Shown here: piece by piece, positions 1 to 64,000 of the stretch
Layout of the letters: each line of letters opens with the position of its first letter
Numbering within the stretch: the stretch's first letter is position 1
NCBI GenBank assembly: GCA_020441665.1
Contig: JAGRLT010000073.1
Coordinates: 33,254-97,253 of the forward strand
Length of the DNA: 64,000 nucleotides
From: Nitratireductor sp.
GTDB lineage: Bacteria; Pseudomonadota; Alphaproteobacteria; Rhizobiales; Rhizobiaceae
Direction of reading: 5' to 3'
Notes under the pieces: generated by a model
Seen by the model: only the letters and a program-made list of their open reading frames with translations
Databases searched by the model: none
What the model was told of the DNA's origin: nothing
Made by a program: the position numbers and the translations under genes

Positions 1-902
1 TGCTCGCCTTCGCCGTCGACCGGCTGGTGCAGCGACGCCAGGTGGCGCTGCTTTCGGCCCGCTCGGTGGTCTACCAGCCCAAGCCCGATCGCGGCTTCGA
101 CTGGCTGTGCTTTGCCTATTGCGGGCTCATCGCCTTCTTCATCCTCGCCATTCTGGGCATTTGCCAATTCGCCGCCCTGGTGAAGTTCTGGCCCTACGAT
201 CTGAGCCTGAGCCTGAAGAACTATGCCTTCGACCTGATGGATGGCGGCGGCTGGCAGGCCTATCGCAATTCCATTCAGCTCGCCCTGTTGACCGCGGTCT
301 TCGGCACCATCGTCGTCTTTGTCGGTGCCTATATGGTGGAGAAGACGGACGGCTTTCTCGCCGGCCGCACCCTGTTCCAGTTCCTCGCCATGATGCCGAT
401 GGCCATTCCCGGCATGGTGCTCGGCCTCGCCTACATCTTCTTCTTCAACAATCCGGCCAATCCGCTGCACTTCATCTACGCGACCATGGCGATCCTGGTC
501 CTGTCGACCATCACCCACTTCTACACGGTTTCGCATCTGACCGCCGTCACCGCGCTCAAGCAGATGGACAACGAGTTCGAATCCGTCGCCTCCTCGCTCA
601 AACAGCCCTTCTTCAAGCTGTTCGCCCGGGTCAGCGTTCCGGTCTGCCTGCCGGCGATCCTCGACATTTCGATCTATCTCTTCGTCAATGCCATGACGAC
701 GGTTTCCGCCGTGGTCTTCCTCTATTCGACCGATACGGCGCTCGCTTCGATCGCGGTCCTGAACATGGACGATGCCGGCGACATCGCACCGGCCGCCGCC
801 ATGGGCATGATGATCTTCTATACCAACGTCGCCGCCCGCACGGCGCACGCCTTCATCTCGAACAGCGTGCTCAAACGGACCCAGGCCTGGCGGCTGAGAT
901 AG
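1..902 (+). CDS. ABC transporter permease, 3' part of a gene that begins upstream of the window (FbpB/PhnU-like two-domain permease)
   Basis: The reading frame is open to the window edge (LAFAVDRLVQ precedes listed ORF 27..902). There are several hydrophobic TM segments and an EAA-type permease loop (ALKQMDNEFESVASSLKQPFFKLFARVSVPVCLP). Confidence 0.75.
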   Translation, partial: LAFAVDRLVQRRQVALLSARSVVYQPKPDRGFDWLCFAYCGLIAFFILAILGICQFAALVKFWPYDLSLSLKNYAFDLMDGGGWQAYRNSIQLALLTAVFGTIVVFVGAYMVEKTDGFLAGRTLFQFLAMMPMAIPGMVLGLAYIFFFNNPANPLHFIYATMAILVLSTITHFYTVSHLTAVTALKQMDNEFESVASSLKQPFFKLFARVSVPVCLPAILDISIYLFVNAMTTVSAVVFLYSTDTALASIAVLNMDDAGDIAPAAAMGMMIFYTNVAARTAHAFISNSVLKRTQAWRLR

Positions 903-945
903 CAGCCGGCCGATTGGCACCCATGATTGCCGCTCATTCCGGCCG

Positions 946-2502
946 TCAGTAAAGCAGCGCCGGAAGAAAGGTCGCGAGCGAGGGAAACAGCGCCACGACC
1001 ACGAGCGCCAGCATCTGGATTGCCACGAAGGGGATGATCGCCAGATAGATGTCGCGGGTTCTGACCGCTGCCGGCGCGACGCTGCGAAAATAGAACAGCG
1101 CATAGCCGAAGGGCGGCGTCAGGAAGCTCATCTGCAGGTTCATCGAGATCAGGATGGCAAACCAGACCGGATCGACGCCGGCCATCATCAGCGGCGGTGC
1201 CGCCACCGGCACGACGATGAAGATGATCTCGACGAATTCGAGGATGAAACCGAGCAGGAAGATCACCGCCATCACGGCGAAGAGCGCGACGGGAACGCCG
1301 CCCGGCAGGTCGAGCAGAAAGCCGCGCACCCGGTCATCGCCGCCCAGGCCGCGAAAGACCAGCGACAGCAGCGTGGCGCCGAGCACGATCAGGAACAGCA
1401 TCGATGTCAGCGTCGCCGTGGTGAGCAGCACCGGCACGAGACGGCCCGTCACAGTTTCGCGCCGGATCGCCAGCAGCATGCCGCCGACCAGCACGATCAG
1501 CGCCGCCGCCGCCACGGCCATCAGCACCGGTGAAGCATGCGCGCCGCCCAGCAGCTTGACGACCAGCAGAACCATGGCGGCGGGCAGTGTTCCAAGCAGC
1601 AGGCGGCGCTGCCAGCGCGGCCCTTCCTCGCCGTCGAGCGCCACCATGATCAGCGCGCCCGAAGCCCCCAGCGCCGCGCTCTCCGTCGGCGTCGCGATCC
1701 CGCCCAGGATCGATCCCAGCACCAGCAGGATCAGCAGGAGCGGCATGACCAGGCTTTTGACGATGCCGGCGGTCGAAGCCGTGTCGCCGCCCTGCGCCGC
1801 ATCTTGCGGCCGCAACGCGGGGCATGTATCGGGCCGCAGCCGAGACAGGACGAAGACATAGATCAGGTAGAAGCCGACCAGCATCAGGCCCGGCAGCAGG
1901 GCGCCGGCGAAGAGATCGCCGACGGTTACCGGCTCGGGTGAAAAATCGCCCGCCAGTCGGCGCCCGGCCTGATAGGCGGCCGAGACCTGATCGGCAAGCA
2001 GGATCAGCAGGATCGAGGGCGGTATGATCTGGCCGAGCGACCCCGATGCGCAGATCACGCCGGCGGCAAGGCGCGGCGAATACTTCGCCGACAGCATGGC
2101 TGGAAGCGCGATCATGCCGAGCATGAAGATCGTCGCGCCGATGACGCCGGTCGATGCCGCCAGCAGGGCACCGACAAGGATCACCGCATAGGCGATGCCG
2201 CCACGCCGCTCGCCGCACAGCGCGCCGGCCGCCAGCATCATGCGCCGGGCGATATCGGACTTTTCCAGCAAGGCCCCCATGGCGACGAAAAGCGGCAGCG
2301 CCACGAAAACCGGATTGGTCAGCACGCCGAAAGCGCGCGCCGGAAAGGCGGTGAGAAAGGCCGGATCGAAGCTTCCCGCCGCGATCCCCGCCAATGCCAC
2401 CAGGGTCGGCACGCCGAGCAGCACGAAACCGACCGGAACACCGCTCAGAATGCCGGTAATAAGACCAAGGACGAGCAGGACCGCGAGCAGTTCAGGGCCC
2501 AT
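946..2502 (-). CDS. dctM: TRAP transporter large permease subunit (DctM family), 518 aa
   Basis: Polytopic protein starting MGPELLAVLLVLGLITGILSGVPVGFVLLG, typical of a DctM N-terminus. I chose the ATG at 2502. The upstream 47 codons of ORF 946..2643 are the dctQ tail repeat read in another frame. The start overlaps the dctQ stop by 11 nt. Confidence 0.85.
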   Translation of the reverse strand: MGPELLAVLLVLGLITGILSGVPVGFVLLGVPTLVALAGIAAGSFDPAFLTAFPARAFGVLTNPVFVALPLFVAMGALLEKSDIARRMMLAAGALCGERRGGIAYAVILVGALLAASTGVIGATIFMLGMIALPAMLSAKYSPRLAAGVICASGSLGQIIPPSILLILLADQVSAAYQAGRRLAGDFSPEPVTVGDLFAGALLPGLMLVGFYLIYVFVLSRLRPDTCPALRPQDAAQGGDTASTAGIVKSLVMPLLLILLVLGSILGGIATPTESAALGASGALIMVALDGEEGPRWQRRLLLGTLPAAMVLLVVKLLGGAHASPVLMAVAAAALIVLVGGMLLAIRRETVTGRLVPVLLTTATLTSMLFLIVLGATLLSLVFRGLGGDDRVRGFLLDLPGGVPVALFAVMAVIFLLGFILEFVEIIFIVVPVAAPPLMMAGVDPVWFAILISMNLQMSFLTPPFGYALFYFRSVAPAAVRTRDIYLAIIPFVAIQMLALVVVALFPSLATFLPALLY

Positions 2503-3076
2503 GGCGAACCTCGCCAGGGTGGGCCTCGCCAGGGTGGGCCTCGCCAGGGTGGGCCTCGCCAGGGCGTACATCATCTGGGCGCGCCGCGTCCTGCTCACTG
2601 TCCGCATAGGGCGCCCGGCGCAGGGCAAGCAGCAATCCGGCAAGGGCGAGAACGGCGAAGAACAGGGTCAGCACGGTCTTCAGCAGGAACACGCCGGGAA
2701 GCCCGCCGGCGCTGGCCGAGCCCTCCAGCACCTGCCAGGACTGAAGCGTCGCGCCGAGCGATGCCCAGGCCGCGCAGGCCATGGACGGACAGAGCAGCAA
2801 CAGCAGCGCCAGCCGGTCGACGAGCCGCCGCCGGCCCCTGAGCCAGCCAGCATAGAACAGATCGACCCGCACCCCCGAATTGCCGGTCACCACCAGCAAC
2901 CCCGGCAGGGTCGCGATCAGCAGGAACAAGAACACCGTCAGGTCGAGCGACCAGGGCCAGCCGGCGGAAAACACATAGCGCAGCACGACGATCATGAGTT
3001 GCAGCACGATGAGCGCGGCGATCAGCCATCCGCCCGCTGCGGCAAGCCCCCTGCTGACGGCCGACAGAAATCGCAT
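2492..3076 (-). CDS. dctQ: TRAP transporter small permease subunit (DctQ family), 194 aa, with a C-terminal (HPGEA)n tail
   Basis: MRFLSAVSRGLAAAGGWLIAALIVLQLMIVVLRYVF... has four hydrophobic helices and sits directly upstream of and overlapping dctM. Internal Met57 of ORF 2492..3244 was chosen as the start. Confidence 0.8.
   Translation of the reverse strand: MRFLSAVSRGLAAAGGWLIAALIVLQLMIVVLRYVFSAGWPWSLDLTVFLFLLIATLPGLLVVTGNSGVRVDLFYAGWLRGRRRLVDRLALLLLLCPSMACAAWASLGATLQSWQVLEGSASAGGLPGVFLLKTVLTLFFAVLALAGLLLALRRAPYADSEQDAARPDDVRPGEAHPGEAHPGEAHPGEVRHGP
2511..2566. repeat. 15-bp tandem repeat (tcgccagggtgggcc), 3 full copies plus a partial one
   Basis: Read directly: identical units at 2511-2525, 2526-2540 and 2541-2555, then a partial copy. 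The repeat is in frame and encodes the HPGEA repeats of the DctQ tail, just 5' of the dctM start codon. Confidence 0.9.
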
Positions 3077-3107
3077 CAACTCCACTCCCGGCGCCGCCCC
3101 TGCCGGC

Positions 3108-4625
3108 TCAGCCTTGCACAAACAGGTCCCGATAGCGCTCGCGCAGAATATTCTTCTGCACCTTGCCCATCGTGTTGCGCGGCAATTCATCGACGACGAC
3201 CAGCTTGCGCGGATGCTTGAACCGCGCCAGCCGGCCGGCGGCACTGGCGAGCACCGCCGCCATATCGAGCCCGCCGCCCGGTACCGCGACCAGCACGCCG
3301 ACGACCGTCTCGCCGAAATCGGGATGCGGCACGCCGATCACCGCGCTTTCCAGCACACCCGGCTCCTCGTCGAGCACAAGCTCGATTTCCTTGGGATAGA
3401 TGTTGTAGCCGCCGGAAATGATCAGGTCCTTGTTGCGGCCGACAATGTGAACATAGCCGTCCTCGTCCACACGGCCGAGATCGCCGGTGATGAAGAAACC
3501 GTCGGCCCGCAGTTCAGCCGCCGTCTTGTCCGGCATCTGCCAATAGCCCTTGAACACGTTGGGGCCGCGCACCTCGATCTGCCCGACCGCGCCGGCGGCC
3601 ACCGCGCCGCCCGTCTCCGGATCGGTGATTTTGAGTTCCACCCCCGGCAGCGGAAAGCCGACCGTGCCGGCGCGTCGTTCGCCGTCATAGGGGTTGGAGG
3701 TGTTCATATTGGTCTCGGTCATGCCGTAGCGCTCCAGAATGCGGTGCCCGGTGCGCGCCTCGAACTGCAGGTGGGTCTCGGCAAGCAGCGGCGCGCTGCC
3801 GGAGACGAACAGCCGCATATGGGACACGCATTCTCGCGTCAGCCGGGGATCGGACAGCAGCCTGGTATAGAAGGTCGGCACCCCCATCATCGACGTTGCC
3901 CGCGGCAGTTCGGCGAGGATGGCATCGAGATCGAATTTCGGCAGGAAGATCATCGCCCCGCCGGTGACGAGGATTACATTGCTGGCGACGAACAGGCCAT
4001 GGGTATGAAACACCGGAAGAGCGTGCAGCAGCTCGTCATCGCCCGAAAACCGCCAGATGTCGGCCAGCGTGATCGCGTTGGAAAGCAGATTGGCCTGGGT
4101 CAGCATCGCCCCCTTGGAGCGGCCCGTCGTGCCGGAAGTATAGAGAAAGGCGGCGAGATCGTCCTCGCCGCGCGCCACCGTGGCGAAGTCCGCCGGCTGG
4201 TCCGCCGCCAGATCGCTCAGACTGCCCGAACCGCCGCCGTCGAGCGTCAGCACCGAGGCGCCATGGCGGCTGGCGACCGGCGCCAGTTGCGCCAGGTTGC
4301 CGGGATCGCAGATCAGCAGCCCGGCGCCGCTATTCTCCACGAAATAGGCCACTTCCTCCGCGGTATAGGCGGTGTTGAGCGGCAGGAAGACGATGCCCGA
4401 CTGCACACAGGCGGCATAGAGCGCCAGCGCCTCGGGCGATTTCTCGACCTGAACGGCCAGCCGGTCGCCGGGGGCCAGTCCCTGCGTGGTCAGGACATGG
4501 GCAAATTGCGCCGCCCTTTCGAGGAACTGCCGGTAGCTGATCCGCTTTCCGTCCCGCAGATGCAGAAACGGCTTCTCGCTGCCGGCATGCCTGCCGAAAA
4601 GCTGGTCATAGAGGGGGTTGCTCAT
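3108..4625 (-). CDS. matB: Malonyl-CoA synthetase-like acyl-CoA ligase (AMP-binding family), 505 aa
   Basis: AMP-binding motif LYTSGTTGRSKGAMLT. The N-terminal block GDRLAVQVEKSPEALALYAACVQSGIVFLPLNTAYT closely resembles rhizobial MatB as I remember it. Start MSNPLYDQLF at 4625. The 183-codon upstream extension of ORF 3108..5174 was rejected. Confidence 0.8.
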   Translation of the reverse strand: MSNPLYDQLFGRHAGSEKPFLHLRDGKRISYRQFLERAAQFAHVLTTQGLAPGDRLAVQVEKSPEALALYAACVQSGIVFLPLNTAYTAEEVAYFVENSGAGLLICDPGNLAQLAPVASRHGASVLTLDGGGSGSLSDLAADQPADFATVARGEDDLAAFLYTSGTTGRSKGAMLTQANLLSNAITLADIWRFSGDDELLHALPVFHTHGLFVASNVILVTGGAMIFLPKFDLDAILAELPRATSMMGVPTFYTRLLSDPRLTRECVSHMRLFVSGSAPLLAETHLQFEARTGHRILERYGMTETNMNTSNPYDGERRAGTVGFPLPGVELKITDPETGGAVAAGAVGQIEVRGPNVFKGYWQMPDKTAAELRADGFFITGDLGRVDEDGYVHIVGRNKDLIISGGYNIYPKEIELVLDEEPGVLESAVIGVPHPDFGETVVGVLVAVPGGGLDMAAVLASAAGRLARFKHPRKLVVVDELPRNTMGKVQKNILRERYRDLFVQG

Positions 4626-4761
4626 TGCCTGTCTCTTGCGGTCCGGTACGATTGTACTCCGGCGATTAGTAGCCCCGCCGCCGGATTTTGCAAACCGCCA
4701 AGACCGCGCCTGCATGAAAAGCGGAAACCGTGCCGATCCCGGCAACCGGTCCCGAGGCGCA

Positions 4762-4788
4762 AGAAAAAGGCGGCCCGAAAGCCGCCTT
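4762..4788 (-). terminator. Rho-independent terminator after the SBP gene
   Basis: On the minus strand: GGCGGC-TTTCGG-GCCGCC stem-loop (8-bp stem AAGGCGGC/GCCGCCTT) followed by TTTTTCTT, about 25 nt after the stop at 4814. Confidence 0.65.
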
Positions 4789-4813
4789 CCCGATTTTTCG
4801 ATGGATCCGCCGC

Positions 4814-6415
4814 CTATGAGGCGAACCACCAGCGCTCGGTGGCGCGCAGGCCGTCCAGATCCCAGTTTGCGGCGACGTTCTCGCCATGCTGGACCTTGTC
4901 GCTGTGGCCCATGATGTAGTTGTTGAACAGCGGAACGATCGCGCCGCCATCGTCGCGCAGCAGAACCTGCGTCTCCTTGTACATCTCGGCGCGCTTGGCC
5001 TCGTCGAGCTCGGCCTTCGCGGCCTTGGTGAGCTCGTTGAACTTCTTGGCCGCGTCGGTGTCGCGCCAGGCCGTGTCGTTCCACTCGGTATCCGCCACAT
5101 AGGCCGAGGCATACATCCAGTCGATCGTCGGCCGGCCGGACCAGTAGCAGGCGCACCAGCCCTTCTTGTTCCACACGTTCGACCAGTATCCGTCGGTCGG
5201 CTCGCGCACCACTTCGATGTCGATGCCGGCTTCCTTGGCAGACGCCGCGATAAGCTGCGCCGCATCGACGGCGCCGGCAAAAGCGGCATCGGAGGCCGAA
5301 AGCTGGATCGTGCCGCTATGGCCCGACTTCTTGTAGTGCTCGGCGGCTTTCTCCGGATCGAATTCACGCTGCTCCAGCGCCGCGTAATACGGCATGGAGG
5401 GCGAAACCGGCACATCGTTGCCCAGCGAGCCATGGCCCAGCAGGATCTTGTCGACCAGTTCCTGACGCTTGATCGACAGTTTCAGCGCCATGCGCAGATC
5501 GTAATTGCCGAACGGATCGACATCGAGGCGCATCGGGAAGGTGTAGTGCGCCGTACCGGAAGTCTCCAGGATCTTGATCGCCGGATTGCGCGAGATCAGC
5601 GCCACCGTCTTCGGGTCGACGCGGGTGATGACATCCACATCGCCGTTCATCAGCGCGTTCTGGCGGGCGGTGACATCGATGATCGACAGGATTTCGACCT
5701 CGTCGAAATGCGCCTTGCCTTCCTTCCAGTAATTGGGATTGCGCTTCAGCGTCACGCGCACGCCGGGATCGAATTCCTCGAGGACATAGGCACCCGTGGC
5801 CACCTTGCCGTTCGGGTCGATCTTGCCGTCGGCGGCCGGCAGGATCAGCAGATGGTAATCGCTGATCAGATACGGGAAGTCGGCATTGGGCGCGTCCAGG
5901 GTGAAAATGACGTCGTCGCCGTCCTTCTTGATATCGGTGACGCCGGACAGGACGCCCTTGGCCGCCGATTTCGAATCCTCGCCGCGATGATAGTTGATCG
6001 AGGCGATGACATCGTCGGCATCCATCGTCTTGCCGTTGTGAAACTCGACGCCCTTGCGCAGCTTGAACACCCAGGTCTGGGCATCCTTCGAATCATAGCT
6101 TTCCGCAAGTTCGGGGACCAGCTTGCCGCTCTCGTCGACCTCGGTCAGAAAGTTGCCGCGCGCAAAGCCGGTACCCGTCGAAAAGTCGTTTTCATAGGTG
6201 CCGGGGTCGAGCGAGTCGGTCGTCGAACCATGCGCCAGCCCGATGCGGAACTTGCCGCCCTTGTTCGGGGTCATGGCCATTGCCTTGTCGGCCATGGAGA
6301 AAGCCGCGGGCAAGGCGACACCGGCCGCCAGCGCCCCCATGATGAACTGACGACGGTCGATCTGACGCTCCGTCAGCAGTCTGGCTTGCTTGTTCAGGTA
6401 GTTGTCCCTGCTCAT
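4814..6415 (-). CDS. ABC transporter substrate-binding protein, family 5 (peptide/nickel/opine type), Tat/Sec signal, 533 aa
   Basis: N-terminal RRQFIMGALAAGVALPAAFS signal. The length and overall sequence pattern are typical of family-5 SBPs. No permease or ATPase gene is adjacent. Confidence 0.85.
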   Translation of the reverse strand: MSRDNYLNKQARLLTERQIDRRQFIMGALAAGVALPAAFSMADKAMAMTPNKGGKFRIGLAHGSTTDSLDPGTYENDFSTGTGFARGNFLTEVDESGKLVPELAESYDSKDAQTWVFKLRKGVEFHNGKTMDADDVIASINYHRGEDSKSAAKGVLSGVTDIKKDGDDVIFTLDAPNADFPYLISDYHLLILPAADGKIDPNGKVATGAYVLEEFDPGVRVTLKRNPNYWKEGKAHFDEVEILSIIDVTARQNALMNGDVDVITRVDPKTVALISRNPAIKILETSGTAHYTFPMRLDVDPFGNYDLRMALKLSIKRQELVDKILLGHGSLGNDVPVSPSMPYYAALEQREFDPEKAAEHYKKSGHSGTIQLSASDAAFAGAVDAAQLIAASAKEAGIDIEVVREPTDGYWSNVWNKKGWCACYWSGRPTIDWMYASAYVADTEWNDTAWRDTDAAKKFNELTKAAKAELDEAKRAEMYKETQVLLRDDGGAIVPLFNNYIMGHSDKVQHGENVAANWDLDGLRATERWWFAS

Positions 6416-6532
6416 ATGTGATTTCCTCCCGATATTGAACAGTTCACGGCTGTCACACCAACAGCATTTCAGTCGTCACCCCACACTAGTACCAATCACG
6501 TCCCATCGTCAAAACCCCTCCCCCCGCCGGTG

Positions 6533-6574
6533 CTCCCCGACTGGCGCTCCCCGACTGGTGCCCCCCGACTGGCG
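6533..6574. repeat. 14-bp tandem direct repeat x3 (ctccccgactggcg / ctccccgactggtg / ccccccgactggcg)
   Basis: Read directly. It is intergenic, about 120-160 bp upstream of the SBP start codon. Confidence 0.9.
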
Positions 6575-6726
6575 CCCAACAGCACCTCATGGGAAATAGG
6601 GCGACGATGCCCGCCAGCAAGCCGGCAATCGCGATCGGCCCGCTTCGGGGCGATACGATCTAACTTATCCGCGAAGTCTTCCTTTCGTGATGGCCATTTG
6701 CGACATTGCCATGTCACAAGGGCGAA

Positions 6727-6748
6727 TGATTGACTGATCAGTCAATCA
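6727..6748. promoter_or_regulatory. 22-bp perfect palindrome TGATTGACTGATCAGTCAATCA (candidate operator)
   Basis: Read directly. The sequence equals its own reverse complement. It is AT-richer than its surroundings and lies in the intergenic region between the fdh-operon terminator and the SBP promoter region. Confidence 0.6.
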
Positions 6749-6769
6749 AGCACTCTGGCCGAAGTCAAT

Positions 6770-6796
6770 TCAAAAATCAACCTCTGCCGGGCAGAG
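6770..6796 (-). terminator. Possible rho-independent terminator at the end of the fdh operon
   Basis: On the minus strand: CTCTGC-CCG-GCAGAG hairpin, then GTTGATTTTTG. The stem is short (6 bp), so support is modest. Confidence 0.4.
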
Positions 6797-6852
6797 CGGC
6801 AATCGTCGGGCTGCCTCGGCCCTCAGACGCCGGCCATGCACGGGCCGGCGCC

Positions 6853-6981
6853 CTATTCTCCGAGCCGCACGGCCGGCCCCGAACTGCTTTCGGCCGTCGA
6901 AAAACCCATCTGGCCGAGCACCAGGTCGGCGCATACCGCAATGACGAATATGGCGCCAAAGGCAAACAGCATGCTTCTCAT
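6853..6981 (-). CDS. Small hydrophobic protein (42 aa), hypothetical
   Basis: MRSMLFAFGAIFVIAVCADLVLGQMGFSTAE... contains one predicted TM helix. A strong SD (AAGGAAGGA) lies a few nt upstream of the ATG at 6981. It sits between the fdh gamma subunit gene and the putative terminator. I recognise no homologue. Confidence 0.35.
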   Translation of the reverse strand: MRSMLFAFGAIFVIAVCADLVLGQMGFSTAESSSGPAVRLGE

Positions 6982-7149
6982 GGGTTCCTTCCTTTCTCTC
7001 CCGTCCCCGTGGATGTGGCCTGTTTCAGGAAGGCGGCGGGATCGGCCCGCTCCCGCGTATTGCCTGTGCGCCAAACGGCGGAAATGTTCCCTATGGCGTC
7101 ATCGATCGCCGGCTGGCCGCCGCCAGGGACGATGCGCCATGGCTCGATG

Positions 7150-8391
7150 CTATTCCGCCGGTTGCGCCTTTCTGAGCACCTTGCCCGCTTCGCGCGCTTC
7201 TGCTTCGCGCACTTCCTCAAGCCACAGGCTGTGATGCTCGCGCGCCCATTGCTCCTCGACTTCGCCCGTTCCCATCGCTTCGAACGCACCCTCCATGCCG
7301 ATCGTGCCGATATAGATATGGGCGATGATGATCGCCATCATGATAAAGGCGACGATGCCGTGCCAGATCTGGGCGAATTGCATTTCTTCCTGGGGCGCCA
7401 ACTGCTCCGGCAGGTGCCCGAGCCCGAAGAGACCGGAAATGCCCAGGGCATTGAGCTTTTCAAACGTACCGGCAAACAGCGGCAAATCGAACGGAAAGAG
7501 CAGCGAAAGCCCGGATGCCGACACCGACAGGCCGAGAAGGACCACCGACCAGAAGATCAGCTTCTGGCCGGCATTGAACTTCCTCGCCGGCGGATGGCTG
7601 TGCTTCGACAAAATGCCGCCGCCCTTGGCGAGCCAGTTGAGATCGGTGCGGTCGGGCAGATTGTGCACGATCCACAGCACGCTCACCAGGACGAGGCCGA
7701 GCATGAAGGCCCAGGAGACGTTGTTGTGCAGCCATTTCGAGCCGATCGCCAGCGTCGAAAAGGCGTCCTTGCCGAACAGCGGTATCAGCACGAAGCGGCC
7801 CGACAGCGAAATCAGCCCGGTCAGCGCCAGCAGGATGAACGAGCCCGCCAGGAGCCAGTGGCCGAACCGCTCGACTGGGTTGAAGCGGGTGACCGTGCGG
7901 CCGGTCTTCTTGCCTTCGATCTTGATGCGTCCGCGCAGCAGGTAGAAGACCAGCAAGAACAGCACCATCGCCGCGAGTAACAGGCTGCCGAGGGTGAGCA
8001 GCGGCCCCTTGCGCCATTTGAGCCAGCGCATGCCGCCATCCTGTATCAACACCTTGGCAGCCGGATTGTCGGTCGAAACCGTGACATCGGCCGAGCCATA
8101 GCGCAGCGCCCGCCACAAATCCGGATCGGACGCGCCGCCCAGCGTGCCCAGTTGCGAAGAAAGCGGCGGCGCCGAGTTCGGATCGCCGGTCTCCTCGCGG
8201 CGGAAACGGTCGTCAACCGCCTCGCCGCGCTGGCGCCGCAAGATGTCTTCAAGCGTCTGTGCGCCGCCGGTCGCCGAGCGATCGACCGCCTCCGCCGATC
8301 CGCTCTCCTGGGCACTTGCCGCGCCGGACAGGACCGGCATCTGCGCCAGGAGCGCTGCAAGGACAAAAAGCGCGACGATCAACCGGGCCAT
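7150..8391 (-). CDS. fdnI: Formate dehydrogenase gamma subunit (cytochrome b) with an N-terminal periplasmic extension, 413 aa
   Basis: Signal peptide MARLIVALFVLAALLAQMPVLSGAASAQ. The C-terminal half has four TM helices with the conserved His pattern typical of FdnI/FdoI-type cytochrome b. It lies directly downstream of the beta subunit gene. Confidence 0.8.
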   Translation of the reverse strand: MARLIVALFVLAALLAQMPVLSGAASAQESGSAEAVDRSATGGAQTLEDILRRQRGEAVDDRFRREETGDPNSAPPLSSQLGTLGGASDPDLWRALRYGSADVTVSTDNPAAKVLIQDGGMRWLKWRKGPLLTLGSLLLAAMVLFLLVFYLLRGRIKIEGKKTGRTVTRFNPVERFGHWLLAGSFILLALTGLISLSGRFVLIPLFGKDAFSTLAIGSKWLHNNVSWAFMLGLVLVSVLWIVHNLPDRTDLNWLAKGGGILSKHSHPPARKFNAGQKLIFWSVVLLGLSVSASGLSLLFPFDLPLFAGTFEKLNALGISGLFGLGHLPEQLAPQEEMQFAQIWHGIVAFIMMAIIIAHIYIGTIGMEGAFEAMGTGEVEEQWAREHHSLWLEEVREAEAREAGKVLRKAQPAE

Positions 8392-8493
8392 GACCGGCTC
8401 CTTCCTGAAATATGCTGCACGTCAATCAGGGCGGCCCGAGGCCGCCCCGCTGCCTCCCGCAAAGCGGGGAGAATTGACAGTTGCATGAAACCG

Positions 8494-9087
8494 TCAGCCG
8501 CCCTTCTGCTCATAGGCGGTTCCCCAGCCCCAGGCGCCCGATCCGAAGCCGCGCGCCACGACGCGCTCGCGATAGATGGCGGAGACCACATCCCCGTCGC
8601 CGGCCAGCAGCGCCTTGGTCGAACACATTTCCGCACAGAGCGGCAATTTACCCTCGGCGATGCGGTTGCGGCCGTATTTCTGGAACTCGGCCTGGGAATT
8701 GTTCTCCTCCGGACCGCCGGCACAGAAGGTGCACTTGTCCATCTTGCCGCGCGAACCGAAATTGCCGGCCTGCGGATATTGCGGCGCGCCGAACGGGCAG
8801 GCGTAGAAGCAATAGCCGCAGCCGATGCACAGATCCTTCGAATGCAGCACGATGCCTTCCTCGGTCTGGTAGAAGCAGTCGACCGGGCACACCGCCATGC
8901 AGGGCGCATCCGAACAATGCATGCAGGCGACCGAGATCGTCCGTTCGCCGGGCTTGCCGTCATTGATGGTCACCACCCGGCGACGGTTGATGCCCCAGGG
9001 GACTTCGTTCTCGTTCTTGCAGGCCGTCACACAGGCATTGCACTCGATGCAGCGCTCGGCATCACAAAGGAATTTAGCTCTGGCCAT
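8494..9087 (-). CDS. fdnH: Formate dehydrogenase beta subunit, 4x[4Fe-4S] ferredoxin-type, 197 aa
   Basis: Cys clusters CIECNACVTAC, CMHCSDAPCMAVCP, CIGCGYCFYACP and CTFC...C. It is adjacent to the alpha subunit gene. Confidence 0.9.
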   Translation of the reverse strand: MARAKFLCDAERCIECNACVTACKNENEVPWGINRRRVVTINDGKPGERTISVACMHCSDAPCMAVCPVDCFYQTEEGIVLHSKDLCIGCGYCFYACPFGAPQYPQAGNFGSRGKMDKCTFCAGGPEENNSQAEFQKYGRNRIAEGKLPLCAEMCSTKALLAGDGDVVSAIYRERVVARGFGSGAWGWGTAYEQKGG

Positions 9088-9099
9088 CGTGATATCTCC

Positions 9100-11994
9100 T
9101 TATGCCGCGCTGATCTTGCAGAGCGTCGCCTTGGTCTCCTGCATCTGGGTGACCGAGTCGTAGCCATAGGTCTGCGCCGTATTGGACGCCTCGCCCAGCA
9201 CATAGGGGTCGGCACCCTTGGGATATTTGTCCCTCAGATCCTTGCCCTCGAAATGGCCGCCAAAGTGGAACGGCATGAAGGCAACGCCCTCGCCCACCCT
9301 TTCGGTGACCATCGCCATCACCTTGACCTTGGCGCCTTCCGCCCCCTCGACCCAGACCTGCTCGCCATCGCGGATGCCGATATTGTTGGCATCGCGCGGA
9401 TTGACCTCGACGAACATGTTCTGCTGCAATTCGGCAAGCCACGGGTTCGACCGCGTCTCGTCGCCGCCGCCCTCATATTCGACCAGCCGGCCGGAAGTGA
9501 GGATCATCGGATAATCCTGCGTGAAGTCCTGCTTCTGGATCGAAGCATAGAGCGTCGGCAGCCGGTAGAACTTGCGGTCTTCATAGGTCGGGTAGTCGGC
9601 CACCAGATCGCGACGCGGCGTATAGAGCGGCTCGCGGTGCAGCGGCACGGGATCGGGGAAGGTCCACACCACCGCCCGCGCCTTGGCATTGCCGAAGGGC
9701 GCACAGCCATGCTTGATCGCGACCCGCTGGATGCCGCCCGAGAGATCGATCTTCCAGTTGGCCTTCGGCCCGCCGACGGCATCGATCGCCGCGCGTTCCT
9801 CATCGGTCAGATCGCCGTCCCAGCCGAGATCCATCAGCATCTGCATGGTGAATTCGGGATAGCCGTCGCGCAGTTCGGCCCCCGGATTGGAAACCCCTTC
9901 GGCAAGCAGGTTGTCGCCATCGCGCTCGACGCCGAACCGCGCCCTGAAGCACAATCCGCCCTCGGCGACCGGCTTCGACATGTCATAGAGGTTCGGCGTG
10001 CCGGGATGACCCATTTCCGGCGTTCCCCAGCACGGCCAGGGCAGGCCGTAATACTCGCCGTCATTGGGTCCACCCACCGCCTGCAGGGTCGTCTTGTCGA
10101 AAGTGTGCTGGTTCGCCATATGCGACTTGAGGCGTTCCGGCGACTGGCCGCTATAGCCGATGGTCCACATGCCACGGTTGAATTCGCGGGTGATGTCCTC
10201 GACATTCGGATCGTCCTCGCCATCCATCGCGATGTTGCGGAACAGCCGGTCGGCAAAGCCGAACTTGCGGGCGAATTTCGCCGCGATCACCTGATCGGGC
10301 AGGCTCTCGAACAGCGGATCGACCACCTTGTCGCGCCATTGCAGCGAGCGGTTGGAAGCCGTCACCGAACCGCGAGTCTCGAACTGGGTCGCGGCCGGCA
10401 GCAGATAGACGCCATCGGTGCGGTCATGCATCACGGCCGATACCGTCGGATAGGGATCGACCACGACCAGCATGTCGAGCTTTTCCATCGCGGTTTTCAT
10501 TTCCTTGCCGCGCGTCTGGGAGTTCGGCGCATGGCCCCACAGCACCATGGCACGAACATTGTTCGGCTGATCCATATTGGCCGGGTCTTCCAGCACGCCG
10601 TCGATCCAGCGCGAGACCGGAATGCCGGTCACGTTCATCAGGTTCTGGTCGTTTCCGTCCTTGTCCTTGATCGTGCCGAACCGGCCCTTGAGCCAGTCGA
10701 GATCCTCGCCCCAGACCCGGCACCAATGCGCCCAGGCCCCTTCCGCCAGGCCGTAATAGCCAGGCAGGTCGTGGCTCAGAACGCCGAGATCGGTCGCGCC
10801 CTGCACATTGTCATGGCCGCGAAAGATATTGGTCCCGCCGCCCGAAACGCCCATATTGCCGAGCGCCAGCTGCAGCACGCAATAGGCCCGCGTGTTGTTG
10901 TTGCCATTGGTATGCTGGGTGCCGCCCATGCACCAGATCACCGTGCCGGGCCGGTTGTTCGCCATGGTGCGGGCAACGCGCTTCAACTGGCTGCCCGGAA
11001 CCCCGGTCACCCGTTCGGTCTCCTCCGGCGTCCATTTGGCGACCTCGTCGCGAATCTGGTCCATGCCCCACACGCGGGTGCGGATGAACTCCTTGTCCTC
11101 CCAGCCATTGTCGAAGATGTGGTAGAGAATGCCCCAGACCAGCGCCACATCGGTGCCGGGGCGGAAACGCACATATTCGTCGGCATGGGCCGCCGTGCGG
11201 GTGAAGCGCGGATCGCAGACGATCAGCGGCGCATTGTTCTGTTCCTTGGAGCGCAGCAGATGCTGCAGCGACACCGGATGGGCCTCCGCCGGATTGCCGC
11301 CGATGACGAAGATCGCCTTGGAATTGTGAATGTCGTTGTAGGAATTGGTCATGGCGCCGTAGCCCCATGTATTGGCGACGCCGGCAACCGTGGTCGAGTG
11401 GCAGATGCGTGCCTGATGATCGACGTTGTTGGAGCCCCAATAGGCGGCGAACTTGCGGAACAGATAGGCCTGCTCGTTATTGTGCTTGGCCGAGCCGAGC
11501 CAGTAGACGCTGTCGGGACCGCTCTCCTCGCGGATCTTCATCATGCCGTCGCCGATCTCGTTGATCGCGTCTTCCCAACTGAGGCGCTTCCACTCGCCGC
11601 CTTCCTTCTTCATCGGATATTTGAGGCGGCGCTCGCCATGGGCATGTTCGCGAACCGACGCGCCCTTGGCGCAATGGGCGCCGAGATTGAACGGGCTGTC
11701 AAAGCCGGGCTCCTGGCCGATCCACACCCCGTCGGAGACTTCCGCGATCACCGTGCAGCCGACCGAACAATGGGTGCAGACAGACTTGACCGTCTCGACC
11801 GGCTTGCCGCCGGTGGTCTGTGCCGCTGCCCGGGTCACTGTGCCGCCGGTCGCCGTGACCGCCGCCAGGCCGCCGACGGCAAGTCCCGATCCCTTCAGAA
11901 AGGCGCGGCGGTCGACGGTCCTGCCGGCCGCCTCCTGCAGGATACCGCCGCCGGAAGCCCGCCGTGTCACGCCACTGGTCTTTTTCCTCAGCAT
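9100..11994 (-). CDS. fdnG: Formate dehydrogenase alpha subunit (bis-MGD Mo/W enzyme), Tat-exported, Cys-type, 964 aa
   Basis: Twin-arginine signal TVDRRAFLKGSG and [4Fe-4S] motif CTHCSVGCTV. The active-site stretch ARICHSTTV has Cys where Sec-type enzymes have U. The ORF is uninterrupted, so there is no in-frame TGA. Confidence 0.93.
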   Translation of the reverse strand: MLRKKTSGVTRRASGGGILQEAAGRTVDRRAFLKGSGLAVGGLAAVTATGGTVTRAAAQTTGGKPVETVKSVCTHCSVGCTVIAEVSDGVWIGQEPGFDSPFNLGAHCAKGASVREHAHGERRLKYPMKKEGGEWKRLSWEDAINEIGDGMMKIREESGPDSVYWLGSAKHNNEQAYLFRKFAAYWGSNNVDHQARICHSTTVAGVANTWGYGAMTNSYNDIHNSKAIFVIGGNPAEAHPVSLQHLLRSKEQNNAPLIVCDPRFTRTAAHADEYVRFRPGTDVALVWGILYHIFDNGWEDKEFIRTRVWGMDQIRDEVAKWTPEETERVTGVPGSQLKRVARTMANNRPGTVIWCMGGTQHTNGNNNTRAYCVLQLALGNMGVSGGGTNIFRGHDNVQGATDLGVLSHDLPGYYGLAEGAWAHWCRVWGEDLDWLKGRFGTIKDKDGNDQNLMNVTGIPVSRWIDGVLEDPANMDQPNNVRAMVLWGHAPNSQTRGKEMKTAMEKLDMLVVVDPYPTVSAVMHDRTDGVYLLPAATQFETRGSVTASNRSLQWRDKVVDPLFESLPDQVIAAKFARKFGFADRLFRNIAMDGEDDPNVEDITREFNRGMWTIGYSGQSPERLKSHMANQHTFDKTTLQAVGGPNDGEYYGLPWPCWGTPEMGHPGTPNLYDMSKPVAEGGLCFRARFGVERDGDNLLAEGVSNPGAELRDGYPEFTMQMLMDLGWDGDLTDEERAAIDAVGGPKANWKIDLSGGIQRVAIKHGCAPFGNAKARAVVWTFPDPVPLHREPLYTPRRDLVADYPTYEDRKFYRLPTLYASIQKQDFTQDYPMILTSGRLVEYEGGGDETRSNPWLAELQQNMFVEVNPRDANNIGIRDGEQVWVEGAEGAKVKVMAMVTERVGEGVAFMPFHFGGHFEGKDLRDKYPKGADPYVLGEASNTAQTYGYDSVTQMQETKATLCKISAA

Positions 11995-12092
11995 CTTCTT
12001 CTCCCTGTCCGGTAGCCGCTACCGATGCGTCTGCGATCCGGCCGGCACCCCGCGAGAACGGTGCCTGTCATGCGGCCGGGGTTGTGTGCCGG

Positions 12093-12320
12093 TCAGAACC
12101 GGGCGCTGTCGTAATAGGCGCGGATATGCGCCGTGTCCTGGATGCGGTCCGATGCCGGATCGGGCGCGGCGGCTTCCGCCCTGCCCGTGCCCGCCGCGCT
12201 GGCTGCGGCAATCGCGGCGGGCGCCGAAAGCGCCGCCATCTTCAGAAAGTCGCGCCGACCGCCCTTTGGCTTGCCGGCCGTCTTTCCCGACGGTCCACCC
12301 GCCTCGTTTCCTGTCGTCAT
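12093..12320 (-). CDS. Small Tat-signal protein of formate dehydrogenase regions (75 aa)
   Basis: MTTGNEAGGPSGKTAGKPKGGRRDFLKMAALSAPAAIAAA carries a twin-arginine motif. It lies immediately upstream of fdnG and resembles the 'formate dehydrogenase region TAT target' family as I remember it. Confidence 0.7.
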   Translation of the reverse strand: MTTGNEAGGPSGKTAGKPKGGRRDFLKMAALSAPAAIAAASAAGTGRAEAAAPDPASDRIQDTAHIRAYYDSARF

Positions 12321-12424
12321 AAGGGTTTCTCCCTTCCGGTTGGGCCCGCCAGCGCCACCCGCGCGATCGGCCGTTTCTGCAATTTCAAACCCCGAACTCC
12401 CTGCCACCCCTCGCGCCGGGCATC

Positions 12425-13036
12425 TCAGGTGTCGGCCAGCATTCGGAAGGCCTCCGCCTCGATCTCCATGAACTGGCGGCCGACCGAGCCGACCGCCGCA
12501 TAGAAGGGCGAATTGCCGGTCGCCTCCAGATCGGTGAAAAAATGCACGGCCCACGGGCCGATATGAGCGTCGAAGAAGCGTCTTTGCGCCGCGAGCGGCA
12601 ACACCGCGCCGTAGCGCCCGGTGATCATGCCGCCCATCATCTCCATCAGCGAGGCGATGTTGTCTTCCGGCTCCTTGCGGCCGTCGCTGCGCGCAATGCC
12701 CGCCTTCGCCATGTCGCGCCGAAGCCTGGCGAGCGGCTTCTCGTTGAGAAATCCGGTCAGATAATAGCTCGCATAAGGCAGCAGCTCGCCCCGCCCCAGA
12801 CCGATGAACAATTGATTGTATTCGCGTTCTGCCGCCCCCGCCGAGGTTATCCCGGCAAGGCGCGCCAGCATGCCCAGCGCCTGGCCGAGCGGCGCATCGT
12901 CGCTCTGCAGGGCCGAAACCTGTCGCAGCAGCGCCGCGTCGGCCGGCCTTACCAGCAGCAGTCCAAGAAAGTCGTACAGATCGGCGCGGGCCCGGTCTTC
13001 CGGGTCGATGACGTGCAGTTTGCGCACCGCCGACAT
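12425..13036 (-). CDS. TorD/DmsD-family redox-enzyme maturation chaperone, 203 aa
   Basis: Size, the motif region EYNQLFIGLGRGELLPYASYY and the location in an fdh cluster all fit TorD-like chaperones. Confidence 0.7.
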   Translation of the reverse strand: MSAVRKLHVIDPEDRARADLYDFLGLLLVRPADAALLRQVSALQSDDAPLGQALGMLARLAGITSAGAAEREYNQLFIGLGRGELLPYASYYLTGFLNEKPLARLRRDMAKAGIARSDGRKEPEDNIASLMEMMGGMITGRYGAVLPLAAQRRFFDAHIGPWAVHFFTDLEATGNSPFYAAVGSVGRQFMEIEAEAFRMLADT

Positions 13037-13182
13037 GGGGTCGTCTCCTCAAAGGGCGCCGCATCCGCCGAGCAACCGCTGTGACCATCCCCACATGACC
13101 AGCGGCGGCATGATGCCGCTGCAATACGAACCACGGTTTCGGGCCTTGGCGAAAGGCCGCCGCCACGGCATGAGAACCGGCA

Positions 13183-13860
13183 CTACCCGAAACGAAACCG
13201 CATCCGCCTCCTGGCAGGTGCTGTTTGCGGATCATTCTCCTCGCCGGCATCGCTGGAAACAGGCTCCGCTTCGCCGGTGTAATTATCTTGCACCGGATTC
13301 TCTTCGACAGTCAATGCGTCCGTCTTCACGATCTCCCCATATTCGACTTCAGTATTAGAAACCTCATTTTCAGCCGTAAAATCAACATCTTCTATTGTCG
13401 CATGCGCATCCTGTCCGCGCTCAGCCTGTTCGGCCATATGCACTATATGTCTCATCATGCCCTGGCCGACCCGATAGCTGCTCGAAACGGCACCCGCCGA
13501 AACCGCCGCATCGCGATAATCCTCGCCGTGATCGACCAGGCCGTCGAGATTGGCGAGAACCGGATTGCTGCGCCAAAGCCGTTTCAGCGCCCGGCGGCGG
13601 ATCGCCTCGGGAATGCCTTTCGCCAGAAAGCGCGTGAAGTCGTCGCCCTCTTTGAGCGTGTCGGGATCGGGCAGGCCGAGTTCCACGAGGATTTCCGCCT
13701 CGCTTCTGTCGGCCTGCGCGGCGGCCTCCACCTCCTGCTCGGCGGCAATCCGGGCCTCTTCAAGCGCTGCAAGATGCGCCCGCTCCTCCGCCGCCTCGGC
13801 GTCACGCACCGCCGCCTTGCGCCGCGACCAGAAATCACCACCGTCGCGCCTGCCACTCAT
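13183..13860 (-). CDS. DUF3306-like acidic protein, 225 aa
   Basis: It has a charged coiled N-terminus, the block LWRSNPVLANLDGLVDHGEDY and an acidic C-terminus. The start overlaps the stop of the upstream gene (ATGA). The family assignment is from memory. Confidence 0.6.
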   Translation of the reverse strand: MSGRRDGGDFWSRRKAAVRDAEAAEERAHLAALEEARIAAEQEVEAAAQADRSEAEILVELGLPDPDTLKEGDDFTRFLAKGIPEAIRRRALKRLWRSNPVLANLDGLVDHGEDYRDAAVSAGAVSSSYRVGQGMMRHIVHMAEQAERGQDAHATIEDVDFTAENEVSNTEVEYGEIVKTDALTVEENPVQDNYTGEAEPVSSDAGEENDPQTAPARRRMRFRFG

Positions 13861-14420
13861 CGCCCGCCGTCCTTGCGCCTGGCGGCCGGCGCACGATAGA
13901 CATCGCTCATCTGCTCGATGCGTGCGTCACCCACGCCGTCACCGGCCCCGTCCATGCGCAGCCCGTCGCGCTTGCGCTTGACGAACCTCTCTTCCTCGTG
14001 ATGGCGCGCGATGAACGCCGCGACCCAGGCGACGACACCGGGCGGCATGGCGACCTTCTCGACGAGACCGCTGCCCGGATCGCCATAGGCCTGGCCCTCA
14101 TAGGGCGACGCGGTGACGAGTTTCAGCATGTAGGGAAACGGACTGCCCTCATGGCTTTCGGCCATCACCACGTAGAGCGAAGGCTGGCGGTCGGTGAGTG
14201 CCGCCCGGTAGGCCTCGGTATCGGCGCGGTGGAGAACGAGATCGGCGGTGCCGGCATGATATTCGACCGCATCGCCTTCCGCGCGCAGCACCTTCCAATC
14301 GGCAGGCCCCGCGCCCGGCAGCAGGGCGACCGGTTTCCAGACCCATTTTGCCCAACGCGTAACCCCCGGCAACCGCCGGACCACCACGCCGATGGGCATC
14401 GATATGGATTTTTCGCTCAT
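13857..14420 (-). CDS. DUF3305-like protein, 187 aa
   Basis: MSEKSISMPIGVVVRRLPGVTRWAKWVWKPVALLPG.... Internal Met38 of ORF 13857..14531 was chosen as the start. It is translationally coupled to the next gene. Confidence 0.6.
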   Translation of the reverse strand: MSEKSISMPIGVVVRRLPGVTRWAKWVWKPVALLPGAGPADWKVLRAEGDAVEYHAGTADLVLHRADTEAYRAALTDRQPSLYVVMAESHEGSPFPYMLKLVTASPYEGQAYGDPGSGLVEKVAMPPGVVAWVAAFIARHHEEERFVKRKRDGLRMDGAGDGVGDARIEQMSDVYRAPAARRKDGGR

Positions 14421-14471
14421 GCCATCCTTCGATCCGGTGCCGCAAGCGGCCCAAGACTGCGCGAAGCGGCA

Positions 14472-14500
14472 GCCCTTTGTAAAGCGGCCCTTTGCAAAGC
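14472..14500. promoter_or_regulatory. Two direct copies of gccctttgYaaagc, each with a CTTTG(C/T)AAAG palindromic core, in a divergent promoter region
   Basis: Read directly at 14472-14485 and 14487-14500. They lie between the DUF3305-like start (14420) and the 4Fe-4S protein start (14634). Confidence 0.45.
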
Positions 14501-14633
14501 AGCATGGCAAGGCGGCATGACGATCGGCCAAGTCTCATCAAAGCCCTGTCTTGACAGAACCCGCTCCCGCGCGACTACTCTGCCGGCCGAAACCCATGCG
14601 CCGCAGGCGCCCTCCTCCATCCCGAAGAGCCCG

Positions 14634-16598
14634 ATGACCGGACCCAAACTCGTTCTCTGCAATTGCCTCAGCAGCCAGTCGCTCGATCCGCAGGCGCTCG
14701 AAAAGGCGACGGGCCTCGCCTGCGGCAAGGTGCATTCAGACCTTTGCGGGGCTGAAAGGGAGGCCGCCGCCAGGGCGATCTCCGAAGGCGATGCGATCAT
14801 CGCCTGCCGCCAGGAACAGCTTTTTTTCGAGGAATTGGCGACCGAAATCGAGGCGCCCGTGCCTAGCTTCGTCGATCTGCGCGACCGGGCCGGCTGGTCC
14901 GCCGACACTCGCGACAAATCGCCCAAGATGGCGGCGCTTGTCGCCGGCGCCCTGGTTCCGGTTCCCCCGGTCAAGACCCGCGACGTCGTCTCCGCCGGCA
15001 CCTGCCTGATTCTCGGCGAAACCGAGGCCGCCCTGGCGGCGGCGGTCCAGCTTTGCGAACTCCTGGCGGTGACCGTGCTGCTCCCCCCCGGCGCGGAACT
15101 GCCGCTCGTCGATGATCGCCGCTTCGACATCGTGATGGGAAAGCTCGCCGGCGCAACCGGCACGCTGGGCGGTTTCGCCGTTTCGATCGACGCCCTGCAA
15201 CAGCGCATCGCCGGCGGCCGCGGCACGCCCGCCATGACCGAGCCCCGGGACGGCGCCCGGTCGGAATGCGATATCCTGCTCGATTTCGCCGCCGGCAAGC
15301 CGCTCTTTGCCGCGCATGAAAAGCGCGAGGGCTATCTGCGCGTCGATCCGGGCAACCTGCAAGCCCGCATCGCCGCGATCCTCGAAGCCTCGCAGCTCGT
15401 CGGCACGTTCGAAAAGCCGCTCTATCTGCGGCTCAACGAACCGCTTTGCGCCCATTCCCGCGCCGCCAGGACCGGTTGCACGCGATGCCTCGACCTCTGC
15501 CCCACCGGCGCGCTCGCGCCCGATGGCGACCATGTCGCGGTCGACGCCATGGTCTGCGCCGGTTGTGGCGCCTGCGCCGCCGCCTGCCCTTCGGCGGCGA
15601 TCGCCTATGACGCGCCGCCGGCGGCAACCGTCTTCCAGCGCATCGCCGCCATGGCCTCGGCCTGGCGCAAACTGTCTAAGGACCGGCCCCGTCTGCTGGT
15701 CCATGATGGCGGCCATGGAGCGGAACTGATCCGGCTTTCCGCCCGCTACGGCAGGGGCCTGCCCGCCGATGTCGTGCCGATGGAGGTCGCCGCCCTGGCA
15801 GCTTTCGGCCATGCCGAGGCGCTTTCGGCGCTGGCGAGCGGGTTTTCATCCGTCACGATCCTGCTTTCGCCCGCCACCGAGCGCGACGGCATGCCGCTAC
15901 AGGCCGACCTTGCCAACACGATTGCCGGGCACAGCGCCGTCAGCCTGATCGAACCGGCCGATCCCGATGCGCTGGAAGCCGGACTGGAGGGCGAACCGCA
16001 AGCGGTGCCGGCCATCCCGCCGGTGACACCGGTCGGCTCCCGCCGTCAGGTCACCCGGCTCGCCGCCAAGGCGCTCAACCCGCCGGACGCGGTCATCGTG
16101 CTTCCCGCCGGCGCGCCCTACGGCACGCTCAAGGTCGATACCGGCGCCTGCACGCTCTGCCTTTCCTGCGTGTCACTCTGCCCTTCCGGCGCGCTGGGCG
16201 AAAACCCCGACAGGCCGCAATTGCGCTTCCAGGAAGATGCCTGCCTGCAATGCGGCATCTGCAGAAGCATCTGCCCGGAAAGCGCGATCGTGCTCGAACC
16301 GCGCCTCAACCTCGCCGACGACGCCCTGCGCCAGAACATCCTTCACGAAGAAGAGCCCTTTGCCTGCATCGAATGCGGCAAGCCCTTCGGCGTGCGCTCG
16401 ACGATCCTGAAGGTGACGGAAAAGCTTGCCGGCAAGCACGCCATGTTCGCCAACAAGGATGCTGTCCGCATGATCCAGATGTGCGACGACTGCCGGGTCA
16501 ACGCCGCCTATCATTCCCGGAACAATCCCTTCGCCGCCGGCGAGCGGCCAAGGGTCCGCACCACCGACGACTATCTCGACAAGCGCCGCGACCGGTAG
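14634..16598 (+). CDS. Large multi-[4Fe-4S] ferredoxin-domain protein, 654 aa
   Basis: Start MTGPKLVLCNCLSS at 14634. Cys clusters: CTRCLDLCP, CAGCGACAAACP, CTLCLSCVSLCP, CLQCGICRSICP and C-terminal CIECG...CDDC. Confidence 0.8.
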   Translation: MTGPKLVLCNCLSSQSLDPQALEKATGLACGKVHSDLCGAEREAAARAISEGDAIIACRQEQLFFEELATEIEAPVPSFVDLRDRAGWSADTRDKSPKMAALVAGALVPVPPVKTRDVVSAGTCLILGETEAALAAAVQLCELLAVTVLLPPGAELPLVDDRRFDIVMGKLAGATGTLGGFAVSIDALQQRIAGGRGTPAMTEPRDGARSECDILLDFAAGKPLFAAHEKREGYLRVDPGNLQARIAAILEASQLVGTFEKPLYLRLNEPLCAHSRAARTGCTRCLDLCPTGALAPDGDHVAVDAMVCAGCGACAAACPSAAIAYDAPPAATVFQRIAAMASAWRKLSKDRPRLLVHDGGHGAELIRLSARYGRGLPADVVPMEVAALAAFGHAEALSALASGFSSVTILLSPATERDGMPLQADLANTIAGHSAVSLIEPADPDALEAGLEGEPQAVPAIPPVTPVGSRRQVTRLAAKALNPPDAVIVLPAGAPYGTLKVDTGACTLCLSCVSLCPSGALGENPDRPQLRFQEDACLQCGICRSICPESAIVLEPRLNLADDALRQNILHEEEPFACIECGKPFGVRSTILKVTEKLAGKHAMFANKDAVRMIQMCDDCRVNAAYHSRNNPFAAGERPRVRTTDDYLDKRRDR

Positions 16599-16797
16599 AA
16601 AGCTCCGGTTTTGCAAGCCCTTGGGCGAAAGACCGGAATCAGTCCGGCAATCCGTTGAATCATTTTCTCAACCGGCAGCGGCGCGATCGGCCATGATTGC
16701 TCCGTTGGCATTGCACCGGCGCTGCGGTTATATGACCGCGAAAATCGATGAAACGCGCCGGCGCGACGCCGGCATCCGCCAGACAGGAGACGAAGCA

Positions 16798-16992
16798 ATG
16801 AGCGAAAATTTCAACATGTCGATGCGCAAGTTTCTCAAACAGGTGGGCGTCACCTCGCAGCAGGCCATCGAGGAAGCCATGCGCAAGGCAGGCGACACCG
16901 CCGGCCGCAAATTCGAGGCGAAGATGGTGCTGACCATCGATGGCCTCGATCTTGAACATGTGGTGAAGGGCGAGATCGAAGGTCAGGGCTGA
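16798..16992 (+). CDS. Small conserved hypothetical protein, 64 aa (DUF6494-like)
   Basis: MSENFNMSMRKFLKQVGVTSQQAIEEAMRK... with an AGGAGA SD upstream. It sits 5 nt before the mrp start. The family name is from memory. Confidence 0.5.
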   Translation: MSENFNMSMRKFLKQVGVTSQQAIEEAMRKAGDTAGRKFEAKMVLTIDGLDLEHVVKGEIEGQG

Positions 16993-16997
16993 GCCGC

Positions 16998-18125
16998 GTG
17001 GCGTCGGAGGGCCCGCTCACCCGCCAGGCCGTCCTGGCGGCGCTGAAAAACGTCATCGATCCGGCGACCGGCGAGGACATCGTCTCCTCCGGCACGATGC
17101 GCGCCCTGCAGGTCGCCGACGGCGCGGTGCGCTTCGTGCTGGAAGTCGAGGCGGCGCGAGCGCGCGAGATGGAGCCGCTGCGCGCCGACGCCGAAGCCAG
17201 TGTCCGGGCGCTCGCCGGCTGCACCTCGGTGCAGGCGGTGATGACCGCCCCTTCCGCGACCCCGGCCGCAAGACCCGCCCCCTCCCCGGCGGCGGCAGCC
17301 CCATCGACCCAGCCGAGGCCGATCAAGCCGCCGCCGGCGCCGCTGCCCGGCGCGGGCCCGCAACGCGTTCCCGGCATCGGCCGCATTCTGGCGATCGCCT
17401 CGGGCAAGGGCGGCGTCGGCAAGTCGACCGTTGCCGCCAACCTCGCCTGCGCGCTCGCCGCGGCGGGCCGCCGGGTCGGCCTGCTCGATGCCGATGTCTA
17501 CGGCCCCTCCCAGCCGCGCATGCTCGGCATCAGCGGGCGGCCCACCTCGCCCGACGGTCAGATGATCCTGCCGCTGCGCAACCACGGCGTGACGATGATC
17601 TCCGTCGGCCTGATGACAAAGGAGGATCAGGCCGTCGCCTGGCGCGGGCCGATGCTGATGGGCGCCCTGCAGCAGATGATGGCCCAGGTGCAATGGGGCG
17701 CGCTCGACGTATTGCTGGTCGATCTGCCGCCCGGCACCGGCGACGTGCAGATGACGCTTGGCCAGAAATTCAGGGTCGATGGCGCGGTGATCGTCTCGAC
17801 GCCCCAGGACATCGCGCTGATCGATGCCCGCAAGGGGATTGACATGTTCCGCCAGATGAACATTCCCATCGCCGGCATGATCGAGAACATGTCGACCCAT
17901 GTCTGTTCGCAATGCGGCCATGAGGAACACATTTTCGGCCATGGCGGCGCGGTGGCGGAAGCCGAAAGGATCGGCGTCCCGCTGCTCGGCGAAGTGCCGC
18001 TGCACCTTGCCATTCGCATCGCCGCCGATGGCGGCACACCGGTGGTGATCGAAAAGCCCGAAAGCGCGCAGGCGGCAGCGTTTCACGCCATCGCCGAAAA
18101 GCTCGTCGCGGATGGCTACGCATGA
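16998..18125 (+). CDS. apbC: Mrp/ApbC/NBP35-family Fe-S cluster carrier ATPase, 375 aa
   Basis: N-terminal MIP18-like domain (LKNVIDPATGEDIVSSG), deviant Walker A (ASGKGGVGKSTVAANLA), and a CSQCGHEEHIFG CxxC motif. GTG start. Confidence 0.9.
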   Translation: MASEGPLTRQAVLAALKNVIDPATGEDIVSSGTMRALQVADGAVRFVLEVEAARAREMEPLRADAEASVRALAGCTSVQAVMTAPSATPAARPAPSPAAAAPSTQPRPIKPPPAPLPGAGPQRVPGIGRILAIASGKGGVGKSTVAANLACALAAAGRRVGLLDADVYGPSQPRMLGISGRPTSPDGQMILPLRNHGVTMISVGLMTKEDQAVAWRGPMLMGALQQMMAQVQWGALDVLLVDLPPGTGDVQMTLGQKFRVDGAVIVSTPQDIALIDARKGIDMFRQMNIPIAGMIENMSTHVCSQCGHEEHIFGHGGAVAEAERIGVPLLGEVPLHLAIRIAADGGTPVVIEKPESAQAAAFHAIAEKLVADGYA

Positions 18126-18844
18126 GCGCGGCCGCGAGCCGCGCACCTTCCTTTCCGCCGCTCTTTCGCGGCGAGGCCGTTGCGCCGAAATCCGATCCCT
18201 TCCGCGCCGCCTGCCGGATCGCCGCGGCGGGAACGGATCCCGGCCTCGTACTGTATGCCGTCACCGGTGACGCTCTGCGCGCCGCCATCGTCTTCGCCCC
18301 GGAAGTGCCATTGCGCGAGGCGGTCGCGGTCCTGCCCATCTGCGGCATCGGCTTTCAGAACGCCTTCGGCGCACTCGCCCCGCCCGAAGTCGCGCTGCAT
18401 CTGCAATGGGACGGGACGATCCGGATCAACGGTGCACGCTGCGGCATGCTGCGCATGGCCGCCTCCATACGGGACGCGGAAGCCGAACCCGACTGGCTCG
18501 TCTGCGGCCTTGATCTTGCCCTTGCCAGCCGGACGCAGAACCCCGGCAACGATCCCGGCCGCACATCGCTGGCCGAGGAAGGCTGCGGTGCGATCGACCC
18601 GCTAAGCCTGATCGAGGCCTGGACGCGCCACACCCTCTATTGGCTCAACCGCTGGATGGAGGATGGCGCCCGCCCGTTGTACGCCGAATGGCTCGGCCTT
18701 GCCCACGATGTCGGAAAGACGATAGAGATCGGCGGCAGGAGCGGCGTCTTCACCGGTCTTGACGAACGCCTCGGCCTGCTGTTCGAAACTGCGGGCGGCA
18801 CGGAATTGATCCCGCTCACCGCCCTTGTCGAAAGGACCGCATGA
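18122..18844 (+). CDS. Biotin/lipoate protein ligase (BPL_LplA_LipB)-like family protein, 240 aa
   Basis: Overlaps the mrp stop (ATGA). The sequence resembles DUF4444/BPL-like proteins found next to Mrp in fdh clusters. This is from memory, and I could not verify catalytic residues. Confidence 0.5.
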   Translation: MSAAASRAPSFPPLFRGEAVAPKSDPFRAACRIAAAGTDPGLVLYAVTGDALRAAIVFAPEVPLREAVAVLPICGIGFQNAFGALAPPEVALHLQWDGTIRINGARCGMLRMAASIRDAEAEPDWLVCGLDLALASRTQNPGNDPGRTSLAEEGCGAIDPLSLIEAWTRHTLYWLNRWMEDGARPLYAEWLGLAHDVGKTIEIGGRSGVFTGLDERLGLLFETAGGTELIPLTALVERTA

Positions 18845-19320
18845 AGCTCGCCCGCGCCATCCATCTCGATGACAGCGACCGCAATGTCTATCATGCGCCG
18901 GCGCGTACCGGCGAATGGTGCGTTTCGGGCGGGTTCGAGTTTTCCGACTGGACGCAGGACGACCTTGCCGGCAAAGCGCGCCAGGCCTTCGCCAATGGCT
19001 GGCTCGGCGTCGAGACCTTCGGCCGCGTCACCTTCGTCGCGATCACCCGGATCGAGCCGTCGGAATTCAACATGCTGGCCCAACGCCTGGCGGCGCATTT
19101 CGTCGACTATTACGGCGCGCCGGCGATCGAGGCGGCGCTTCCCGTTGCCCGCGACGAACTCGCTTTCATGGCCGGCCTTTGCGAGGAGCATGACGACAAC
19201 GCCCTGCTGACCGTGCTGCGCGAACTGGACGCCGACGGCGTGCGCGAGAGCTATCGGGTGATCGAGGTGCCGGCGGCCGAGCTCGACCTGGTCGCCATGC
19301 ACGGCCATATGGAGCCGTGA
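18841..19320 (+). CDS. Conserved hypothetical protein, 159 aa (DUF6505-like)
   Basis: ATGA overlap with the upstream gene. No motif recognised. Confidence 0.5.
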   Translation: MKLARAIHLDDSDRNVYHAPARTGEWCVSGGFEFSDWTQDDLAGKARQAFANGWLGVETFGRVTFVAITRIEPSEFNMLAQRLAAHFVDYYGAPAIEAALPVARDELAFMAGLCEEHDDNALLTVLRELDADGVRESYRVIEVPAAELDLVAMHGHMEP

Positions 19321-20204
19321 ACATGGCGGAACATCAATATCTCACCACCAGGGAAGTCGGCGAACTGCTGCGCATCAAGGAGCGCAAAGTCTACGACCTC
19401 GCCTCATCCGGCGCGCTGCCCTGCACGCGCGCCATCGGCAAGCTGCTGTTCCCGCGCGAGGAGATTCTCGCCTGGCTGGCGGAAAATTCGTCGACGGCGG
19501 AGATGGCCAAGCCGCTGGCCAGGCCGCCGGTACTTCTCGGCAGCCACGATCCGCTGCTTGAATGGGCGATCCGCGAATCGCGCTGCGGGCTTGCGACCCT
19601 GCTCGATTCGAGTGGCGACGGCCTGACCCGTTTCGCCGCCGGTGAGGGTATCGCCACCGGCCTGCACCTGCCCGGCAACGGCAGTGACGACTGGAATGTC
19701 GACGCGGTCCGCGACCGCTTCGCCGCGCGCCCGGTCGTTCTCTTCGAATGGGCAAGGCGCGTGCGCGGCATCGCGGTGCACGAGGCAGTCGGCGAGCCGC
19801 CCGCCGGGCTTGCGGCGCTGGGCGGCCTGCGCCTCGTGCCGCGCCAGAGCGATGCGGGAACGCAGATCTTCTTCGAACATCTGCTCGCCGCCGCCGGCAT
19901 CGGCGCGGACCGGTTGACCCTGACCGCGCCGGCGCTGAGCGAGAACGACCAGATCGCTGCCGTCGCAACCGGCCGGGCGGAGGCGGCCTTTGCGCTCGAA
20001 AGCCTGGCGGCAAGCTACAAGCTGCGCTTTACCGCCCTTGCCGCCGAGCGCTTCGATCTGCTGGTCGACCGCAAGGCGTGGTTCGAGCCGCCCTGGCAGA
20101 AACTCCTGGCCTTTACCCGCAGCCCGGCCTTCGCCGCCCGTGCCGCCGAACTGCCCGGCTATGACATCGCCGGGCTGGGCACGGTGCACTTCAACGGGGC
20201 ATGA
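19317..20204 (+). CDS. Transcriptional regulator: excisionase/MerR-type HTH fused to a periplasmic-binding-protein-like (oxyanion-binding) domain, 295 aa
   Basis: N-terminal YLTTREVGELLRIKERKVYDLASSGALP HTH, followed by a PBP-like region (PVLLGSHDPLLEW...). It sits between the fdh accessory genes and tupBCA. Confidence 0.7.
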   Translation: MNMAEHQYLTTREVGELLRIKERKVYDLASSGALPCTRAIGKLLFPREEILAWLAENSSTAEMAKPLARPPVLLGSHDPLLEWAIRESRCGLATLLDSSGDGLTRFAAGEGIATGLHLPGNGSDDWNVDAVRDRFAARPVVLFEWARRVRGIAVHEAVGEPPAGLAALGGLRLVPRQSDAGTQIFFEHLLAAAGIGADRLTLTAPALSENDQIAAVATGRAEAAFALESLAASYKLRFTALAAERFDLLVDRKAWFEPPWQKLLAFTRSPAFAARAAELPGYDIAGLGTVHFNGA

Positions 20205-20216
20205 GGCCGCCGGGCT

Positions 20217-21032
20217 CTATTCGGCATCCGGGAAGAACAATTGCTGGCCGTCGATCTGATAGCCGCCGATCGCCTTCTGGCCGTCGTCCGACAACAGCCA
20301 GTCGATAAAGGCCTGGCCGTCGGCCTGTTTGACGGTCGGGCATTTGTCCGGGTTCACCAGGATGACGCCATACTGGTTGAACATCTCGGGATCGCCCTCC
20401 ACCGCGATCTGGTAGTCGCCCTTGTTGCCGAAGGAAATCCAGGTCGCCCGGTCGGTCATCACATAGGCGCCCATGCCGATACCGGCATTGAGCGTCGCCC
20501 CCATGCCGGATCCCGTCGAGCGGTACCACTCGCCGGAAGGTTCGATGCCGGCGGCCTTCCACAGCGACATTTCCTTCTTGTGGGTGCCCGAATCGTCGCC
20601 GCGCGAGGCAAAGGCAGCCCCCGACTGCGACAGCTTGGCGAGCGCCGCCTTGACATCGTTCATGCCGGCGACCCCGGCCGGATCGGCCTGCGGCCCGACG
20701 ATGATGAAATCGTTGTACATCAGGTCCGAACGGGTGACGCCATAGCCCTCGGCAACGAATTTCTCCTCCGCCGCCTTGGCATGCACCAGCAACACGTCAC
20801 CATCGCAATTCTGGGCGTTCTTGATCGCCTGGCCGGTCCCCACCGCGACCACATTGACCTTGATGCCGCTCGCCTTCTCGAACTCAGGTAACAGATAGTC
20901 GTAGAGGCCGGAATTCGCCGTCGAGGTGGTGGACTGCACCAGGATGGACTTGTCCTGCGCCTGGGCGCCGCCCGCAAGGGCCATGGCGCCGGTAAGGGCG
21001 AGGAGGTGAAGGGAAGAGGAAAAACGCGTCAT
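20217..21032 (-). CDS. tupA: Tungstate ABC transporter substrate-binding protein (TupA-like), 271 aa
   Basis: Signal peptide, then ILVQSTTSTANSGLYDYLLPEFEK, which resembles the TupA-type anion-binding motif. Confidence 0.75.
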   Translation of the reverse strand: MTRFSSSLHLLALTGAMALAGGAQAQDKSILVQSTTSTANSGLYDYLLPEFEKASGIKVNVVAVGTGQAIKNAQNCDGDVLLVHAKAAEEKFVAEGYGVTRSDLMYNDFIIVGPQADPAGVAGMNDVKAALAKLSQSGAAFASRGDDSGTHKKEMSLWKAAGIEPSGEWYRSTGSGMGATLNAGIGMGAYVMTDRATWISFGNKGDYQIAVEGDPEMFNQYGVILVNPDKCPTVKQADGQAFIDWLLSDDGQKAIGGYQIDGQQLFFPDAE

Positions 21033-21829
21033 GCTTGGCTCCTGTGGATTTGAAACTGGTGCGGCAGCCGGCCTTCGAGATAGGCCTGCGCCACCGCGGA
21101 TCGGGGGTTGTTGAAAAAGCTGTCGGTGGGGGCCGCTTCCGCCTTGCGACCACGGTCGATGAACACCACCTCGCCGGCAAGGCGCTTCGCCTGGCCCAGA
21201 TCATGGGTCACCATGACGACCTTGGTGCCGGCGGCGACCGCGTCGAGCACGATTTCCTCGATCGCCTGGATCGAGGCGGGATCGAGGCTGGCGGTCGCCT
21301 CGTCGAGAAACAGCAATTGCGGCGCGCGCGCCAGCGCCATCGCCAGCATCAGCCGCTGCTGTTCGCCCCCCGAGAGCAGCCGCGCCGCCCGGCCCGCCGC
21401 ATCGGCCAGACCGACGCGAAAGAGCGCGTCCTCCGCCCGTTCGCGGTCGTGAATGCCGTGGCTTGCCAGCGCGAAGACCACATTGTCGAGCGCGTTGCGC
21501 CTGAGCAGCACCGGCTTTTGAAACACCATGGCCTGCAGCTTGCGATGGGCGGGCGAAAGCGCCTCGCCATGCCACAGGATTTCGCCGGAGGATGGCCGGA
21601 TCAGCCCGTGCAGAAGGCGCAGGAGCAGGCTCTTTCCCGCACCATTGTAGCCGATCACCGCCGTGATGCCGCCGCGCACCAGATCGAGCGAGATGCCGTC
21701 GATCAGCGGTCTGCCGCCGGCTCGGTAGGTCAGGTTCCGGCAGGACAGGGCATGGTGTCCGGGCAACCCCGCCCCGACCAGTTTGAGGTGCCCGCGCCCG
21801 GCCTCGGCTTTCGTTTCGCCGTCACGCAT
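21029..21829 (-). CDS. tupC: ABC transporter ATP-binding protein (TupC-like), 266 aa
   Basis: Walker A GYNGAGKSLL, signature LSGGEQQR and Walker B LLFLDE. It overlaps both neighbouring genes. Confidence 0.85.
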   Translation of the reverse strand: MRDGETKAEAGRGHLKLVGAGLPGHHALSCRNLTYRAGGRPLIDGISLDLVRGGITAVIGYNGAGKSLLLRLLHGLIRPSSGEILWHGEALSPAHRKLQAMVFQKPVLLRRNALDNVVFALASHGIHDRERAEDALFRVGLADAAGRAARLLSGGEQQRLMLAMALARAPQLLFLDEATASLDPASIQAIEEIVLDAVAAGTKVVMVTHDLGQAKRLAGEVVFIDRGRKAEAAPTDSFFNNPRSAVAQAYLEGRLPHQFQIHRSQA

Positions 21830-22529
21830 AGCCGAGCCTCGAAGCAGACAGCCGCAGGCTCGACACCAGCCCGTTGACGGCCAGCGCGATCACCAGCAGC
21901 ACCATGCCGAGCGCCATGGCGAGCTGCAGATTGCCCTTGGAGGTTTCCAGCGCGATCGCCGTCGTCATCACCCTCGTCAGATGCTCGATATTGCCGCCGA
22001 CGATGATGACGGCGCCCACTTCCGCCACCGAGCGGCCGAAGGCGGCGAGCGCCACGGTGATCAGCGAGTAGCGTCCGTCCCACAGGATCGCCCTCACCTG
22101 CCCCATGCGGCCAAGTCCCAGCGAAGCGAAGTGCTCGCCATATTCGCCATGCAGGTCTTCCAGCACCTGCCGCGACAGGGCGGCGACAATCGGCGTGATC
22201 AGGATCGTCTGGGCAAGGATCATCGCGGTCGGCGTATAGAGCAGCCCGAGCCAGCCGAACGGCCCGGCCCGCGACAGGTTGAGATAGACGAACAGCCCGA
22301 CCACCACCGGCGGCAGGCCCATCATGGCATTGACGAGGATGATCAGCGCCTGGCGCCCCGAAAACCGCGCCACGGCAAGCCACGCGCCGAGCAGCAGTCC
22401 GATCAGGCAGGAAAGCAGGGTCGCCGTCAGGCTGACGCGCAGCGACAGGCCGACGATCTCGACAAAGCCTGCGTCGAGCGCGAGGATCTGGCGAAACGAA
22501 TCCGCGAAGGCCCGGGCAAAGTCCTGCAT
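21822..22529 (-). CDS. tupB: ABC transporter permease (TupB-like), 235 aa
   Basis: Five to six TM helices and a permease EAA-type loop. It is the first gene of the tupB-C-A operon. Confidence 0.8.
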   Translation of the reverse strand: MQDFARAFADSFRQILALDAGFVEIVGLSLRVSLTATLLSCLIGLLLGAWLAVARFSGRQALIILVNAMMGLPPVVVGLFVYLNLSRAGPFGWLGLLYTPTAMILAQTILITPIVAALSRQVLEDLHGEYGEHFASLGLGRMGQVRAILWDGRYSLITVALAAFGRSVAEVGAVIIVGGNIEHLTRVMTTAIALETSKGNLQLAMALGMVLLVIALAVNGLVSSLRLSASRLGYA

Positions 22530-22574
22530 AATTTCCGTTCTTCTCCTTTTTCGGAAATTATGCAGGACTTTGCC
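22515..22574 (-). promoter_or_regulatory. 23-bp perfect inverted repeat with a 14-nt spacer, spanning the tupB SD and start codon (candidate translational hairpin or operator)
   Basis: Read directly: ggcaaagtcctgcataatttccg (22515-22537) is the exact reverse complement of cggaaattatgcaggactttgcc (22552-22574). On the mRNA the loop is AAAAAGGAGAAGAA (containing the SD) and the AUG lies in the 3' arm. Confidence 0.7.
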
Positions 22575-22923
22575 ACGTCGATCCGACGAATGGCAAGCGT
22601 CATGGCGCCATATTCGCGCGGAAACGGAACATTTCCGCCACCGGTGACGGACCGATCATACCGGGCTCGCCCGGTGTGAAGACCCGCGACACGATCGGGT
22701 TCGCGGCAAGGCCATCACCCCATTTTGGTCGGCATTTCGTGGTCGGATGAGGGCAAGGATATCGCTTCGGACAAGCCGGCAGCGATACGGCGCAAGCGCC
22801 AGCCGGTCGCCGGCCTGTCGCCGGGCTGAACGCCCGCTGAACAGGCGCTTCATCGGCGGTTGGGGCATATCTTGCTATGACGGGACTGTCATCGTATGGC
22901 GGCAAGGAGGCGAGGAAAGCACC

Positions 22924-23415
22924 ATGAACATGCCCGACAGGTTGAAGATTGCGGCGCTCGCCGCGCTGATGCTGCTTCCCGCGGCCGCCCAGGGTCGGGC
23001 CCAGGGAGCGGTTCCCGAAAGCGGTACACGGCAATGCCCGCCGGGCTTCGTCTGCGCGCCAGCGCCGGCACAAAGGGTTCCGCCCGGCTATTATCGCAAC
23101 GATACGCCAGGAGCGATCGGTGGCGGCAGCGGTGGCGCCAGCGGCGGCAATAGTGGCCACGCTGCGGGCCGTTCGGGCGGCGGCATCTATACCAACGAGC
23201 TCCCCCGGCAAAATCCGCCGGCCAATTTCCCGGCCCATCGCAATGTCAGTTGCGAAACGGCCCGCCAGATATTGCTGGCCGACGGCTATCGCCGCATCCG
23301 GACCGCCTTCTGCTTCGGCAGCCAGTACGGCTTTCGCGCCAAGCGGGGCGGCACATGGTACTTCGTCGTGATTCGCAGATCGGACGGCAGGATCGTGTCC
23401 GTGCAGCTCCTGTAG
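22924..23415 (+). CDS. Secreted hypothetical protein, 163 aa, with a Gly/Ser-rich middle region
   Basis: SD GGAGG upstream. Signal peptide MNMPDRLKIAALAALMLLPAAAQG. The C-terminal block is YGFRAKRGGTWYFVVIRRSDGRIVSVQLL. Confidence 0.55.
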   Translation: MNMPDRLKIAALAALMLLPAAAQGRAQGAVPESGTRQCPPGFVCAPAPAQRVPPGYYRNDTPGAIGGGSGGASGGNSGHAAGRSGGGIYTNELPRQNPPANFPAHRNVSCETARQILLADGYRRIRTAFCFGSQYGFRAKRGGTWYFVVIRRSDGRIVSVQLL

Positions 23416-23611
23416 CCGGCCTCGACCGCATGAATGACCGCCGGCGTCGAAACGCGACCTTGTCCCGATCGGGCAACAAACCACGGCGGCCTGAGGACTA
23501 ATTTCCCCCATAAGCTTTACAAGCGCGATGAACCCCGTCTAACCTTTCCGCTGAGGAGACGGCGAAATCGGCAACGTGCCGGCATCGCCGTGCATACTGG
23601 GAGGAGCGGGC

Positions 23612-24592
23612 ATGCACCCTGTCTTGGCGACGGTCCTGCAACGGCTTGCATTGGGGGTTGCGACCCTCATCATGGTCTCGATCATCATCTTTTCGTCCAT
23701 CTCGCTGCTGCCGGGAGACTTCGGCCAGGCGGTTCTGGGACAGGCCGCCACTGAGGATACGGTGGCCGCCTTCCGCCGCGAGCTCGGCCTCGATAAGCCC
23801 GCCCCCGTGCGCTATGTCGAATGGTTCACCTCGGCCCTGCAGGGCGATTTCGGCACGTCGTTTTCGGGCCGTGCCGCCTCCGGCGTCGACCGCTCCCGCC
23901 CGGTGGTCGACCTGATCGGACCACGCCTGAAGAACACGCTCTTCCTGGCGGTCTATGCGGCGCTGATATCGGTGCCGCTTGCCCTCTTCCTCGGCATCAC
24001 CGCCGCGCTCTACCGAAACTCGATCTACGACCGGATGGTCAATGCGGCGACGCTGACGACGATCTCGACGCCGGAATTCTTCGTCGCCTATATCCTGATC
24101 CTGCTGCTCGCCTCGCTCAATCCGATCTTTCCATCGCTTGCCAACGTCACCATCGACACGCCCTTCCTCGAACGCGTCTACCGCACGTCGCTGCCGGCCC
24201 TCACGCTCACCCTCGTCATCGTCGCCCATATGATGCGCATGACCCGGGCCGCCATCATCAACCTGCTGGCAAGCCCCTATATCGAGATGGCGCGTCTCAA
24301 GGGCGCCTCGCCGCGCGAGGTCATTATCAAGCATGCGCTGCCCAATGCCTGGGCGCCGATCGCCACCGTCATCGCCTTCAACCTCGCTTATCTCGTCGTC
24401 GGCGTCGTCGTGGTGGAGGCCGTCTTCGTCTATCCGGGCGTCGGCCAGTTGATGGTCGATGCGGTGACGACCCGCGACATCCCGGTGGTCCAGGCCTGCG
24501 CGCTGATCTTCGCCGCCACCTACATCATCCTGAACCTGATCGCCGACATCGTCGGCATCGTCACCAATCCCCGCTTGCTGCATCCGAGGTAG
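23612..24592 (+). CDS. ABC transporter permease (DppB/OppB-like), 326 aa
   Basis: MHPVLATVLQRLALGVATLIMVSIIIFSSISLLPGDF is a typical DppB N-terminus. SD GGGAGGAG upstream. Confidence 0.88.
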   Translation: MHPVLATVLQRLALGVATLIMVSIIIFSSISLLPGDFGQAVLGQAATEDTVAAFRRELGLDKPAPVRYVEWFTSALQGDFGTSFSGRAASGVDRSRPVVDLIGPRLKNTLFLAVYAALISVPLALFLGITAALYRNSIYDRMVNAATLTTISTPEFFVAYILILLLASLNPIFPSLANVTIDTPFLERVYRTSLPALTLTLVIVAHMMRMTRAAIINLLASPYIEMARLKGASPREVIIKHALPNAWAPIATVIAFNLAYLVVGVVVVEAVFVYPGVGQLMVDAVTTRDIPVVQACALIFAATYIILNLIADIVGIVTNPRLLHPR

Positions 24593-24598
24593 AGGCAG

Positions 24599-25555
24599 AT
24601 GAGTTCCGACAAGACACAAGCCGCCCAATCCGCCGGTGCCGCCGCGGAGGAAACCTATTCTGCAGCCGCCGAAGTCGGCGCGGTCCGCAAGCGGCGCACC
24701 CGGCTGGAGCGCATCTGGATCGGCCTGAAAAAGGCACCGCTATCGGCCTGGTTCGGCATGACCGTCATTCTGATTTATTGCCTGGTCGCGCTGTTCGCTC
24801 CGCTGCTGGCCCCCTATGGCGAGGCACAGGTCTTCCCGGTCCCCTACGGCCCCTGGGACGCAGAACACATTTTCGGCACCGACCAGATCGGCCGCGATGT
24901 TCTTTCCCGCCTCATCTACGGCGCCCGCAATACGATGGGCATCGCGCTGGTCACCACGTTTCTTTCCTTCCTGATCGGCGGCGGTCTGGGCCTCGTTGCC
25001 GCCATCAACCGATCATGGATCGACCAGATCCTCAGCCGCTTCATCGACATCCTGATGGCGATACCGAGCCTGATCTTCGCCCTCATGCTGCTGTCGATCT
25101 TCGGCTCGACGGTCTCGAGCCTGATCATCATCATCGCCATCCTCGATTCGACCCGCGTCTTCCGCCTGACCCGCGCCGTCGCGGTCAGCGTTGCCGTGAT
25201 GGACTATGTGGAAGCTGCCCGCCTGCGCGGAGAGGGGCTCGGCTGGGTGATGCGGCGCGAAATCCTGCCCAACATCATGCCGCCGCTGGTCGCCGAATTC
25301 GGCCTGCGCTTCTGCTTCGTCTTCCTGACGATTGCAGCACTTTCCTTCCTCGGCGTCGGCATCCAGCCGCCCACCGCGGACTGGGGATCGATGGTGCGCG
25401 ACAATGCCTCCCTGATCCAGTTCGCCCAATACGACCTGAAGGCCGGGATCACCCCCCTGCTCCCGGCAGCCGCGATCGCACTGCTGACCGTGGCGGTAAA
25501 TTTCGTGGTCGACTGGTTCCTGCACAAAACGAGCGGATTGCGCGATGAGCACTGA
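24599..25555 (+). CDS. ABC transporter permease (DppC/OppC-like), 318 aa
   Basis: Contains the block HIFGTDQIGRDVLSRLIYGARNT, typical of DppC-type permeases. Confidence 0.88.
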   Translation: MSSDKTQAAQSAGAAAEETYSAAAEVGAVRKRRTRLERIWIGLKKAPLSAWFGMTVILIYCLVALFAPLLAPYGEAQVFPVPYGPWDAEHIFGTDQIGRDVLSRLIYGARNTMGIALVTTFLSFLIGGGLGLVAAINRSWIDQILSRFIDILMAIPSLIFALMLLSIFGSTVSSLIIIIAILDSTRVFRLTRAVAVSVAVMDYVEAARLRGEGLGWVMRREILPNIMPPLVAEFGLRFCFVFLTIAALSFLGVGIQPPTADWGSMVRDNASLIQFAQYDLKAGITPLLPAAAIALLTVAVNFVVDWFLHKTSGLRDEH

Positions 25556-27185
25556 CAACGGCACAAAGAAGGGCGATATCCTCGTCGAAATGAAGGATAT
25601 CCGCATCAACGGATTTTCCGACGAGCGCTGGCACGAGATCATCAAGGGCGTCGATCTGACCCTCAGACGCGGCGAGGTGATGGGGCTGATCGGCGAATCG
25701 GGTGCCGGCAAGTCGACGTTGGGCAAGGCGGCCATGGGCTACACCCAGCCGGGCTGCAAGCTCGTCGGCGGCACGATCCTGTTCGACGGCATTGACCTGG
25801 CCCATGCCAGCGACGGCCAGAAGCGCGAGCTCTGGGGCTCGCGCATCGCCTATGTGGCGCAATCGGCCGCCGCCTCCTTCAACCCCGCCCACCGCCTGAT
25901 CGACCAGACGGTCGAGGCCACCGTCTCGCACCATGTGCGCCCCGCCAGGGAAGCCCGCGCGGATGCCGTCGAACTGTTCCGTTCGCTGCAGCTTCCCATG
26001 CCCGACACGATCGGCTCGCGCTATCCCCACCAGGTCTCCGGCGGCCAGTTGCAGCGCATCATGACCGCCATGGCGATGTCGCCGCGGCCCGATCTCATCA
26101 TCTTCGACGAGCCGACCACCGCGCTCGACGTCACCACCCAGGTCGAGGTGCTGGCCGCCATGCGCTCGATCGTCGAGGAGTTCAACACCGCGGCGATCTA
26201 CATCACCCACGACCTCGCCGTCGTCGCCCAGATGGCCGACTTCATCAAGGTGCTGCGCTATGGCGAGGAGGTCGAGGAGGCTGAAACCCGCAAGATGCTG
26301 TCGAAGCCCGAACAGGCCTATACCAGGTCGCTCTGGGCGGTGCGTTCGATCGAAAAGCCCGAGCAGCCATCCGACGACATCGCGCTCGAAATCGCCGATG
26401 TCGATGCCGCCTATGGCGGCCGCGTCAAGGTGCTGCACGACGTGTCGATCCGCCTGCCGCGCGGCAGGACGGTCGCCGTGGTCGGTGAATCGGGCTCCGG
26501 CAAGTCCACCACTGCCCGGGTGATCACCGGGCTTCTGCCGCCGATCAAGGGCGAGGTGCGCTTCAACGGCCAGCCGCTGCCCCGCGCGCTCAAGGACCGC
26601 AACCGCGATCAGTTGCGCCGCATTCAGATGATCTACCAGATGGCCGACACCGCGATGAACCCGCGCCAGACCGTCGGCGACATCATCGGCCGGCCGGTGC
26701 AGTTCTACCTCGGCAAGCGCGGCCGCGAGGTCGAGAAACGCGTCATCGAACTGCTTCAACTGATCGAGCTCGACGAAAGCTTCATCGACCGCCTGCCGGG
26801 AGAGCTTTCCGGCGGCCAGAAGCAGCGCATCTGCATTGCCCGCGCACTCGCCGCCGAGCCCGAAATCATCATCTGCGACGAGGTGACCTCGGCACTCGAC
26901 CAGATCGTCCAGGAAGGGATCCTGAAACTGCTTCTGCGCCTGCAGAAGGAACTGGGCCTGACCTATCTCTTCATCACCCACGACATCGCCACCGTGCGGG
27001 CGATCTCGGACGAGATCGTCGTCATGTTCCAGGGCAAGGTGGTCGAACAGGGGCCGAAGAGCGAAATCCTCGCCCCGCCCCATCCCGACTATACCGAACT
27101 GCTGCTCTCCTCGGTGCCGGAGATGGATCCCGACTGGCTGACGCAACTGCTGAAGAGCCGCCGCGCCGAGCAGGCCGCCGGATAG
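25545..27185 (+). CDS. Fused double ABC ATPase (DppD/DppF-like), 546 aa
   Basis: Two Walker A motifs (GESGAGKST, GESGSGKST), two signature motifs (VSGGQLQR, LSGGQKQR) and two Walker B motifs. Confidence 0.9.
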   Translation: MSTDNGTKKGDILVEMKDIRINGFSDERWHEIIKGVDLTLRRGEVMGLIGESGAGKSTLGKAAMGYTQPGCKLVGGTILFDGIDLAHASDGQKRELWGSRIAYVAQSAAASFNPAHRLIDQTVEATVSHHVRPAREARADAVELFRSLQLPMPDTIGSRYPHQVSGGQLQRIMTAMAMSPRPDLIIFDEPTTALDVTTQVEVLAAMRSIVEEFNTAAIYITHDLAVVAQMADFIKVLRYGEEVEEAETRKMLSKPEQAYTRSLWAVRSIEKPEQPSDDIALEIADVDAAYGGRVKVLHDVSIRLPRGRTVAVVGESGSGKSTTARVITGLLPPIKGEVRFNGQPLPRALKDRNRDQLRRIQMIYQMADTAMNPRQTVGDIIGRPVQFYLGKRGREVEKRVIELLQLIELDESFIDRLPGELSGGQKQRICIARALAAEPEIIICDEVTSALDQIVQEGILKLLLRLQKELGLTYLFITHDIATVRAISDEIVVMFQGKVVEQGPKSEILAPPHPDYTELLLSSVPEMDPDWLTQLLKSRRAEQAAG

Positions 27186-27203
27186 CGCGGCTCCCGCTGC
27201 TGT

Positions 27204-28148
27204 CTATGCCGCCCTTCGAAGCGCCTGGGCCATGCAGTGAATGCCGCCGCCGGTCTTGGAGATCTCGGCGGTATCGACCGCGGCAACCTCGAACCCCCGC
27301 GCCCTGAGCGCTCCGATCAGCACCGTCGAGGAACTCGGCGCGATGATTTTGTCATTGCCGAGCGACATCATGTTGCAGCCGAGCGCCATCGTGTCCTGGA
27401 ACGGCACGTCGATGATCTCGTGCCCCTTGGCCCTGAGCCAGTCGACGATCGCCGGATCGGTACAGGCAAGACAGACCGCCGTCAGCTTCTCGGCGATCGG
27501 CACCACCATCAGGTCGATATGCACGTAATACTCGTCGATATGGGCGATGCGGGTTTCCCAACCCTCCTTCTCGAACCAGCCGGCAACCTGTTTCGCCCCC
27601 TCTTCCTGGGTGCGCGCGCCGCCGCAGCCGATCAGAACGCAACCCTCCTCGATCACGTTGAAATCGCCGCCCTCGAACGTGCCGGCCGTCACCATGTCGT
27701 AGATCGGAATGCCGAGCTTCTCATAGGCGCGGATCGCCGCATAGTTCTCGCCGCGCCGCCACCATTGCGCCATGGCGGTGATGACCGCGCCATAGGGCGT
27801 CATCACGCTCGAATCGCGCGAATAGACCTGCATGGTCAGTTCCGGCTCCGCTTCCAGCATGTGGACCTTGACGCCGAAATGATCATAGGCCGAAACCAGT
27901 TCGGCATGCTGCGCCTGGGCGACCTGGATGTTGCACGGCGCCTCGCGCAGATGCTTGCGCGACAGGCTCGACGTCGCCCGGTGAAAGAGATAGGCCGGCG
28001 AGCCGAGCAGCACGTCGGTCAGCGGATCGGTTTCGTTGCGAAATCCCCAATAGCCCAGTTTGTGGGTACCGCCGGCGGGATTTCGCCTGCGCAGGGAGAA
28101 AGCATCGGTGCTGGCATCGGCGGTCATGGATCGGTTCCTTTCAGGCAT
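27204..28148 (-). CDS. Guanidino-group-modifying enzyme superfamily protein (amidinotransferase / DDAH / arginine deiminase-like), 314 aa
   Basis: C-terminal catalytic-Cys region ISKTGGGIHCMAQAL plus FEGGDF and HIDLMV blocks typical of the superfamily. Confidence 0.7.
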   Translation of the reverse strand: MPERNRSMTADASTDAFSLRRRNPAGGTHKLGYWGFRNETDPLTDVLLGSPAYLFHRATSSLSRKHLREAPCNIQVAQAQHAELVSAYDHFGVKVHMLEAEPELTMQVYSRDSSVMTPYGAVITAMAQWWRRGENYAAIRAYEKLGIPIYDMVTAGTFEGGDFNVIEEGCVLIGCGGARTQEEGAKQVAGWFEKEGWETRIAHIDEYYVHIDLMVVPIAEKLTAVCLACTDPAIVDWLRAKGHEIIDVPFQDTMALGCNMMSLGNDKIIAPSSSTVLIGALRARGFEVAAVDTAEISKTGGGIHCMAQALRRAA

Positions 28149-28168
28149 CTTTGAAATCTGCGGTCATG

Positions 28169-29602
28169 TTAGCCACCCACAACGACCGGATCGATCGGCC
28201 CGAGCGGACCGCCGGTTGCCACTTCCACCGCCCGCGCGGCGGCAAGCAGCGCCGCCTCGCCGCGCGGCTTTCCGATCAGCTGCATGCCGACCGGCAGGCC
28301 GCGCGGCCCGAGACCGGCGGGAACCGAGATGGCCGGAAGCCCGGCCACGGTCGCCAGAAAGGCAAAGCGCAGCCAGTCCATGTAGCCCGTCAGTTTCCGG
28401 CCGCCGACCTCGCCGACCCACTCCTCGGACTGGGCATGGGGCAGGCAGCCGACCGTCGGGCAGGCCAGCACGTCATGGGTCGCAAACAGCGCCAGCATGA
28501 CATCGTAGATCGCGCTGCGGTCGATATTGGCATCGGCGATATCGGCCATGGTGAGCGCTTCGCCATAGGCGACATTGTCGGCCAGTGTCTTCTTGAAATG
28601 CCGTGTCTCGCGTTCCGGCATGCGCCGCGCCATCGTCGCCCACATCTGGCCGCGCAGAACGTGATAGGTGCGTTCGAGATGCGGCAGGTCGGGCGCCACC
28701 TCATCCACCGTGGCGCCGTTCCTTTCGAGCAGGCGCAGCGCACCGCGCAAATGATCCTCGACCTCCCGGTCGACCGGGGCAAATCCGCCAAGATCGGCGG
28801 AAAAGGCGATGCGAAGCCTGCCATCGGCCCGTTTGACCGCTTCCTGAAAGAGGACCTCAGGTGCCGGATAGGAGGTCGGGAAACGCGGCTCGAAGCCCGA
28901 CATGGCATCCATGAACAGGGCGCAATCGCGCACCGTGCGCGCCATCGGCCCCTGGACGCTCTCGATGCGGAAAGTGTCGGTTTCCGAACCGCCACCCGCC
29001 CTGCCGGGCGAGGGCCGCAGTCCGACAATGCCGCAAAAGGCGGCCGGCGTTCTGAGCGAGCCGCCATGGTCGGAGCCATGGCTGAGCCAGACCTCGCCGG
29101 TGGCGAGCGATGCCGCCGCCCCGCCCGACGAGCCGCCCGCATTGAGCCTGGTATCCCAGGGGTTCAGCGTCGGCCCGAACACATCGTTGAACGTATTGCC
29201 GCCGGCGCCGAATTCCGGCGTATTGGTCTTGCCGACAACGATGCCGCCGCGCGCCTCCAGTCGCTCGACCAGCGGATCGGAGGCTTCGGCGATGAAATCG
29301 GCGAAGCCCTTCGAACCCCAGGTCGTGCGCACGCCCGCGACCGGGGTCAGATCCTTGATCGCGATCGGCAGGCCGGCCAGCCAGCCGGGCTCGTCCTCGT
29401 TGCTGAAATCAAGCAACTGTGCCGCCTTGCGGGCGCGCGCTTCGCATCGTATCGGCATCGCGTTGACGACAGGCTCCACCGTCGCGATGCGTTCATAAGC
29501 GGCATCCAGCAATTCGGCCGGCGAGACTTGCCGCCGGCGCAGCAGGTCGACGATCTCCACCGCCTCGTAGCGGCAGAGTTCCGGGCCGGAAAACGTCGTC
29601 AT
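28169..29602 (-). CDS. Amidase (amidase-signature family, GatA-like), 477 aa
   Basis: Amidase-signature stretch GGSSGGAAASLATGEVWLSHGSDHGGSLRTPAAFCGIVGLRPS. Confidence 0.88.
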   Translation of the reverse strand: MTTFSGPELCRYEAVEIVDLLRRRQVSPAELLDAAYERIATVEPVVNAMPIRCEARARKAAQLLDFSNEDEPGWLAGLPIAIKDLTPVAGVRTTWGSKGFADFIAEASDPLVERLEARGGIVVGKTNTPEFGAGGNTFNDVFGPTLNPWDTRLNAGGSSGGAAASLATGEVWLSHGSDHGGSLRTPAAFCGIVGLRPSPGRAGGGSETDTFRIESVQGPMARTVRDCALFMDAMSGFEPRFPTSYPAPEVLFQEAVKRADGRLRIAFSADLGGFAPVDREVEDHLRGALRLLERNGATVDEVAPDLPHLERTYHVLRGQMWATMARRMPERETRHFKKTLADNVAYGEALTMADIADANIDRSAIYDVMLALFATHDVLACPTVGCLPHAQSEEWVGEVGGRKLTGYMDWLRFAFLATVAGLPAISVPAGLGPRGLPVGMQLIGKPRGEAALLAAARAVEVATGGPLGPIDPVVVGG

Positions 29603-29665
29603 TCCTCACCCATTCACGCCACCGCCATCACTCGTCCTGTTGCCAGGTTGAGACGGATGCCCGCC

Positions 29666-30442
29666 TCAGCTTGCATAATTGCTGCCTTCCTCATCGAGGA
29701 TCGCCATGATCTCGCGCAGATGGGCTTCCGCCTGATCCGGATAGTCCTCAAGCTCGCGCGCGGTCTTTTCGGCGATTTCATCGCTCAAGAAGCGCAGCTT
29801 CCGGCCGGTCTGCAGCGCGCGAATATAGGTCTCCGCCGCGCGCTCGAAATAATACAGCCGGTTGAACGCGTCGCCCGCATCGCTGCCGAGGACAAGAACG
29901 CCGTGATTGCCCATGATCATGACCTTCTTCTTCGGATCCGCGAGCATGCCGGCGCAGCGCATGCCTTCCTCCTCGAAGGCAAGCCCGCCGAAATTCTCGT
30001 CGATCACATAGCGGTCGTAGAAGGTCGCCGTGTTCTGGTCGATCGGCGGCAGGGTGCTGTCGGCAAGACAGGCGAGCACGGTCGCGTGGATTGAATGCAC
30101 ATGCAGGACGCAGCGCGCATGGGGCACCAGGCGATGGATCGAGCCGTGCAGGCCCCAGGCCGTCGGGTCGGGCGCATGCGGCTGCGACAGCGTGTCGGGA
30201 TCGTTGGCATCGATCAGCAGCAGGTCGGAGGCCTTGATGCGGCGGAAATGCGCCTGATTGGGATTCATCAGAAACCGCGTCCCATCCTCATTGACCGACA
30301 GGCTGAAATGGTTGGCGACCCCTTCATGCATGTTGAGCCGCTCGGTCCAGCGGAAGATGGCGGCAAGCTCGACACGCTCGCGCCAATGGGTGAGATTGGC
30401 CCTTGACGGCCCATCGGCCAGTTTCAAAGCGGAATGCGGCAT
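29666..30442 (-). CDS. Class II aldolase/adducin-domain protein, 258 aa
   Basis: HVHSIHATVLA and IMGNHGVLVLG blocks. I chose the ATG at 30442, which is preceded by AAAGGGAG, rather than the TTG at 30463. Confidence 0.8.
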   Translation of the reverse strand: MPHSALKLADGPSRANLTHWRERVELAAIFRWTERLNMHEGVANHFSLSVNEDGTRFLMNPNQAHFRRIKASDLLLIDANDPDTLSQPHAPDPTAWGLHGSIHRLVPHARCVLHVHSIHATVLACLADSTLPPIDQNTATFYDRYVIDENFGGLAFEEEGMRCAGMLADPKKKVMIMGNHGVLVLGSDAGDAFNRLYYFERAAETYIRALQTGRKLRFLSDEIAEKTARELEDYPDQAEAHLREIMAILDEEGSNYAS

Positions 30443-30545
30443 GGCTACGCTCCCTTTCGTCAATGCCGCGAAAAACCGGCATCTTCCTCACGATCGGGTC
30501 AGGATACCCCCGCTTCCGCAACGCCGCCAGAGCGCAGGCAGAACA

Positions 30546-31013
30546 TCAAAGTCGCACTTGTTGCAGTTCTTCCAGCATGTCGAGCAGTTGATCCATCTTG
30601 TCGCGGCCATATTGCGATTCGAGGCGGGAGAAGATCCTGGAATTGCGATTGAGGTGGCTCTCGATCAGCATCCGGCCGACCTCGGTAATCTGTACCAGCG
30701 TCCGGCGCCGGTCCTGCTTGTCGGTCTTGCGCGAAATCAGCTTCTCCGCCTCCATGGTGCGCAGAATGCGCGTCAGGCTCGGCAGTTTCAGGCAGGCGGC
30801 AAGCGATATCGCCGTCTGCTCCATTTCGCCGGCCTCCTCCACCACCCTGAGCACGCGCCATTTCTGCTCGGAAATATTGCTGGCATGCAGCATTTCGCGG
30901 ATCGGCGCCAGCACGGTCTCGCGCGCGCGCAGCAGGGCGATCGGCAGCGATCGCGACGTCGGGCCGAACGGCTTCACGGCCTCGTTCACAGGCCCGTTGA
31001 CGGCATGGTCCAT
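30546..31013 (-). CDS. MarR-family transcriptional regulator, 155 aa
   Basis: Winged-HTH region WRVLRVVEEAGEMEQTAISLAACLKLPSLTRILRTMEAEKLISRKTDKQDRRRTLV. Start MDHAVN at 31013. Confidence 0.85.
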   Translation of the reverse strand: MDHAVNGPVNEAVKPFGPTSRSLPIALLRARETVLAPIREMLHASNISEQKWRVLRVVEEAGEMEQTAISLAACLKLPSLTRILRTMEAEKLISRKTDKQDRRRTLVQITEVGRMLIESHLNRNSRIFSRLESQYGRDKMDQLLDMLEELQQVRL

Positions 31014-31017
31014 TCTA

Positions 31018-31324
31018 GAGCCTTTCCAGCGGATATTGAATCGTTCGAACGTCGGGAATTTGCTTGCCGGCAAGGCGCGGGCGGCGATGCGGTGTCAACA
31101 CCGCGAGACCGTGCGCAACACAGCCAGCGGGCAAAGAACCAGGTTCGGGCGATTTTCCTTTTTCGTCTGTTTTCAATCTATCGTGCCTCGAGGCTTGGAT
31201 GTCTTTTCCGTCCTGGCTGCGTCGAGATCCCCGCGCGATGGGTAAACATCGCGCTGCGGTGTTCTCCGCGCCAATCCGAAAAATCCTGTCCATCGAACCG
31301 ATCCAATATCCGCTGGAAAGGCTC
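31018..31324. repeat. Long-range inverted repeat: a 21-bp perfect core (gagcctttccagcggatattg, 31018-31038, versus its reverse complement at 31304-31324), extendable to about 31 bp with one mismatch and one indel
   Basis: Read directly. The left arm abuts the marR start codon and includes its likely SD (GGAAAGG on the minus strand). The right arm lies about 195 bp upstream of the decarboxylase start. Confidence 0.8.
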
Positions 31325-31518
31325 AGACTCCAGTTTACGTAAGATGAACCCATATCGCGTAAAAATTGAAACAAGGCAACCTCCATTCCTTTACGTGGCA
31401 ATCAAGCCGGCCCGGCGGCCCGTTCCCGCCTCATCGAAGGAAAAAATCACACCCCGTTGCCATGACCGGTTGGTGTGGTAGTCCGGGTGGACGGTTTCAT
31501 CACACGACAGGCAACGCC

Positions 31519-32916
31519 ATGGACTGGAAAGCATTCGAACATTGGGGCCGCAAGATCGTCGGCTGGGCTACCGACTATCATGCCAACATTCGCGATCTGC
31601 CCGTCCGCGCCAAAGTCCGGCCCGGCGAGATCGCGAGCCGGTTGCCCGTCTCCCCTCCCGAAACGGCCGAAGCCATGGAGGTGCTGATGGCCGATTTCGA
31701 GCGCATCGTCATGCCGGGCATGACCCATTGGCAGCATCCCCGCTTCTTCGCCTATTTTCCTGCCAATGCGGCGCCCCCCTCGATGCTGGCCGAAATGCTG
31801 GTAAGCGCGCTCGCCGCGCAATGCATGCTCTGGCAGACGAGCCCGGCGGCGACCGAACTGGAAACCCGGATGCTGGACTGGCTGCGCCAGGCGCTCGGCC
31901 TGCCGCAGGGATTTTCCGGCGTCATCCAGGATTCCGCCTCCTCCGCGACCCTCGCCGCCGTGCTGACCATGCGCGAGCGGGCGCTCGGCTGGGCCGGAAA
32001 CCGCAAGGGCCTGAGCGGCCAGCCATCCCTGCGCATCTATTGCAGTTCGGAAGTGCATACCTCCATCGACCGGGCGATCTGGGTCGCCGGCATCGGCGAG
32101 GAAAACCTCGTCCGTGTCCCGGTATCAGGCCCGCTGCGCGCGATGGATATCGAACGGCTCGACGCCGCAATCACGGCCGACCTTGCCGCCGGCCATCTGC
32201 CCGCCGGCATCATCGCCTGCACCGGCGGCACCGGCACCGGCGCCTGCGACGACATCGCGGCGGTCGTTGAAATCGCCAGGCGGCACGATCTTTTCACCCA
32301 TGTCGATGCCGCCTGGGCAGGCTCGGCGATGATCTGCCCGGAATTCCGCGCGCTGTGGCGGGGCGTCGAAGGGGCCGATTCGATCGTCTTCAACCCGCAC
32401 AAATGGCTCGGCGCGCAGTTCGATTGCTCGGCGCACTTCATCGCCGATCCCGGCAGCCTGGTGAAGACGCTGGCGATCCAGCCCGAATATCTCAAGACCC
32501 ACGGCCATGACGGGCTGATCAACTATTCGGAATGGACGGTTCCCCTCGGCCGCCGCTTCCGCGCGTTGAAGCTGTGGTTCCTGATCCGCGCCTACGGGCT
32601 CGAGGGCTTGCGCGAGCGGCTTCGCAACCATGTCGCATGGGCCTGCTCCCTGTGCGAGAAGCTGCGCCGGCACGCCCGGTTCGAAATCGTCACGGAGCCG
32701 GTCCTGTCGCTCTTCACCTTCCGCCTGAAGGGCAAGGACGACGACGTCCAGATCGCCTTTGTCAACGCCATCAACGATGACGGCCGCATCTATGTCACCC
32801 AGACCCGGGTCGACGGCGCCATCGCCATCCGGTTTCAGGTCGGCCAGTTCGATACCACCGAGGCCGATGTGGAATTTGCCTTCGAGGTTCTCTGCGAACT
32901 GGCCGGCTCGGCGTGA
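31519..32916 (+). CDS. PLP-dependent group II decarboxylase (aromatic-L-amino-acid/tyrosine decarboxylase-like), 465 aa
   Basis: THWQHPRFFAYFPAN N-terminal block and the PLP-lysine motif FNPHKW. Start MDWKAFEHW at 31519. Confidence 0.88.
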   Translation: MDWKAFEHWGRKIVGWATDYHANIRDLPVRAKVRPGEIASRLPVSPPETAEAMEVLMADFERIVMPGMTHWQHPRFFAYFPANAAPPSMLAEMLVSALAAQCMLWQTSPAATELETRMLDWLRQALGLPQGFSGVIQDSASSATLAAVLTMRERALGWAGNRKGLSGQPSLRIYCSSEVHTSIDRAIWVAGIGEENLVRVPVSGPLRAMDIERLDAAITADLAAGHLPAGIIACTGGTGTGACDDIAAVVEIARRHDLFTHVDAAWAGSAMICPEFRALWRGVEGADSIVFNPHKWLGAQFDCSAHFIADPGSLVKTLAIQPEYLKTHGHDGLINYSEWTVPLGRRFRALKLWFLIRAYGLEGLRERLRNHVAWACSLCEKLRRHARFEIVTEPVLSLFTFRLKGKDDDVQIAFVNAINDDGRIYVTQTRVDGAIAIRFQVGQFDTTEADVEFAFEVLCELAGSA

Positions 32917-33016
32917 GCGGCGCAAAAATGCGTTCCGCGATGTGACGCTTGACGCATCGCGAAATTCCAGCCCAGTCTATCGGCGGGCAATTCGCCCACC
33001 AGACAGGAACCCGACC

Positions 33017-33595
33017 ATGCGCCCACAATCGCGCCCGAACACACTGCCCCTTGCCGGCCTCGCCGCCGCCCTGCTGACGCTCTCGGCCGCCGCTGCCCTC
33101 GCCTGTGGCGGCAATCCGACCTGCACGGTCAAGGATCCCACCGGCACGCCGCTCAACATCCGCCTCGGCCCGAACGAAACCATTGTCGGCACGGCGGCAA
33201 ACGGCACGCAGCTCTCCTTCATCGACCATCAGGAACACAACGGAAAACTGTGGGCGCGCGTTGCCCATTTCGATGTCGCCACCGAGCCCCTCGACTGGGG
33301 CGAGGGCTATCTGTTCGCCGCCTATCTCGAATGCGATCAGGAAATCACCGAAGGCGCCTATAGCGAGGAATTCCTCTGCCGGGTGCAGGATCCGACCGGC
33401 ACACCGCTCAACATCCGCGCGGAACCGGGCGGTGAAATCCTCGGCTCGATCCGCAACGGCGAAACCGTGCGCGTTTTCGGCGGCGACAGGCGCGACGGCA
33501 AATTATGGGCCCGCGCCTGGCGCGATCCGAGCGACAATGCCATTGGCTGGGTCTTCGACGATTACCTGCAATGCGAGGAGGACGAGGCGCATTGA
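33017..33595 (+). CDS. Secreted protein with two SH3b-like repeats, 192 aa
   Basis: Signal peptide. The block C(T/R)V(K/Q)DPTGTPLNIR occurs twice, each followed by ...GKLWAR.... Confidence 0.6.
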   Translation: MRPQSRPNTLPLAGLAAALLTLSAAAALACGGNPTCTVKDPTGTPLNIRLGPNETIVGTAANGTQLSFIDHQEHNGKLWARVAHFDVATEPLDWGEGYLFAAYLECDQEITEGAYSEEFLCRVQDPTGTPLNIRAEPGGEILGSIRNGETVRVFGGDRRDGKLWARAWRDPSDNAIGWVFDDYLQCEEDEAH

Positions 33596-34017
33596 GAACG
33601 CTCGCGGCGCATGCCCTGCCGCCAATCCTGGCTTCGGTCCTGATGGCGGCTCTGGCCCCCGCAGCAAGCGCCCAGGACTGGGATTGCACCAGGGCCGACG
33701 ACCTGCCCCAGCAGGGCATGAACTACTGCGCCCATCTCGACTATCAGGCGGCCGACGCTGAACTCAACGCCGTCTGGAAGGAGGTCTATGCCGCGATCAG
33801 GGCACGCGACGGCGAAATGTCCGCCGACATGCGGGGCTGGCCGCAGGCCCTGCTCTCGGCCCAGCGCGCCTGGATCGACTATCGCGACGGCCAATGCGCG
33901 GCTGAGGGCTTCGCCTTTCGCGGCGGCACCATGGAACCGCTCATCGTTTCCGGCTGCAAGGCGGAAATGACCCGCAAGCGCACGGCCGAACTCCAGGCGC
34001 TGATCGAGACCTACTGA
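33571..34017 (+). CDS. LprI-family (DUF1311) periplasmic protein, about 148 aa
   Basis: Signal-like N-terminus, then MNYCAHLDYQAADAELNAVWKEV...AQRAWIDYRDGQC...SGCKAEMTRKRTAELQ, typical of DUF1311. The start is ambiguous (ATG 33571 or TTG 33592). Confidence 0.65.
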   Translation: MRGGRGALRTLAAHALPPILASVLMAALAPAASAQDWDCTRADDLPQQGMNYCAHLDYQAADAELNAVWKEVYAAIRARDGEMSADMRGWPQALLSAQRAWIDYRDGQCAAEGFAFRGGTMEPLIVSGCKAEMTRKRTAELQALIETY

Positions 34018-34037
34018 GCCGCTTCAGCACGCCCTCC

Positions 34038-34658
34038 TCAACGTAGGAGCGCCACCGCGCCCGCGCGGATTTCCCTGCCGTTCTCCTGCGCGGAAAGTTC
34101 GATGCGGATCGCATCCGGCAGGGCGCCGTCCTCGCGGAACGTCTCGCTCCAGCCGCCATCGGAAAGATAACTCAGCTTGAGCGCCGACAGGCCGTCGGCA
34201 ATTTCGGTAACCGTCTGGCTGCTGCGATCCGGCTGGCCGTTCTTCAGGCGCCGCAGCGCCATCGCCTGATAGAGCACGCCCTCCTTGAGCCCGAGTTCGA
34301 GATCGCGCAAGCCAAGCGCAAGGATGCCCTGGCGGGTGATCACCGCCGCGCGCAACTGGTTCTCCCTGCCATCGAGATAGGGACTTTCATCGGGCTTCGC
34401 ATCGAGCAGGCGAACCGGCCTCGCGCTCGCCAGCAGGCGCTTGAGGTAGTCGGCCGCCGCGGCAAGTTCGCTTTCCCTGGTGATCGTCGCCTCGACCCGG
34501 GAGACCGCGCCCAACTGGGTCAGGAAGCTGCTCATCAGGCCCGCCATGATACCCAGCACGGCAAGCGCCACCAGGATTTCGACCAGGGTGAAACCCGCTT
34601 CGCCGCCGGCGTCATCGATGCCGCGACGCCTTTTTCGAACTGGTTGCAGGACATTCAT
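34038..34658 (-). CDS. gspJ: T2SS minor pseudopilin, GspJ-like, 206 aa
   Basis: Prepilin motif GGEAG|FTLVEILVALAVLGI after a 22-aa leader. Its size and its position as the last gene of gspH-I-J fit GspJ. Confidence 0.65.
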   Translation of the reverse strand: MNVLQPVRKRRRGIDDAGGEAGFTLVEILVALAVLGIMAGLMSSFLTQLGAVSRVEATITRESELAAAADYLKRLLASARPVRLLDAKPDESPYLDGRENQLRAAVITRQGILALGLRDLELGLKEGVLYQAMALRRLKNGQPDRSSQTVTEIADGLSALKLSYLSDGGWSETFREDGALPDAIRIELSAQENGREIRAGAVALLR

Positions 34659-34671
34659 TTCGCTGCCCGCC

Positions 34672-35103
34672 TCATTCCGCCGAAGATGCGGCGAAAGTCA
34701 GAAAATCATAGGGTCTGCCGCCATCTGCCGGGGTGATGGCGATGCGCAGGGCAAACAGCTTCTGCTCGCGCCGATCGGGGATTTCCTCGCGCGTCACACT
34801 CCATCGGGTACCGTCCTCGAGCACCCCCTGGGTCCGGGGGGCGCCCGTGCCGGTGCGGACAAGCGCCAGCACCGTTTCGGCGGCGGATGTCACGGTTTCC
34901 AGCGTGCCCGAGCGGCGGAAGGTCATGCCGGTGCGCGACACGGTCTGCATCGCGACCGCCAGCGCCAGGGTCAGGATGGTAAAGGCGATGACCACCTCGA
35001 TCAGCGTGAAGCCCGCTTCCTGCCCGCCAGACTCCGGCTTCCCATGCTTCGGCTTCCCATGCTTCGGCTTCCCAGACTCCAACCCCCCGGATTCTCCGTT
35101 CAT
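34672..35103 (-). CDS. gspI: T2SS minor pseudopilin, GspI-like, 143 aa, with a 31-aa leader containing GKPKH repeats
   Basis: QEAG|FTLIEVVIAFTILTLALAV prepilin motif. Size and gene order fit GspI. Start at 35103. Confidence 0.65.
   Translation of the reverse strand: MNGESGGLESGKPKHGKPKHGKPESGGQEAGFTLIEVVIAFTILTLALAVAMQTVSRTGMTFRRSGTLETVTSAAETVLALVRTGTGAPRTQGVLEDGTRWSVTREEIPDRREQKLFALRIAITPADGGRPYDFLTFAASSAE
35035..35074. repeat. 15-bp tandem repeat (cggcttcccatgctt), 2 full copies plus a partial one
   Basis: Read directly at 35035-35049 and 35050-35064, with a partial copy at 35065-35074. In frame, it encodes GKPKHGKPKHGKP in the GspI leader peptide. Confidence 0.9.
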
Positions 35104-35594
35104 TGCGCCCTCCCCGCTCTGATCTTCGGCAGGCCGGTAAGCCAGTTGACGCTGAGCTCCGCCAACCGGTCGTCCGGTCCGGTAATGCGGATGTCGACAC
35201 CCGACGAACTGCCATCGGGCAGGAACAGCACGATGATCGTCCCGTCCTCCTCGATCAGTTCGCGCCCTGTGACGATGTTGATCCCGAAATCCTGCGGCAG
35301 TTCCACCGCCTCTTTCGGACCATAGGCGAACCGCTTCTGATCGGGAATGATCTGGAACCGCCGCACCTCGCCGCGGGCGATCGCATCGGTCCGCGCCTGA
35401 TAGACCAGCGCCTGCACCTGCTTTGCCGCCTCCATCGGCCGCACCGTCTGGCCGCGCCGCACCACCGTTGCCGAAATCGCCGCGAAGACGCCGGAGACGA
35501 TCACCAGCACCACCAGCATCTCGATCATCGAAAAGCCGGCCTCGCGGTCCTTTTCGTCCGCCGTCCGACGCATCTTCGGTCCGGCTCTTCTCAT
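35100..35594 (-). CDS. gspH: T2SS minor pseudopilin, GspH-like, 164 aa
   Basis: DREAG|FSMIEMLVVLVIVSGVF prepilin motif. Its size and its position after gspF fit GspH. Confidence 0.65.
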   Translation of the reverse strand: MRRAGPKMRRTADEKDREAGFSMIEMLVVLVIVSGVFAAISATVVRRGQTVRPMEAAKQVQALVYQARTDAIARGEVRRFQIIPDQKRFAYGPKEAVELPQDFGINIVTGRELIEEDGTIIVLFLPDGSSSGVDIRITGPDDRLAELSVNWLTGLPKIRAGRAQ

Positions 35595-36817
35595 CGGATC
35601 GCCAGTTCATTGACGCTCAGCAGCGTCGTCATCACCGAAATGACGAGGCTGCCGATCACCACGCCCATCAGGATCGTGATCGCCGGCGTCAGGAAGGACA
35701 GCATGCGGGTCAGCGAGCGCTGCAACAGGAATTCGGTAAGCGAGGCCGCCCGGTTCATCACCACCGGCAGATTGTTCGATTCCTCCCCGAGCCGGAACAG
35801 CGACACCATCGAGCCGTCGAAGACGCCCGATCCCTCCATCGCCGACCAGAACGCGCTGCCGCCGATCACCGCCTCGCGCGCCGCTTCCAACTGATGGCGG
35901 TATTGCCCGACGGGCATGCCGCCGGCCGACAGCCGCATCGCCTCGTTGAGCTGCACCCCATTGGCGAGCAGCAGCGCCATGCTTCTGAGATAGCGCGCCC
36001 TGAGAGAGCGGCGCATCACCGTGCCGATCACCGGCAGCCGCACCAACAACCGCGATATCGCCCGTCGTCCGCCATGGCTGCGCAGCGCGGCGAAAACGCC
36101 GAGACCTGCCAGCAGGAGCGCGGCGAGGATCAGCGGCCAGAAATGCGTCAGCGCCGAGCCGATCGCCGACAGGATCGAGACCACCATCGGTTTTTCCGCC
36201 CCGCCGCTGTCGAAAATCGGTTCGATCGCCGGCACCAGATAGGTCGCCAGCAGCAGCAGCGTACCGATCAGCACGAACACCAGAAAGGCCGGATAGAGCA
36301 GCGCCTCGACGATCTTGCCGCGCTGCTCGGCGATCCGGCCATGGTTCTTCGCCAGTTCGCTGAAGACCTGCGCCATGTGCCCGCCCCGCTCGCCGCTCTC
36401 GATCAGCGCCACCACGTCGTCGGGCACGCCCGGCTCATGACGGAAGGCCTCGGCGACCGACATCCCCTCGGAAAGGCGCGAATGGATCGCCTCGATGCGC
36501 GCCCTCTGACCGGCATTGGCCTGCGACTGGCCGACCGCGCGCAGGCTGACATCGACGGTGAAACCGGAATTGAGCATCACGGCAAGATCGGACAGCAGGG
36601 TCACCAGATCGAGCTTCGCCCTGAACAGCGACAGGCCCGGGGAGCTGGTGCCGGGCCGCGTTCCGCTCCGCGCCGGCTTCAGATCGAAGGCGGTCTTGCC
36701 CTGGCGCGCCAGGATACGGCCGGCCTCTGCCAGATCGGCGGCCTCGACCACGCCGCTTTCGGCGGCGCCGTTGGGGCCATAGGCCCTGAAGCGGAATTGC
36801 CGGCGTGCCGTCGTCAC
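35591..36817 (-). CDS. gspF: T2SS inner-membrane platform protein GspF, 408 aa
   Basis: Two repeated GspF-type cytoplasmic domains and three TM segments. It overlaps the gspE stop. Confidence 0.88.
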   Translation of the reverse strand: MTTARRQFRFRAYGPNGAAESGVVEAADLAEAGRILARQGKTAFDLKPARSGTRPGTSSPGLSLFRAKLDLVTLLSDLAVMLNSGFTVDVSLRAVGQSQANAGQRARIEAIHSRLSEGMSVAEAFRHEPGVPDDVVALIESGERGGHMAQVFSELAKNHGRIAEQRGKIVEALLYPAFLVFVLIGTLLLLATYLVPAIEPIFDSGGAEKPMVVSILSAIGSALTHFWPLILAALLLAGLGVFAALRSHGGRRAISRLLVRLPVIGTVMRRSLRARYLRSMALLLANGVQLNEAMRLSAGGMPVGQYRHQLEAAREAVIGGSAFWSAMEGSGVFDGSMVSLFRLGEESNNLPVVMNRAASLTEFLLQRSLTRMLSFLTPAITILMGVVIGSLVISVMTTLLSVNELAIR

Positions 36818-38463
36818 CCTTCATCACCCTCGAATTCGAGCACCCGGCCGACCTCCTCGCGCGAGGTGATGCCGCGCTCGACCAGCCGGTCGGCATGGCG
36901 GTGCATCGAGACCGCGCCCTCGGCCCGCGCCAGCTGGCGCAATTGCTGCTCGCTGCCGCCCTTGTTGACGCTGGCGGCAAGCTGCGGCGACATGGTGAGG
37001 ATCTCATAGGTCACCGTGCGGCCGGAATAGCCGGCGCCGTGACAGGTCTTGCACGCTTCTCCCTCGCTTGTGCCGCTTCCGCCGCACCTGCCGCATGATT
37101 TGCGCAACAGGCGCTGCGCCACCGAGGCGCGCAGCGTCGCCGAGATCAGATAGGGATCGATCCCCATATCCTGCAGCCGGGTCAGCGCGCCGGCCGCCGT
37201 ATTCGTATGCAGCGTCGAGAGCACCAGATGGCCCGTCAGGGCGGCCTGGATGGCGATCTGCGCGCTTTCCCGGTCGCGGATCTCGCCGACCAGGATGACA
37301 TCGGGATCCTGGCGCAGCACCGAGCGCAGCGCGCGGGCGAAATCGAGATCGATGGCCGGATCGACCTGCAACTGGGTAACCCCGTCGAGCCGGTATTCGA
37401 TCGGGTCCTCGACGGTGAAGATCTTGATGTCCTCGCCCTGGCGCTCCTTCAGCAGCGAATAGAGCGTCGTCGTCTTGCCGCTGCCGGTCGGCCCGCAGAT
37501 GAGCACGATGCCATTGGGTATCTTCACCAGATGGCGCAGCGCATCGATGGCGTCTTCCGCATAGCCCAGCGCATCGAGCGACAGCGCCACGCCGGAGCGG
37601 TCTAGAATACGCAGGACGAAGGTCTCGCCATGAGCGCTCGGCATCACCGAAACGCGCAGGTCGATGTTCTGGCCGCGCACCGCGATGCGCATCCGTCCGT
37701 CCTGGGGCAGCCTGCGTTCGGCGATGTTGAGCCGCGACATGATCTTGATGCGGGTCGAGATGCCGGCATGCATTTCCCGCGTCGCCCGCTCGATCTCGCG
37801 CATCATGCCGTCGATGCGGAAACGGATGCGCACGTGATCGGCCATCGGCTCGACATGGATGTCGGTCGCCCCGTCATCGACCGCCTGCTGGATGATGCGC
37901 GAGACGAAGCGGACCACCGGCGCCTCGCGCGCATAATCGCGCAACCGATCGAGATCGTCGCTGTCGGCAAGGCCGAATTCGTCACCGGCATCAAGCGTCT
38001 CGGCCGGCTTCTCCCGCTCGCGCAGGCCCTTGAGATAGTCGGTGATGGCGCTGCGCGGAAAAATTCGCGGCGACACCGGCAGGTCGAAATGAAAGCCCAG
38101 CGCCGTCATCGCACCGTGCTCGAAGGGATCGGCGACGGCGGCGACCAGCAAGCCGTCGCGGCGTTCGAGCGGCACGAGGTGATTGGCTTCCAGAAATTCG
38201 AGACTGGCGGGATCGAGGATGCTGGCATCGGGTTCGTCCGGCAGGTCCGCAAGATAGGGCACGCCGAGATAGGCGCTCAGATGCCGCGCCAGTTCCGCCT
38301 CCTTGACGAGGCCGAGTTCCACCAGAACCGTATCCGCCGGATAGGCCATGGTGGCATGGGCATTGACCGCGCGCGCGCGCGCCTCCGCCGCCAGCACGCC
38401 CTCGTTCTCGAGATAGGCGAGAAATCCCCGGAAGGAGAGATCGGGTCTTGCCAGTTCATTCAT
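36814..38463 (-). CDS. gspE: T2SS ATPase GspE, 549 aa
   Basis: Walker A GPTGSGKTT, Asp box, Walker B ILVGEIRD, His box, and a tetracysteine motif CGRCGG...CKTCHG. T2SSE_N-like N-terminal domain. Start MNELARP at 38463. Confidence 0.92.
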   Translation of the reverse strand: MNELARPDLSFRGFLAYLENEGVLAAEARARAVNAHATMAYPADTVLVELGLVKEAELARHLSAYLGVPYLADLPDEPDASILDPASLEFLEANHLVPLERRDGLLVAAVADPFEHGAMTALGFHFDLPVSPRIFPRSAITDYLKGLREREKPAETLDAGDEFGLADSDDLDRLRDYAREAPVVRFVSRIIQQAVDDGATDIHVEPMADHVRIRFRIDGMMREIERATREMHAGISTRIKIMSRLNIAERRLPQDGRMRIAVRGQNIDLRVSVMPSAHGETFVLRILDRSGVALSLDALGYAEDAIDALRHLVKIPNGIVLICGPTGSGKTTTLYSLLKERQGEDIKIFTVEDPIEYRLDGVTQLQVDPAIDLDFARALRSVLRQDPDVILVGEIRDRESAQIAIQAALTGHLVLSTLHTNTAAGALTRLQDMGIDPYLISATLRASVAQRLLRKSCGRCGGSGTSEGEACKTCHGAGYSGRTVTYEILTMSPQLAASVNKGGSEQQLRQLARAEGAVSMHRHADRLVERGITSREEVGRVLEFEGDEG

Positions 38464-38528
38464 CGCAGCATCTCTTCCGCTCGCCCCTCGCCGCCCACGC
38501 ATCGCCCACGCTGTCCCGGGCGGCCATG

Positions 38529-39470
38529 TTACCGGTTCGCCAGCCAATTGGCCACGCCCGGCCCGACGATTGCCGCGCATTCATCCGTCGCGACAAAAGG
38601 CTCGGACAAGGCGCGGGGCGCATTGACGAGAAGCACGGAATCACTGGCCGGCTCCATCAGTTTGAAACCGGCTTCGGCCTCGGGAAATTCGAAATAGCCG
38701 CCCCAGTATCCGCGGACGCCCAGATCGGGATCGACCACTTCGACCGACACCATCGCATAGACGAGCGGCAGCGGCGCCGCGCTCACATAGGGATGCCGGC
38801 TGGTGGGATTGTCGGGCAGCACCCGCCGCAGCGCCGGCGAATAGGCATCGGGATCGATCACCGCGCTGCGGTTGTAGACGGTCATCACCCGGCGCAGGGT
38901 GCCCGGCGCCATGCCCGCCATTCCCTCGAATTCGTAGAGTTCCTCGATCGCGTCGAACGGAAAATGCTTCAAACCGGCCGGGACGAGCCGGTTGGCCCCG
39001 CCACCTCCGCCGCCTTGGGGCGAGCGGTAGGCGACCGCCGCATCGGCGAGGTTCGCCGCATCGCCGGCGGAAAAGCCGAGCGCCAGGAATCCCGCTTCCA
39101 GGAGACCGCGCGGCGAGGTGTTGAGATCGGCGAGACCGGCCTGATCCTGCGCCACGATGGTCAGATCGTGCGGCCCGCACCGGACCCGCATCGGCTCGGA
39201 ATCGAGCTTCAGCTCGGCGATGGCGACCGTATCGCGACCGGCGATCTGGCGCGCGATGGCCTGGGCGACGCCGCGCGCCAGCATCTGCTGGCGGACGATG
39301 AGATATTGCCGCGAGGAGAGCAGGAAATCCGTCCGTGCCGCCAGCACGAAGGGCGTGATCACCGCGCTGACGATCAGCAGGAAGAGCAGCACCGCGACCA
39401 GCGCGAAGCCCGCCACGCCCTCACCGCGGCCGGCGCTGTCCGAGGCGGGGTTTCCGGCCACCTCATTCAC
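38529..39470 (-). CDS. gspK: T2SS minor pseudopilin GspK-like, about 313 aa
   Basis: N-terminal GVAG|FALVAVLLFLLIVSAV lacks Glu+5, as is typical for GspK. Size is about 310-330 aa. I chose the GTG at 39470, which overlaps the upstream stop by 8 nt. The ATG at 39512 is an alternative. Confidence 0.6.
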   Translation of the reverse strand: MNEVAGNPASDSAGRGEGVAGFALVAVLLFLLIVSAVITPFVLAARTDFLLSSRQYLIVRQQMLARGVAQAIARQIAGRDTVAIAELKLDSEPMRVRCGPHDLTIVAQDQAGLADLNTSPRGLLEAGFLALGFSAGDAANLADAAVAYRSPQGGGGGGANRLVPAGLKHFPFDAIEELYEFEGMAGMAPGTLRRVMTVYNRSAVIDPDAYSPALRRVLPDNPTSRHPYVSAAPLPLVYAMVSVEVVDPDLGVRGYWGGYFEFPEAEAGFKLMEPASDSVLLVNAPRALSEPFVATDECAAIVGPGVANWLANR

Positions 39471-39966
39471 CGGCCTGTTTTTCCGGATAGAGGTCAAAGC
39501 CGAAAACCGCATCGCCCTGGCGGACGCTCACATTGCTGTCGCCGATCTCGACGACCTCGAACCGGGCAAGCCTGCCGCCCACCGGCAGCCACTCGGCCGC
39601 CGCACCGCCACGCTGCATCATCAGTGCCTTGCGCACGCCCTGCGTCTCGCTGATCCCGAGAATGACGAAATCGGGCTTCTTCACCGCTGCTGCTTTGGCT
39701 GCCGGCTTGGGCTTTGCCGGCTCCTGCTTCTTCTTGACGAACGGTCGGCGCTTGTCGTTGAAAAGCGGCCGCGAAAAGGTCTGCACCTGGCGCAGTTCCC
39801 CATTGGCGCCCGGCGCGGGCACATCCTGCGAACTGCCGGCGGCGGCAAGATCGTCGGGAAGCCCGCTCGTCACCGGCAGGGGATCGGTCTCGATCGGCAC
39901 TTCGTAGCGCACGAAATTGAGGTAGCCGAGCGCCGCCAGGGCGAGGATCAGCGCCAGCACCCTCAT
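39463..39966 (-). CDS. GspC/PilP-like protein: TM anchor, Pro/Lys-rich linker and C-terminal HR-type beta domain, 167 aa, with no PDZ
   Basis: MRVLALILALAALGYLNF anchor, KKKQEPAKPKPAAKAAAVKKP linker, and C-terminus FVILGISETQGVRKALMMQRGG...FEVVEIGDSNVSVRQGD, which resembles secretin-interacting HR domains. Confidence 0.5.
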   Translation of the reverse strand: MRVLALILALAALGYLNFVRYEVPIETDPLPVTSGLPDDLAAAGSSQDVPAPGANGELRQVQTFSRPLFNDKRRPFVKKKQEPAKPKPAAKAAAVKKPDFVILGISETQGVRKALMMQRGGAAAEWLPVGGRLARFEVVEIGDSNVSVRQGDAVFGFDLYPEKQAGE

Positions 39967-40562
39967 TGCCCGCCGCCCTCCGCGCCGTCCGGCGCCAGCG
40001 CGCCATAGATTTCGAGCCGCACGAACAACTGGGTCTCGCGCTGCTCCTCGCCGCCCGGTTCCTGCGCGCCGCGAAAGCTCGCATTGCGCACCAGCAGGAA
40101 GGGCGTCGTGGTCTCGAATTCGTAGATCAGCGAGAAGATAGCCCGGTTGTTGCCCTGCACGTCGACGCCGACCCCGGCATAGCGGATGCCGGCGCGTTCA
40201 TCGATCGGCAGGTTGGCCACCGACTGGATCGTGACGCCGTTGCGGGCCGCGATATCGCTGACCCGCCCCTGCAGTTCGGCCAGAATGACCGCCTCGCTCT
40301 GGCCGGTCAGGAACAATCCGTCGCTATCCGAGCGCGCATCGATCTCGGCCGCATTGCGCAAGGCCGGCTCCATCTCGCCGATCGCGATCAACTGGCCGAG
40401 CCGCTCGCGCTTGCCGACGATCGCCTCGATGCTCTCCGCATGCTGGCGCAGGCCGAGCAGAACGGCCATCGCGAGCAGATAGAGCGCCAGCAGCGGCAGC
40501 GCCAGCGCCACCAGCCGCTGCATCCATGGCGGGGCGTTCATGATCCGCGTCAGGCTAGCCAT
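39963..40562 (-). CDS. gspM: T2SS GspM-like (PilO-like) bitopic protein, 199 aa
   Basis: A single TM helix (LVALALPLLALYLLAMAVLLGL) followed by a periplasmic ferredoxin-like region. It sits right after the gspL-like gene. Confidence 0.6.
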   Translation of the reverse strand: MASLTRIMNAPPWMQRLVALALPLLALYLLAMAVLLGLRQHAESIEAIVGKRERLGQLIAIGEMEPALRNAAEIDARSDSDGLFLTGQSEAVILAELQGRVSDIAARNGVTIQSVANLPIDERAGIRYAGVGVDVQGNNRAIFSLIYEFETTTPFLLVRNASFRGAQEPGGEEQRETQLFVRLEIYGALAPDGAEGGGQ

Positions 40563-41601
40563 CGCGCCGCTCCAGGGTCATCGCGATGGTGAACCGCTCG
40601 CCGATGTCGCCGGAAACCCGCAATACCGGATTGCGAAAGGTCGGCGCGCGGAAATAATCCGACTGTTCGAGCAGCGGTATGAGCGTCGCCGCCGCGCTGG
40701 AGAAGCCGGCAATGCGCACCGTATCGCCGCGAATATCGACCTCGGTCAGCCAGGCATTGTCCGGCAGGATGCGCGCCAGTTCCTCGATGATGACGACGAC
40801 CGGCACGGAGCCGGATTTCTCCTGCCGTATGGTCACCAGCCGGTTCATGATCTCGCGCCGCGAGGCGATCAGCTTCCTGACCGTGGCCGCTTCCTTGCCG
40901 GCATCCGCCAGCGCCACATCGAGCGCCTGATTGGCCTGCGAATGGCGGTAGCGCACATGGCCGATCGTGCCGGCAAGGGCGAGCACCAGCAGCAGCATCA
41001 GCGCGGCGCTGATCCGCCTCCCCAAACGCACCCCGCGCCCGCCCGGCAGGCTCTGCGAAAGCGCGCGCCCGGCTGCTTCCTCATCTGGACCGTCCGCCGC
41101 TTCGAACCCGATCGCGGCGATGTCGATGCCGAGCCGGTCGAGCAACTGGGCCACCGGCAGCAGTACCGGATTCTTGACGATCGCATAGCTGCTGCCCCGA
41201 TCCCGCGGGCGCAGCGGCAGCAGGACATGATCTTCCGGCTTGAGCGGCGTCGAGGCGATCAGGTCGAGCAGCGCCATGGCGCGCAGCCGGCTTTCCGGCA
41301 AGGCGAGCGGCGACAGGCTGCGCTTGAGATAGCGGCCGCGCGGCAAGTGGATCGCCACGCGCCGCTCGGCGCGCCGGATGCCCTTCATCGCCTGGGCAAG
41401 CCCGGTGCGCAGGTCTTCGATATCGGCAAATTCGCCGATCAGACCATCGCGCGAACGCGTCAACCGATAGCCCGTGGGCAGGATCTCGATTATCGCGGCA
41501 GCCCGGCCCGCCGCCGAACGACGCCCGGCGCCCGGCGCCATGCCGCGCAGGACGGAAGTCCACCAATCGTAAGCGTCGGGAAAAGTGCCGCCCAATTCCA
41601 T
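40555..41601 (-). CDS. gspL: T2SS GspL-like (PilM/PilN-like) protein, 348 aa
   Basis: Cytoplasmic domain, TM helix (ISAALMLLLVLALAGTIG) and a PilN-like periplasmic domain. It is the first gene of the minus-strand gsp operon. Start MELGGTF at 41601. Confidence 0.6.
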   Translation of the reverse strand: MELGGTFPDAYDWWTSVLRGMAPGAGRRSAAGRAAAIIEILPTGYRLTRSRDGLIGEFADIEDLRTGLAQAMKGIRRAERRVAIHLPRGRYLKRSLSPLALPESRLRAMALLDLIASTPLKPEDHVLLPLRPRDRGSSYAIVKNPVLLPVAQLLDRLGIDIAAIGFEAADGPDEEAAGRALSQSLPGGRGVRLGRRISAALMLLLVLALAGTIGHVRYRHSQANQALDVALADAGKEAATVRKLIASRREIMNRLVTIRQEKSGSVPVVVIIEELARILPDNAWLTEVDIRGDTVRIAGFSSAAATLIPLLEQSDYFRAPTFRNPVLRVSGDIGERFTIAMTLERRDG

Positions 41602-42009
41602 CCATTCTTTCCAGCAGCCGGCTGCCACACGCCACAGGCCCGGCCGGCGGCCACTATATGGGAGCGCCCCATGGCCGCAAAACCCTTTCTCGATTTTTCC
41701 GCCGATGCCTTGTGGAATCCCGCTGGAAGCGGGCCCGCAAACCCCTTCCGGCCGACGTGAAATTCCATGTGCATACCGCGCAACTTGCCGGTCGATCGCA
41801 TTGTATCGACGCCCCATGCCAACTATCATGAACAGCAGATCAGGACCCTGTGGGACGCAAGTCGGCCGGGTGGATTGACGGGAAAATCTGCACGTGGGTG
41901 TACTTAGTCCGAAACCGGCCTGCAGGGCGCAGCCGCCACGGAGCGGTGCGCCGCGCTGACGAAACTGCCCGGAAAGTCCTGATTTCGGGCGCTTTGGGGC
42001 GAGGACGAA

Positions 42010-42044
42010 GCAAGGTCGGGGCAAGGTCGGGAGACGAGGTCGGG
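42010..42044 (+). promoter_or_regulatory. Direct repeats gcaaggtcggg x2 (11-bp period) plus a third gaggtcggg, upstream of gspD
   Basis: Read directly at 42010-42020, 42021-42031 and 42036-42044. They lie 28-62 nt before the gspD ATG. Confidence 0.4.
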
Positions 42045-42071
42045 TGCGATTGTGTTGATGCGGCAGGCAGC

Positions 42072-44147
42072 ATGAAATATCTGCTGGTACTCATCGCGGC
42101 GGTATTGCTTCTCCAGGGCTGTCAGGGAGGAGGCCAGAGTCGTTTCGATTCGCTGCTGGAGGGCGTCGACGCCAGCGGCAAGCCGCTGCCGGGCAAGAAT
42201 CGCGGCAATTCGCGCACGCTTTTCGGTTCCGGCAACAGCCAGCCCGCCACCGACGTCGTCAGCGAGGGAAGCGGCACCTTCGTTTCCTCGCGCGCGCCCG
42301 CGATCGCCACCGAAACCCGCGCCAACGGCCAGGCCGGCTACCGGCTCAACCTTGCCGATGCGCCAATCGCCGCCGCCGCGAAGAACGTGCTCGGCGACAC
42401 GCTCGGCCTGACCTATTCCATCGACAGCAATGTGCGCGGCAACATCACCCTCCAGACCAGCGGCGCGGTCAACCGCGAAACCCTGATCGAGGTGTTCGAG
42501 ACCGCGCTTGCCGCCAATGGCGCCAGCCTGGTGCGCAGCGGCGCCGGCTATCAGATCGTGCCGATCGGCAGCGCGCTCGCCTCGACGCCCAGCATCAGCG
42601 TGCCGTCGGTGTCGTCCAACTCGCCGGGCCTCAAGATCCAGGTCATCGAGCTCAACTACATTTCCGCCGCCGAGATGCAGAACATCCTCTCGCCGATCAG
42701 CCGTGAGGGCTCGATCCTGCGCGCCGACGATGCCCGCAACTACATCATGATCGCCGGCACCAATTCCGACCTCGCCGCCATGCGCGAGGCGATCTCGGTC
42801 TTCGATGTCGACTGGATGCGCGGCATGTCGGTGGCGCTCCACCCGCTCAAGACCTCCCAGCCCGGCGAGGTCGCCAAGGAGCTGGAAACGATCTTCGGCG
42901 TCACCGACGGCCCGGGCGCCAAGGTGATCCGCTTCGTTCCCAACGAGCGGCTGAAATCGGTTCTGGTGATCACCTCCAGGCCGCAATACCTCGCCCGGGC
43001 GGCGCGCTGGATCGACAAGCTCGACCGCATCGCCAATTCCAACGAAGAGCAGCTTTTCGTCTACAACATCCAGAATCGCCCGGCCAAGGAAATGGCCGCC
43101 GTGCTGCAATCGGTCCTGTCCGGCAAGTCCGATGGCGGCGAGAACTCGGTTTCACCGGACCTGAGCGCCGTCGAGGTCAGCGAGGAAGGCGTTTCGGAGC
43201 AGCCGCCCGGCGGCTCGATCGCCACCGCTTCGGGAACCGCCGTCTCCGTCGTCGCCGACGAGGAGAACAACGCGCTGCTGATCTCGACCACGGCGCGCGA
43301 ATACCGCCGCATCGAGCAGATCCTGGTTCAGCTCGACGTGCTGCCGACCCAGGTCTTCCTCGAGGCGGTCATCGCCGAGGTCTCGCTCAACGACGAACTG
43401 AAATTCGGCGTGCGCTGGTTCTTCGAGCATGGCGGCTTCTCGCTGCGCCTGTCCGACCTTGCGAGCGGCTTTACCGGCGCCACCTTCCCCGGCCTCGGCT
43501 GGAGCTTCGCCACCAACGATTTCCAGGTAACCCTCAACGCGCTGTCGAGCGTTACCGACGTCAAGGTGATCTCCTCGCCCAATCTCGTCGCCCTCAACAA
43601 CCAGCAGGCGATCCTGCAGATCGGCGACCAGGTGCCGATCGTCACCCAGACCTCGACCGGCACGACGGCCCCCGGCGCGCCCGTCATCAGCACGGTGGAA
43701 CTGAAGGATACCGGCATCATCCTGACCATGACGCCGCGGGTGAACACCTCCGGCCGCATCCTGCTCGACATCGAGCAGGAGGTCAGCAATGTGGTGCGCA
43801 CCACCACATCCGGCATCGACAGCCCGACCATCCAGCAGCGCAAGGTCGCGACCCGCGTCGTCGTCAATGACGGTGAGGCGATCGCTCTGGGCGGGCTGAT
43901 CCAGGAGCGCGAAACCGCTACCCGTGGCCAGGTTCCCATTCTCGGCGAAGTGCCGGTTTTCGGCAATCTGTTCCGCAACAAGACCAGCCGCACCGAGCGC
44001 ACCGAGCTCATCATCTTCATCCGGCCGCGCATCATCCGCAACGTCGCCGAGGCGCGCGCCGTCACCGACGAATTCCGCCGCAAGCTTGATTTCCACCAAC
44101 CGAGCTTCCAGGAGAAGGCCGCCAAGGAACTCAAGCGCCTGCAATAG
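42072..44147 (+). CDS. gspD: T2SS secretin GspD with a lipoprotein-type signal peptide, 691 aa
   Basis: MKYLLVLIAAVLLLQGC lipobox-like signal, N-domains, and a secretin C-domain (VISSPNLVALNNQQAILQIGDQVP...VPILGEVPVFGNLFR...ELIIFIRPRII). Confidence 0.9.
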   Translation: MKYLLVLIAAVLLLQGCQGGGQSRFDSLLEGVDASGKPLPGKNRGNSRTLFGSGNSQPATDVVSEGSGTFVSSRAPAIATETRANGQAGYRLNLADAPIAAAAKNVLGDTLGLTYSIDSNVRGNITLQTSGAVNRETLIEVFETALAANGASLVRSGAGYQIVPIGSALASTPSISVPSVSSNSPGLKIQVIELNYISAAEMQNILSPISREGSILRADDARNYIMIAGTNSDLAAMREAISVFDVDWMRGMSVALHPLKTSQPGEVAKELETIFGVTDGPGAKVIRFVPNERLKSVLVITSRPQYLARAARWIDKLDRIANSNEEQLFVYNIQNRPAKEMAAVLQSVLSGKSDGGENSVSPDLSAVEVSEEGVSEQPPGGSIATASGTAVSVVADEENNALLISTTAREYRRIEQILVQLDVLPTQVFLEAVIAEVSLNDELKFGVRWFFEHGGFSLRLSDLASGFTGATFPGLGWSFATNDFQVTLNALSSVTDVKVISSPNLVALNNQQAILQIGDQVPIVTQTSTGTTAPGAPVISTVELKDTGIILTMTPRVNTSGRILLDIEQEVSNVVRTTTSGIDSPTIQQRKVATRVVVNDGEAIALGGLIQERETATRGQVPILGEVPVFGNLFRNKTSRTERTELIIFIRPRIIRNVAEARAVTDEFRRKLDFHQPSFQEKAAKELKRLQ

Positions 44148-44282
44148 GCGCGATCCGGCAGCCCGGACCGGATGGGCCGGACGCGGCAAAACGGGACGAA
44201 ACTCGGCAAATGCGACAAACGCGACAAACGGGGCGGTTACAACGATTTGAGCGATTGGATAGTCTCCCTGCCGCCATGGGCC

Positions 44283-44786
44283 ATGGCATCATGGGCCGTT
44301 GCGCTGCCCTTCTTCGGGCTCCTGCTGGGCCTCGTCGCCGCGATCGCGCTGATCGACCTGCGCGAGCTCAGGATCCCCGACGCCCTCAATGCGGCCCTTC
44401 TTGCCGGCGGTCTCGCCCAGGCGGCCGTAACCGATCTGCTGGCGCAACCCGCCGGCCACGCCGGTCTCCGGCAGGCCCTTGCTTCCGCCGCCATCCTGTT
44501 CGCGGTGCTGCTCGCGGTCCGCGCGCTCTATCACCGGCTGCGCGGCAGGACCGGCCTCGGGCTTGGCGACGTCAAGATGGGTGGCGCGGCGGCTTCCTGG
44601 ATAAGTCCGTGGAACCTCAATCTGATGGTGCTTATCGCTTGCCTTTCCTGTCTGCTTTATGTTTGGTTCGCCAGACGGAAATCACCGCTTCGCCCGCCCC
44701 GGCAGGCGCAGGGCGGCGGCAGAATTCCCTTCGGCCCGTTTCTCGGCCTCGGCGTGGTGGCGATCTGGCTGGCGGAACGGCTTTGA
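44283..44786 (+). CDS. gspO: Short A24-family prepilin peptidase (CpaA/TadV-like size), 167-204 aa
   Basis: Two catalytic-Asp regions, ALIDLRELRIPD and GLGDVKMGGA. The start is ambiguous (44172, 44247 or 44283). Even the longest ORF lacks a PilD-type N-terminal Cys-rich/methyltransferase region. Confidence 0.8.
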   Translation: MASWAVALPFFGLLLGLVAAIALIDLRELRIPDALNAALLAGGLAQAAVTDLLAQPAGHAGLRQALASAAILFAVLLAVRALYHRLRGRTGLGLGDVKMGGAAASWISPWNLNLMVLIACLSCLLYVWFARRKSPLRPPRQAQGGGRIPFGPFLGLGVVAIWLAERL

Positions 44787-44796
44787 GATTTGCAAG

Positions 44797-45255
44797 ATGG
44801 CGGCAATGACGACGACACGGCATACCAGGGCGCGCAACCGGAAGCGCCGCGATGCGGGCGAAGCCGGCTTCACCATGGTGGAACTGCTGGTCGTGCTCGC
44901 CATCATCGTGCTGGTCGCCAGCCTCGCCGCACCCCAGGTGCTGCGCTATCTCGGCAGCGCCCGCAGCGACGCGGCCATCGCCCAGATCAAGAACATCGAG
45001 GGCGCGCTCGACCTCTTCTTCATCGACAATCTGCGCTATCCGACCAGCGAAGAGGGGCTGAAGGCCCTGTCCGAGCCGAGCCCCGAACTGCAGGATCGCT
45101 GGAACGGGCCCTATCTGAAGAAGGCCGATGAGATCGTCGACCCCTGGGGTCGGCCCTATCGCTACTCGGCCGACAGCGACACGGTTCAGATTTCCAGCCT
45201 CGGCCGCGACGGCAAGGAGGGCGGCACCGGCGAAGACGCCGATATTTCGAACTAG
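44797..45255 (+). CDS. gspG: T2SS major pseudopilin GspG, 152 aa, with a 24-aa leader
   Basis: DAGEAG|FTMVELLVVLAIIVLVASLAAPQ and the GspG core DPWGRPYRYS...SLGRDGKEGGTGEDADI (calcium-binding loop region). Confidence 0.9.
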   Translation: MAAMTTTRHTRARNRKRRDAGEAGFTMVELLVVLAIIVLVASLAAPQVLRYLGSARSDAAIAQIKNIEGALDLFFIDNLRYPTSEEGLKALSEPSPELQDRWNGPYLKKADEIVDPWGRPYRYSADSDTVQISSLGRDGKEGGTGEDADISN

Positions 45256-45380
45256 GTCATGGGCCGGCAAGGCTTCCAGCCTGCCGGCCGCAAAGTGCCG
45301 CCATCCCGCTTGAACGCGCCCCATTGGTGTTGCACAATAAGAATGTGGGCGCTTAATTCCTATCGAAAGATGAAGGATTT

Positions 45381-48300
45381 ATGTACGCTGTCATCAACCG
45401 CCCCTTCCGCTTCCGCTTTCTGTTCTGCACGCTGCTGGTCCTCTATCTCGCCTTCAATTTCTGGACCACGTCGCGCTATCCCTCGCTCAACGACAAGGCG
45501 GTGATGAGCGGCGCGATCCAGCTTGAGGACCCGCTCTCCTTCGAGGCCCATTACGAGGTCAAGCCGGAATATCCCGTCTGGAAGAAGATCGGCCTCACCA
45601 CGCTCAACTGGATCGACACCAATCGCCAGGGCATGACCTTCGGCGTCCTGTTCGGTGCCAGCCTGCTGACCCTGCTCGGCTATCTCCGGCGACACAGCTT
45701 CAAGGGCCGCTTTGCCAACACCCTGGCCGGTCTCGGCATCGGCGCGCCGCTCGGCGTCTGCGTCAATTGCGCCGCCCCCATCGCCAAGGCTTTCTATACC
45801 GGCGGCGCGCGCGTCGAGACGACGCTGGCGGCGATGATCGCCTCGCCGACGCTCAACGTCGTCGTCCTCACCATGCTTTTCTCACTGCTGCCCTTCTATA
45901 TGGCGGTAACCAAGATCGCGCTTTCCTTCCTGGTCATTCTCGGTGCCGTGCCGCTGATTTCCATGGTGCTCCCCAAGGCGCAGCTCCAGGTGCCGGAAGC
46001 CGAGCGCGACGCTTCCGCCCTGCCCCAGCCCATGGCCGCCGGCATTGACGAGACCTTCCCGCAGGCGGTCTACCGCTTCGCCCATGACTTCATGATGTGC
46101 CTGTGGTTCATCATCTCGCGCACCGTGCCGCTCATGCTGGTCGCGGGCTTTCTCGGCGCCGTGGTGGCGACCCTGCTGCCGGCGAACCTGCTCGACAACG
46201 CGTCGTTCAACGTGGCTGCGGTGTTCGCGACCGCCGTGGTCGGCACCTTCCTGCCGGTGCCCATCGGCTTTGACGTGGTGACCTCCGGCGCCATGCTCAG
46301 CGCCGGCCTGCAGCCGGCCTATGTGATGACCCTGCTCTTCACCCTCGGCATCTTCTCGATCTATTCCTATTTCGTCGTTGCCGGCGCGATCTCGCTGCGC
46401 GCCGCCTCGCTGCTCGCCTGCGTCATCGTCGTGCTCGGCACGATCGCCGGCATCGCCATTCACTTCTACGAGCGCAACAGCACCAGGCGGGCGCTTGAAA
46501 TCCTCACCAGCTTCGAGTTCTCCCTGGTCACTTCCGCCCATGCGACGGGGATCGGCGAGAGCTTCTATGACGGCGTGATCGACGGCAACCACATCCGCAT
46601 CGTCGGCAACCCGCTCGGCGAACCGGCCTCGGCCGGCCAGGCCGACAACGGAAAGGCGTTCACCCGCGTCGAGGCCTGGAAGCTTGGCCTCGACCAGCCG
46701 ATCGAATTCTCCTTCGCCTATATGTGGCCGCCCTTCTGGGAGGGCCGGTCGATCGCCTCGGGCGACTATGACGGCGACGGCGATATCGACATCATCACCG
46801 CCTCGACCCGCAAGGGCCTCTACCTCTACGACAATGACGGCAAGGGAAAGTTCAGCCGCAATGCCCAGGATGTCGGCCGTTTTGCCGGCATGCCGGTCTT
46901 CAACGCCGCCCTTGCCGATTTCGACAATGACGGCTGGCTCGACCTGTTCATCACCACCTACCAGCAGGGCAACTACATCGCCTACAACCGCAACGGCCGG
47001 TTCGATTTCGCCAACCCGCTCACCGTCGCCAATCGCGGCGACGCCGTTCTGACGCTGGCGACGGCGATCGCCGACATGGACCAGGACGGCTATCTCGACA
47101 TCGTGCTCGGCAACTGGGCCGCCGGCTGGTATCGCCGCATTCCCGGCGAGGAATCGCGCAACCGCATCGTCTTCAACGAGAACGGCCGGCCCGATGGCGG
47201 CAAGTATTCCGATCTTCCCGGCATGCCGGGCGAGACGCTGAGCGTGCTCGCCTCCGACATTGACGGCGACCGCATTCCCGACCTCTTCGTCGCCAACGAT
47301 TTCGAGCAGCCGGACATGTTCTATTTCGGCAAGGGCGGCGGCACGCTGGAAGCGGTGACCCGCCAGTCGGGCCGCATTCCCTTCACCACCAACACCACGA
47401 TGAGCATCAAGTCCGCCGATCTCCACAATGACGGCAGCAAGGACGTCTATCTCGCCCAGATCGCCGGCCGCTCCTCCGGCGTCTCCAAGCGGCTGCGGCT
47501 TCAGTCCCTGACCAAATATTGCGACGGCATCGAACGCGCCGAGGACCTCGCCACCTGCCGCAGGAACATGGACATCAAGACCTGGTACAAGTCCGGCAAC
47601 AACTTCAACCCGGACTACGCCGGCAAGTGCCTGGAACTCGAAGGCAGCGACCGCGACGAGTGCAAGGCGATGCTGATCAAGGATCTGGCGATCCAGAATT
47701 CCGACCCCGATATCTGCAAGCTGATCCCCGCCACCCAGCCGCTTCCAAGGCAGTATTGCGACATCCATTTCAAGCCGTCCCGCCAGGCGACGGCGGAGGA
47801 AATGGACGCCGCGATCCCCCAGATCCAGCAGCGCAACGTGCTGCTTTCCATCGCCGATGACGGCACGTTCGCCGAGCGCGCGGTGGAAGAGCATCTCGAA
47901 ATCGGCGGCTGGAGCTGGGACGTCAAGATCGCCGATTTCGACGAGGATGGCTGGCAGGACGTCTACGTCGTCAACGGCACCTGGGTGCCCAACGAGGTCT
48001 CGCCCTCCAACATCTTCCTGCACAACACCGCCGGAGGCCGTTTCGCCGAAGAGACCGAGGCCGCCGGCCTGACCGACTATCTGATCACCGCCGCCGCCAC
48101 CCAGGCCGACATCGATGGCGACGGCGATCTCGACATCATCACCGTGCCGGTCAACGGCCCGCTGATCGCCTTCATCAACAATGACAAGACCAATGGCGCG
48201 GTGACCTTCGCCTTTGACGACCAGAAGGCAAACCGGTTCGGCGTCGGCACCAATCTCGCGATCACCACCGCCGGCGAGACGCCGCTGACACTGCGGCGCG

Positions 48301-48476
48301 AAATCCAGACCGGTGGCGGCTTCATGTCGTTCGACGCGCCGGTCGCCCATTTCGGCATCGGCACATCTCCGGAGGTTTCCGGCCTTTCGATCGGCTGGTC
48401 CGACGGCAGCATGACGGACATCCCCGTCAGCCTGCCGGCCAATTATCGATACCGGATCAGCCGGCTGAGCGAATGA
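45381..48476 (+). CDS. Fusion protein: N-terminal polytopic permease (ArsP/DUF318-like, CxxC) and C-terminal FG-GAP/VCBS repeats plus an ASPIC/UnbV domain (CRTAC1-like), 1031 aa
   Basis: About 360 aa of TM helices with LGVCVNCAAPIA. These are followed by repeated DxDxDG calcium-loop motifs (GDYDGDGDIDII, ADFDNDGWLDLF, ADMDQDGYLDIV, SDIDGDRIPDLF, ADFDEDGWQDVY, ADIDGDGDLDII) and a C-terminal GGGFMSFDAPVAHFGIG UnbV-type block. Confidence 0.8.
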   Translation: MYAVINRPFRFRFLFCTLLVLYLAFNFWTTSRYPSLNDKAVMSGAIQLEDPLSFEAHYEVKPEYPVWKKIGLTTLNWIDTNRQGMTFGVLFGASLLTLLGYLRRHSFKGRFANTLAGLGIGAPLGVCVNCAAPIAKAFYTGGARVETTLAAMIASPTLNVVVLTMLFSLLPFYMAVTKIALSFLVILGAVPLISMVLPKAQLQVPEAERDASALPQPMAAGIDETFPQAVYRFAHDFMMCLWFIISRTVPLMLVAGFLGAVVATLLPANLLDNASFNVAAVFATAVVGTFLPVPIGFDVVTSGAMLSAGLQPAYVMTLLFTLGIFSIYSYFVVAGAISLRAASLLACVIVVLGTIAGIAIHFYERNSTRRALEILTSFEFSLVTSAHATGIGESFYDGVIDGNHIRIVGNPLGEPASAGQADNGKAFTRVEAWKLGLDQPIEFSFAYMWPPFWEGRSIASGDYDGDGDIDIITASTRKGLYLYDNDGKGKFSRNAQDVGRFAGMPVFNAALADFDNDGWLDLFITTYQQGNYIAYNRNGRFDFANPLTVANRGDAVLTLATAIADMDQDGYLDIVLGNWAAGWYRRIPGEESRNRIVFNENGRPDGGKYSDLPGMPGETLSVLASDIDGDRIPDLFVANDFEQPDMFYFGKGGGTLEAVTRQSGRIPFTTNTTMSIKSADLHNDGSKDVYLAQIAGRSSGVSKRLRLQSLTKYCDGIERAEDLATCRRNMDIKTWYKSGNNFNPDYAGKCLELEGSDRDECKAMLIKDLAIQNSDPDICKLIPATQPLPRQYCDIHFKPSRQATAEEMDAAIPQIQQRNVLLSIADDGTFAERAVEEHLEIGGWSWDVKIADFDEDGWQDVYVVNGTWVPNEVSPSNIFLHNTAGGRFAEETEAAGLTDYLITAAATQADIDGDGDLDIITVPVNGPLIAFINNDKTNGAVTFAFDDQKANRFGVGTNLAITTAGETPLTLRREIQTGGGFMSFDAPVAHFGIGTSPEVSGLSIGWSDGSMTDIPVSLPANYRYRISRLSE

Positions 48477-48579
48477 GCGCGCGGCATGCGGCCGGCGGCC
48501 TCCCCCGCCCGATCCAATGCCAAACCGGATGCAAAGCCCCGAGCCGGCCCCTGCCCTGTCCCGTTATGAAGGTTTGAAG

Positions 48580-50133
48580 ATGCACCACCGGTTCCTGATC
48601 GCCTCCCTTGCCGCCCTGCTGGCGTTTACGCCCGCATGCTTTGCCCAGGAGACCCCGAACGGCACCGCCGCGCCGGAAGCGGCCGCCGCGACCCAGCCGA
48701 CCATGCAGAATGCCGAGGCAGCCTTCCGCGACGGCGATCTTGCCAAAGCGCGCGAAATCCTCGAGCAGCTGGCGCCCGCCGGCGATGCGCTGACCCACTT
48801 TCGCCTTGGCCGCATGTATGCGACGGGCGAAGGCGGACCGGTCGACCTCGACAAGGCCGCCGACTGGCTCCAGAAAGCCATCGACGGCGGCAATAGCGAT
48901 GCATCGGTCCTGCTCGCCCGCATCCGCATGAACTCTGCCCGCTCCGACGAGGATTTCACCGAAGTGGCCAAGCTGCTGCTGCCCGCCGCCGAAGCGGGCA
49001 ATGCCGAGGCGCAATTTTATGTCGGCCAGCTTTATCGCTCCGGCCGTGGCCTGGAAAAGAACCTCGACGCGGCCTTCGCCTGGATGAGTTCGGCCTCCCG
49101 TGCCGATTTTTCCGCCGCAACCTACGACCTGGCCAGCATGTACGACCTTGGCGAAGGCACGGCGGCAAACCCGGACAAGGCGCGCGAACTGCTCGACAAG
49201 GCCGCCGAGGAAGGCCTGCCCCAGGCCCGCATCAAGCTTGCCCGGGAATTTGCCATCGGCGAGGTGCGCGAGAAGGATCTCGCCAGGGCCATCGAATGGT
49301 ATGAGAAGCAGGCCCTCGCCGGCACCGCGCTGGCGCAGCGCGAACTGGCCCAGCTCTACCTGCGCGAAGAGGCTTTGCCGGACCGGTTCGAAAAGGCGGC
49401 CAAATGGCTGAGACAGGCCGCAGATCAGGGCGATGCCGTATCCCGCAACAATCTCGCCTATCTTTATGCCACCGGCCAGGGGGTCGAAGAGGATTTGGCG
49501 CAGGCCCGCGAACTCTATCTGAAGGCCGCCTCCGCCGGCTATATCCGTTCGCAACTGGCGGTTGGCGAAATCTACCAGAAGGGCCTCGGCGTCGAGCCGG
49601 ATCTGACCGAGGCGGCCTACTGGTATCAGGCGGCCGCCGAGACCGGCGACGAGACCGCCATGGAACAGCTCGCCGCCATCGCCATGACCTCCGATGAGGC
49701 CGCCGGTAATGTGCGGCAAGCCGAACGCTGGGTCGGCCAGCGCGCGGGCAAGGGAGATGCCGAAGCCCTCGCCTGGCTCGAGGCGCGCGCCGGCGGCAAT
49801 CCCGAGGCAGCCTTCCGGCTGGCCGAGGTGCTGCTCGCGCCGGAAGCCGGCGAACCTGCGCACACCCGCGCGGTCGACCTCCTGGGCGGCGCCGCGCAGA
49901 CCGGGCTGCCCGGGGCGCAAACCCGCCTGGCAAGCCTGTATGCCACCGGCGAAACCGTCGCCCAGGACTATGTCCAGGCCTACAAATGGGCCAATCTCGC
50001 CAGCGGCGACGGCGATGAGAACGCCGCGAAACTGCGCGACACCGTCGCCAAGCTGATGACCGCGGAACAGATCGCCGAGGCGCAGCGCCAGGTTCGCGCC
50101 TATCTGGCCGGCGAGACCGGCGGAGCCCAATGA
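48580..50133 (+). CDS. Secreted Sel1-repeat (SLR/TPR-like) protein, 517 aa
   Basis: Signal peptide MHHRFLIASLAALLAFTPACFAQ, then many A-x-W-(L/Y)-x-K/Q-A-A-x-x-G units (for example AADWLQKAIDGGN, AIEWYEKQALAG, AAKWLRQAADQGD). Confidence 0.85.
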   Translation: MHHRFLIASLAALLAFTPACFAQETPNGTAAPEAAAATQPTMQNAEAAFRDGDLAKAREILEQLAPAGDALTHFRLGRMYATGEGGPVDLDKAADWLQKAIDGGNSDASVLLARIRMNSARSDEDFTEVAKLLLPAAEAGNAEAQFYVGQLYRSGRGLEKNLDAAFAWMSSASRADFSAATYDLASMYDLGEGTAANPDKARELLDKAAEEGLPQARIKLAREFAIGEVREKDLARAIEWYEKQALAGTALAQRELAQLYLREEALPDRFEKAAKWLRQAADQGDAVSRNNLAYLYATGQGVEEDLAQARELYLKAASAGYIRSQLAVGEIYQKGLGVEPDLTEAAYWYQAAAETGDETAMEQLAAIAMTSDEAAGNVRQAERWVGQRAGKGDAEALAWLEARAGGNPEAAFRLAEVLLAPEAGEPAHTRAVDLLGGAAQTGLPGAQTRLASLYATGETVAQDYVQAYKWANLASGDGDENAAKLRDTVAKLMTAEQIAEAQRQVRAYLAGETGGAQ

Positions 50134-51455
50134 TCCGCAGGGCCGGCGCCCCCGTTCTGCTTCAGGCCGGCCTGGTTCTTGCTGGCCTGATCCTCGCCGA
50201 CAGGATCGCCGCCACATGCCCGGTCGGATTCCGGCTGCCTTCCCTCTTCGCCACCATCGCCCTTGCCCAACAGGAAAAAGCCCAACAGGAACAAGTCCAG
50301 CAAGCCGCGGCCGGTGGCACATATCTCGATCTGCTGCCGCCAGCCATGGCGCCGCTGGCGGAGGGCGCCAGGCGCGGCCAGCCGCAGGCCGCGTTCGACG
50401 TCGCCGAACGGTTCCTCAGGGGAACCGGCATCCAGCAGAACTTCCCCGCCGCCGCGCACTGGTTCCAGATCGCCGCCGCGGCCGGCCATCCCGGCGCTCA
50501 CAACGCCCTTGGCCGCCTGTATTCGGAGGGCCTGGGCGTCGAGCGCGATCCGGTCAAGGCGCGCTCCCATCTAACCATCGCCGCCGACAGCGGCGATCCG
50601 GCCTTTATCTTCGACCTTGCCCGCTTCCACGAGCTTGCCTTTGCCGAGACCGGCAAGGCGGAGGACGCCACCGCCGCGCGCGACCTCTACGCCCTTGCCG
50701 CCGACAAGGGCCATGTCGAGGCCATGGCCAATCTCGGCCAGCTTTATCTCGCCGGCATCGCCGTCGAAAAGGACATCGCCAAGGCGCGGCACTATCTTGA
50801 AAAGGCCGTCGAGGCCGGCAATGCCAAGGCGCAGAACAATCTCGGCCTGATCTATGTTCGCGGCGACGGTGTCGAGCGCAACTACGACCGCGCCGCGGAA
50901 CTGTTTCAGCTGGCGGCCCAGCAGGGCCTGCCGACCGCCATACGCAATCTTGGCGTCATGTATGAGAACGGTTTCGGCGTGAAACAGGACGACGCGATCG
51001 CCACCGAACTCTACAAGCAGGGCGCGCGCACCGGCGGCAGCAGCATTGCCAGCCTGATCGCCGAGGTCTCCTTCTTCTACGACCCCAGGCTCAAGGCCAT
51101 GCAGCAGATCAGGACCGATCCGGCCGGACTGCAGCTTGCCGCCAGCCATGGCGACCCGATCGCGACCTTCCTTCTCGCCGCGATAGTTTCTTCCCCTGAG
51201 GGCGGCGGCGATCTTAAGGAAGGCACCCGTCTGATGCGCAGGGCGGCCGATATGGGCATGCCGGCGGCGATGGCCAATCTCGGCATCCTCTATCTGCGTG
51301 GCCAGGGCGTGCCGCAGGATTACGTGCTCGGCTATGTCTGGCTCGCCCGCGCGGTCGCCGCCGGCCTCGATGATGCCATCGAACTGCGCGACGCGCTGGC
51401 AAGCCGGCTGTCGCCGGAGCAGATCGCCGAGGCGCAGACATTGGCTGCCAAATAG
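50130..51455 (+). CDS. Sel1-repeat protein, 441 aa
   Basis: Its ATG overlaps the stop of the upstream Sel1 gene (ATGA). Hydrophobic N-terminus and repeated AAHWFQIAAAAGH / ARHYLEKAVEAGN units. Confidence 0.85.
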   Translation: MIRRAGAPVLLQAGLVLAGLILADRIAATCPVGFRLPSLFATIALAQQEKAQQEQVQQAAAGGTYLDLLPPAMAPLAEGARRGQPQAAFDVAERFLRGTGIQQNFPAAAHWFQIAAAAGHPGAHNALGRLYSEGLGVERDPVKARSHLTIAADSGDPAFIFDLARFHELAFAETGKAEDATAARDLYALAADKGHVEAMANLGQLYLAGIAVEKDIAKARHYLEKAVEAGNAKAQNNLGLIYVRGDGVERNYDRAAELFQLAAQQGLPTAIRNLGVMYENGFGVKQDDAIATELYKQGARTGGSSIASLIAEVSFFYDPRLKAMQQIRTDPAGLQLAASHGDPIATFLLAAIVSSPEGGGDLKEGTRLMRRAADMGMPAAMANLGILYLRGQGVPQDYVLGYVWLARAVAAGLDDAIELRDALASRLSPEQIAEAQTLAAK

Positions 51456-51473
51456 CGCCCGGAGCGATCGGCG

Positions 51474-52850
51474 CTACGCCTTTGCGAACAGGCTGCGCCA
51501 GAACGATGCCGGACGCTCCGCAACCGTTTCCGCCTCGTGCTTGAGAGCAAGATTGTTCTGTTCATCGGGATCGCCCGGACGATCGAACATCCAGGATACA
51601 TCGCCGCGTTCATTCAACACCGTTTTGAATGCCTGCGTGACGATCATCGTATCGTTCCTGAAAGCACTGTGGGCATAGGGGCGATGATGATCCCGCTCGC
51701 CGCGAACAAGCGGCATAACGGACAGCCCGTTGCCGGGAAAGGAAAGATCGCCACCCGCGGCTTCCGCCAGCGTCGGCCCGACATCCATCAATTCGATGAT
51801 CGCGTCCTGCCGGCCGCGCACGCGAGCCGCGTCCTGCGATCGGGCCGGCTTTATCACCAGAGGAATGCGAACCGCCGGATCGAGAAAGACCTGTTTGCGC
51901 AGCAGGCCGAAATCGCCATTCAGCTCGCCATGGTCGGAGGTGAGCACGATCATCGTTTCCTCATAAACCCCCTTTGCCTTCAGCACCGCGATGAGCTCCG
52001 CGATCTGATCGTCGATCAGGGTAACCGAACCGGCATAGTTGGCGCGCAGGCGGCCAATCATGTCATCGGTGAGGCCGGGATTGTGTTCATTGGGTTCGTT
52101 GATCAGCGTATCCATATGCGAATGCACCGCCGAACGCCAATTGTCCGGCCGGCGGATGGCGGGCTTCATCTTCGCCGGATCGTACAGGCTCGCATAGGGT
52201 TCGGGGGCATCGTAGGGTTCATGCGGGCCTGGAAAACTCACATGGCAGAAAAACGGCTGCTTCGACTCATAGGTTTCCAGAAATTGCTTCGCCCGCTGCG
52301 CCACGAAGACATCGTAATAGTGATCGACGCCCAGCGGCGAAGGGCGAACCATGTGCGGAACGGTTTCGAACCGCTCCTTGAAGTCGGCGCGATAGCTGTC
52401 CCACAGGCCGGCTTCGCGCCAGGTTCGGGTCAATTCGCAGTCACGAATGGCGAGTTCGCGCGGACCGCCACACTCATTTGCCGTATCGAAACCCAACTCC
52501 GCGAGCCAGGGCTGATAGTCGCTCATATTGCCCCGGGTGACGTGCAGATGGGTCTTGCCGAACAGGCTGGTATGATAACCCGCCGCGCGAATGGCCTGCA
52601 GCCAGTTCGGGCGCGCGACATCGGCCGTATAGGGCTGGTTGAACGTGATGCCGCTTTGATGCGGATAAAGGCCGGTGATAAGCGACGCCCTTGCCGGGAT
52701 GCATTCGGGAGCGTTGGTAAAACAGTTGGATGACCACAACCCTTCCCTGGCCAGAGAAGCAATCGCCGGGGTCTTGACATCGGCAGCCTCGGGCTCGACA
52801 CAATCCGCCCGGAGCTGATCGCACATGATGAAAAGAATATTGGGGGCCAT
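51474..52850 (-). CDS. Cys-type sulfatase (formylglycine-dependent family) without a signal peptide, 458 aa
   Basis: NILFIMCDQLRAD N-terminus and sulfatase signature CIPARASLITG (C-x-P-x-R...TG). The protein starts directly at the conserved core. Confidence 0.88.
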   Translation of the reverse strand: MAPNILFIMCDQLRADCVEPEAADVKTPAIASLAREGLWSSNCFTNAPECIPARASLITGLYPHQSGITFNQPYTADVARPNWLQAIRAAGYHTSLFGKTHLHVTRGNMSDYQPWLAELGFDTANECGGPRELAIRDCELTRTWREAGLWDSYRADFKERFETVPHMVRPSPLGVDHYYDVFVAQRAKQFLETYESKQPFFCHVSFPGPHEPYDAPEPYASLYDPAKMKPAIRRPDNWRSAVHSHMDTLINEPNEHNPGLTDDMIGRLRANYAGSVTLIDDQIAELIAVLKAKGVYEETMIVLTSDHGELNGDFGLLRKQVFLDPAVRIPLVIKPARSQDAARVRGRQDAIIELMDVGPTLAEAAGGDLSFPGNGLSVMPLVRGERDHHRPYAHSAFRNDTMIVTQAFKTVLNERGDVSWMFDRPGDPDEQNNLALKHEAETVAERPASFWRSLFAKA

Positions 52851-52979
52851 TGTCCTTTTGCCTGTTCGCGCTAGCTTCCCGCAATCATTGACCCTTGGCG
52901 GCCAAGTCGGGCAACATCAAAGCTTACTTGCTTCAAAGATTTCCCGGGTCAAGGCCCGCCAGTCGAAAGTCCGCCCGAC

Positions 52980-54005
52980 ATGCCAGCCGGCGCCAAATTG
53001 CCCGCATCGGATGCCCAAGCCATCTCGCCCCTGCCCATCGCTATCGGCGGGCTCGGCGGCAGCGGTACGCGCGTTCTGGCAAGCCTCGTGCGCGAGCTTC
53101 GCGTCGATATCGGTTCCTTTCTCAACAACTCGCTCGACAATCTCTGGTTTACCTTTCTTCTGATGCATCCCGACTGGCATTTTCCGGCAAAATCGCCCGA
53201 GCGGATTTCCATGGCGCTGGATCTGTTCATCCGCGCGATGACGACAGGTCTTGAAGGCACGCTGTCCGTGGCCGAGGAGACGCTCCTCTCGCACCTGGAG
53301 AACAAGACCGGTCCCACTTTTCACGGCTTCCCCACGGCTGACGTAGCATGCTCCCTGCGCGCTTCGAAAGGCCCCGAGCCGGGCGCATTTGCCGGCTGGG
53401 GCTGGAAGGAACCCAACACCCACTACATCGTCGAGCAACTCGCCAATGCCGACGGGCGTTTCGTCTATGTCCATGTCATCCGAAACGGGCTGGACATCGC
53501 CTTCAGCGGCAATCGCAATCAGCTTAGAAACTGGGGCCCGCTGTTCGCCCTGAACGTCGACGAAGCCACGCTTCAGGAGCCCCGGCTTGCCCTCGATTTC
53601 TGGCTGATGGCCAATGCCCGCACGATCGGCATCGCTGCGAGGCGCTTCGGCCAGCGCTTTGTCCTGATGGATTACTACGATCTCTGCACCAATCCCTACA
53701 ACGCCGTTGTTCAGATCGCCAGGGCCGCGAACCTGCCGATTCCGAAAAAGCTTTCCGTCAACGGCTCGGCCAGTCCGATCAAGGTCAGAACCGATCAGAT
53801 GGAAATCCACGCCTCCCAGTTCTCGGCGCAAAGCCTGGCCCGATTGGAAGACCTTGGCTATGTCAACGCAACGGAATCATCCGGCCGGCTCGTGACCCTG
53901 CCCGAACGATGCGACGCGTCCGCCCGGCTCGATGCCTGGCTGAAGCTGGCGGAGGCTACCGCGTACCGACCAGGCCCCTCACCCACTGTGCAAGAACCCG
54001 GATAG
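52980..54005 (+). CDS. Sulfotransferase-family protein, 341 aa
   Basis: PAPS 5'-phosphosulfate-binding loop-like GGLGGSGTRVLASL and a 3'-phosphate-binding motif VIRNGLDIAFS (R-x3-D-x3-S). Confidence 0.65.
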   Translation: MPAGAKLPASDAQAISPLPIAIGGLGGSGTRVLASLVRELRVDIGSFLNNSLDNLWFTFLLMHPDWHFPAKSPERISMALDLFIRAMTTGLEGTLSVAEETLLSHLENKTGPTFHGFPTADVACSLRASKGPEPGAFAGWGWKEPNTHYIVEQLANADGRFVYVHVIRNGLDIAFSGNRNQLRNWGPLFALNVDEATLQEPRLALDFWLMANARTIGIAARRFGQRFVLMDYYDLCTNPYNAVVQIARAANLPIPKKLSVNGSASPIKVRTDQMEIHASQFSAQSLARLEDLGYVNATESSGRLVTLPERCDASARLDAWLKLAEATAYRPGPSPTVQEPG

Positions 54006-54870
54006 CGTTGTTCTTCGGCGGCTCGTCATAGCCGAATTCATGAAAAGCGCTGCCTGCCGTCGCAATGATATCCGCTTCCTGCTCGTGGGTAAGCTGCGAT
54101 TTCCACTTTTCCATCGACCGTAGATCGACCGGCCGCGAACGCCTGGTGTTGCCGGGTCCGAAGCCGACATAGACCTCTTCGTGATGGGTCAGATAGTAGT
54201 GCTCCGCAATCCCGGCATGCTCGGCGATCTTCCGGCAATAGGCCGCCTTGTCCGCCACCATGTCCTCATACCGGAACATGAAGGTCGGCAATCCCTGCTC
54301 GAGGAAGCGCCGGTACATCGTGGACTTGATGCGCCAGAAAATCGTCCGCTTGACATGCTTGGGGACCAGGGGGTCTTCCAGCATCGCAACCTCGCCGGCG
54401 AACAAGGCATGGATATCGGGACGCGCGCGGATAAGTCTGACCTGCTTCTCAACCATCGGAATGCTGTCGAGAACGGCCATCGAGGCAACGACCGGCCGTG
54501 GATCGCGCACCGGAAAGACGATGGTAACGGGGATGTCGAACCCCGCCAGGGCCTTGAAATCATAAGTCAGATTGGGCGCTTTCAAGACCGCGTAACGGAC
54601 GGCCGCCGAAAACGGCCGTTCGCCGTCGGCGCCTCCCCGCAACCGTCTGTGATCGGGTTGATATTTCTCATCCGCCGCGACGATGAGCTTGTTCCACAAC
54701 CGCTGCGCCTCGCCGTCGCCCGACACATAGGCGTCGAACCACGGATAGAGGCCATCGGGTTCATCAATCAGAAAAGCATTGGGGTGCGCGCCGAGTATCT
54801 GGCCCGTAAGCGTGGTACCGCTGCGCTGGCAGCCGGCAACGACGATCAATTTTTCAAACTGTTCCAGCAT
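53956..54870 (-). CDS. Sulfotransferase-family protein, 304 aa
   Basis: VVAGCQRSGTTLTGQIL (5'-PSB loop) and FPVRDPRPVVAS (3'-PB). The start ATG at 54870 overlaps the stop of the upstream GT gene (a GTG at 54873 is also possible). Confidence 0.75.
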   Translation of the reverse strand: MLEQFEKLIVVAGCQRSGTTLTGQILGAHPNAFLIDEPDGLYPWFDAYVSGDGEAQRLWNKLIVAADEKYQPDHRRLRGGADGERPFSAAVRYAVLKAPNLTYDFKALAGFDIPVTIVFPVRDPRPVVASMAVLDSIPMVEKQVRLIRARPDIHALFAGEVAMLEDPLVPKHVKRTIFWRIKSTMYRRFLEQGLPTFMFRYEDMVADKAAYCRKIAEHAGIAEHYYLTHHEEVYVGFGPGNTRRSRPVDLRSMEKWKSQLTHEQEADIIATAGSAFHEFGYDEPPKNNAIRVLAQWVRGLVGTR

Positions 54871-55943
54871 CACAAAAGGTCGACAATTTCATCCGCAGCG
54901 CGCCCGGGCCCGTCGATCTCCGCGAGCGGCCGGGCGATTTCCCTCGCCTTAGCCGACATTTCATCGAAGGAATACCGGGAAAGTTCAGCCGCCATGTCTG
55001 ACGGATCGCCGCAAAGCCCGCAGCCCGCAGCTTGCAGAACCTCGCCCATGATCTCGTGATTGCGATGGCCGGGCAGGACGATCACCGGCAGCCCGGCGGC
55101 AAGCGCCATATAGGTCGAACCCGCGCCCCCCTGGGTGACGACCAGCCGCGAACGGGCAAGAACCGGTTCGAGGGGAAGCCAGGGATGGGCGTGATCGACG
55201 ATACCCTTGCGCAGATAGTCTCCGCCATTGCCGCCCGCAAACAGCGAGGCGCCGCATCCTGCCCATTCCTTCAATGCTTCCATGACGCCGGCGGAAAACA
55301 TGCGTTTGCCGGTGGAGCCCAGCGTCACCAGCAGCAGCCGGTCGAGTTCGCTCACCGAGGCGGGAAGATCGCCGTCCGGCGTCCAGGCGCAAGGTCCGCA
55401 GAGCCGATAGGCGGAAGGCAGTTCAGCCATGCCGCAGATCAGACCGGGCGGGTCGGCGAGCAATACCCTGTCCGCCTCGTACAATTCGAACGCGGACTGT
55501 ATGGCGGACAGGCCGCGCTGCCGCCGCCAGTCATTGACCTGGCCGCGGATCGTGCGAAACCAGTCGGTCTGCACGGTATCTGCGCCGAAACGAGCCGTGA
55601 GGAAGAAATTGGTGACGACGACGCGCGGGCAATCGGGCAGCCGCACGGCCGACATCCAGCGCAAGGGGCACAAATCCTGCACGATCGCATCATAGCCATG
55701 GCTGGCAAAGTGCTGCTCCAGGCCAGCTCCAAATTCCCCCGCCGGAAGGCTTAACGCAGCCTTGGCAACGGGCACACCGATCACGTCGTACTTTCCCTTG
55801 AGCAGCGGGAAAGCATGGCTGCCGTGATCCGGTGTGATGAAGGTGATCTTCGTTCCGCCTTCCCGCGAGAGACTTTCGGCAATGCTGAGCAGACGGCTGA
55901 CATGGCCGAGCGCCGGTCCGCAAATGAACGCTATTTTCCTCAT
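54870..55943 (-). CDS. GT1-family glycosyltransferase (MGT/UDP-glycosyltransferase-like, GT28 C-terminal type), 357 aa
   Basis: N-terminal KIAFICGPALGHVSRLLSIAESL and C-terminal VTQGGAGSTYMALAAGLPVIVLPGHRNHEIMGEVLQ nucleotide-sugar-binding region. Confidence 0.75.
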   Translation of the reverse strand: MRKIAFICGPALGHVSRLLSIAESLSREGGTKITFITPDHGSHAFPLLKGKYDVIGVPVAKAALSLPAGEFGAGLEQHFASHGYDAIVQDLCPLRWMSAVRLPDCPRVVVTNFFLTARFGADTVQTDWFRTIRGQVNDWRRQRGLSAIQSAFELYEADRVLLADPPGLICGMAELPSAYRLCGPCAWTPDGDLPASVSELDRLLLVTLGSTGKRMFSAGVMEALKEWAGCGASLFAGGNGGDYLRKGIVDHAHPWLPLEPVLARSRLVVTQGGAGSTYMALAAGLPVIVLPGHRNHEIMGEVLQAAGCGLCGDPSDMAAELSRYSFDEMSAKAREIARPLAEIDGPGRAADEIVDLL

Positions 55944-56067
55944 GGCCCCCTTCCGGATAGCGGCATCCCCAAATCCGCGACAGGCGGAAAAGGCGAAGGT
56001 TTCCGGCTATCCCCGCCACCCGTTGACCGCGCTGCCGGCAATGCGAATGGAGCGCCATCGTATCTGC

Positions 56068-56110
56068 AAAACGCATTGACCCTCAATTGCGCACCGCAAC
56101 TGAGGGTCAA
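56068..56110 (-). terminator. Rho-independent terminator after fibre cassette 1
   Basis: A 10-bp perfect stem, ttgaccctca (56076-56085) with tgagggtcaa (56101-56110), and a 15-nt loop. On the minus strand it is followed by TGCGTTTTGC. It lies about 77 nt after the stop at 56187. Confidence 0.55.
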
Positions 56111-56186
56111 CCCATTGACTGCAACGCTGGATCATGAACGCGAAAGCACCGGTTCACGAGCCCATGACAAGGCCATCCTCGCCAAC

Positions 56187-57110
56187 TTAGGGAAGGCAGG
56201 AAAGCAAGCCGGCGGCACTGCTCCGGATACCATTGGTGCAATTGGCCAATTGCGGAATGGTCACCGCGCCGGTCGAGCTGATCAGAAGTTCCTGAACGCC
56301 GCTGCCGTCGATGCTGACGCGGAAATCACCATTGTCGCTGACGTCCATAACCCAGACGTTCGGAGCATCGGTGTTCTCGAAGCGGATACGCGGCAATCCG
56401 TCATTGCCGGCACCGCCACGGCGGATATGCAGCGCCGCATCGGCGGTCACATCGTTGTTCGCAAGCCCCATACCGATATTGTTGTTGGCGCTGATGACGA
56501 AGGCGCCGCTGTCGGCACCCGGGATGACGCGGATCGGCAGCTGGCTGCCATTGGTCACGTCGCGCAGGAAGAAGTTTGCTTCGTTACCCGCCAGATCCCA
56601 GGTCTGGGCGGAAAATCCCGAGGACGTGTTCTGCTCCAGCCGCAGACCCGGCGTATTGCCATCGGCGGCATGCAGGCTGAGCGAGGTGTTGGGGGCGTTG
56701 GTGCCGAAACCCACCGAACCGGAACTGTCGACATAGATCGAATTGGACGGCGCGCCGGCCTCGATCGTCGTCACATACCGGCCGGAAGTCGCATCCTGGA
56801 TGGCATAATAGTTGGCACCGCCATTCTGGCTGTTGTTGACCTCGATCCGCCAGTCATTGTTGGGAAAGCTGCCGCTGTTGCTCGTATCGTCGAAATGGAT
56901 ACGCAGATTGTTTTCCTTCAGCCGGATCGTATCGGCGCCGAAATTCTCCGTACTGGTGCAATCGACGCCAACGCACAGGCTGCCCTGGACGATCACATCC
57001 TGAGTAAAGACCTGCGCCGCCGAGGCACTGCCGGCAAACGGAACGGACAGAGCGGTCAGAGCCAGCGCGCTCGCGGTCACCGCATGAAGCGAATTCATTG
57101 CTTTTTTCAT
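56187..57110 (-). CDS. Secreted tail-fibre-like repeat protein, paralogue 1, 307 aa
   Basis: Signal peptide ...PFAGSASA. Three internal repeats of about 75 aa each, ending in (V/I)G(F/M)G...LH motifs. It shares long identical runs with paralogue 2 (FGADTIRLKENNLRIHFDDTS, GGAGNDGLPRI). Confidence 0.7.
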   Translation of the reverse strand: MKKAMNSLHAVTASALALTALSVPFAGSASAAQVFTQDVIVQGSLCVGVDCTSTENFGADTIRLKENNLRIHFDDTSNSGSFPNNDWRIEVNNSQNGGANYYAIQDATSGRYVTTIEAGAPSNSIYVDSSGSVGFGTNAPNTSLSLHAADGNTPGLRLEQNTSSGFSAQTWDLAGNEANFFLRDVTNGSQLPIRVIPGADSGAFVISANNNIGMGLANNDVTADAALHIRRGGAGNDGLPRIRFENTDAPNVWVMDVSDNGDFRVSIDGSGVQELLISSTGAVTIPQLANCTNGIRSSAAGLLSCLP

Positions 57111-57125
57111 GGTTCTTCCCCTCTT

Positions 57126-57557
57126 CTATTCCTCGGACTGGCTGGCCTTGTCGGAAATCAGGCCGTTGGCGGCGTAGAACGAGCCGCTGAACACGACCCC
57201 CGCGCCTTCCGTGGTGTCCGCGCTGCTGCGTCCGTTATTGACCGGCTGCTTGAGCGCCGACTGGCCGCCGGTCGCGGCAGAAAGCTGATAATTATAGGTT
57301 CCCGCGGAGGTTCCGCCGGAGCGAATGAGATCGATCGCCACCGATCCCGAAGTGGAACTGGCCGTGGCGTAATAGCCGTCGGGCCCCGACACGCTCAGCG
57401 ACGCGGCATGATAATCCGACCCCAGATTGAACCGCACCTGCGATCCCTGCAGGGTCATCTGGTCGCCGGACAACTCGGCCGCGCAGGCCGCCGCCGACGC
57501 ACCGGCCGCGACCCCAATGCCCAGCAGGCCGGTCAGGATTTTCAGGCGCAATGTCAT
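57126..57557 (-). CDS. Small secreted protein (Ig-like/beta-rich by composition), cassette 1, 143 aa
   Basis: SD GGAGGAGG, and signal peptide MTLRLKILTGLLGIGVAAGASAAACA. It is homologous to the 142-aa protein at 58993..59421 (SLSVSGPDGYY...VAIDLIRSGGTSAGTYNYQLSAA versus KLVVTGPNRFQ...VSVDLIKAGGIDAGVYRYEVSAA). Confidence 0.65.
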   Translation of the reverse strand: MTLRLKILTGLLGIGVAAGASAAACAAELSGDQMTLQGSQVRFNLGSDYHAASLSVSGPDGYYATASSTSGSVAIDLIRSGGTSAGTYNYQLSAATGGQSALKQPVNNGRSSADTTEGAGVVFSGSFYAANGLISDKASQSEE

Positions 57558-57766
57558 GATTGCCTCCTCCCATATTGATTGCGGTCGCCCTTTGGCGCCC
57601 AAACTGATTTCCTTCATTACCACACGCGCCCCAAAATAAGAACGACAATTACACAAATTGCAGTTTTTTACCAAAGGCCGCCTTTATTGATGATTTTGGG
57701 CGTTATGCTTCTCCGAGATGATAACGCCGCGAATTCGCCACCCTCAAATCGATATACCGCAGGACA

Positions 57767-57795
57767 ACGCATACAAGTCCCGCCGCAGCGAGACT
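57767..57795 (-). terminator. Stem-loop terminator after fibre cassette 2
   Basis: A 12-bp perfect stem gtcccgccgcag / ctgcggcgggac with a 5-nt loop, about 40 nt after the stop at 57837. The downstream T-run on the minus strand is weak (TTGTATGCGTTG). Confidence 0.5.
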
Positions 57796-57836
57796 GCGGC
57801 GGGACCGATCGAAAAGCAGAAAATGCCGAATATCGC

Positions 57837-58973
57837 CTAGTTGCTGGCTTTTTCTTCCAGCACCGCCAGACGGGCCTCGAACATGACCTTCTGTTCCTTC
57901 AACTGGTTGTGCAACTGCTCGATATAGATGTGGGCATGCTCGAGTTCGTTCAGCATCCGCACCAGCTTCAGCGTCACGTCGAGCGGCTCATCCGGACGGG
58001 TCGGCCCCACCGCGGGCAGGTATTTGTTGGCCCACATCTGCGCCGCGTGATCGTCGATCGAGGGAACCGTGTAGATCGCCGGATCGAAGACCGCATCGCA
58101 CGGATCGGCGGGTGTGCAGGCACCGCCGCCGCCGGTCGTGACCAGGCCGCCGGTAATCGTCAGATTGCCGGCCGACGACAACACGAATTCCTGCTGGCCG
58201 CTGCCATCGACGCTGATTCGGAAATCGTCATTGTCGCTGGCATCCACCGTCCAGTTTTCCGAACCGTCGGTATTGTCGAACATGATCCTCGGAAGCCCGT
58301 CATTGCCGGCGCCGCCGCGACTCAGATGCAGCAAGGCCGACGGCGAAATCGTGCCCAGACCGATATGGCCGGTGCTGCCTTCGATGATGAGCGAGTTGGA
58401 CGGCGCGCCGGGGAAGACCCGCAGCGGCAGCGTGCTGCCATGGGTCGCATCCCGCAGGAAGAAGCTGGTCTCGTTGCCCGCCAGGTCCCAGGTCTGCGGC
58501 GCGAAGCCGGAAGAGCCGTCCTGTTCGAGACGCAGGCCCGGCGAATCGCCGTTGCGCGTATGAAGCTCGAGCACCGGCGTCGAGGTGTTGAAACCGACCC
58601 GGCCGCCATCGTCGACATAGAGCGCGTTGGAAACCGCGCCGGCCTCGATGGTGAAGGGAATGCGGTTGGCCGTGGCGTCCTGCACCGAGAACCGCGAAAG
58701 CCCGCCATTGGCCTGGTCGTTGACCAGGATGCGCCAGTCATTGCGCGGAAAGGAACCCGCCGTCGACGTATCGTCGAAATGGATACGCAGATTGTTTTCC
58801 TTCAACCGGATCGTGTCGGCGCCGAACCCCGGCTCGGGATTGCCGCAGTCGAAACCGACGCAAAGCGAGTTGTAGACCGTCAGATCGGCCTGGGCGGTCG
58901 CCGGCAGAAGGGTCGCGGCGCCAAGCGCGAGAACGGAAGCTGCCGCCTTCAGGCGGTACGTAGAATGTGTCAT
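57837..58973 (-). CDS. Secreted tail-fibre-like repeat protein, paralogue 2, with an extra C-terminal helical module, 378 aa
   Basis: SD GGGAGA and signal peptide ...LLPATAQA. It has the same three-repeat body as paralogue 1, plus about 90 additional C-terminal residues ending in a heptad-like helix (LNELEHAHIYIEQLHNQLKEQKVMFEARLAVLEEK). Confidence 0.7.
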   Translation of the reverse strand: MTHSTYRLKAAASVLALGAATLLPATAQADLTVYNSLCVGFDCGNPEPGFGADTIRLKENNLRIHFDDTSTAGSFPRNDWRILVNDQANGGLSRFSVQDATANRIPFTIEAGAVSNALYVDDGGRVGFNTSTPVLELHTRNGDSPGLRLEQDGSSGFAPQTWDLAGNETSFFLRDATHGSTLPLRVFPGAPSNSLIIEGSTGHIGLGTISPSALLHLSRGGAGNDGLPRIMFDNTDGSENWTVDASDNDDFRISVDGSGQQEFVLSSAGNLTITGGLVTTGGGGACTPADPCDAVFDPAIYTVPSIDDHAAQMWANKYLPAVGPTRPDEPLDVTLKLVRMLNELEHAHIYIEQLHNQLKEQKVMFEARLAVLEEKASN

Positions 58974-58992
58974 CGTTCCAATCTCCCTGACC

Positions 58993-59421
58993 CTAGTCTT
59001 CTTCCTTGGGACCCGGATCAACCTTGACGATGATCCCGTCCTTGGCGGTGAACGTGCCGTAAGCGACCCCGGTAAGGGGGCGTTTCGGATTGTCGTTCGG
59101 ACCTCGGCCATTGTTGAGGCCCGAGCGGCTCGTCCAGGTCGTCTTGGTAGAGGCCGCGCTGACCTCGTAGCGATAGACGCCGGCATCGATGCCGCCGGCC
59201 TTGATCAGGTCGACGGAAACTGTCGTGCCCTTGGAGAAGGCGTCGGTCTGGAACCGGTTGGGACCGGTCACCACCAGTTTGGCGTTGAAGTAGTTTTTGG
59301 GGACGGTGATGGTTACGCGCGAACCTTCGAGTTCCTCGCTAACCTGAATTTCGCCGGCGAGCACAGGCGCGTATACAAGGACGCACATACCTCCCGCCAA
59401 CAACAGGCTGGTCTTCCGCAT
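58993..59421 (-). CDS. Small secreted protein, cassette 2, 142 aa
   Basis: Signal peptide MRKTSLLLAGGMCVLVYAPVLAG. It is a paralogue of 57126..57557 and ends 19 nt upstream of the fibre gene. Confidence 0.65.
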   Translation of the reverse strand: MRKTSLLLAGGMCVLVYAPVLAGEIQVSEELEGSRVTITVPKNYFNAKLVVTGPNRFQTDAFSKGTTVSVDLIKAGGIDAGVYRYEVSAASTKTTWTSRSGLNNGRGPNDNPKRPLTGVAYGTFTAKDGIIVKVDPGPKEED

Positions 59422-59740
59422 CGGAAAAACTCCGTGTTGGTAGCGCCCCAACACCTTACTTATACAAAAGAAACGAAGCCGGGTCAAAGCCCTTGTCGCC
59501 TGCCCGCGAAAGGCAGCGGTTTTCTTGCTTCTTCGGCAACGTGATCAACAACAGGCCCGCCTTGCAAGGATCTGACCATCAGGTCCCCCCGCGGGCTCGT
59601 TCATCTACAAAGACAATGAAAATCTGTTTGAGCTTTGAACTTCCGCGACATGGCTGTTAGAAGCGCCTGATCTTGAATCTGCGGCGGAACAAACCCGACC
59701 GATTCATCGTCTCGAACGATAGTTTCGGCACAGTCTTGAA

Positions 59741-62700
59741 ATGACGGAAATTTCTACTCCCCAAGCCAAGCGGAAGCGGGTCTGCCTGCTCGTGCTCGGC
59801 ATGCACAGGTCAGGTACCAGTGCGCTTACCCGCGTACTCAGCCTCAGCGGGGCAGCGCTGCCGATGAATTTGATCGGACCCGGTGAGGGCAATGAACGCG
59901 GTCACTGGGAACCCCAGAGGCTGGTCAACTTCTGTGAGGAGATTCTCGCCGAATTGGGCTCGTCCTGGCACGACTGGCGCCCTCTCGAGCTTGAAAAACT
60001 GTCCAAGTCGCGCATCGAGCAGATACAGGAGAGATTTCGCACGATTGTTGAGGAGGAATTTGCCGGGCACGACCTTTTCGTCGTCAAGGATCCCCGCCTT
60101 TGCAGGCTTTCGCAACTTTTCGTCGCCGCGCTCGAAAAGGGCGACATTGAGGTCTGCCCGGTACTGCTGGTGCGCAATCCGCTGGAAGTTTCGGCCTCGC
60201 TGAGACAGCGCAGCCGGTTATGGTCACCACACTATAGCCAGGCGCACAGCTCATTGCTATGGTTGTCCTATGTGCTTGCCGCGGAAGCGGAAACACGCGG
60301 CCTCAAACGTGCAGTGGTGACCCATGAGTCTCTGATGCTGGACTGGCGCGGAACGCTTGCCTCGATTGCGCTGAATACCGCAACGGAATTTCCTGTGAGC
60401 GCCGAACAGGCGGAAGACGAAGTGCGCTCCTTTCTGTCAGACGGTTTGTACCGGCAACGGTGGACAACCGGCGAACTGAAGCTCGACCCGGTAATGCGTG
60501 GCTGGATCAGCCAGGCCTTCGATGCGTTGTCCAAGCTGGCATCTGATCCCTCCCGCAAGGCCTCTCTGCGAAAGCTGGACAAAATTCGCGCCGAATTTGA
60601 AGGTTCGGCGCCGATGATCTGCGACTTGCTTGAAAATGCGATCACCGAATCCGTCAGGGCGGTCGAGAACATCGAGGCAAGGATGGAAATCGCCGGCCAG
60701 AGGGCCGTCAGGCGCTCAAAGACGGCCGAAACCGTCAACAGAAAGCTTAAAAGCCTGATGAGCGACCGCGAGGAGACCGTCAGCACCCTGCGCAGCAAGC
60801 TGAAGCTGATGGAACAGGAAAAAGCGGCGTTTGCGCACAAGTTCGCCGAGCTGGAAAGGGAGCTTTCGACCGCCCAAAGTGACTTCGAAGCTGAGCGCAG
60901 GAGACGCGGCGAGGCTCTCAGAGCGACTCAGTCCTACATCGACGCGGTTCGCGAGGAATTCAGGAGTTCCCGGTCGTGGCGGATCACTGCGCCGCTCAGA
61001 GCCGGCGGTCGCATGTACCGCTACCTGCTGAGGATGCTGGGGCTTTTCAGCTTCGTCCGTTCAGAACAGGGATATCTGACCAGCCTGTACAAATCGGCCC
61101 GCATTCTGCTCACGGAAGGACCGCGGGGCTTTGCCGCCAGGCTTGATGCACAGCCGAAAAAGCCGCCGGCAAGACAACCGGTTCCGCCGACCGTTGCCAG
61201 CACGGATGCAGACGTTGATCCCATCTCGTGCCTGCTGGTAACGACCCGCCACGTTGAGGGAATAGCGCAGACGATGGCGCGCATCCTGCGCCAGGAAGGG
61301 TTCAACACGCGTGTTCAGTTTGACGCCGAGGATGCGCACCGGCACGGACACGTCATCGTCCTTTGCCCGCAAATGTTCGAGCAACTTCCGCCCCGGTATA
61401 TTGCCGTTCAGATGGAGCAGTCCATCAATCCGCGCTGGTTTACCGAGCAATATTTCGAGAAGCTCAACAATTCGCAGGCCATCATTGACTATTCGATAAG
61501 GAATATCAGTTTCCTGCGCGAGAACGGCATTCCGCTTGAGAAGTTGCACTATGTGCCGCTCGATACCGACAAAGCCCTGGCCGCCACGGTCGCCAACAAC
61601 AACACGTTCGAACGGCGTGGCATCCTGTTTTATGGCGACGACAAGTGCGAACGGCGCAGGAAGATTCTCGACGCGGTCGCCAGGCAATTGCCGCAACTCA
61701 AGATCGTCAACAACCTGTTCGGCGAGGCACTGCACAAGGAGCTGATGCAGGCGGCGGTCATCTTGAACATTCACTACTACCCGGATGCGCTGCTTGAAAC
61801 GGCCCGCATCCATGAGGCCCTGTCCTTTGGCGCGCCGGTCGTCAGCGAAAGGGGATCGGATCAGGAAGAGCACGATACGCTGGAGAACATCGTGACCTTT
61901 GTCGACGCCGGGGATGTCGATGGCCTGATCAAGGCCCTTCGGCCGTTTGTCGAAAGCAGCCACCATGCCGAGAGCAGGGCAGCAGCAACCGCCGAGTTCG
62001 CCACCCGCGAGACCAACCGCTTCGAAACCTACTTTCGGCGCTTCCTGCTGTCACAACGCATGATCGGACTGGACGGCTTCGTCGAGCGCGCAAGCAATTA
62101 CCCGGTGCCGGTGCCGGCTGACCCCAGACTGTGCCTGAGCCTTCCCGAGACGCCCGACCGGCGACGGCTTTTCATCGACCAGGGACACGACGAATTTCAG
62201 GTTTGGGACGGGTTGAAGATGTCGCCCGGCTGGATGGGAGCGGCGCTCAGCTACAAGCATCTGTTCACCAGGCTGAACTCGGAAAAAGCCGGCAGAGCGG
62301 TTGTCTGCGAGGACGACGTCCTGTTCCCGCCTGATTTCGAACGGCGCTTCAAGACCGTCCTGCGCTACCTCGAAAAGACCCCCTTCGAAATCTTCTCGGG
62401 CTTTATTGCCGACGCCAATGAAAATCTTGTCATCACCAAGGTGGAGGAGTTTGAAGGCGAGCTCTTCATCCACATAGACCGGACGGTGAGCATGGTTTTC
62501 AACATCTACTCGGACACGATCATTGAGTATCTCTCGGGATGGGACATTGCCGATCTAGATGTGGAAACAAACACCATAGACCGCTATCTTGAACGTCGCA
62601 CCGGAACGAAAGCCATTCTGACCCTGCCCTATCTGGTCCAGCACCGGCCGGATGCCGCCTCGACAATCTGGGGTTTCGACAATACCGCTTACGATGAGCT

Positions 62701-62773
62701 TACCACCCAGTCGGAAATTCTGCTTGCGAGAAAAGTTGACGAGTTTCGCCGCAAACACGAAAAAGGCAATTAG
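59741..62773 (+). CDS. Multidomain enzyme, 1010 aa: N-terminal sulfotransferase, coiled coil, GT1-like (GT4-type) domain and C-terminal GT25-like domain
   Basis: VLGMHRSGTSALTRVL (5'-PSB) and LLVRNPLEVSAS (3'-PB). Heptad-rich residues about 300-400 end in SRSWRITAPLR. ETARIHEALSFGAPVVSE is an E-x7-E-type GT motif. The C-terminal VVCEDDVLFPPDFERRF is GT25-like. Domain boundaries are approximate. Confidence 0.7.
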   Translation: MTEISTPQAKRKRVCLLVLGMHRSGTSALTRVLSLSGAALPMNLIGPGEGNERGHWEPQRLVNFCEEILAELGSSWHDWRPLELEKLSKSRIEQIQERFRTIVEEEFAGHDLFVVKDPRLCRLSQLFVAALEKGDIEVCPVLLVRNPLEVSASLRQRSRLWSPHYSQAHSSLLWLSYVLAAEAETRGLKRAVVTHESLMLDWRGTLASIALNTATEFPVSAEQAEDEVRSFLSDGLYRQRWTTGELKLDPVMRGWISQAFDALSKLASDPSRKASLRKLDKIRAEFEGSAPMICDLLENAITESVRAVENIEARMEIAGQRAVRRSKTAETVNRKLKSLMSDREETVSTLRSKLKLMEQEKAAFAHKFAELERELSTAQSDFEAERRRRGEALRATQSYIDAVREEFRSSRSWRITAPLRAGGRMYRYLLRMLGLFSFVRSEQGYLTSLYKSARILLTEGPRGFAARLDAQPKKPPARQPVPPTVASTDADVDPISCLLVTTRHVEGIAQTMARILRQEGFNTRVQFDAEDAHRHGHVIVLCPQMFEQLPPRYIAVQMEQSINPRWFTEQYFEKLNNSQAIIDYSIRNISFLRENGIPLEKLHYVPLDTDKALAATVANNNTFERRGILFYGDDKCERRRKILDAVARQLPQLKIVNNLFGEALHKELMQAAVILNIHYYPDALLETARIHEALSFGAPVVSERGSDQEEHDTLENIVTFVDAGDVDGLIKALRPFVESSHHAESRAAATAEFATRETNRFETYFRRFLLSQRMIGLDGFVERASNYPVPVPADPRLCLSLPETPDRRRLFIDQGHDEFQVWDGLKMSPGWMGAALSYKHLFTRLNSEKAGRAVVCEDDVLFPPDFERRFKTVLRYLEKTPFEIFSGFIADANENLVITKVEEFEGELFIHIDRTVSMVFNIYSDTIIEYLSGWDIADLDVETNTIDRYLERRTGTKAILTLPYLVQHRPDAASTIWGFDNTAYDELTTQSEILLARKVDEFRRKHEKGN

Positions 62774-62896
62774 AGCCTTTCAGGCCCCGCCTTCCGGCAT
62801 GTTTTCCTGTTGCAACCGGGTCAATAGGGCTGATACGGAGCCGCAATCGGCGGCAAGCTGACATTTCGGGCAGAACCAGCCTATACGGGAGGTCCC

Positions 62897-63538
62897 ATGG
62901 AAATCGATTATTCACGCTATAACACGGACAAAGGTCTGCACTTCCTGAAAAACTACGAGCGCTGGTTTGCCGAATTGCGCGACAAGGAGGTCCACATCCT
63001 CGAACTGGGCATTCTGGACGGAGGATCGCTGGAGTTGTGGCGCGATTTCTTTCCGAAAGGAAAGGTCGTGGGTATCGACCTGAAAAAGTTCGAGGTCGGG
63101 AACGAGGAGCGTATCTTTACCTTTGCCGGCTCTCAGGACGATCCCGAACTGTATCGCCGCATACAACGCGAACTGAACATACCCAGGTTCGATATCATCA
63201 TTGATGACGCCTCGCACGTGGGGAACATATCATTGAATTCATTCAATATCCTATATAATGGCTATCTCAGGAACGGCGGCCTGTATGTCGTGGAAGATTG
63301 GGGCACCGGCTATTGGTCCCATTGGCCGGACGGCCATAAATACAACGCGCCAAGCGTCGAAGGAAACCGCATCCGCTCGAACGATCACGGCATGGTCGGC
63401 TTCATCAAGGCGCTGGTCGACTATGTCGCCTTCCCGGATATCGTGCGCTTCGACAGCGAGGCCGCCGGCAGTCTGGTCAAGGTCAGGGCGCTTGAAATAC
63501 AGCCCGGTCAGGTTTGCCTGACAAAGCCGTCGGCATGA
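62897..63538 (+). CDS. Class I SAM-dependent methyltransferase (CmcI/sugar O-methyltransferase-like), 213 aa
   Basis: SD GGGAGG. SAM-binding motif I ILELGILDGGSLELW, an acidic residue after beta-2 (VVGIDL), and IIIDDASH. Confidence 0.7.
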   Translation: MEIDYSRYNTDKGLHFLKNYERWFAELRDKEVHILELGILDGGSLELWRDFFPKGKVVGIDLKKFEVGNEERIFTFAGSQDDPELYRRIQRELNIPRFDIIIDDASHVGNISLNSFNILYNGYLRNGGLYVVEDWGTGYWSHWPDGHKYNAPSVEGNRIRSNDHGMVGFIKALVDYVAFPDIVRFDSEAAGSLVKVRALEIQPGQVCLTKPSA

Positions 63539-63562
63539 ACCGCGAAGCTGCCGACCTAGGTC

Positions 63563-64000
63563 ATGAAAAGAATCATCCTCCATGTCGGAACTGAAAAGAC
63601 CGGCACGACCTCGATCCAGAAGTATTTTTGGGACAATCGGGAAAAATACCGGGAACGCGGTTTGTGTTATCCCGAATGCCTCGGAACGCAGAACCATGTC
63701 GGGCTCGTGACGTGCGCGCGCGGTTTCGCCGAGAATGATTCCATAAGGATCCTGCAGGAAATCTATTCGCGCAGCACCCACGAAAGATACAAGCGGCGCG
63801 CAAGACTGCAGTTCAGAAGGGAGATCGAGAATTTCGACACCATCGTACTGTCGAATGAGCATCTGTCCGCGCGACTTCGAAAACCGGAGGAATTCAAACG
63901 GCTGAAATCGTTTCTCGATGTCGAGGCCAATGACGTGAAAGTGGTCCTGTATGTCCGGCGGCAGGATGAATTCCTGATCAGTTCCTACACGGCCCATATC
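63563..64000 (+). CDS. Sulfotransferase-family protein, 5' part (runs off the window end)
   Basis: Not in the ORF track because no stop falls within the window. My translation from the ATG at 63563 is MKRIILHVGTEKTGTTSIQKYFW... (5'-PSB loop) ...VVLYVRRQDEFLISSY (3'-PB-like R-x3-E-x3-S). The frame is open to 64000. Confidence 0.6.
   Translation, partial: MKRIILHVGTEKTGTTSIQKYFWDNREKYRERGLCYPECLGTQNHVGLVTCARGFAENDSIRILQEIYSRSTHERYKRRARLQFRREIENFDTIVLSNEHLSARLRKPEEFKRLKSFLDVEANDVKVVLYVRRQDEFLISSYTAHI

What the first reader, a model, noticed from the sequence alone, without database searches (positions are those of the whole stretch)
34038..64000. Candidate undescribed envelope system: atypical T2SS, membrane-anchored FG-GAP/ASPIC protein, Sel1 pair, sulfation/glycosylation island and duplicated secreted fibre cassettes
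Seen in the sequence:
- A contiguous block of about 30 kb in which almost every gene encodes secretion machinery, a signal-peptide or membrane protein, or a glycan/sulfate-modifying enzyme. No housekeeping gene interrupts it.
- The only signal-peptide proteins without an obvious enzymatic role are the two tail-fibre-like repeat proteins and their small partner proteins.
- No other dedicated export apparatus (T1SS, T5SS, usher, sortase) is visible.

Inference: the fibre proteins are exported to the periplasm by Sec, released or assembled by the neighbouring T2SS, and possibly decorated by the adjacent GT, sulfotransferase and methyltransferase set. They contain several N-x-S/T sequons and are rich in Ser, Thr and Asn. 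The Sel1 proteins and the FG-GAP/ASPIC fusion would act as periplasmic or inner-membrane scaffolds.

No functional link is established by the sequence. Adjacency alone could be coincidental, and the right-hand part looks compositionally different from the T2SS part.
Basis: inference. Interest (0 to 1): 0.75.

Follow-up and report, generated by a model that had tools for sequence, protein, structure and literature searches.

The report
Secretion-linked tail-fibre-like surface fibre module
A marine bacterium carries a conserved, apparently undescribed gene set that couples a type II secretion machine to three unusual helper proteins and short phage-tail-fibre-like proteins, which suggests a testable route by which such fibres reach the bacterial surface.

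Summary
Window 34038-63538 holds 26 genes: a complete type II secretion system (T2SS), a permease/FG-GAP/ASPIC fusion ("PermASPIC"), two Sel1 proteins, a lower-GC sulfatase/sulfotransferase/glycosyltransferase/methyltransferase set, and two paralogous small-protein + fibre cassettes. No housekeeping gene interrupts it.

- Alphaproteobacterial fibre loci of at least 15 kb (n=37): 27 hold full-length PermASPIC, 28 the Sel1 pair, 32 the small partner, 25 T2SS genes.
- PermASPIC loci with at least 6 kb on both sides (n=20): 19 hold the Sel1 pair, 17 a fibre, 14 T2SS genes.
- In Maricaulis-type loci all of it forms one co-directional 17-kb operon. It also sits on eight roseobacter plasmids.

The fibres match Bdellovibrio MAT fibre beta-helices (E 1.3e-11). 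The small partner is the detached N-terminal domain of longer fibres (hhalign 99.6%). Outside Alphaproteobacteria, fibres lie next to soluble FG-GAP/ASPIC and TPR proteins, with no T2SS within 10 kb. The link is therefore not tied to this T2SS subtype.

Sulfotransferases recur beside fibre genes, but all the modifying enzymes here are cytoplasmic.

Secretion, surface display and sulfation are untested. Verdict: partly supported, a new variant of a known kind.

The parts
34038..34658 (-). gspJ-like minor pseudopilin
   Evidence: N_methyl motif and a T2SSJ hit below the Pfam cut-off. Prepilin site GEAG|FTLVE.
34672..35103 (-). gspI-like minor pseudopilin
   Evidence: N_methyl motif. The start was refined to the ATG at 35103, which overlaps the gspH stop.
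35100..35594 (-). gspH-like minor pseudopilin
   Evidence: N_methyl motif and a weak GspH hit.
35591..36817 (-). gspF inner-membrane platform protein
   Evidence: T2SSF, E 1e-39, two domains.
36814..38463 (-). gspE secretion ATPase
   Evidence: T2SSE, E 4.6e-126, plus an MshEN domain. The start was set at MNELARP.
38529..39512 (-). GspK-like pseudopilin (327 aa)
   Evidence: No Pfam or NCBIfam hit. It has a prepilin-like GVAG|FALVAV site without Glu5, one N-terminal TM segment, and lies in the gspK position. A homologue is present in L025 and L129. The assignment is inferred.
39463..39966 (-). 167-aa bitopic membrane protein (GspC/GspN position)
   Evidence: No family hit. N-terminal TM segment. 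Conserved in L025 and L129.
39963..40562 (-). gspM, subtype b
   Evidence: T2SSM_b, E 6.4e-15.
40555..41601 (-). gspL-like protein with a PilN domain
   Evidence: PilN domain, E 1.7e-14. TM segment at about residue 200. The start is inferred.
41602..42071 (.). Divergent intergenic region between gspL and gspD
   Evidence: A gap of 470 bp with the refined gspL start at 41601; one search listed 500 bp using the earlier start at 41571. It is the presumed promoter region. No significant promoter signal was tested here.
42072..44147 (+). gspD secretin
   Evidence: N0, Secretin_N x3 and Secretin domains. Signal peptide ending in a lipobox-like LLQGC.
44172..44786 (+). Short A24 prepilin peptidase
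   Evidence: Peptidase_A24, E 6.4e-13. At most 204 aa, with no N-terminal methyltransferase domain detected.
44797..45255 (+). gspG major pseudopilin
   Evidence: T2SSG, E 2.3e-29, plus N_methyl.
45381..48476 (+). PermASPIC: polytopic permease-like domain fused to an FG-GAP beta-propeller and an ASPIC/UnbV domain
   Evidence: ArsP_1 (50.5 bits, cut-off 32.3), FG-GAP_3 x5 and UnbV_ASPIC. About 9 TM segments. 50-61% identical orthologues lie in the same module in many loci. PGAP calls the orthologues 'FG-GAP-like repeat-containing protein'.
48517..50133 (+). Sel1-repeat protein a (signal peptide)
   Evidence: Sel1 x7, E 7e-52. Conserved as a pair with Sel1b.
50130..51455 (+). Sel1-repeat protein b (N-terminal anchor)
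   Evidence: Sel1 x6, E 1e-55. Its start overlaps the Sel1a stop by 4 nt.
51474..52850 (-). Cys-type sulfatase, cytoplasmic (accessory island)
   Evidence: Sulfatase, E 2e-43. CxPxR motif (CIPAR). No signal peptide or TM segment. GC 0.596.
52980..54005 (+). Sulfotransferase-like protein 1
   Evidence: Sulfotransfer_3, 21.6 bits, below the cut-off of 27. Homologues lie beside fibre genes in L030, L031, L059 and L071.
53956..54873 (-). Sulfotransferase 2
   Evidence: Sulfotransfer_3, 44.4 bits, and Sulfotransfer_1. Homologues lie beside fibre genes in L026, L058, L059 and L130.
54870..55943 (-). GT1-type (EryCIII/MGT-like) glycosyltransferase
   Evidence: EryCIII-like_C, 35.2 bits. Start overlaps the coding end of sulfotransferase 2 by 4 nt.
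56187..57110 (-). Fibre A (307 aa), lacking the C-terminal helical domain
   Evidence: 58% identical to fibre B. By eye, a signal peptide ending ASA|AQ. Member of the fibre family.
57126..57557 (-). Small partner A (FN3/Ig-like beta-sandwich)
   Evidence: 33% identical to small partner B. AF2 model with a core pLDDT above 90 and FN3-like fold matches. Homologous to the N-terminal domain of long fibres (hhalign 99.6%).
57837..58973 (-). Fibre B (378 aa): conserved N-domain, beta-helix repeats, variable segment, C-terminal helical domain
   Evidence: 100% identical to the NCBI record KDJ80_06995, Nitratireductor sp. MAG. The family profile hits Bd2133, Bd3182, Bd1334 and Bd2439. BFVD matches are tail fibres and ICA-domain proteins. 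Conservation profile.
58993..59421 (-). Small partner B
   Evidence: See small partner A.
59741..62773 (+). 1010-aa cytoplasmic multidomain enzyme: sulfotransferase-like N-domain, coiled coil, GT-like domains
   Evidence: The N-terminal 300 aa are 32% identical (E 2e-43) to a protein that PGAP names 'sulfotransferase family protein'. Weak Glyco_trans_1_2 and GT25 hits. Homologues of the N-domain lie near fibre genes in 7 + 6 loci.
62897..63538 (+). Methyltransferase-like protein
   Evidence: Weak FtsJ and CmcI-like hits, below cut-off. GC 0.539. Methyltransferases occupy the fibre-to-PermASPIC gap in other loci.

Best explanation
The T2SS operons (34.0-45.3 kb), PermASPIC, the two Sel1 proteins and the two small-partner + fibre cassettes form one functional module. 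The module makes and exports a short, phage-tail-fibre-like trimeric surface fibre.

Proposed steps:
1. The fibre and the FN3-like small partner cross the inner membrane by Sec. This step is inferred from N-termini that look like signal peptides.
2. The fibre trimerises through its beta-helix repeats, helped by its conserved C-terminal helical domain. This is inferred from its homology to Bdellovibrio MAT fibres and phage fibres.
3. The periplasmic Ca-binding FG-GAP/ASPIC propeller, held at the inner membrane by a permease-like domain of about 9 TM segments, together with the two Sel1 proteins, binds the conserved N-terminal part of the fibre and/or its small partner, and hands the fibre to the T2SS. 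This is inferred from synteny alone.
4. The T2SS pushes the folded fibre through the secretin. This is inferred.
5. The fibre stays on the cell as an adhesin. Its variable segment (residues 196-270) would be the specificity determinant. This is inferred.

The sulfatase, sulfotransferase, GT and methyltransferase genes are a strain-specific, lower-GC set of cytoplasmic enzymes. Such enzymes recur next to fibre genes. They most likely build a sulfated or methylated glycan, or some other modification made before export, that is functionally tied to the fibre as its anchor, ligand or decoration. They are not part of the conserved core.
For: Gene content.

Operon structure in the window:
- gspD-gspO-gspG-PermASPIC-Sel1a-Sel1b run in one direction, with gaps of 24, 10, 125 and 40 nt and a 4-nt overlap between Sel1a and Sel1b.

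Synteny anchored on the fibre (80 species-representative genome loci). Among alphaproteobacterial loci of at least 15 kb (n=37):
- PermASPIC full length: 27
- Sel1 pair: 28
- small partner: 32
- T2SS genes: 25

Synteny anchored on PermASPIC (80 metagenome loci). Among loci with at least 6 kb on both sides (n=20):
- Sel1 pair: 19
- fibre: 17
- T2SS genes: 14

Three different gene orders keep the same partners:
- Window type: also L081 and L129.
- Rhodobacterales type: gspG(-), then A24 peptidase, Sel1, Sel1, small partner, fibre, PermASPIC.
- Maricaulis type: one co-directional 17-kb operon from gspE to the fibre.

Plasmids:
- Eight roseobacter plasmids carry PermASPIC.
- The six whose neighbourhoods were read carry the small partner + fibre next to it. 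Four of them also carry the Sel1 pair nearby. Three carry T2SS genes: Tateyamaria omphalii pDOK1-4-5 (54 kb), Leisingera sp. M527 and strain M382.

The fibre and its partner:
- The small partner is a Rosetta-stone fragment of longer fibres (hhalign probability 99.6%, E 2.3e-24).
- The fibre beta-helix is homologous to Bdellovibrio MAT fibres (E 1.3e-11). MAT fibres are surface-displayed adhesins whose attachment partner is unidentified (PMC10769870).
- The conservation pattern is conserved N-part, variable segment, conserved C-domain.

Beyond Alphaproteobacteria:
- FG-GAP(/ASPIC) proteins lie next to the fibre genes in 14 of 33 non-alphaproteobacterial loci.
- TPR proteins do so in 7 of 33.
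- The order FG-GAP, TPR, fibre(s) appears in Thermoanaerobaculia and other Acidobacteriota (L014, L035, L054, L067); in two gammaproteobacterial loci (L010, L018) both genes lie within about 6 kb upstream of the fibre gene, on the opposite strand.

Sulfotransferases:
- 47 sulfotransferase-like ORFs occur in 2.42 Mb of these loci.
- 17 of 80 fibre loci have one within 5 kb of a fibre gene.

Expression: the plasmid T2SS of strain M382, which adjoins the module, is detected in biofilm membrane proteomes (PMC10090131 supplement).
Against: - No experiment links any component to any other.
- All 33 non-alphaproteobacterial fibre loci, and 12 of the 37 alphaproteobacterial loci of at least 15 kb, lack T2SS genes within 10 kb. 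The fibre may therefore not need a T2SS.
- Some PermASPIC loci have the small partner but no fibre beside it (L091, L094, L105, L107, L143, L151).
- More distant PermASPIC homologues (40-47% identity) mostly stand without other module genes nearby (L138, L141, L142, L152, L155, L157, L158); L160 has a short Sel1a-like match at its contig end.
- Pfam Peptidase_S74 does not match the C-terminal domain. That domain also has no sequence relative in the PDB.
- The monomer AF2 model gives no significant PDB fold match.
- The best 80 loci of each scan are biased towards close relatives.
- The modifying enzymes are cytoplasmic.
- On some roseobacter plasmids the module sits inside polysaccharide export islands. 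This fits a polysaccharide-related role equally well.
Confidence: 0.5

Rival explanations
1. The real functional unit is only beta-propeller (FG-GAP/ASPIC) + TPR/Sel1 proteins + fibre. This unit works without the T2SS. Its adjacency to a T2SS in Alphaproteobacteria reflects co-regulation or co-transfer on envelope islands and plasmids. The fibre then reaches its destination (periplasm, outer-membrane vesicles or the surface) by another route.
For: - The triad recurs in Acidobacteriota and Gammaproteobacteria with no T2SS genes within 10 kb.
- L082, L083 and L085, and the Litorimonas/Algimonas loci, have the module without nearby T2SS genes.
- The associated T2SSs are of different subtypes and diverge much more than PermASPIC does.
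Against: - In the Maricaulis type the fibre is the last gene of a single gspE-to-fibre operon. In the window type PermASPIC and the Sel1 genes directly follow gspD-gspO-gspG. In Rhodobacterales the prepilin peptidase gene heads the Sel1-Sel1-small-fibre operon.
- A 54-kb plasmid carries the T2SS and the module together.
- A T2SS elsewhere in the genome was not excluded for the loci that lack one.
Confidence: 0.25
2. The module serves a (sulfated) exopolysaccharide or capsule. PermASPIC and the Sel1/TPR proteins act as an export or anchoring scaffold, as AlgK and PelB-type TPR proteins do. The fibres are lectin-like proteins that bind or organise that polysaccharide on the cell surface.
For: - On the Phaeobacter G2, Leisingera M527, M382 and Tateyamaria plasmids the module is embedded among Wza, Wzc, YjbF/H, GT, nucleotide-sugar, lyase and sulfotransferase genes.
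- The window has ST, GT, MT and sulfatase genes around the cassettes.
- The Sel1 proteins give sub-threshold hits to AlgK.
- Bdellovibrio MAT fibres bind glycans (PMC10769870).
Against: - Maricaulis-type operons and many metagenome loci contain no polysaccharide genes between or around the module genes.
- No polysaccharide synthase or Wzx/Wzy gene lies in the window block.
- The sub-threshold Sel1/AlgK matches are generic repeat similarity.
Confidence: 0.12
3. The 'T2SS' is in fact a pilus or pseudopilus display machine, and the fibre is mounted on the pseudopilus tip as an adhesin.
For: - A short TadV-like A24 peptidase and a PilN-type GspL.
- An extra GspK-like gene between gspD and PermASPIC in the Maricaulis type.
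- The MAT paper raises a possible interplay with type IV pili.
Against: - The secretin has the T2SS-type N0/N1-3 architecture, GspG matches T2SSG, and there is a single ATPase with no retraction ATPase.
- The fibre and small partner have N-termini that look like Sec signal peptides, not prepilin leaders.
Confidence: 0.08
4. Chance clustering of unrelated envelope genes on a genomic island, or a decayed prophage or tailocin tail-fibre remnant.
For: - Lower GC to the right of 51.5 kb.
- PGAP names the orthologues 'tail fiber domain-containing protein' with viral GO terms.
- Weak PHROG tail-fibre hits.
Against: - Synteny is conserved across orders and on plasmids.
- There is only one weak match in 2.9 million viral contigs.
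- The fibres and small partners have N-termini that look like Sec signal peptides.
- No phage structural, integrase or lysis genes are in the block.
Confidence: 0.05

Closest known systems
Bdellovibrio bacteriovorus mosaic adhesive trimer (MAT) fibres (Bd2133, Bd3182, Bd1334, Bd2439; Caulton et al. 2024, PMC10769870)
   Same: - Homologous beta-helix repeat region (profile E 1.3e-11 to 8OND, also 8OJN, 8OML, 8OL4).
- The N-terminus looks like a Sec signal peptide (by eye).
- Conserved N-terminal part, a variable distal part, and members both with and without a C-terminal chaperone-like domain.
- Diversified paralogue repertoires, up to 14 in tandem in Thalassococcus profundi.
   Different: - Much shorter: 307-378 aa here, against the roughly 920-1150 aa implied by the residue ranges of the crystallised MAT constructs.
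- The N-terminal FN3-like domain is split off as a separate gene.
- Pfam S74 does not match the C-terminal domain.
- Encoded in or next to T2SS operons with PermASPIC and Sel1 proteins. No such context is mentioned in the passages of the MAT paper that were read, and the phrase 'type II secretion' does not occur in it.
- Whether the N-terminal domains are homologous was not tested.
Type II secretion system (Gsp) with dedicated accessory or sorting partners. From my own knowledge, not checked here: GspS-type pilotins and the GspAB complex; liposecretins such as HxcQ; and rhombosortase/GlyGly-CTERM or MYXO-CTERM sorting of T2SS cargo.
   Same: A complete core set (D, E, F, G, H, I, J, K-like, L, M, O). 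Cargo-linked accessory genes lie in the same operon. The secretin may be lipidated.
   Different: The accessory proteins are a permease-FG-GAP-ASPIC fusion and two Sel1 proteins, which are not known T2SS partners. No GspC was recognised. GspM is subtype b, GspL is PilN-like, and the peptidase is short. The putative cargo is a fibre rather than an enzyme or toxin.
CRTAC1/ASPIC-type FG-GAP beta-propeller proteins
   Same: FG-GAP repeats with Dx[DN]xDG-type Ca-binding loops, plus a C-terminal UnbV_ASPIC domain.
   Different: Fused to a polytopic PF03773 permease-like domain that carries a conserved CxxC (PLGVCVNC). There is a Cys-rich insert with six conserved Cys. In the searched library no paper combined 'type II secretion' with ASPIC or with FG-GAP and Sel1, and the papers that mention CRTAC1 with FG-GAP or UnbV do not, by their titles and abstracts, deal with a bacterial function.
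Phage tail fibres with an intramolecular chaperone (Peptidase S74 / ICA) domain
   Same: The predicted structure matches BFVD tail fibres and ICA-domain proteins (62 hits at E<=1e-3). UniRef labels some family members 'Peptidase S74 domain-containing'. The C-terminus is a long helix.
   Different: - Not encoded on phages.
- No Pfam S74 hit.
- No Ser-Lys dyad motif is evident. An invariant Cys-Asp sits at the start of the domain.
- Fibre A lacks the domain altogether.

Membership tests
Type II secretion system (Gsp) | Outer-membrane secretin GspD with N0 and Secretin domains | tested here: met
   N0, Secretin_N x3 and Secretin (E 9e-48).
Type II secretion system (Gsp) | GspE ATPase and GspF platform protein | tested here: met
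   T2SSE, E 4.6e-126; T2SSF, E 1e-39.
Type II secretion system (Gsp) | Major pseudopilin GspG, minor pseudopilins H, I, J and K, and a prepilin peptidase | tested here: met
   T2SSG, E 2.3e-29. N_methyl in the H-, I- and J-like proteins. Peptidase_A24, E 6e-13. The K-like assignment of the 327-aa protein is inferred only (no Pfam hit).
Type II secretion system (Gsp) | Assembly platform GspL, GspM and GspC | tested here: inconclusive
   T2SSM_b and a PilN-domain L-like protein were found. No GspC was recognised; the 167-aa bitopic protein is a candidate.
Type II secretion system (Gsp) | Secretes folded periplasmic proteins | not testable with these tools
   Needs mutants and fractionation.
MAT / tail-fibre-like trimeric beta-helix fibres | Homologous beta-helix repeat region | tested here: met
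   The family profile against the PDB gives Bd2133 E 1.3e-11, Bd3182 7e-4 and Bd1334 1e-3. There are 62 hits at E<=1e-3 in BFVD, and most of the named ones among the top 50 are tail fibres or ICA-domain proteins.
MAT / tail-fibre-like trimeric beta-helix fibres | The invariant MAT N-terminal (cell-proximal) domain | not tested
The family has its own highly conserved N-terminal region, residues 31-195.
MAT / tail-fibre-like trimeric beta-helix fibres | Trimeric assembly and surface display | not testable with these tools
   Only monomer prediction was available (pLDDT 76).
Peptidase S74 / intramolecular chaperone domain | Match to the S74 sequence model, with the Ser-Lys autoproteolytic dyad | tested here: not met
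   No Pfam Peptidase_S74 hit at E<=0.1. No PDB sequence hit for the C-terminal 94 aa. The only support is structure-level resemblance and UniRef labels.
CRTAC1/ASPIC FG-GAP proteins | FG-GAP repeats plus a UnbV_ASPIC domain | tested here: met
   FG-GAP_3, E 5e-39 (5 repeats); UnbV_ASPIC, E 2.4e-10.
CRTAC1/ASPIC FG-GAP proteins | Soluble secreted architecture | tested here: not met
   Fused to a domain of about 9 TM segments that matches ArsP_1. The fibre-linked relatives outside Alphaproteobacteria lack a recognisable permease domain and have at most one N-terminal hydrophobic segment, so they are the soluble or singly anchored form.
PF03773 (ArsP_1) permeases | Match above the Pfam gathering score; transport function | tested here: inconclusive
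   50.5 bits against a cut-off of 32.3 over residues 109-362. The NCBIfam SaoE hit is far below its cut-off. The substrate is unknown.
Sel1-like repeat (SLR) proteins | Tandem Sel1 repeats | tested here: met
   7 and 6 repeats, E 7e-52 and 1e-55.
PAPS-dependent sulfotransferases | Match to a sulfotransferase model with a 5'-PSB P-loop | tested here: met
   - ST2: 44.4 bits, above the cut-off of 27.
- ST1: 21.6 bits, below the cut-off.
- 1010-aa protein: its N-domain is 32% identical (E 2e-43) to a protein that PGAP names 'sulfotransferase family protein'.
- P-loops RSGTT and RSGTS are visible in the sequence.
- Activity and substrate are untested.

The most novel reading that the evidence does not exclude
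A horizontally mobile pathway found mainly in marine bacteria, in which a CRTAC1-like beta-propeller protein and TPR/Sel1 proteins form a dedicated periplasmic assembly and targeting platform for phage-tail-fibre-like (MAT-type) adhesins. In Alphaproteobacteria the propeller is bolted to the inner membrane through a permease-like domain. The fibres may be sulfated or glycan-linked, and the platform hands them to a T2SS for surface display. If true, this would give a first function for bacterial ASPIC/FG-GAP proteins. It would also answer how MAT-like fibres reach and hold on to the cell surface.
Probability: 0.3. Interest if true: 0.85.

Novelty: new variant of a known kind. Interest (0 to 1): 0.7.

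Why it matters
**An uncharacterised but very large family.** The fibre family has 4676 clusters at 50% identity with E<=1e-3. It spans Proteobacteria, Acidobacteriota, Bacteroidota and Verrucomicrobiota. It has no Pfam or NCBIfam model, and genome annotation pipelines mislabel it as viral tail fibre.

**An open question becomes testable.** Related Bdellovibrio MAT fibres are surface adhesins. The surface element they attach to was explicitly left open, and 'secretion' does not occur in that paper (PMC10769870). The conserved neighbourhood found here names concrete candidate partners: a T2SS, a permease-propeller-ASPIC protein, two Sel1 proteins and an FN3-like base domain. It also offers culturable, plasmid-borne test cases, namely Tateyamaria omphalii pDOK1-4-5 and strain M382, for which biofilm proteomics already exists.

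**A possible first function for bacterial CRTAC1/ASPIC proteins.** The neighbourhood gives the first contextual clue to what these proteins do in bacteria.

**Ecology.** It points to plasmid-mobile adhesion determinants in roseobacters, which are ecologically important surface and algal colonisers.

Tried and rejected
- **Exact-sequence look-ups.** Look-ups of fibre A and fibre B to recover the source contig beyond 64 kb found nothing on record. What lies to the right of the window is therefore unknown.
- **Foldseek of the monomer fibre model against the PDB.** No hit at E<=1e-3. This is expected for one chain of an intertwined trimer. The PDB sequence-profile search and BFVD were informative instead.
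- **C-terminal domain.** Pfam S74 and a PDB sequence search of the C-terminal domain were both negative. I do not file the fibre as an S74 member.
- **NCBIfam and PHROGs.** No family matched the small partners, the 327-aa protein or the 167-aa protein. The fibres gave only weak tail-fibre hits.
- **Rfam.** Nothing in 34-64 kb.
- **Promoter and terminator scan of 51-60 kb.** Counts were not above those in shuffled sequence, so no operon boundaries were drawn from it.
- **Literature.** Searches for T2SS with FG-GAP, Sel1 or ASPIC, for T2SS with roseobacter tail fibres, for Bdellovibrio MAT fibres with T2SS, and for bacterial CRTAC1 found no description of this module.
- **Prophage or tailocin origin.** Rejected: one weak hit in 2.9 million viral contigs.
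- **Prepilin-type processing of the fibre or small partner.** Rejected: their N-termini look like Sec signal peptides ending in AxA-type sites (read by eye).
- **Tateyamaria 'tail fiber protein' genes.** The three roughly 200-aa genes downstream of PermASPIC were considered as further module members. They were rejected because they occur only in L037 and L162.

Full report
**1. What is in the window**

The window is high-GC (about 0.65), so I called genes by third-position GC bias and checked them against Pfam and NCBIfam.

On the minus strand, 34038-41601 holds:
- gspJ-, gspI- and gspH-like pseudopilins, then gspF and gspE;
- a 327-aa GspK-like pseudopilin, whose prepilin site lacks Glu5 and which matches no Pfam model;
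- a 167-aa bitopic membrane protein;
- gspM of subtype b, and a GspL-like protein with a PilN domain.

After a 470-bp divergent gap, the plus strand carries:
- gspD, with N0, three Secretin_N domains and a Secretin domain, and a lipobox-like LLQGC;
- a short A24 prepilin peptidase, and gspG;
- a 1031-aa fusion of an ArsP_1-type permease domain (about 9 TM segments), five FG-GAP repeats and a UnbV_ASPIC domain ("PermASPIC");
- two Sel1-repeat proteins.

The gaps in this plus-strand series are 24, 10, 125 and 40 nt, followed by a 4-nt overlap.

From 51474 onward gene GC falls to 0.54-0.65. This part holds:
- a Cys-type sulfatase, two sulfotransferase-like proteins and a GT1-type glycosyltransferase;
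- on the minus strand, two cassettes of small protein + fibre;
- a 1010-aa protein whose N-terminal 300 aa are 32% identical (E 2e-43) to a protein that PGAP names 'sulfotransferase family protein', followed by a coiled coil and weak GT domains;
- a methyltransferase-like gene.

The left half of the window is ordinary metabolism and transport. The two fibres are 58% identical and the two small partners 33% identical. One correction: the sulfatase and all the transferases lack a signal peptide or TM segment.

**2. Source**

Fibre B is 100% identical to the NCBI record 'MAG: hypothetical protein KDJ80_06995 [Nitratireductor sp.]', on a 105,772-bp contig.

**3. What the fibres are**

- *Family size.* The family is very large: at least 3702 hits among the 8000 scored candidates, and 4676 clusters at 50% identity with E<=1e-3, of which 1506 reach E<=1e-30.
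- *Distribution.* It occurs in Rhodobacterales, Rhizobiaceae, Maricaulis and Litorimonas, Arenicella, Acidobacteriota, Saprospiraceae and Opitutales.
- *No curated model.* No Pfam or NCBIfam model matches it. PGAP calls orthologues 'tail fiber domain-containing protein'.
- *Homology.* A profile of 85 members hits the crystallised beta-helix regions of the Bdellovibrio MAT fibres: Bd2133 at E 1.3e-11, and also Bd3182, Bd1334 and Bd2439 (Caulton et al. 2024, PMC10769870).
- *Structure.* The AF2 monomer (pLDDT 76) is beta-rich and ends in a long helix. It gives no significant PDB fold match. In BFVD it gives 62 matches at E<=1e-3, most of the named ones being phage tail fibres and proteins with an intramolecular-chaperone domain.
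- *Not a phage gene.* Only one weak hit turned up in 2.9 million viral contigs.
- *S74 membership not supported.* Pfam Peptidase_S74 does not match, and the C-terminal 94 aa have no sequence relative in the PDB.
- *Conservation pattern.* Residues 31-195 are highly conserved. Residues 196-270 are variable, with insertions of up to 68 aa. Residues 271-360 are conserved again. This is what one expects of a conserved base, a variable tip and a conserved folding domain.

**4. The small partner**

The AF2 model shows an FN3/Ig-like beta-sandwich. An hhalign comparison of 56 small partners (the two in the window plus 54 from the loci) with the N-terminal extensions of 21 longer fibres gave probability 99.6% and E 2.3e-24. 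Most of the best-scoring representatives are this fused form of 500-600 aa. The separate small gene is therefore a split-off N-terminal fibre domain, which is a strong indication that the two proteins associate physically. Arrays with one small gene and many fibre genes exist (L070). So do arrays of 14 fibre paralogues with no small gene (L015, Thalassococcus profundi).

**5. Is the adjacency conserved?**

I fetched 80 species-representative genome loci anchored on the fibre and 80 metagenome loci anchored on PermASPIC. I then searched them with all the window proteins.

| Set | n | PermASPIC (full length) | Sel1 pair | Small partner | Fibre | T2SS genes |
|---|---|---|---|---|---|---|
| Fibre-anchored, Alphaproteobacteria, locus at least 15 kb | 37 | 27 | 28 | 32 | 37 (anchor) | 25 |
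| PermASPIC-anchored, at least 6 kb on both sides | 20 | 20 (anchor) | 19 | 15 | 17 | 14 |

Three different gene orders keep the same partners:
- *Window type:* gspD, gspO, gspG, PermASPIC, Sel1a, Sel1b (also L081 and L129).
- *Rhodobacterales type:* gspG on the minus strand, then A24 peptidase, Sel1a, Sel1b, small partner, fibre, a variable gene or genes, and PermASPIC.
- *Maricaulis type:* one co-directional 17-kb operon, with gspE, F, G, H, I and J, three further ORFs, gspD, a GspK-like gene, PermASPIC, Sel1a, Sel1b, small partner and fibre.

L025 (a Rhizobiaceae MAG) places small partner + fibre directly after gspJ.

Eight roseobacter plasmids carry PermASPIC, and I read the neighbourhoods of six. 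The 54-kb RepABC plasmid pDOK1-4-5 of Tateyamaria omphalii carries the whole T2SS plus the module. The Leisingera sp. M527 and strain M382 plasmids also carry T2SS genes with it. No T2SS gene lies in the stretches read for Roseovarius faecimaris and Phaeobacter sp. G2.

PermASPIC is 50-61% identical across these lineages, whereas GspD is 24-36% and GspE 39-50%. Rhodobacterales use a classical GspL_C/T2SSM machine rather than the M_b/PilN type. The module is therefore linked to T2SSs in general, not to this subtype.

**6. Beyond Alphaproteobacteria**

None of the 33 non-alphaproteobacterial fibre loci has T2SS genes, the Sel1 pair or full-length PermASPIC within 10 kb. However, clustering their ORFs and scanning them against Pfam shows:
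- an FG-GAP protein, in most of the scanned cases with a UnbV_ASPIC domain, and without a recognisable permease domain, next to the fibre genes in 14 of 33;
- a 520-545-aa TPR protein in 7 of 33;
- both in 6, in the order FG-GAP, TPR, fibre(s) in the four Thermoanaerobaculia/Acidobacteriota loci (L014, L035, L054, L067), and upstream on the opposite strand in the two gammaproteobacterial loci (L010, L018).

The deepest conserved association is thus beta-propeller + TPR/Sel1 + fibre. The permease fusion and the T2SS adjacency are alphaproteobacterial elaborations.

**7. The modifying enzymes**

In the window they sit in a lower-GC segment between Sel1b and the inverted fibre cassettes. In other genomes small partner + fibre follows Sel1b directly. 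The enzyme set is therefore accessory, but it is not random:
- In several Rhodobacterales, the genes between the fibre gene and PermASPIC encode sulfotransferases (L008, L037, L112, L058, L030, Roseovarius faecimaris pMME07001), methyltransferases (L013, R. faecimaris, Phaeobacter G2) or a GT (L037).
- A phmmer survey found 47 sulfotransferase-like ORFs in 2.42 Mb of loci. In 17 of 80 fibre loci one lies within 5 kb of a fibre gene, including loci from Acidobacteriota, Saprospiraceae and Arenicella. I believe this is well above a typical genomic density, but I did not compute a background.

Because the enzymes are cytoplasmic, they could act on a glycan or lipid precursor, or on the fibre before export. 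They could not act on the periplasmic fibre.

**8. Expression evidence from the literature**

In membrane proteomes of strain M382 biofilms (PMC10090131, supplementary file 3), the plasmid-encoded GspK, GspL, GspD and GspE were 3-3.8 times more abundant with thiosulfate. Their masses and order match plasmid CP081099.1, which carries the module. CysH, and a 60.6-kDa neighbour that I infer to be the 529-aa sulfotransferase beside PermASPIC, were 2.1-2.3 times up. The module proteins themselves were not found in the supplementary files held as text, one of which was cut when stored.

**9. Mechanism**

My best explanation (confidence 0.5) is that this is a T2SS-coupled pathway for a surface fibre:
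1. Sec exports the fibre and its FN3-like base.
2. The fibre trimerises.
3. The membrane-tethered propeller and the Sel1 proteins capture and target it.
4. The T2SS expels it.
5. It is displayed on the surface with a variable tip.

What is shown: the gene content, the homology to MAT fibres, the domain fusion and the synteny. Every mechanistic step is inferred.

The main rival (0.25) is that the propeller/TPR/fibre triad works independently of the T2SS. A polysaccharide-centred reading (0.12) is kept alive by the polysaccharide-export context on several plasmids. Pseudopilus display (0.08), and chance clustering or a prophage remnant (0.05), are unlikely.

**10. Novelty**

No paper in the searchable library describes this combination. 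In the MAT paper the word 'secretion' does not occur, and the surface element that the fibres bind is left open. I rate the finding a new variant of a known kind: a T2SS with a dedicated accessory trio and a MAT-like fibre as its likely cargo. Interest is 0.7.

Noticed in passing
L015 1-21050 (Thalassococcus profundi); also L028 and L070: Tandem arrays of 14, 7 and at least 9 diverged fibre paralogues (28-51% identical to fibre B). L070 has a single Sel1-Sel1-small set in front of its array. This resembles the diversified MAT repertoire of Bdellovibrio.
   Followed up: partly
L010, L014, L018, L035, L054, L067 and other non-alphaproteobacterial loci: FG-GAP(/ASPIC) proteins without a recognisable permease domain, and TPR proteins of about 530 aa, lie directly beside fibre genes in Acidobacteriota and Gammaproteobacteria. 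Giant DUF7933/DUF11 repeat surface proteins lie next to them in 7 of 33 loci.
   Followed up: partly
L162/L163 (Tateyamaria omphalii plasmid pDOK1-4-5, NZ_CP019317.1): A 54-kb RepABC plasmid. About 30 kb of it is the T2SS + module + sulfotransferase. The rest includes alginate-lyase-like and heparin-lyase-like genes, GT and nucleotide-sugar genes, and caspase-domain genes.
   Followed up: partly
L164 23548-31482 and L166 19312-28596: On the Phaeobacter G2 and Leisingera M527 plasmids, giant Ig-like domain proteins (2644 and 3094 aa) sit immediately downstream of PermASPIC. They may be additional cargo or co-adhesins.
   Followed up: no
window 56883-56942 and 58767-58826: A 60-nt stretch is 97% identical between fibre A and fibre B, while the rest of the genes are 71-75% identical. 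It encodes FGADTIRLKENNLRIHFDDT. The cause could be gene conversion or strong constraint on the most conserved motif.
   Followed up: no
window 56076-56110: A near-perfect palindrome (16-nt arms, 3-nt loop) lies in the 243-bp gap between the fibre A stop and the GT1 start. It could be a terminator or an operator.
   Followed up: no
window 42072-42130: The gspD signal peptide ends in LLQGC, which resembles a lipobox. The secretin may be lipidated and self-piloting, and no pilotin gene is seen.
   Followed up: no
window 44172-44786: The prepilin peptidase has at most 204 aa and only the A24 catalytic domain. From my own knowledge it resembles TadV/CpaA-type peptidases more than full-length GspO/PilD.
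   Followed up: no
L091, L094, L105, L107, L143, L151: These metagenome loci show the order Sel1a, Sel1b, small partner, PermASPIC, with no fibre gene between or nearby. The fibres may be encoded elsewhere, or the small protein may have a role of its own.
   Followed up: no
P0121-P0124: Proteins of 1701-4928 aa contain 3-5 copies of the conserved fibre N-terminal region (residues 29-221).
   Followed up: no
window 63251-63997 (minus strand): A 248-aa ORF overlaps the methyltransferase-like gene. It has no Pfam hit and no GC3 bias, so it is probably not a gene. The sequence to the right of 63538 is unassigned and the window ends there.
   Followed up: no
window 34972-35103: The long leader of the GspI-like pseudopilin contains a KPKHGKPKHGKPE repeat before the prepilin cleavage site.
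   Followed up: no
PMC10090131, supplementary file 3: In strain M382 biofilm membrane proteomes, the plasmid-encoded T2SS proteins, Wza, KpsT, CysH and a 60.6-kDa protein were more abundant with thiosulfate. I infer that the 60.6-kDa protein is the sulfotransferase next to PermASPIC.
   Followed up: partly

Follow-up and report, generated by a model that had tools for sequence, protein, structure and literature searches.

The window analysed here, a stretch of 64,000 nucleotides of Nitratireductor DNA, carries two paralogous copies of a gene pair for what is probably (we estimate about 60%) a two-part surface fibre, i.e. a Sec-exported, presumably trimeric adhesin that would be delivered by a type II secretion system (T2SS). 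The evidence supports a relationship of the larger protein of each pair, which is short by comparison, with phage tail fibres and with the MAT fibres of Bdellovibrio.

Two tandem cassettes of a small and a large gene

Both cassettes lie head-to-tail on the minus strand, with an ORF for each of the four genes. Cassette A comprises smallA (58993-59421), preceded by an SD sequence and coding for a 142-aa, putatively exported beta-sandwich protein of Ig/FN3-like type whose N-terminus resembles a signal peptide, and, after a gap of 19 nt, largeA (57837-58973), coding for a 378-aa, putatively exported fibre protein. In cassette B, smallB (57126-57557), whose 143-aa product is a paralogue of SmallA, is followed after 15 nt by largeB (56187-57110), whose 307-aa product is a fibre protein of a short type. 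The motifs GGAG, AGGGAG, GGGAGGAGG and GAGGGGAAG were read from the sequence upstream of the four start codons, and the regions upstream of the cassettes are, with a GC content of 50-52% compared to 64% for the window, relatively AT-rich. All four N-termini, inspected by eye, consist of a K/R residue, a hydrophobic core and then AxA, and read as putative Sec signal peptides. A hairpin 41 nt 3' of the largeA stop codon (57767-57795, minus strand), likewise read from the sequence, has a perfect 12-bp stem (GTCCCGCCGCAG/CTGCGGCGGGAC) and the loop TCTCG, and another one 3' of largeB (56076-56110, minus strand) has arms of 16 nt with a complementarity of 94% and a predicted energy of folding of -32 kcal/mol. 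Neither was called in a scan for consensus terminators, since both are devoid of a U-tract; they are probably the terminators of cassette A, in this case one without a U-tract, and of cassette B, respectively. The original prediction had described this layout, including the positions of the genes, gaps of 15-19 nt, the SD sequences and the AT-rich upstream regions, and all of these were found again, as was a hairpin after each cassette.

Domain organisation of the large proteins

An alignment of LargeA with LargeB over 275 aa shows 57% identity (E 6e-105), and the identical runs FGADTIRLKENNLRIHFDDTS and GGAGNDGLPRI that had been pointed out originally are present in both. The three internal repeats proposed at the same time were recovered in profile-profile comparisons of R1 with R2 (probability 98.9%, E 1e-17) and of R1 with R3 (92.8%, E 4e-7); R2 and R3, when compared directly, are weakly similar. 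In LargeA, the signal peptide and a Cys-loop N-cap are followed by the repeats R1 (residues 52-139), R2 (140-217) and R3 (218-282); the C-terminal domain after them (CxxxxxC...NELEHAHIYIEQL) is conserved and ends in a coiled-coil helix (333-377). LargeB shares the N-cap and the repeats with LargeA, and then has a conserved Cys-loop tail, NCTNGIRSSAAGLLSCLP, in place of the helical C-terminal domain; no remnant of a LargeA-type C-terminal domain was found downstream of largeB, and a short subtype of about 295-300 aa like LargeB is conserved in other genomes. The Cys pairs C38/C43 and C286/C292 are invariant and compatible with an oxidising compartment. Conservation is high, at about 0.75, for the N-cap, the first two repeats and the C-terminal domain compared to 0.44 for R3, which varies in length from 59 to 121 aa, as would be expected if R3 sets the specificity. 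The AF2 model of the LargeA monomer (pTM 0.36) shows extended beta structure and a long C-terminal helix, features that, like the low pTM, may fit a trimer without proving it.

At the DNA level, positions 56883-56942 and 58767-58826 of the two fibre genes are identical in 58 of 60 bases, in agreement with the nearly identical stretch of about 60 nt that had been noticed before. The motif encoded by this stretch is conserved more highly than any other in the family, and 18 of its 21 codons are identical compared to 56% elsewhere in largeA and largeB (binomial p ~0.005, uncorrected for the choice of the best window). Gene conversion is a possible, undemonstrated cause.

Relationship to MAT fibres and phage tail fibres

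A profile of the large-protein family, built from 46 members and searched against 177,635 distinct PDB sequences, matched exclusively MAT chains of Bdellovibrio, namely 8OND (Bd2133, E 3.1e-11), 8OJN, 8ONB and 8ONC (Bd3182, E 3.2e-5) and 8OML (Bd1334, E 6.8e-4). The mosaic adhesive trimer (MAT) fibres Bd2133, Bd3182, Bd1334 and Bd2439 of the predator Bdellovibrio bacteriovorus (PDB 8OND, 8ONC, 8OML) are reported to bind prey and were characterised as adhesins in 2024, and their repeats build an intertwined trimeric beta-helix (PMC10769870). 8OND was also the first match of the large protein in a Foldseek search of the PDB, followed by T4 gp34, with TM-scores of only about 0.2 for the structural matches. 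By profile and top Foldseek match, the repeat body of the large protein is homologous to the solved MAT beta-helix units. Among phage proteins, Foldseek gave 26 matches with E <= 1e-3 in BFVD, the named ones of which are tail fibres, ICA-domain proteins and one endosialidase, one repeat weakly resembled, in tblastn (E 1e-4), marine podovirus tail fibres from cyanopodoviruses and Pelagibacter phages, and PHROG 9942 matched the large protein weakly. Together with relatives that carry an S74 domain, these matches bear out the original description of the large protein as tail-fibre-like, and the broader proposal of a secreted or surface fibre or adhesin with a dedicated partner is judged a reasonable reading. 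The accompanying statement that no characterised family was recognised for either protein holds insofar as the small and large proteins of the window are without a match among the models of Pfam and NCBIfam, and does not hold for the repeat body with its homology to MAT fibres.

The two families share a signal peptide, which is putative in the window proteins, and many paralogues per genome, and in both of them some members end in a Peptidase_S74 chaperone and others in different C-terminal modules. The beta-rich domain of about 120-130 aa at the N-terminus of MAT fibres has a putative equivalent in the window family, either in the separate small protein or, in relatives, in a domain fused behind the signal peptide. 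The repeat units also have the motif G-x-V/I-G-x-G-T-x-x-P-x-x-x-L-H-V in common. On the other hand, the window fibres are much shorter (about 300-380 aa with three repeats, compared to roughly 900-1150 aa for MAT fibres), they end in modules that differ from those of MAT fibres (the NELEHAHIYIEQL domain in one case and the short Cys-loop tail in the other), and their N-terminal domain is encoded by a separate gene, whose product may be the counterpart of the MAT N-domain. The hosts are mostly free-living marine lineages without known predation, unlike the predator Bdellovibrio, and the linkage to T2SS, Sel1 and ArsP-FG-GAP-ASPIC genes described below did not turn up when the MAT paper was searched for such terms, 'type II' having no occurrence (PMC10769870). 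T4 gp34 and the phage tail fibres or tailspikes with a C-terminal chaperone (S74/ICA, e.g. endosialidases) are of the same fold class as the large protein, which differs from them in being cellular, putatively Sec-exported and outside a virion context.

Within the family, three interchangeable C-terminal types occur, and LargeA and LargeB represent two different non-S74 types. About 22 of the best 120 relatives of LargeB carry Peptidase_S74 (PF13884) with the SDxxxK motif where LargeA has its C-terminal domain, as do paralogues at three further loci (L059, L070 and L074). In contrast to S74-type phage fibres, the window pair has neither this domain nor the motif: a PF13884 search of LargeA, LargeB and 24 C-terminal domains gave no match even at E <= 10, and SDxxxK is absent from both sequences. 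The C-terminal domain of LargeA takes the place of the self-cleaving S74 trimerisation chaperone of close relatives; its profile had no match in the PDB. UniRef labels two homologues as 'Peptidase S74 domain-containing', a label whose basis could not be reproduced.

The small protein as candidate fibre base

SmallA and SmallB are, as had been claimed, homologous and more diverged than the large proteins, with 35% identity (E 3e-18) compared to 57%. The AF2 model of SmallA (pLDDT 82, pTM 0.70) is an eight-stranded beta-sandwich, for which Foldseek returned FN3/Ig-like folds only, at E ~5e-3 and weaker, and a profile of the small domain had no match among PDB sequences. SmallA aligns with the N-terminal domain of fused homologues of 500-650 aa, and a small-protein profile matches the N-terminus of fused proteins of 470-665 aa, with E values of 1e-5 to 1e-19 in local searches and down to 1e-39 in a library search, and the boundary of the fusion is exactly the start of the mature large protein. 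Such N-terminal fusions to the fibre were found in Acidobacteriota, Gammaproteobacteria and Saprospiraceae, and we therefore regard the small protein as a base module split off from the fibre. This evidence favours the view that SmallA and SmallB would be the N-terminal base of the fibre, an Ig/FN3-like domain that is here made separately and has a putative signal peptide of its own. Of the roles originally offered for the partner protein, i.e. chaperone, base or tip, the covalent fusion of the domain to the fibre N-terminus in many lineages speaks for the base and against a chaperone.

Genomic neighbourhood

The original prediction overlooked a genomic context that bears on the mechanism, namely a complete T2SS and the genes next to it. 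T2SS genes on both strands (34672-45255; Pfam and NCBIfam) include, by Pfam, gspF (35591-36817, minus), gspE (36814-38580, minus), gspD (41850-44147, plus), a prepilin peptidase gene (44172-44786, plus), gspG (44659-45255, plus) and one or more minor pseudopilin genes, with GspD (477 bits) and GspG (121 bits) scoring above the equivalog cut-offs of NCBIfam. They are followed on the plus strand by genes for a 1031-aa membrane protein with an ArsP_1 permease domain, FG-GAP repeats and UnbV/ASPIC (45381-48476; Pfam) and for two adjacent Sel1-repeat proteins of 538 and 441 aa (48517-51455; Pfam), and genes for a sulfatase, two sulfotransferases and an EryCIII-like (GT1) glycosyltransferase (51474-55943; Pfam) lie between the Sel1 genes and the cassettes. 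Both things looked for in a T2SS substrate, signal-peptide-like N-termini and genes for GspD, E, F, G and prepilin peptidase, are present in the window. The cassettes have an inverted orientation here, with 5 kb between them and the Sel1 pair, and T2SS, Sel1 and ArsP/FG-GAP/ASPIC genes are 5-20 kb away.

Synteny was assessed for 80 related loci. In at least 24 of them, plus Salipiger abyssi and locus L084, the cassette has T2SS genes next to it, and the combination of T2SS, both Sel1 genes and ArsP/FG-GAP/ASPIC is syntenic with the cassette in 13 Rhodobacterales and nine Maricaulis loci, S. abyssi and L084. The Sel1 pair, found in 29/80 loci, is mostly immediately upstream of the small gene, and is a conserved upstream neighbour of the gene pair in other Alphaproteobacteria. 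It is, however, possible that the fibres are real and reach the surface or are released by another route, or act in the periplasm together with the FG-GAP/ArsP and Sel1 proteins in the handling of sulfated polysaccharides or another envelope process, so that the T2SS adjacency is mere inherited synteny. The most widely conserved neighbour is indeed not the T2SS, whose linkage is mostly confined to a few alphaproteobacterial clades, but the ArsP/FG-GAP/ASPIC protein, with homologues within 8-10 kb in 36-41 of the 80 loci and across Alpha- and Gammaproteobacteria, Acidobacteriota and Saprospiraceae. Some cassettes, as in locus L081, stand alone amid housekeeping genes, the acidobacterial loci have no T2SS genes within 8 kb, and in Pseudomarimonas (L082), as in about 12 of the 80 loci, sulfotransferase/GT homologues directly flank the fibre genes, an adjacency that recurs in other classes. 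Against this, the T2SS linkage is kept across at least three gene orders, and in S. abyssi the T2SS operon, prepilin peptidase, Sel1 pair, small, large and FG-GAP genes form a single unbroken block. We consider a route or role apart from the T2SS rather unlikely on balance.

Lectin and phage origins

LargeB scored 25.5 bits against RicinB_lectin_2 (PF14200), just below the gathering cut-off of 25.6, and LargeA had an E value of 0.12; the precomputed Pfam entry for LargeB lists PF14200. Given also the three internal repeats, the large proteins could be monomeric, secreted beta-trefoil lectins of the ricin-B type, co-secreted with an unrelated small protein. Repeats of a beta-trefoil are about 40 aa long. 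The match of LargeB is a single stretch of 41 residues and its repeats measure about 65-90 aa, and on these grounds, with the score below threshold, membership was rejected. The MAT fibres as sole profile matches, with no lectins among them, the S74 chaperone of relatives, the extended LargeA model with its C-terminal helix and the fusion of the small domain to the fibre in many lineages likewise make this reading improbable.

That the cassettes are remnants of a tail-fibre module of a prophage, tailocin or gene-transfer agent rather than a cellular system is more improbable still, since the fold, the weak sequence similarity to phage tail fibres and the GC content of the region (59% compared to 65% in the rest of the window) are outweighed by signal-peptide-like starts on all four proteins, which virion proteins do not need, by conserved neighbour clusters of T2SS, Sel1, FG-GAP/ArsP and sulfotransferase genes with no phage-like family in the 80 loci, by thousands of family members with conserved cellular synteny, and by the lack of phage genes among the genes examined around the cassettes, as had been stated originally.

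A model for the fibre and its significance

We propose that both proteins would pass the inner membrane via Sec, as their sequences suggest, and that the large protein, by homology, would fold, trimerise and form its disulfide loops in the periplasm. The small protein would dock onto the N-terminal region of the fibre, which is highly conserved, as the fusions to this end indicate, and the neighbouring T2SS, on the grounds of conserved synteny, would carry the complex over the outer membrane, to be held at the surface or released. By analogy, binding of a ligand, probably a glycan, may fall to R3, the variable repeat, and to the C-terminal end, and the Sel1 pair and the ArsP/FG-GAP/ASPIC protein probably aid assembly, export or anchoring. 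A functional analogue is Lcl of Legionella pneumophila, a Sec-exported, trimeric and T2SS-dependent fibre adhesin that is retained on the cell surface; its N-terminal region serves for anchoring, and its C-terminal domain binds glycans (sulfated GAG) (PMC11162425). Lcl is a collagen triple helix and not a beta-helix, has no sequence or fold relationship to the window fibres, and its T2SS dependence is experimental (PMC11162425), whereas that of the window fibres is inferred.

The large-protein family is very large, unnamed and without a family model. Searches with either large protein gave more than 3,000 matches, the base domain matched 2,513 sequence clusters, and relatives occur in Rhodobacterales, Maricaulis, Rhizobiaceae, Arenicella, Thermoanaerobaculia and Saprospiraceae. 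Tandem arrays have up to 13 paralogues. In marine bacteria, the fibre genes are often found beside a T2SS. The split or fused base, the three C-terminal modules and the tandem arrays point to what may be a modular system diversifying its specificity. As a tentative extension, of which we are far from confident, the T2SS, the Sel1 pair, the ArsP/FG-GAP/ASPIC protein and the small and large genes could constitute a previously undescribed fibre-display system that is widespread in marine Alphaproteobacteria, in which the T2SS exports interchangeable MAT-like fibres and mounts them on a common split-off base, with sulfated glycans made by the adjacent sulfotransferase/GT genes on the fibres or their ligand.

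A compact relative of MAT fibres is thus very common in marine bacteria, mostly without known predation. If the fibre-display system holds true, it would also hint at the way in which MAT-type fibres get to the cell surface and are attached there, a point left open by the Bdellovibrio work. The linkage to T2SS, Sel1, FG-GAP/ASPIC and sulfotransferase genes provides candidates for the machinery of export, anchoring and modification, and it may bear on attachment, aggregation and association with algae or particles in ecologically important marine groups.

Two small-large gene pairs on the minus strand

Across positions 56187-59421 of the window, four minus-strand ORFs form the two head-to-tail pairs of a small and a large gene that the original prediction had placed there. 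Cassette A consists of smallA (58993-59421, 142 aa) and largeA (57837-58973, 378 aa), and cassette B of smallB (57126-57557, 143 aa) and largeB (56187-57110, 307 aa). The gaps within the pairs are short, as had been read from the DNA (19 and 15 nt), every start codon is preceded by a purine-rich ribosome-binding motif, and the regions upstream of both cassettes are indeed AT-rich, with a GC content of 50-52% compared to 64% in the window. A promoter scan gave background levels. Each pair had also been said to end in a perfect stem-loop. We found a hairpin after both pairs, but only the one after cassette A (57767-57795), with its 12-bp stem as read from the sequence, is perfect, whereas the 16-nt arms of the one after cassette B (56076-56110) are only 94% complementary. 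Neither hairpin was called as a terminator in the consensus terminator scan, because neither has a U-tract. No further copies of the small or large genes were found in the window.

The proposed homology of the large proteins was confirmed by 57% identity of largeA and largeB across 275 residues (E 6e-105), including the identical runs quoted for them, and the small proteins proved homologous and, as expected, more diverged (35% identity, E 3e-18). When its three segments were compared profile to profile, the large protein showed the three internal repeats that had been described, R1, R2 and R3, with probabilities of 98.9% for R1-R2 (E 1e-17) and 92.8% for R1-R3 (E 4e-7); the similarity of R2 and R3 was weak in direct comparison. 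The reported near-identity of a stretch of about 60 nt between the two large genes also held, with 58 of 60 bases identical. This stretch codes for the most conserved motif of the family, and 18 of its 21 codons are identical, compared to 56% elsewhere (p ~0.005 before correction for window choice); gene conversion is possible at this site, judging from the codons. All four proteins are of exported type, and the two-pair fibre cassette is a real feature.

The large proteins are related to the trimeric MAT fibres of Bdellovibrio

Single-sequence searches of Pfam, NCBIfam and PDB with all four proteins returned nothing significant. The score of largeB against Pfam RicinB_lectin_2 was borderline (25.5 bits at a cut-off of 25.6). 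When tested, the window proteins were not ricin-type lectins, and a reading as beta-trefoil lectins was rejected. At E <= 1e-3, the searches gave more than 3,000 relatives for each of the large proteins, with uninformative names throughout, nearly all of them 'hypothetical protein'. A scan of one genome per species revealed at least 567 loci of the large-protein family, mostly in marine organisms, namely Alphaproteobacteria (Rhodobacterales, Maricaulis, Litorimonas, Hoeflea/Rhizobiaceae), Gammaproteobacteria (Arenicella, Marinicellaceae, Lysobacterales), Acidobacteriota (Thermoanaerobaculia) and Saprospiraceae.

A profile of the large family was built from 46 members and searched against every PDB sequence. 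The sole matches were the mosaic adhesive trimer (MAT) fibres of Bdellovibrio, Bd2133 (8OND, E 3.1e-11), Bd3182 (3.2e-5) and Bd1334 (6.8e-4), and the alignments span the G-x-V-G-I-G-T-x-x-P-x-x-x-L-H-V units of the MAT trimeric beta-helices. The body of the large protein is thus homologous to the trimeric MAT fibres. The AF2 monomer model of largeA (pLDDT 73.5, pTM 0.36) consists of five-strand repeat units and a helix at residues 333-377, and its best structural matches in PDB were 8OND, followed by T4 gp34. A viral structure library gave 26 matches at E <= 1e-3, of which the named ones were tail fibres, ICA-domain proteins and an endosialidase. The TM-scores of the model's matches were low (about 0.2), as one would expect of comparisons between other fibres and a single-chain model of an intertwined one. 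In a tblastn search of phage genomes, one repeat weakly matched (E 1e-4) tail fibres from cyanopodovirus KBS-S-2A and Pelagibacter phages, and PHROG 9942 (tail fiber) scored E 8e-5; the reading of the cassettes as prophage remnants was nevertheless rejected, since no gene examined in any of the genomic contexts was noted to be of phage origin.

The small protein corresponds to the N-terminal domain of the fibre

A word-indexed search with smallA found one relative only, and further relatives of the small domain were recovered by a local HMM and an exhaustive search of cluster representatives. The HMM was built from the ORFs that immediately precede large genes, and it matched family members of 500-650 aa at their N-termini (E 1e-5 to 1e-19); the aligned small proteins span exactly the region from the signal peptide to the start of the mature large protein. 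The exhaustive search with the small-domain profile yielded 2,513 representatives, 1,445 of them at E <= 1e-10. In about half of the representatives the domain stands alone, in proteins of 138-260 aa, and in the other half it forms the N-terminus of proteins of 470-665 aa. From this exact alignment and the stand-alone and fused representatives, we infer that the small protein is the N-terminal domain of the fibre, split into a separate gene. An origin of the split genes by a frameshifted fusion, which would make them pseudogenes, was rejected, because the split form with its own intergenic gap occurs in at least 41 loci, and because the large protein, in the window as well as in aligned unfused homologues, starts with a signal-peptide-like sequence of its own.

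The AF2 model of smallA is a confident beta-sandwich (pLDDT 82, pTM 0.70). Foldseek returned generic FN3/Ig folds only, so that the fold points to no specific function, and the small-domain profile had no meaningful match in PDB. Among the cluster representatives, the best match of this profile was a protein of 256 aa (P0123) with two tandem small domains, from which the fibre part is absent.

Within the 80 loci compared, a split small gene precedes the large gene in about 41, and a single small gene can stand ahead of many large ones in tandem arrays (L074; L015 with 13 large copies). The latter fits a common small-protein base serving interchangeable fibres. Conservation is about 0.75 in the N-cap (the Cys-loop part before R1), R1, R2 and the C-terminal domain, compared to 0.44 in R3, the length of which ranges from 59 to 121 residues. 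From this pattern of residue conservation, the docking end of the fibre would be conserved and the region that sets specificity variable.

The common body carries different C-terminal modules

The body of the large family is common, and its endings are of three kinds. The largeA type has a domain of about 75 residues with high conservation (C-x5-C-D-x-V-F ... H-A-A-x-M-W ... L-P-A-V-G-P-T ... N-E-L-E-H-A-H-I-Y-I-E-Q-L), and a coiled coil comes after it. A profile of this domain gave coiled-coil noise only and no detectable match in Pfam and PDB; from its position and the coiled coil, it is probably a trimerisation module. We suspected kinship with the S74 chaperone for it from the residue pattern and two UniRef names, and the searches gave no support. 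About 22 of the 120 relatives closest to largeB are of the second type, which ends in a bona fide Peptidase_S74 chaperone with the SDxxxK motif, and paralogues of this type occur within the same tandem arrays (L074, L059 and L070; E 1e-7 to 1e-13). When tested, the large proteins of the window were not Peptidase_S74 members. In the largeB type, the protein is short (about 295-300 aa) and ends in a conserved disulfide-loop tail (N-C-x-N-G-I-x-T-D-A-x-G-x-L-S-C-L-P); this type is present in Roseovarius and many metagenomic genomes. Overall, the base domain occurs split as well as fused, the C-terminal ends are modular and, as described below, synteny is conserved.

Some arrays contain many diverged large-fibre paralogues, 13 in Thalassococcus profundi (L015:1-17050), 7 in L028 and 6 in L074, with NELEHAHIYIEQL-type, S74-type and 'LLKKVEELTLYTLEQ'-type endings mixed within one array and small genes few or absent. 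Two fused fibre relatives in an Acidobacteriota MAG (L072:7551-9296 and L072:5755-7110) have yet another ending, ...FDYFVQGIRLGYLDFEVERKNDLPPLN, without a match in Pfam.

Fibre genes are linked to type II secretion, Sel1 and FG-GAP/ASPIC genes

Positions 34672-51455 of the window contain a complete type II secretion system (T2SS) gene set (GspE, GspF, pseudopilins, GspD, prepilin peptidase and GspG), in which GspD and GspG exceed the NCBIfam equivalog cut-offs. After it come a 1031-aa membrane protein, which combines an ArsP_1 permease with FG-GAP and UnbV/ASPIC domains, and two Sel1-repeat proteins. Between GspE and GspD (38448-41760) lie three ORFs of 401, 283 and 406 aa with overlapping calls. 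Pfam and NCBIfam gave no match for them, and their location suggests that they may be diverged components of the GspL/M/C type.

In many Alphaproteobacteria, the block from the T2SS to the Sel1 genes is found in synteny with the fibre cassette. The genes of Salipiger abyssi run without a break from T2SS C-M-L-K-J-I-H-G and prepilin peptidase through Sel1, Sel1, small, large and sulfotransferase to a 222-aa protein and ArsP/FG-GAP/ASPIC. In Maricaulis and locus L084, they are arranged as GspD, a GspK-like gene, ArsP/FG-GAP/ASPIC, Sel1, Sel1, small, large. The FG-GAP/ArsP protein lies within 8 kb of the fibre genes in 36-41 of the 80 loci, from four phyla or classes, the Sel1 pair occurs in 29 and T2SS genes in at least 24. 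The window cassettes are inverted relative to the block, and some cassettes elsewhere, such as that of L081, stand alone among housekeeping genes. In L085 (11532-15905), an S74-type fused fibre gene is followed by genes for a Big_3_5 protein of 913 aa and an FG-GAP/ASPIC protein of 535 aa without the ArsP permease domain.

A sulfatase, two sulfotransferases and an EryCIII-like glycosyltransferase separate the window cassettes from the T2SS/ArsP/Sel1 block. In Pseudomarimonas (L082), sulfotransferase and glycosyltransferase genes, with 33% and 30% identity to the window proteins, directly follow a fused fibre gene, and homologous genes flank fibre genes in Salipiger (L083) and in about 12 of the 80 loci, which hints at a sulfated-glycan modification of the fibre or its ligand. 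These window genes belong to a stretch of lower GC content (51474-55943 and 59741-63538; 59% compared to 65%), which also holds a methyltransferase-like gene and a gene for a 1010-aa protein with sulfotransferase-like P-loop and glycosyltransferase-like regions.

Comparison with known systems and proposed mechanism

The closest known system is the MAT fibre family of Bdellovibrio, to which the repeat body of the window proteins is homologous. The division into S74 and non-S74 C-termini, described for MAT fibres (PMC10769870), is common to the present family. Our literature searches found no published description of a fibre system with T2SS, Sel1 and FG-GAP genes. New compared to the described systems are a compact form with three repeats, a base that is split off as a gene of its own, two C-terminal modules without a name, the spread in marine bacteria mostly not known as predators, and the fact that T2SS, Sel1, FG-GAP/ASPIC and sulfotransferase genes are linked to the fibre genes.

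We propose that the small and large proteins would be exported via Sec, and that trimerisation and disulfide formation would take place in the periplasm, where the small protein may dock on the conserved N-terminal end of the fibre. The fibre would be short, in the range of 10-20 nm, if it compares with the Bd2133 tip fragment (roughly 15 nm). The T2SS would then carry the fibre across the outer membrane for surface display or release, a route for which Lcl of Legionella provides a precedent, as an adhesin that is trimeric, requires the T2SS and remains on the surface (PMC11162425). The variable distal part of the fibre would bind a ligand, probably a glycan.
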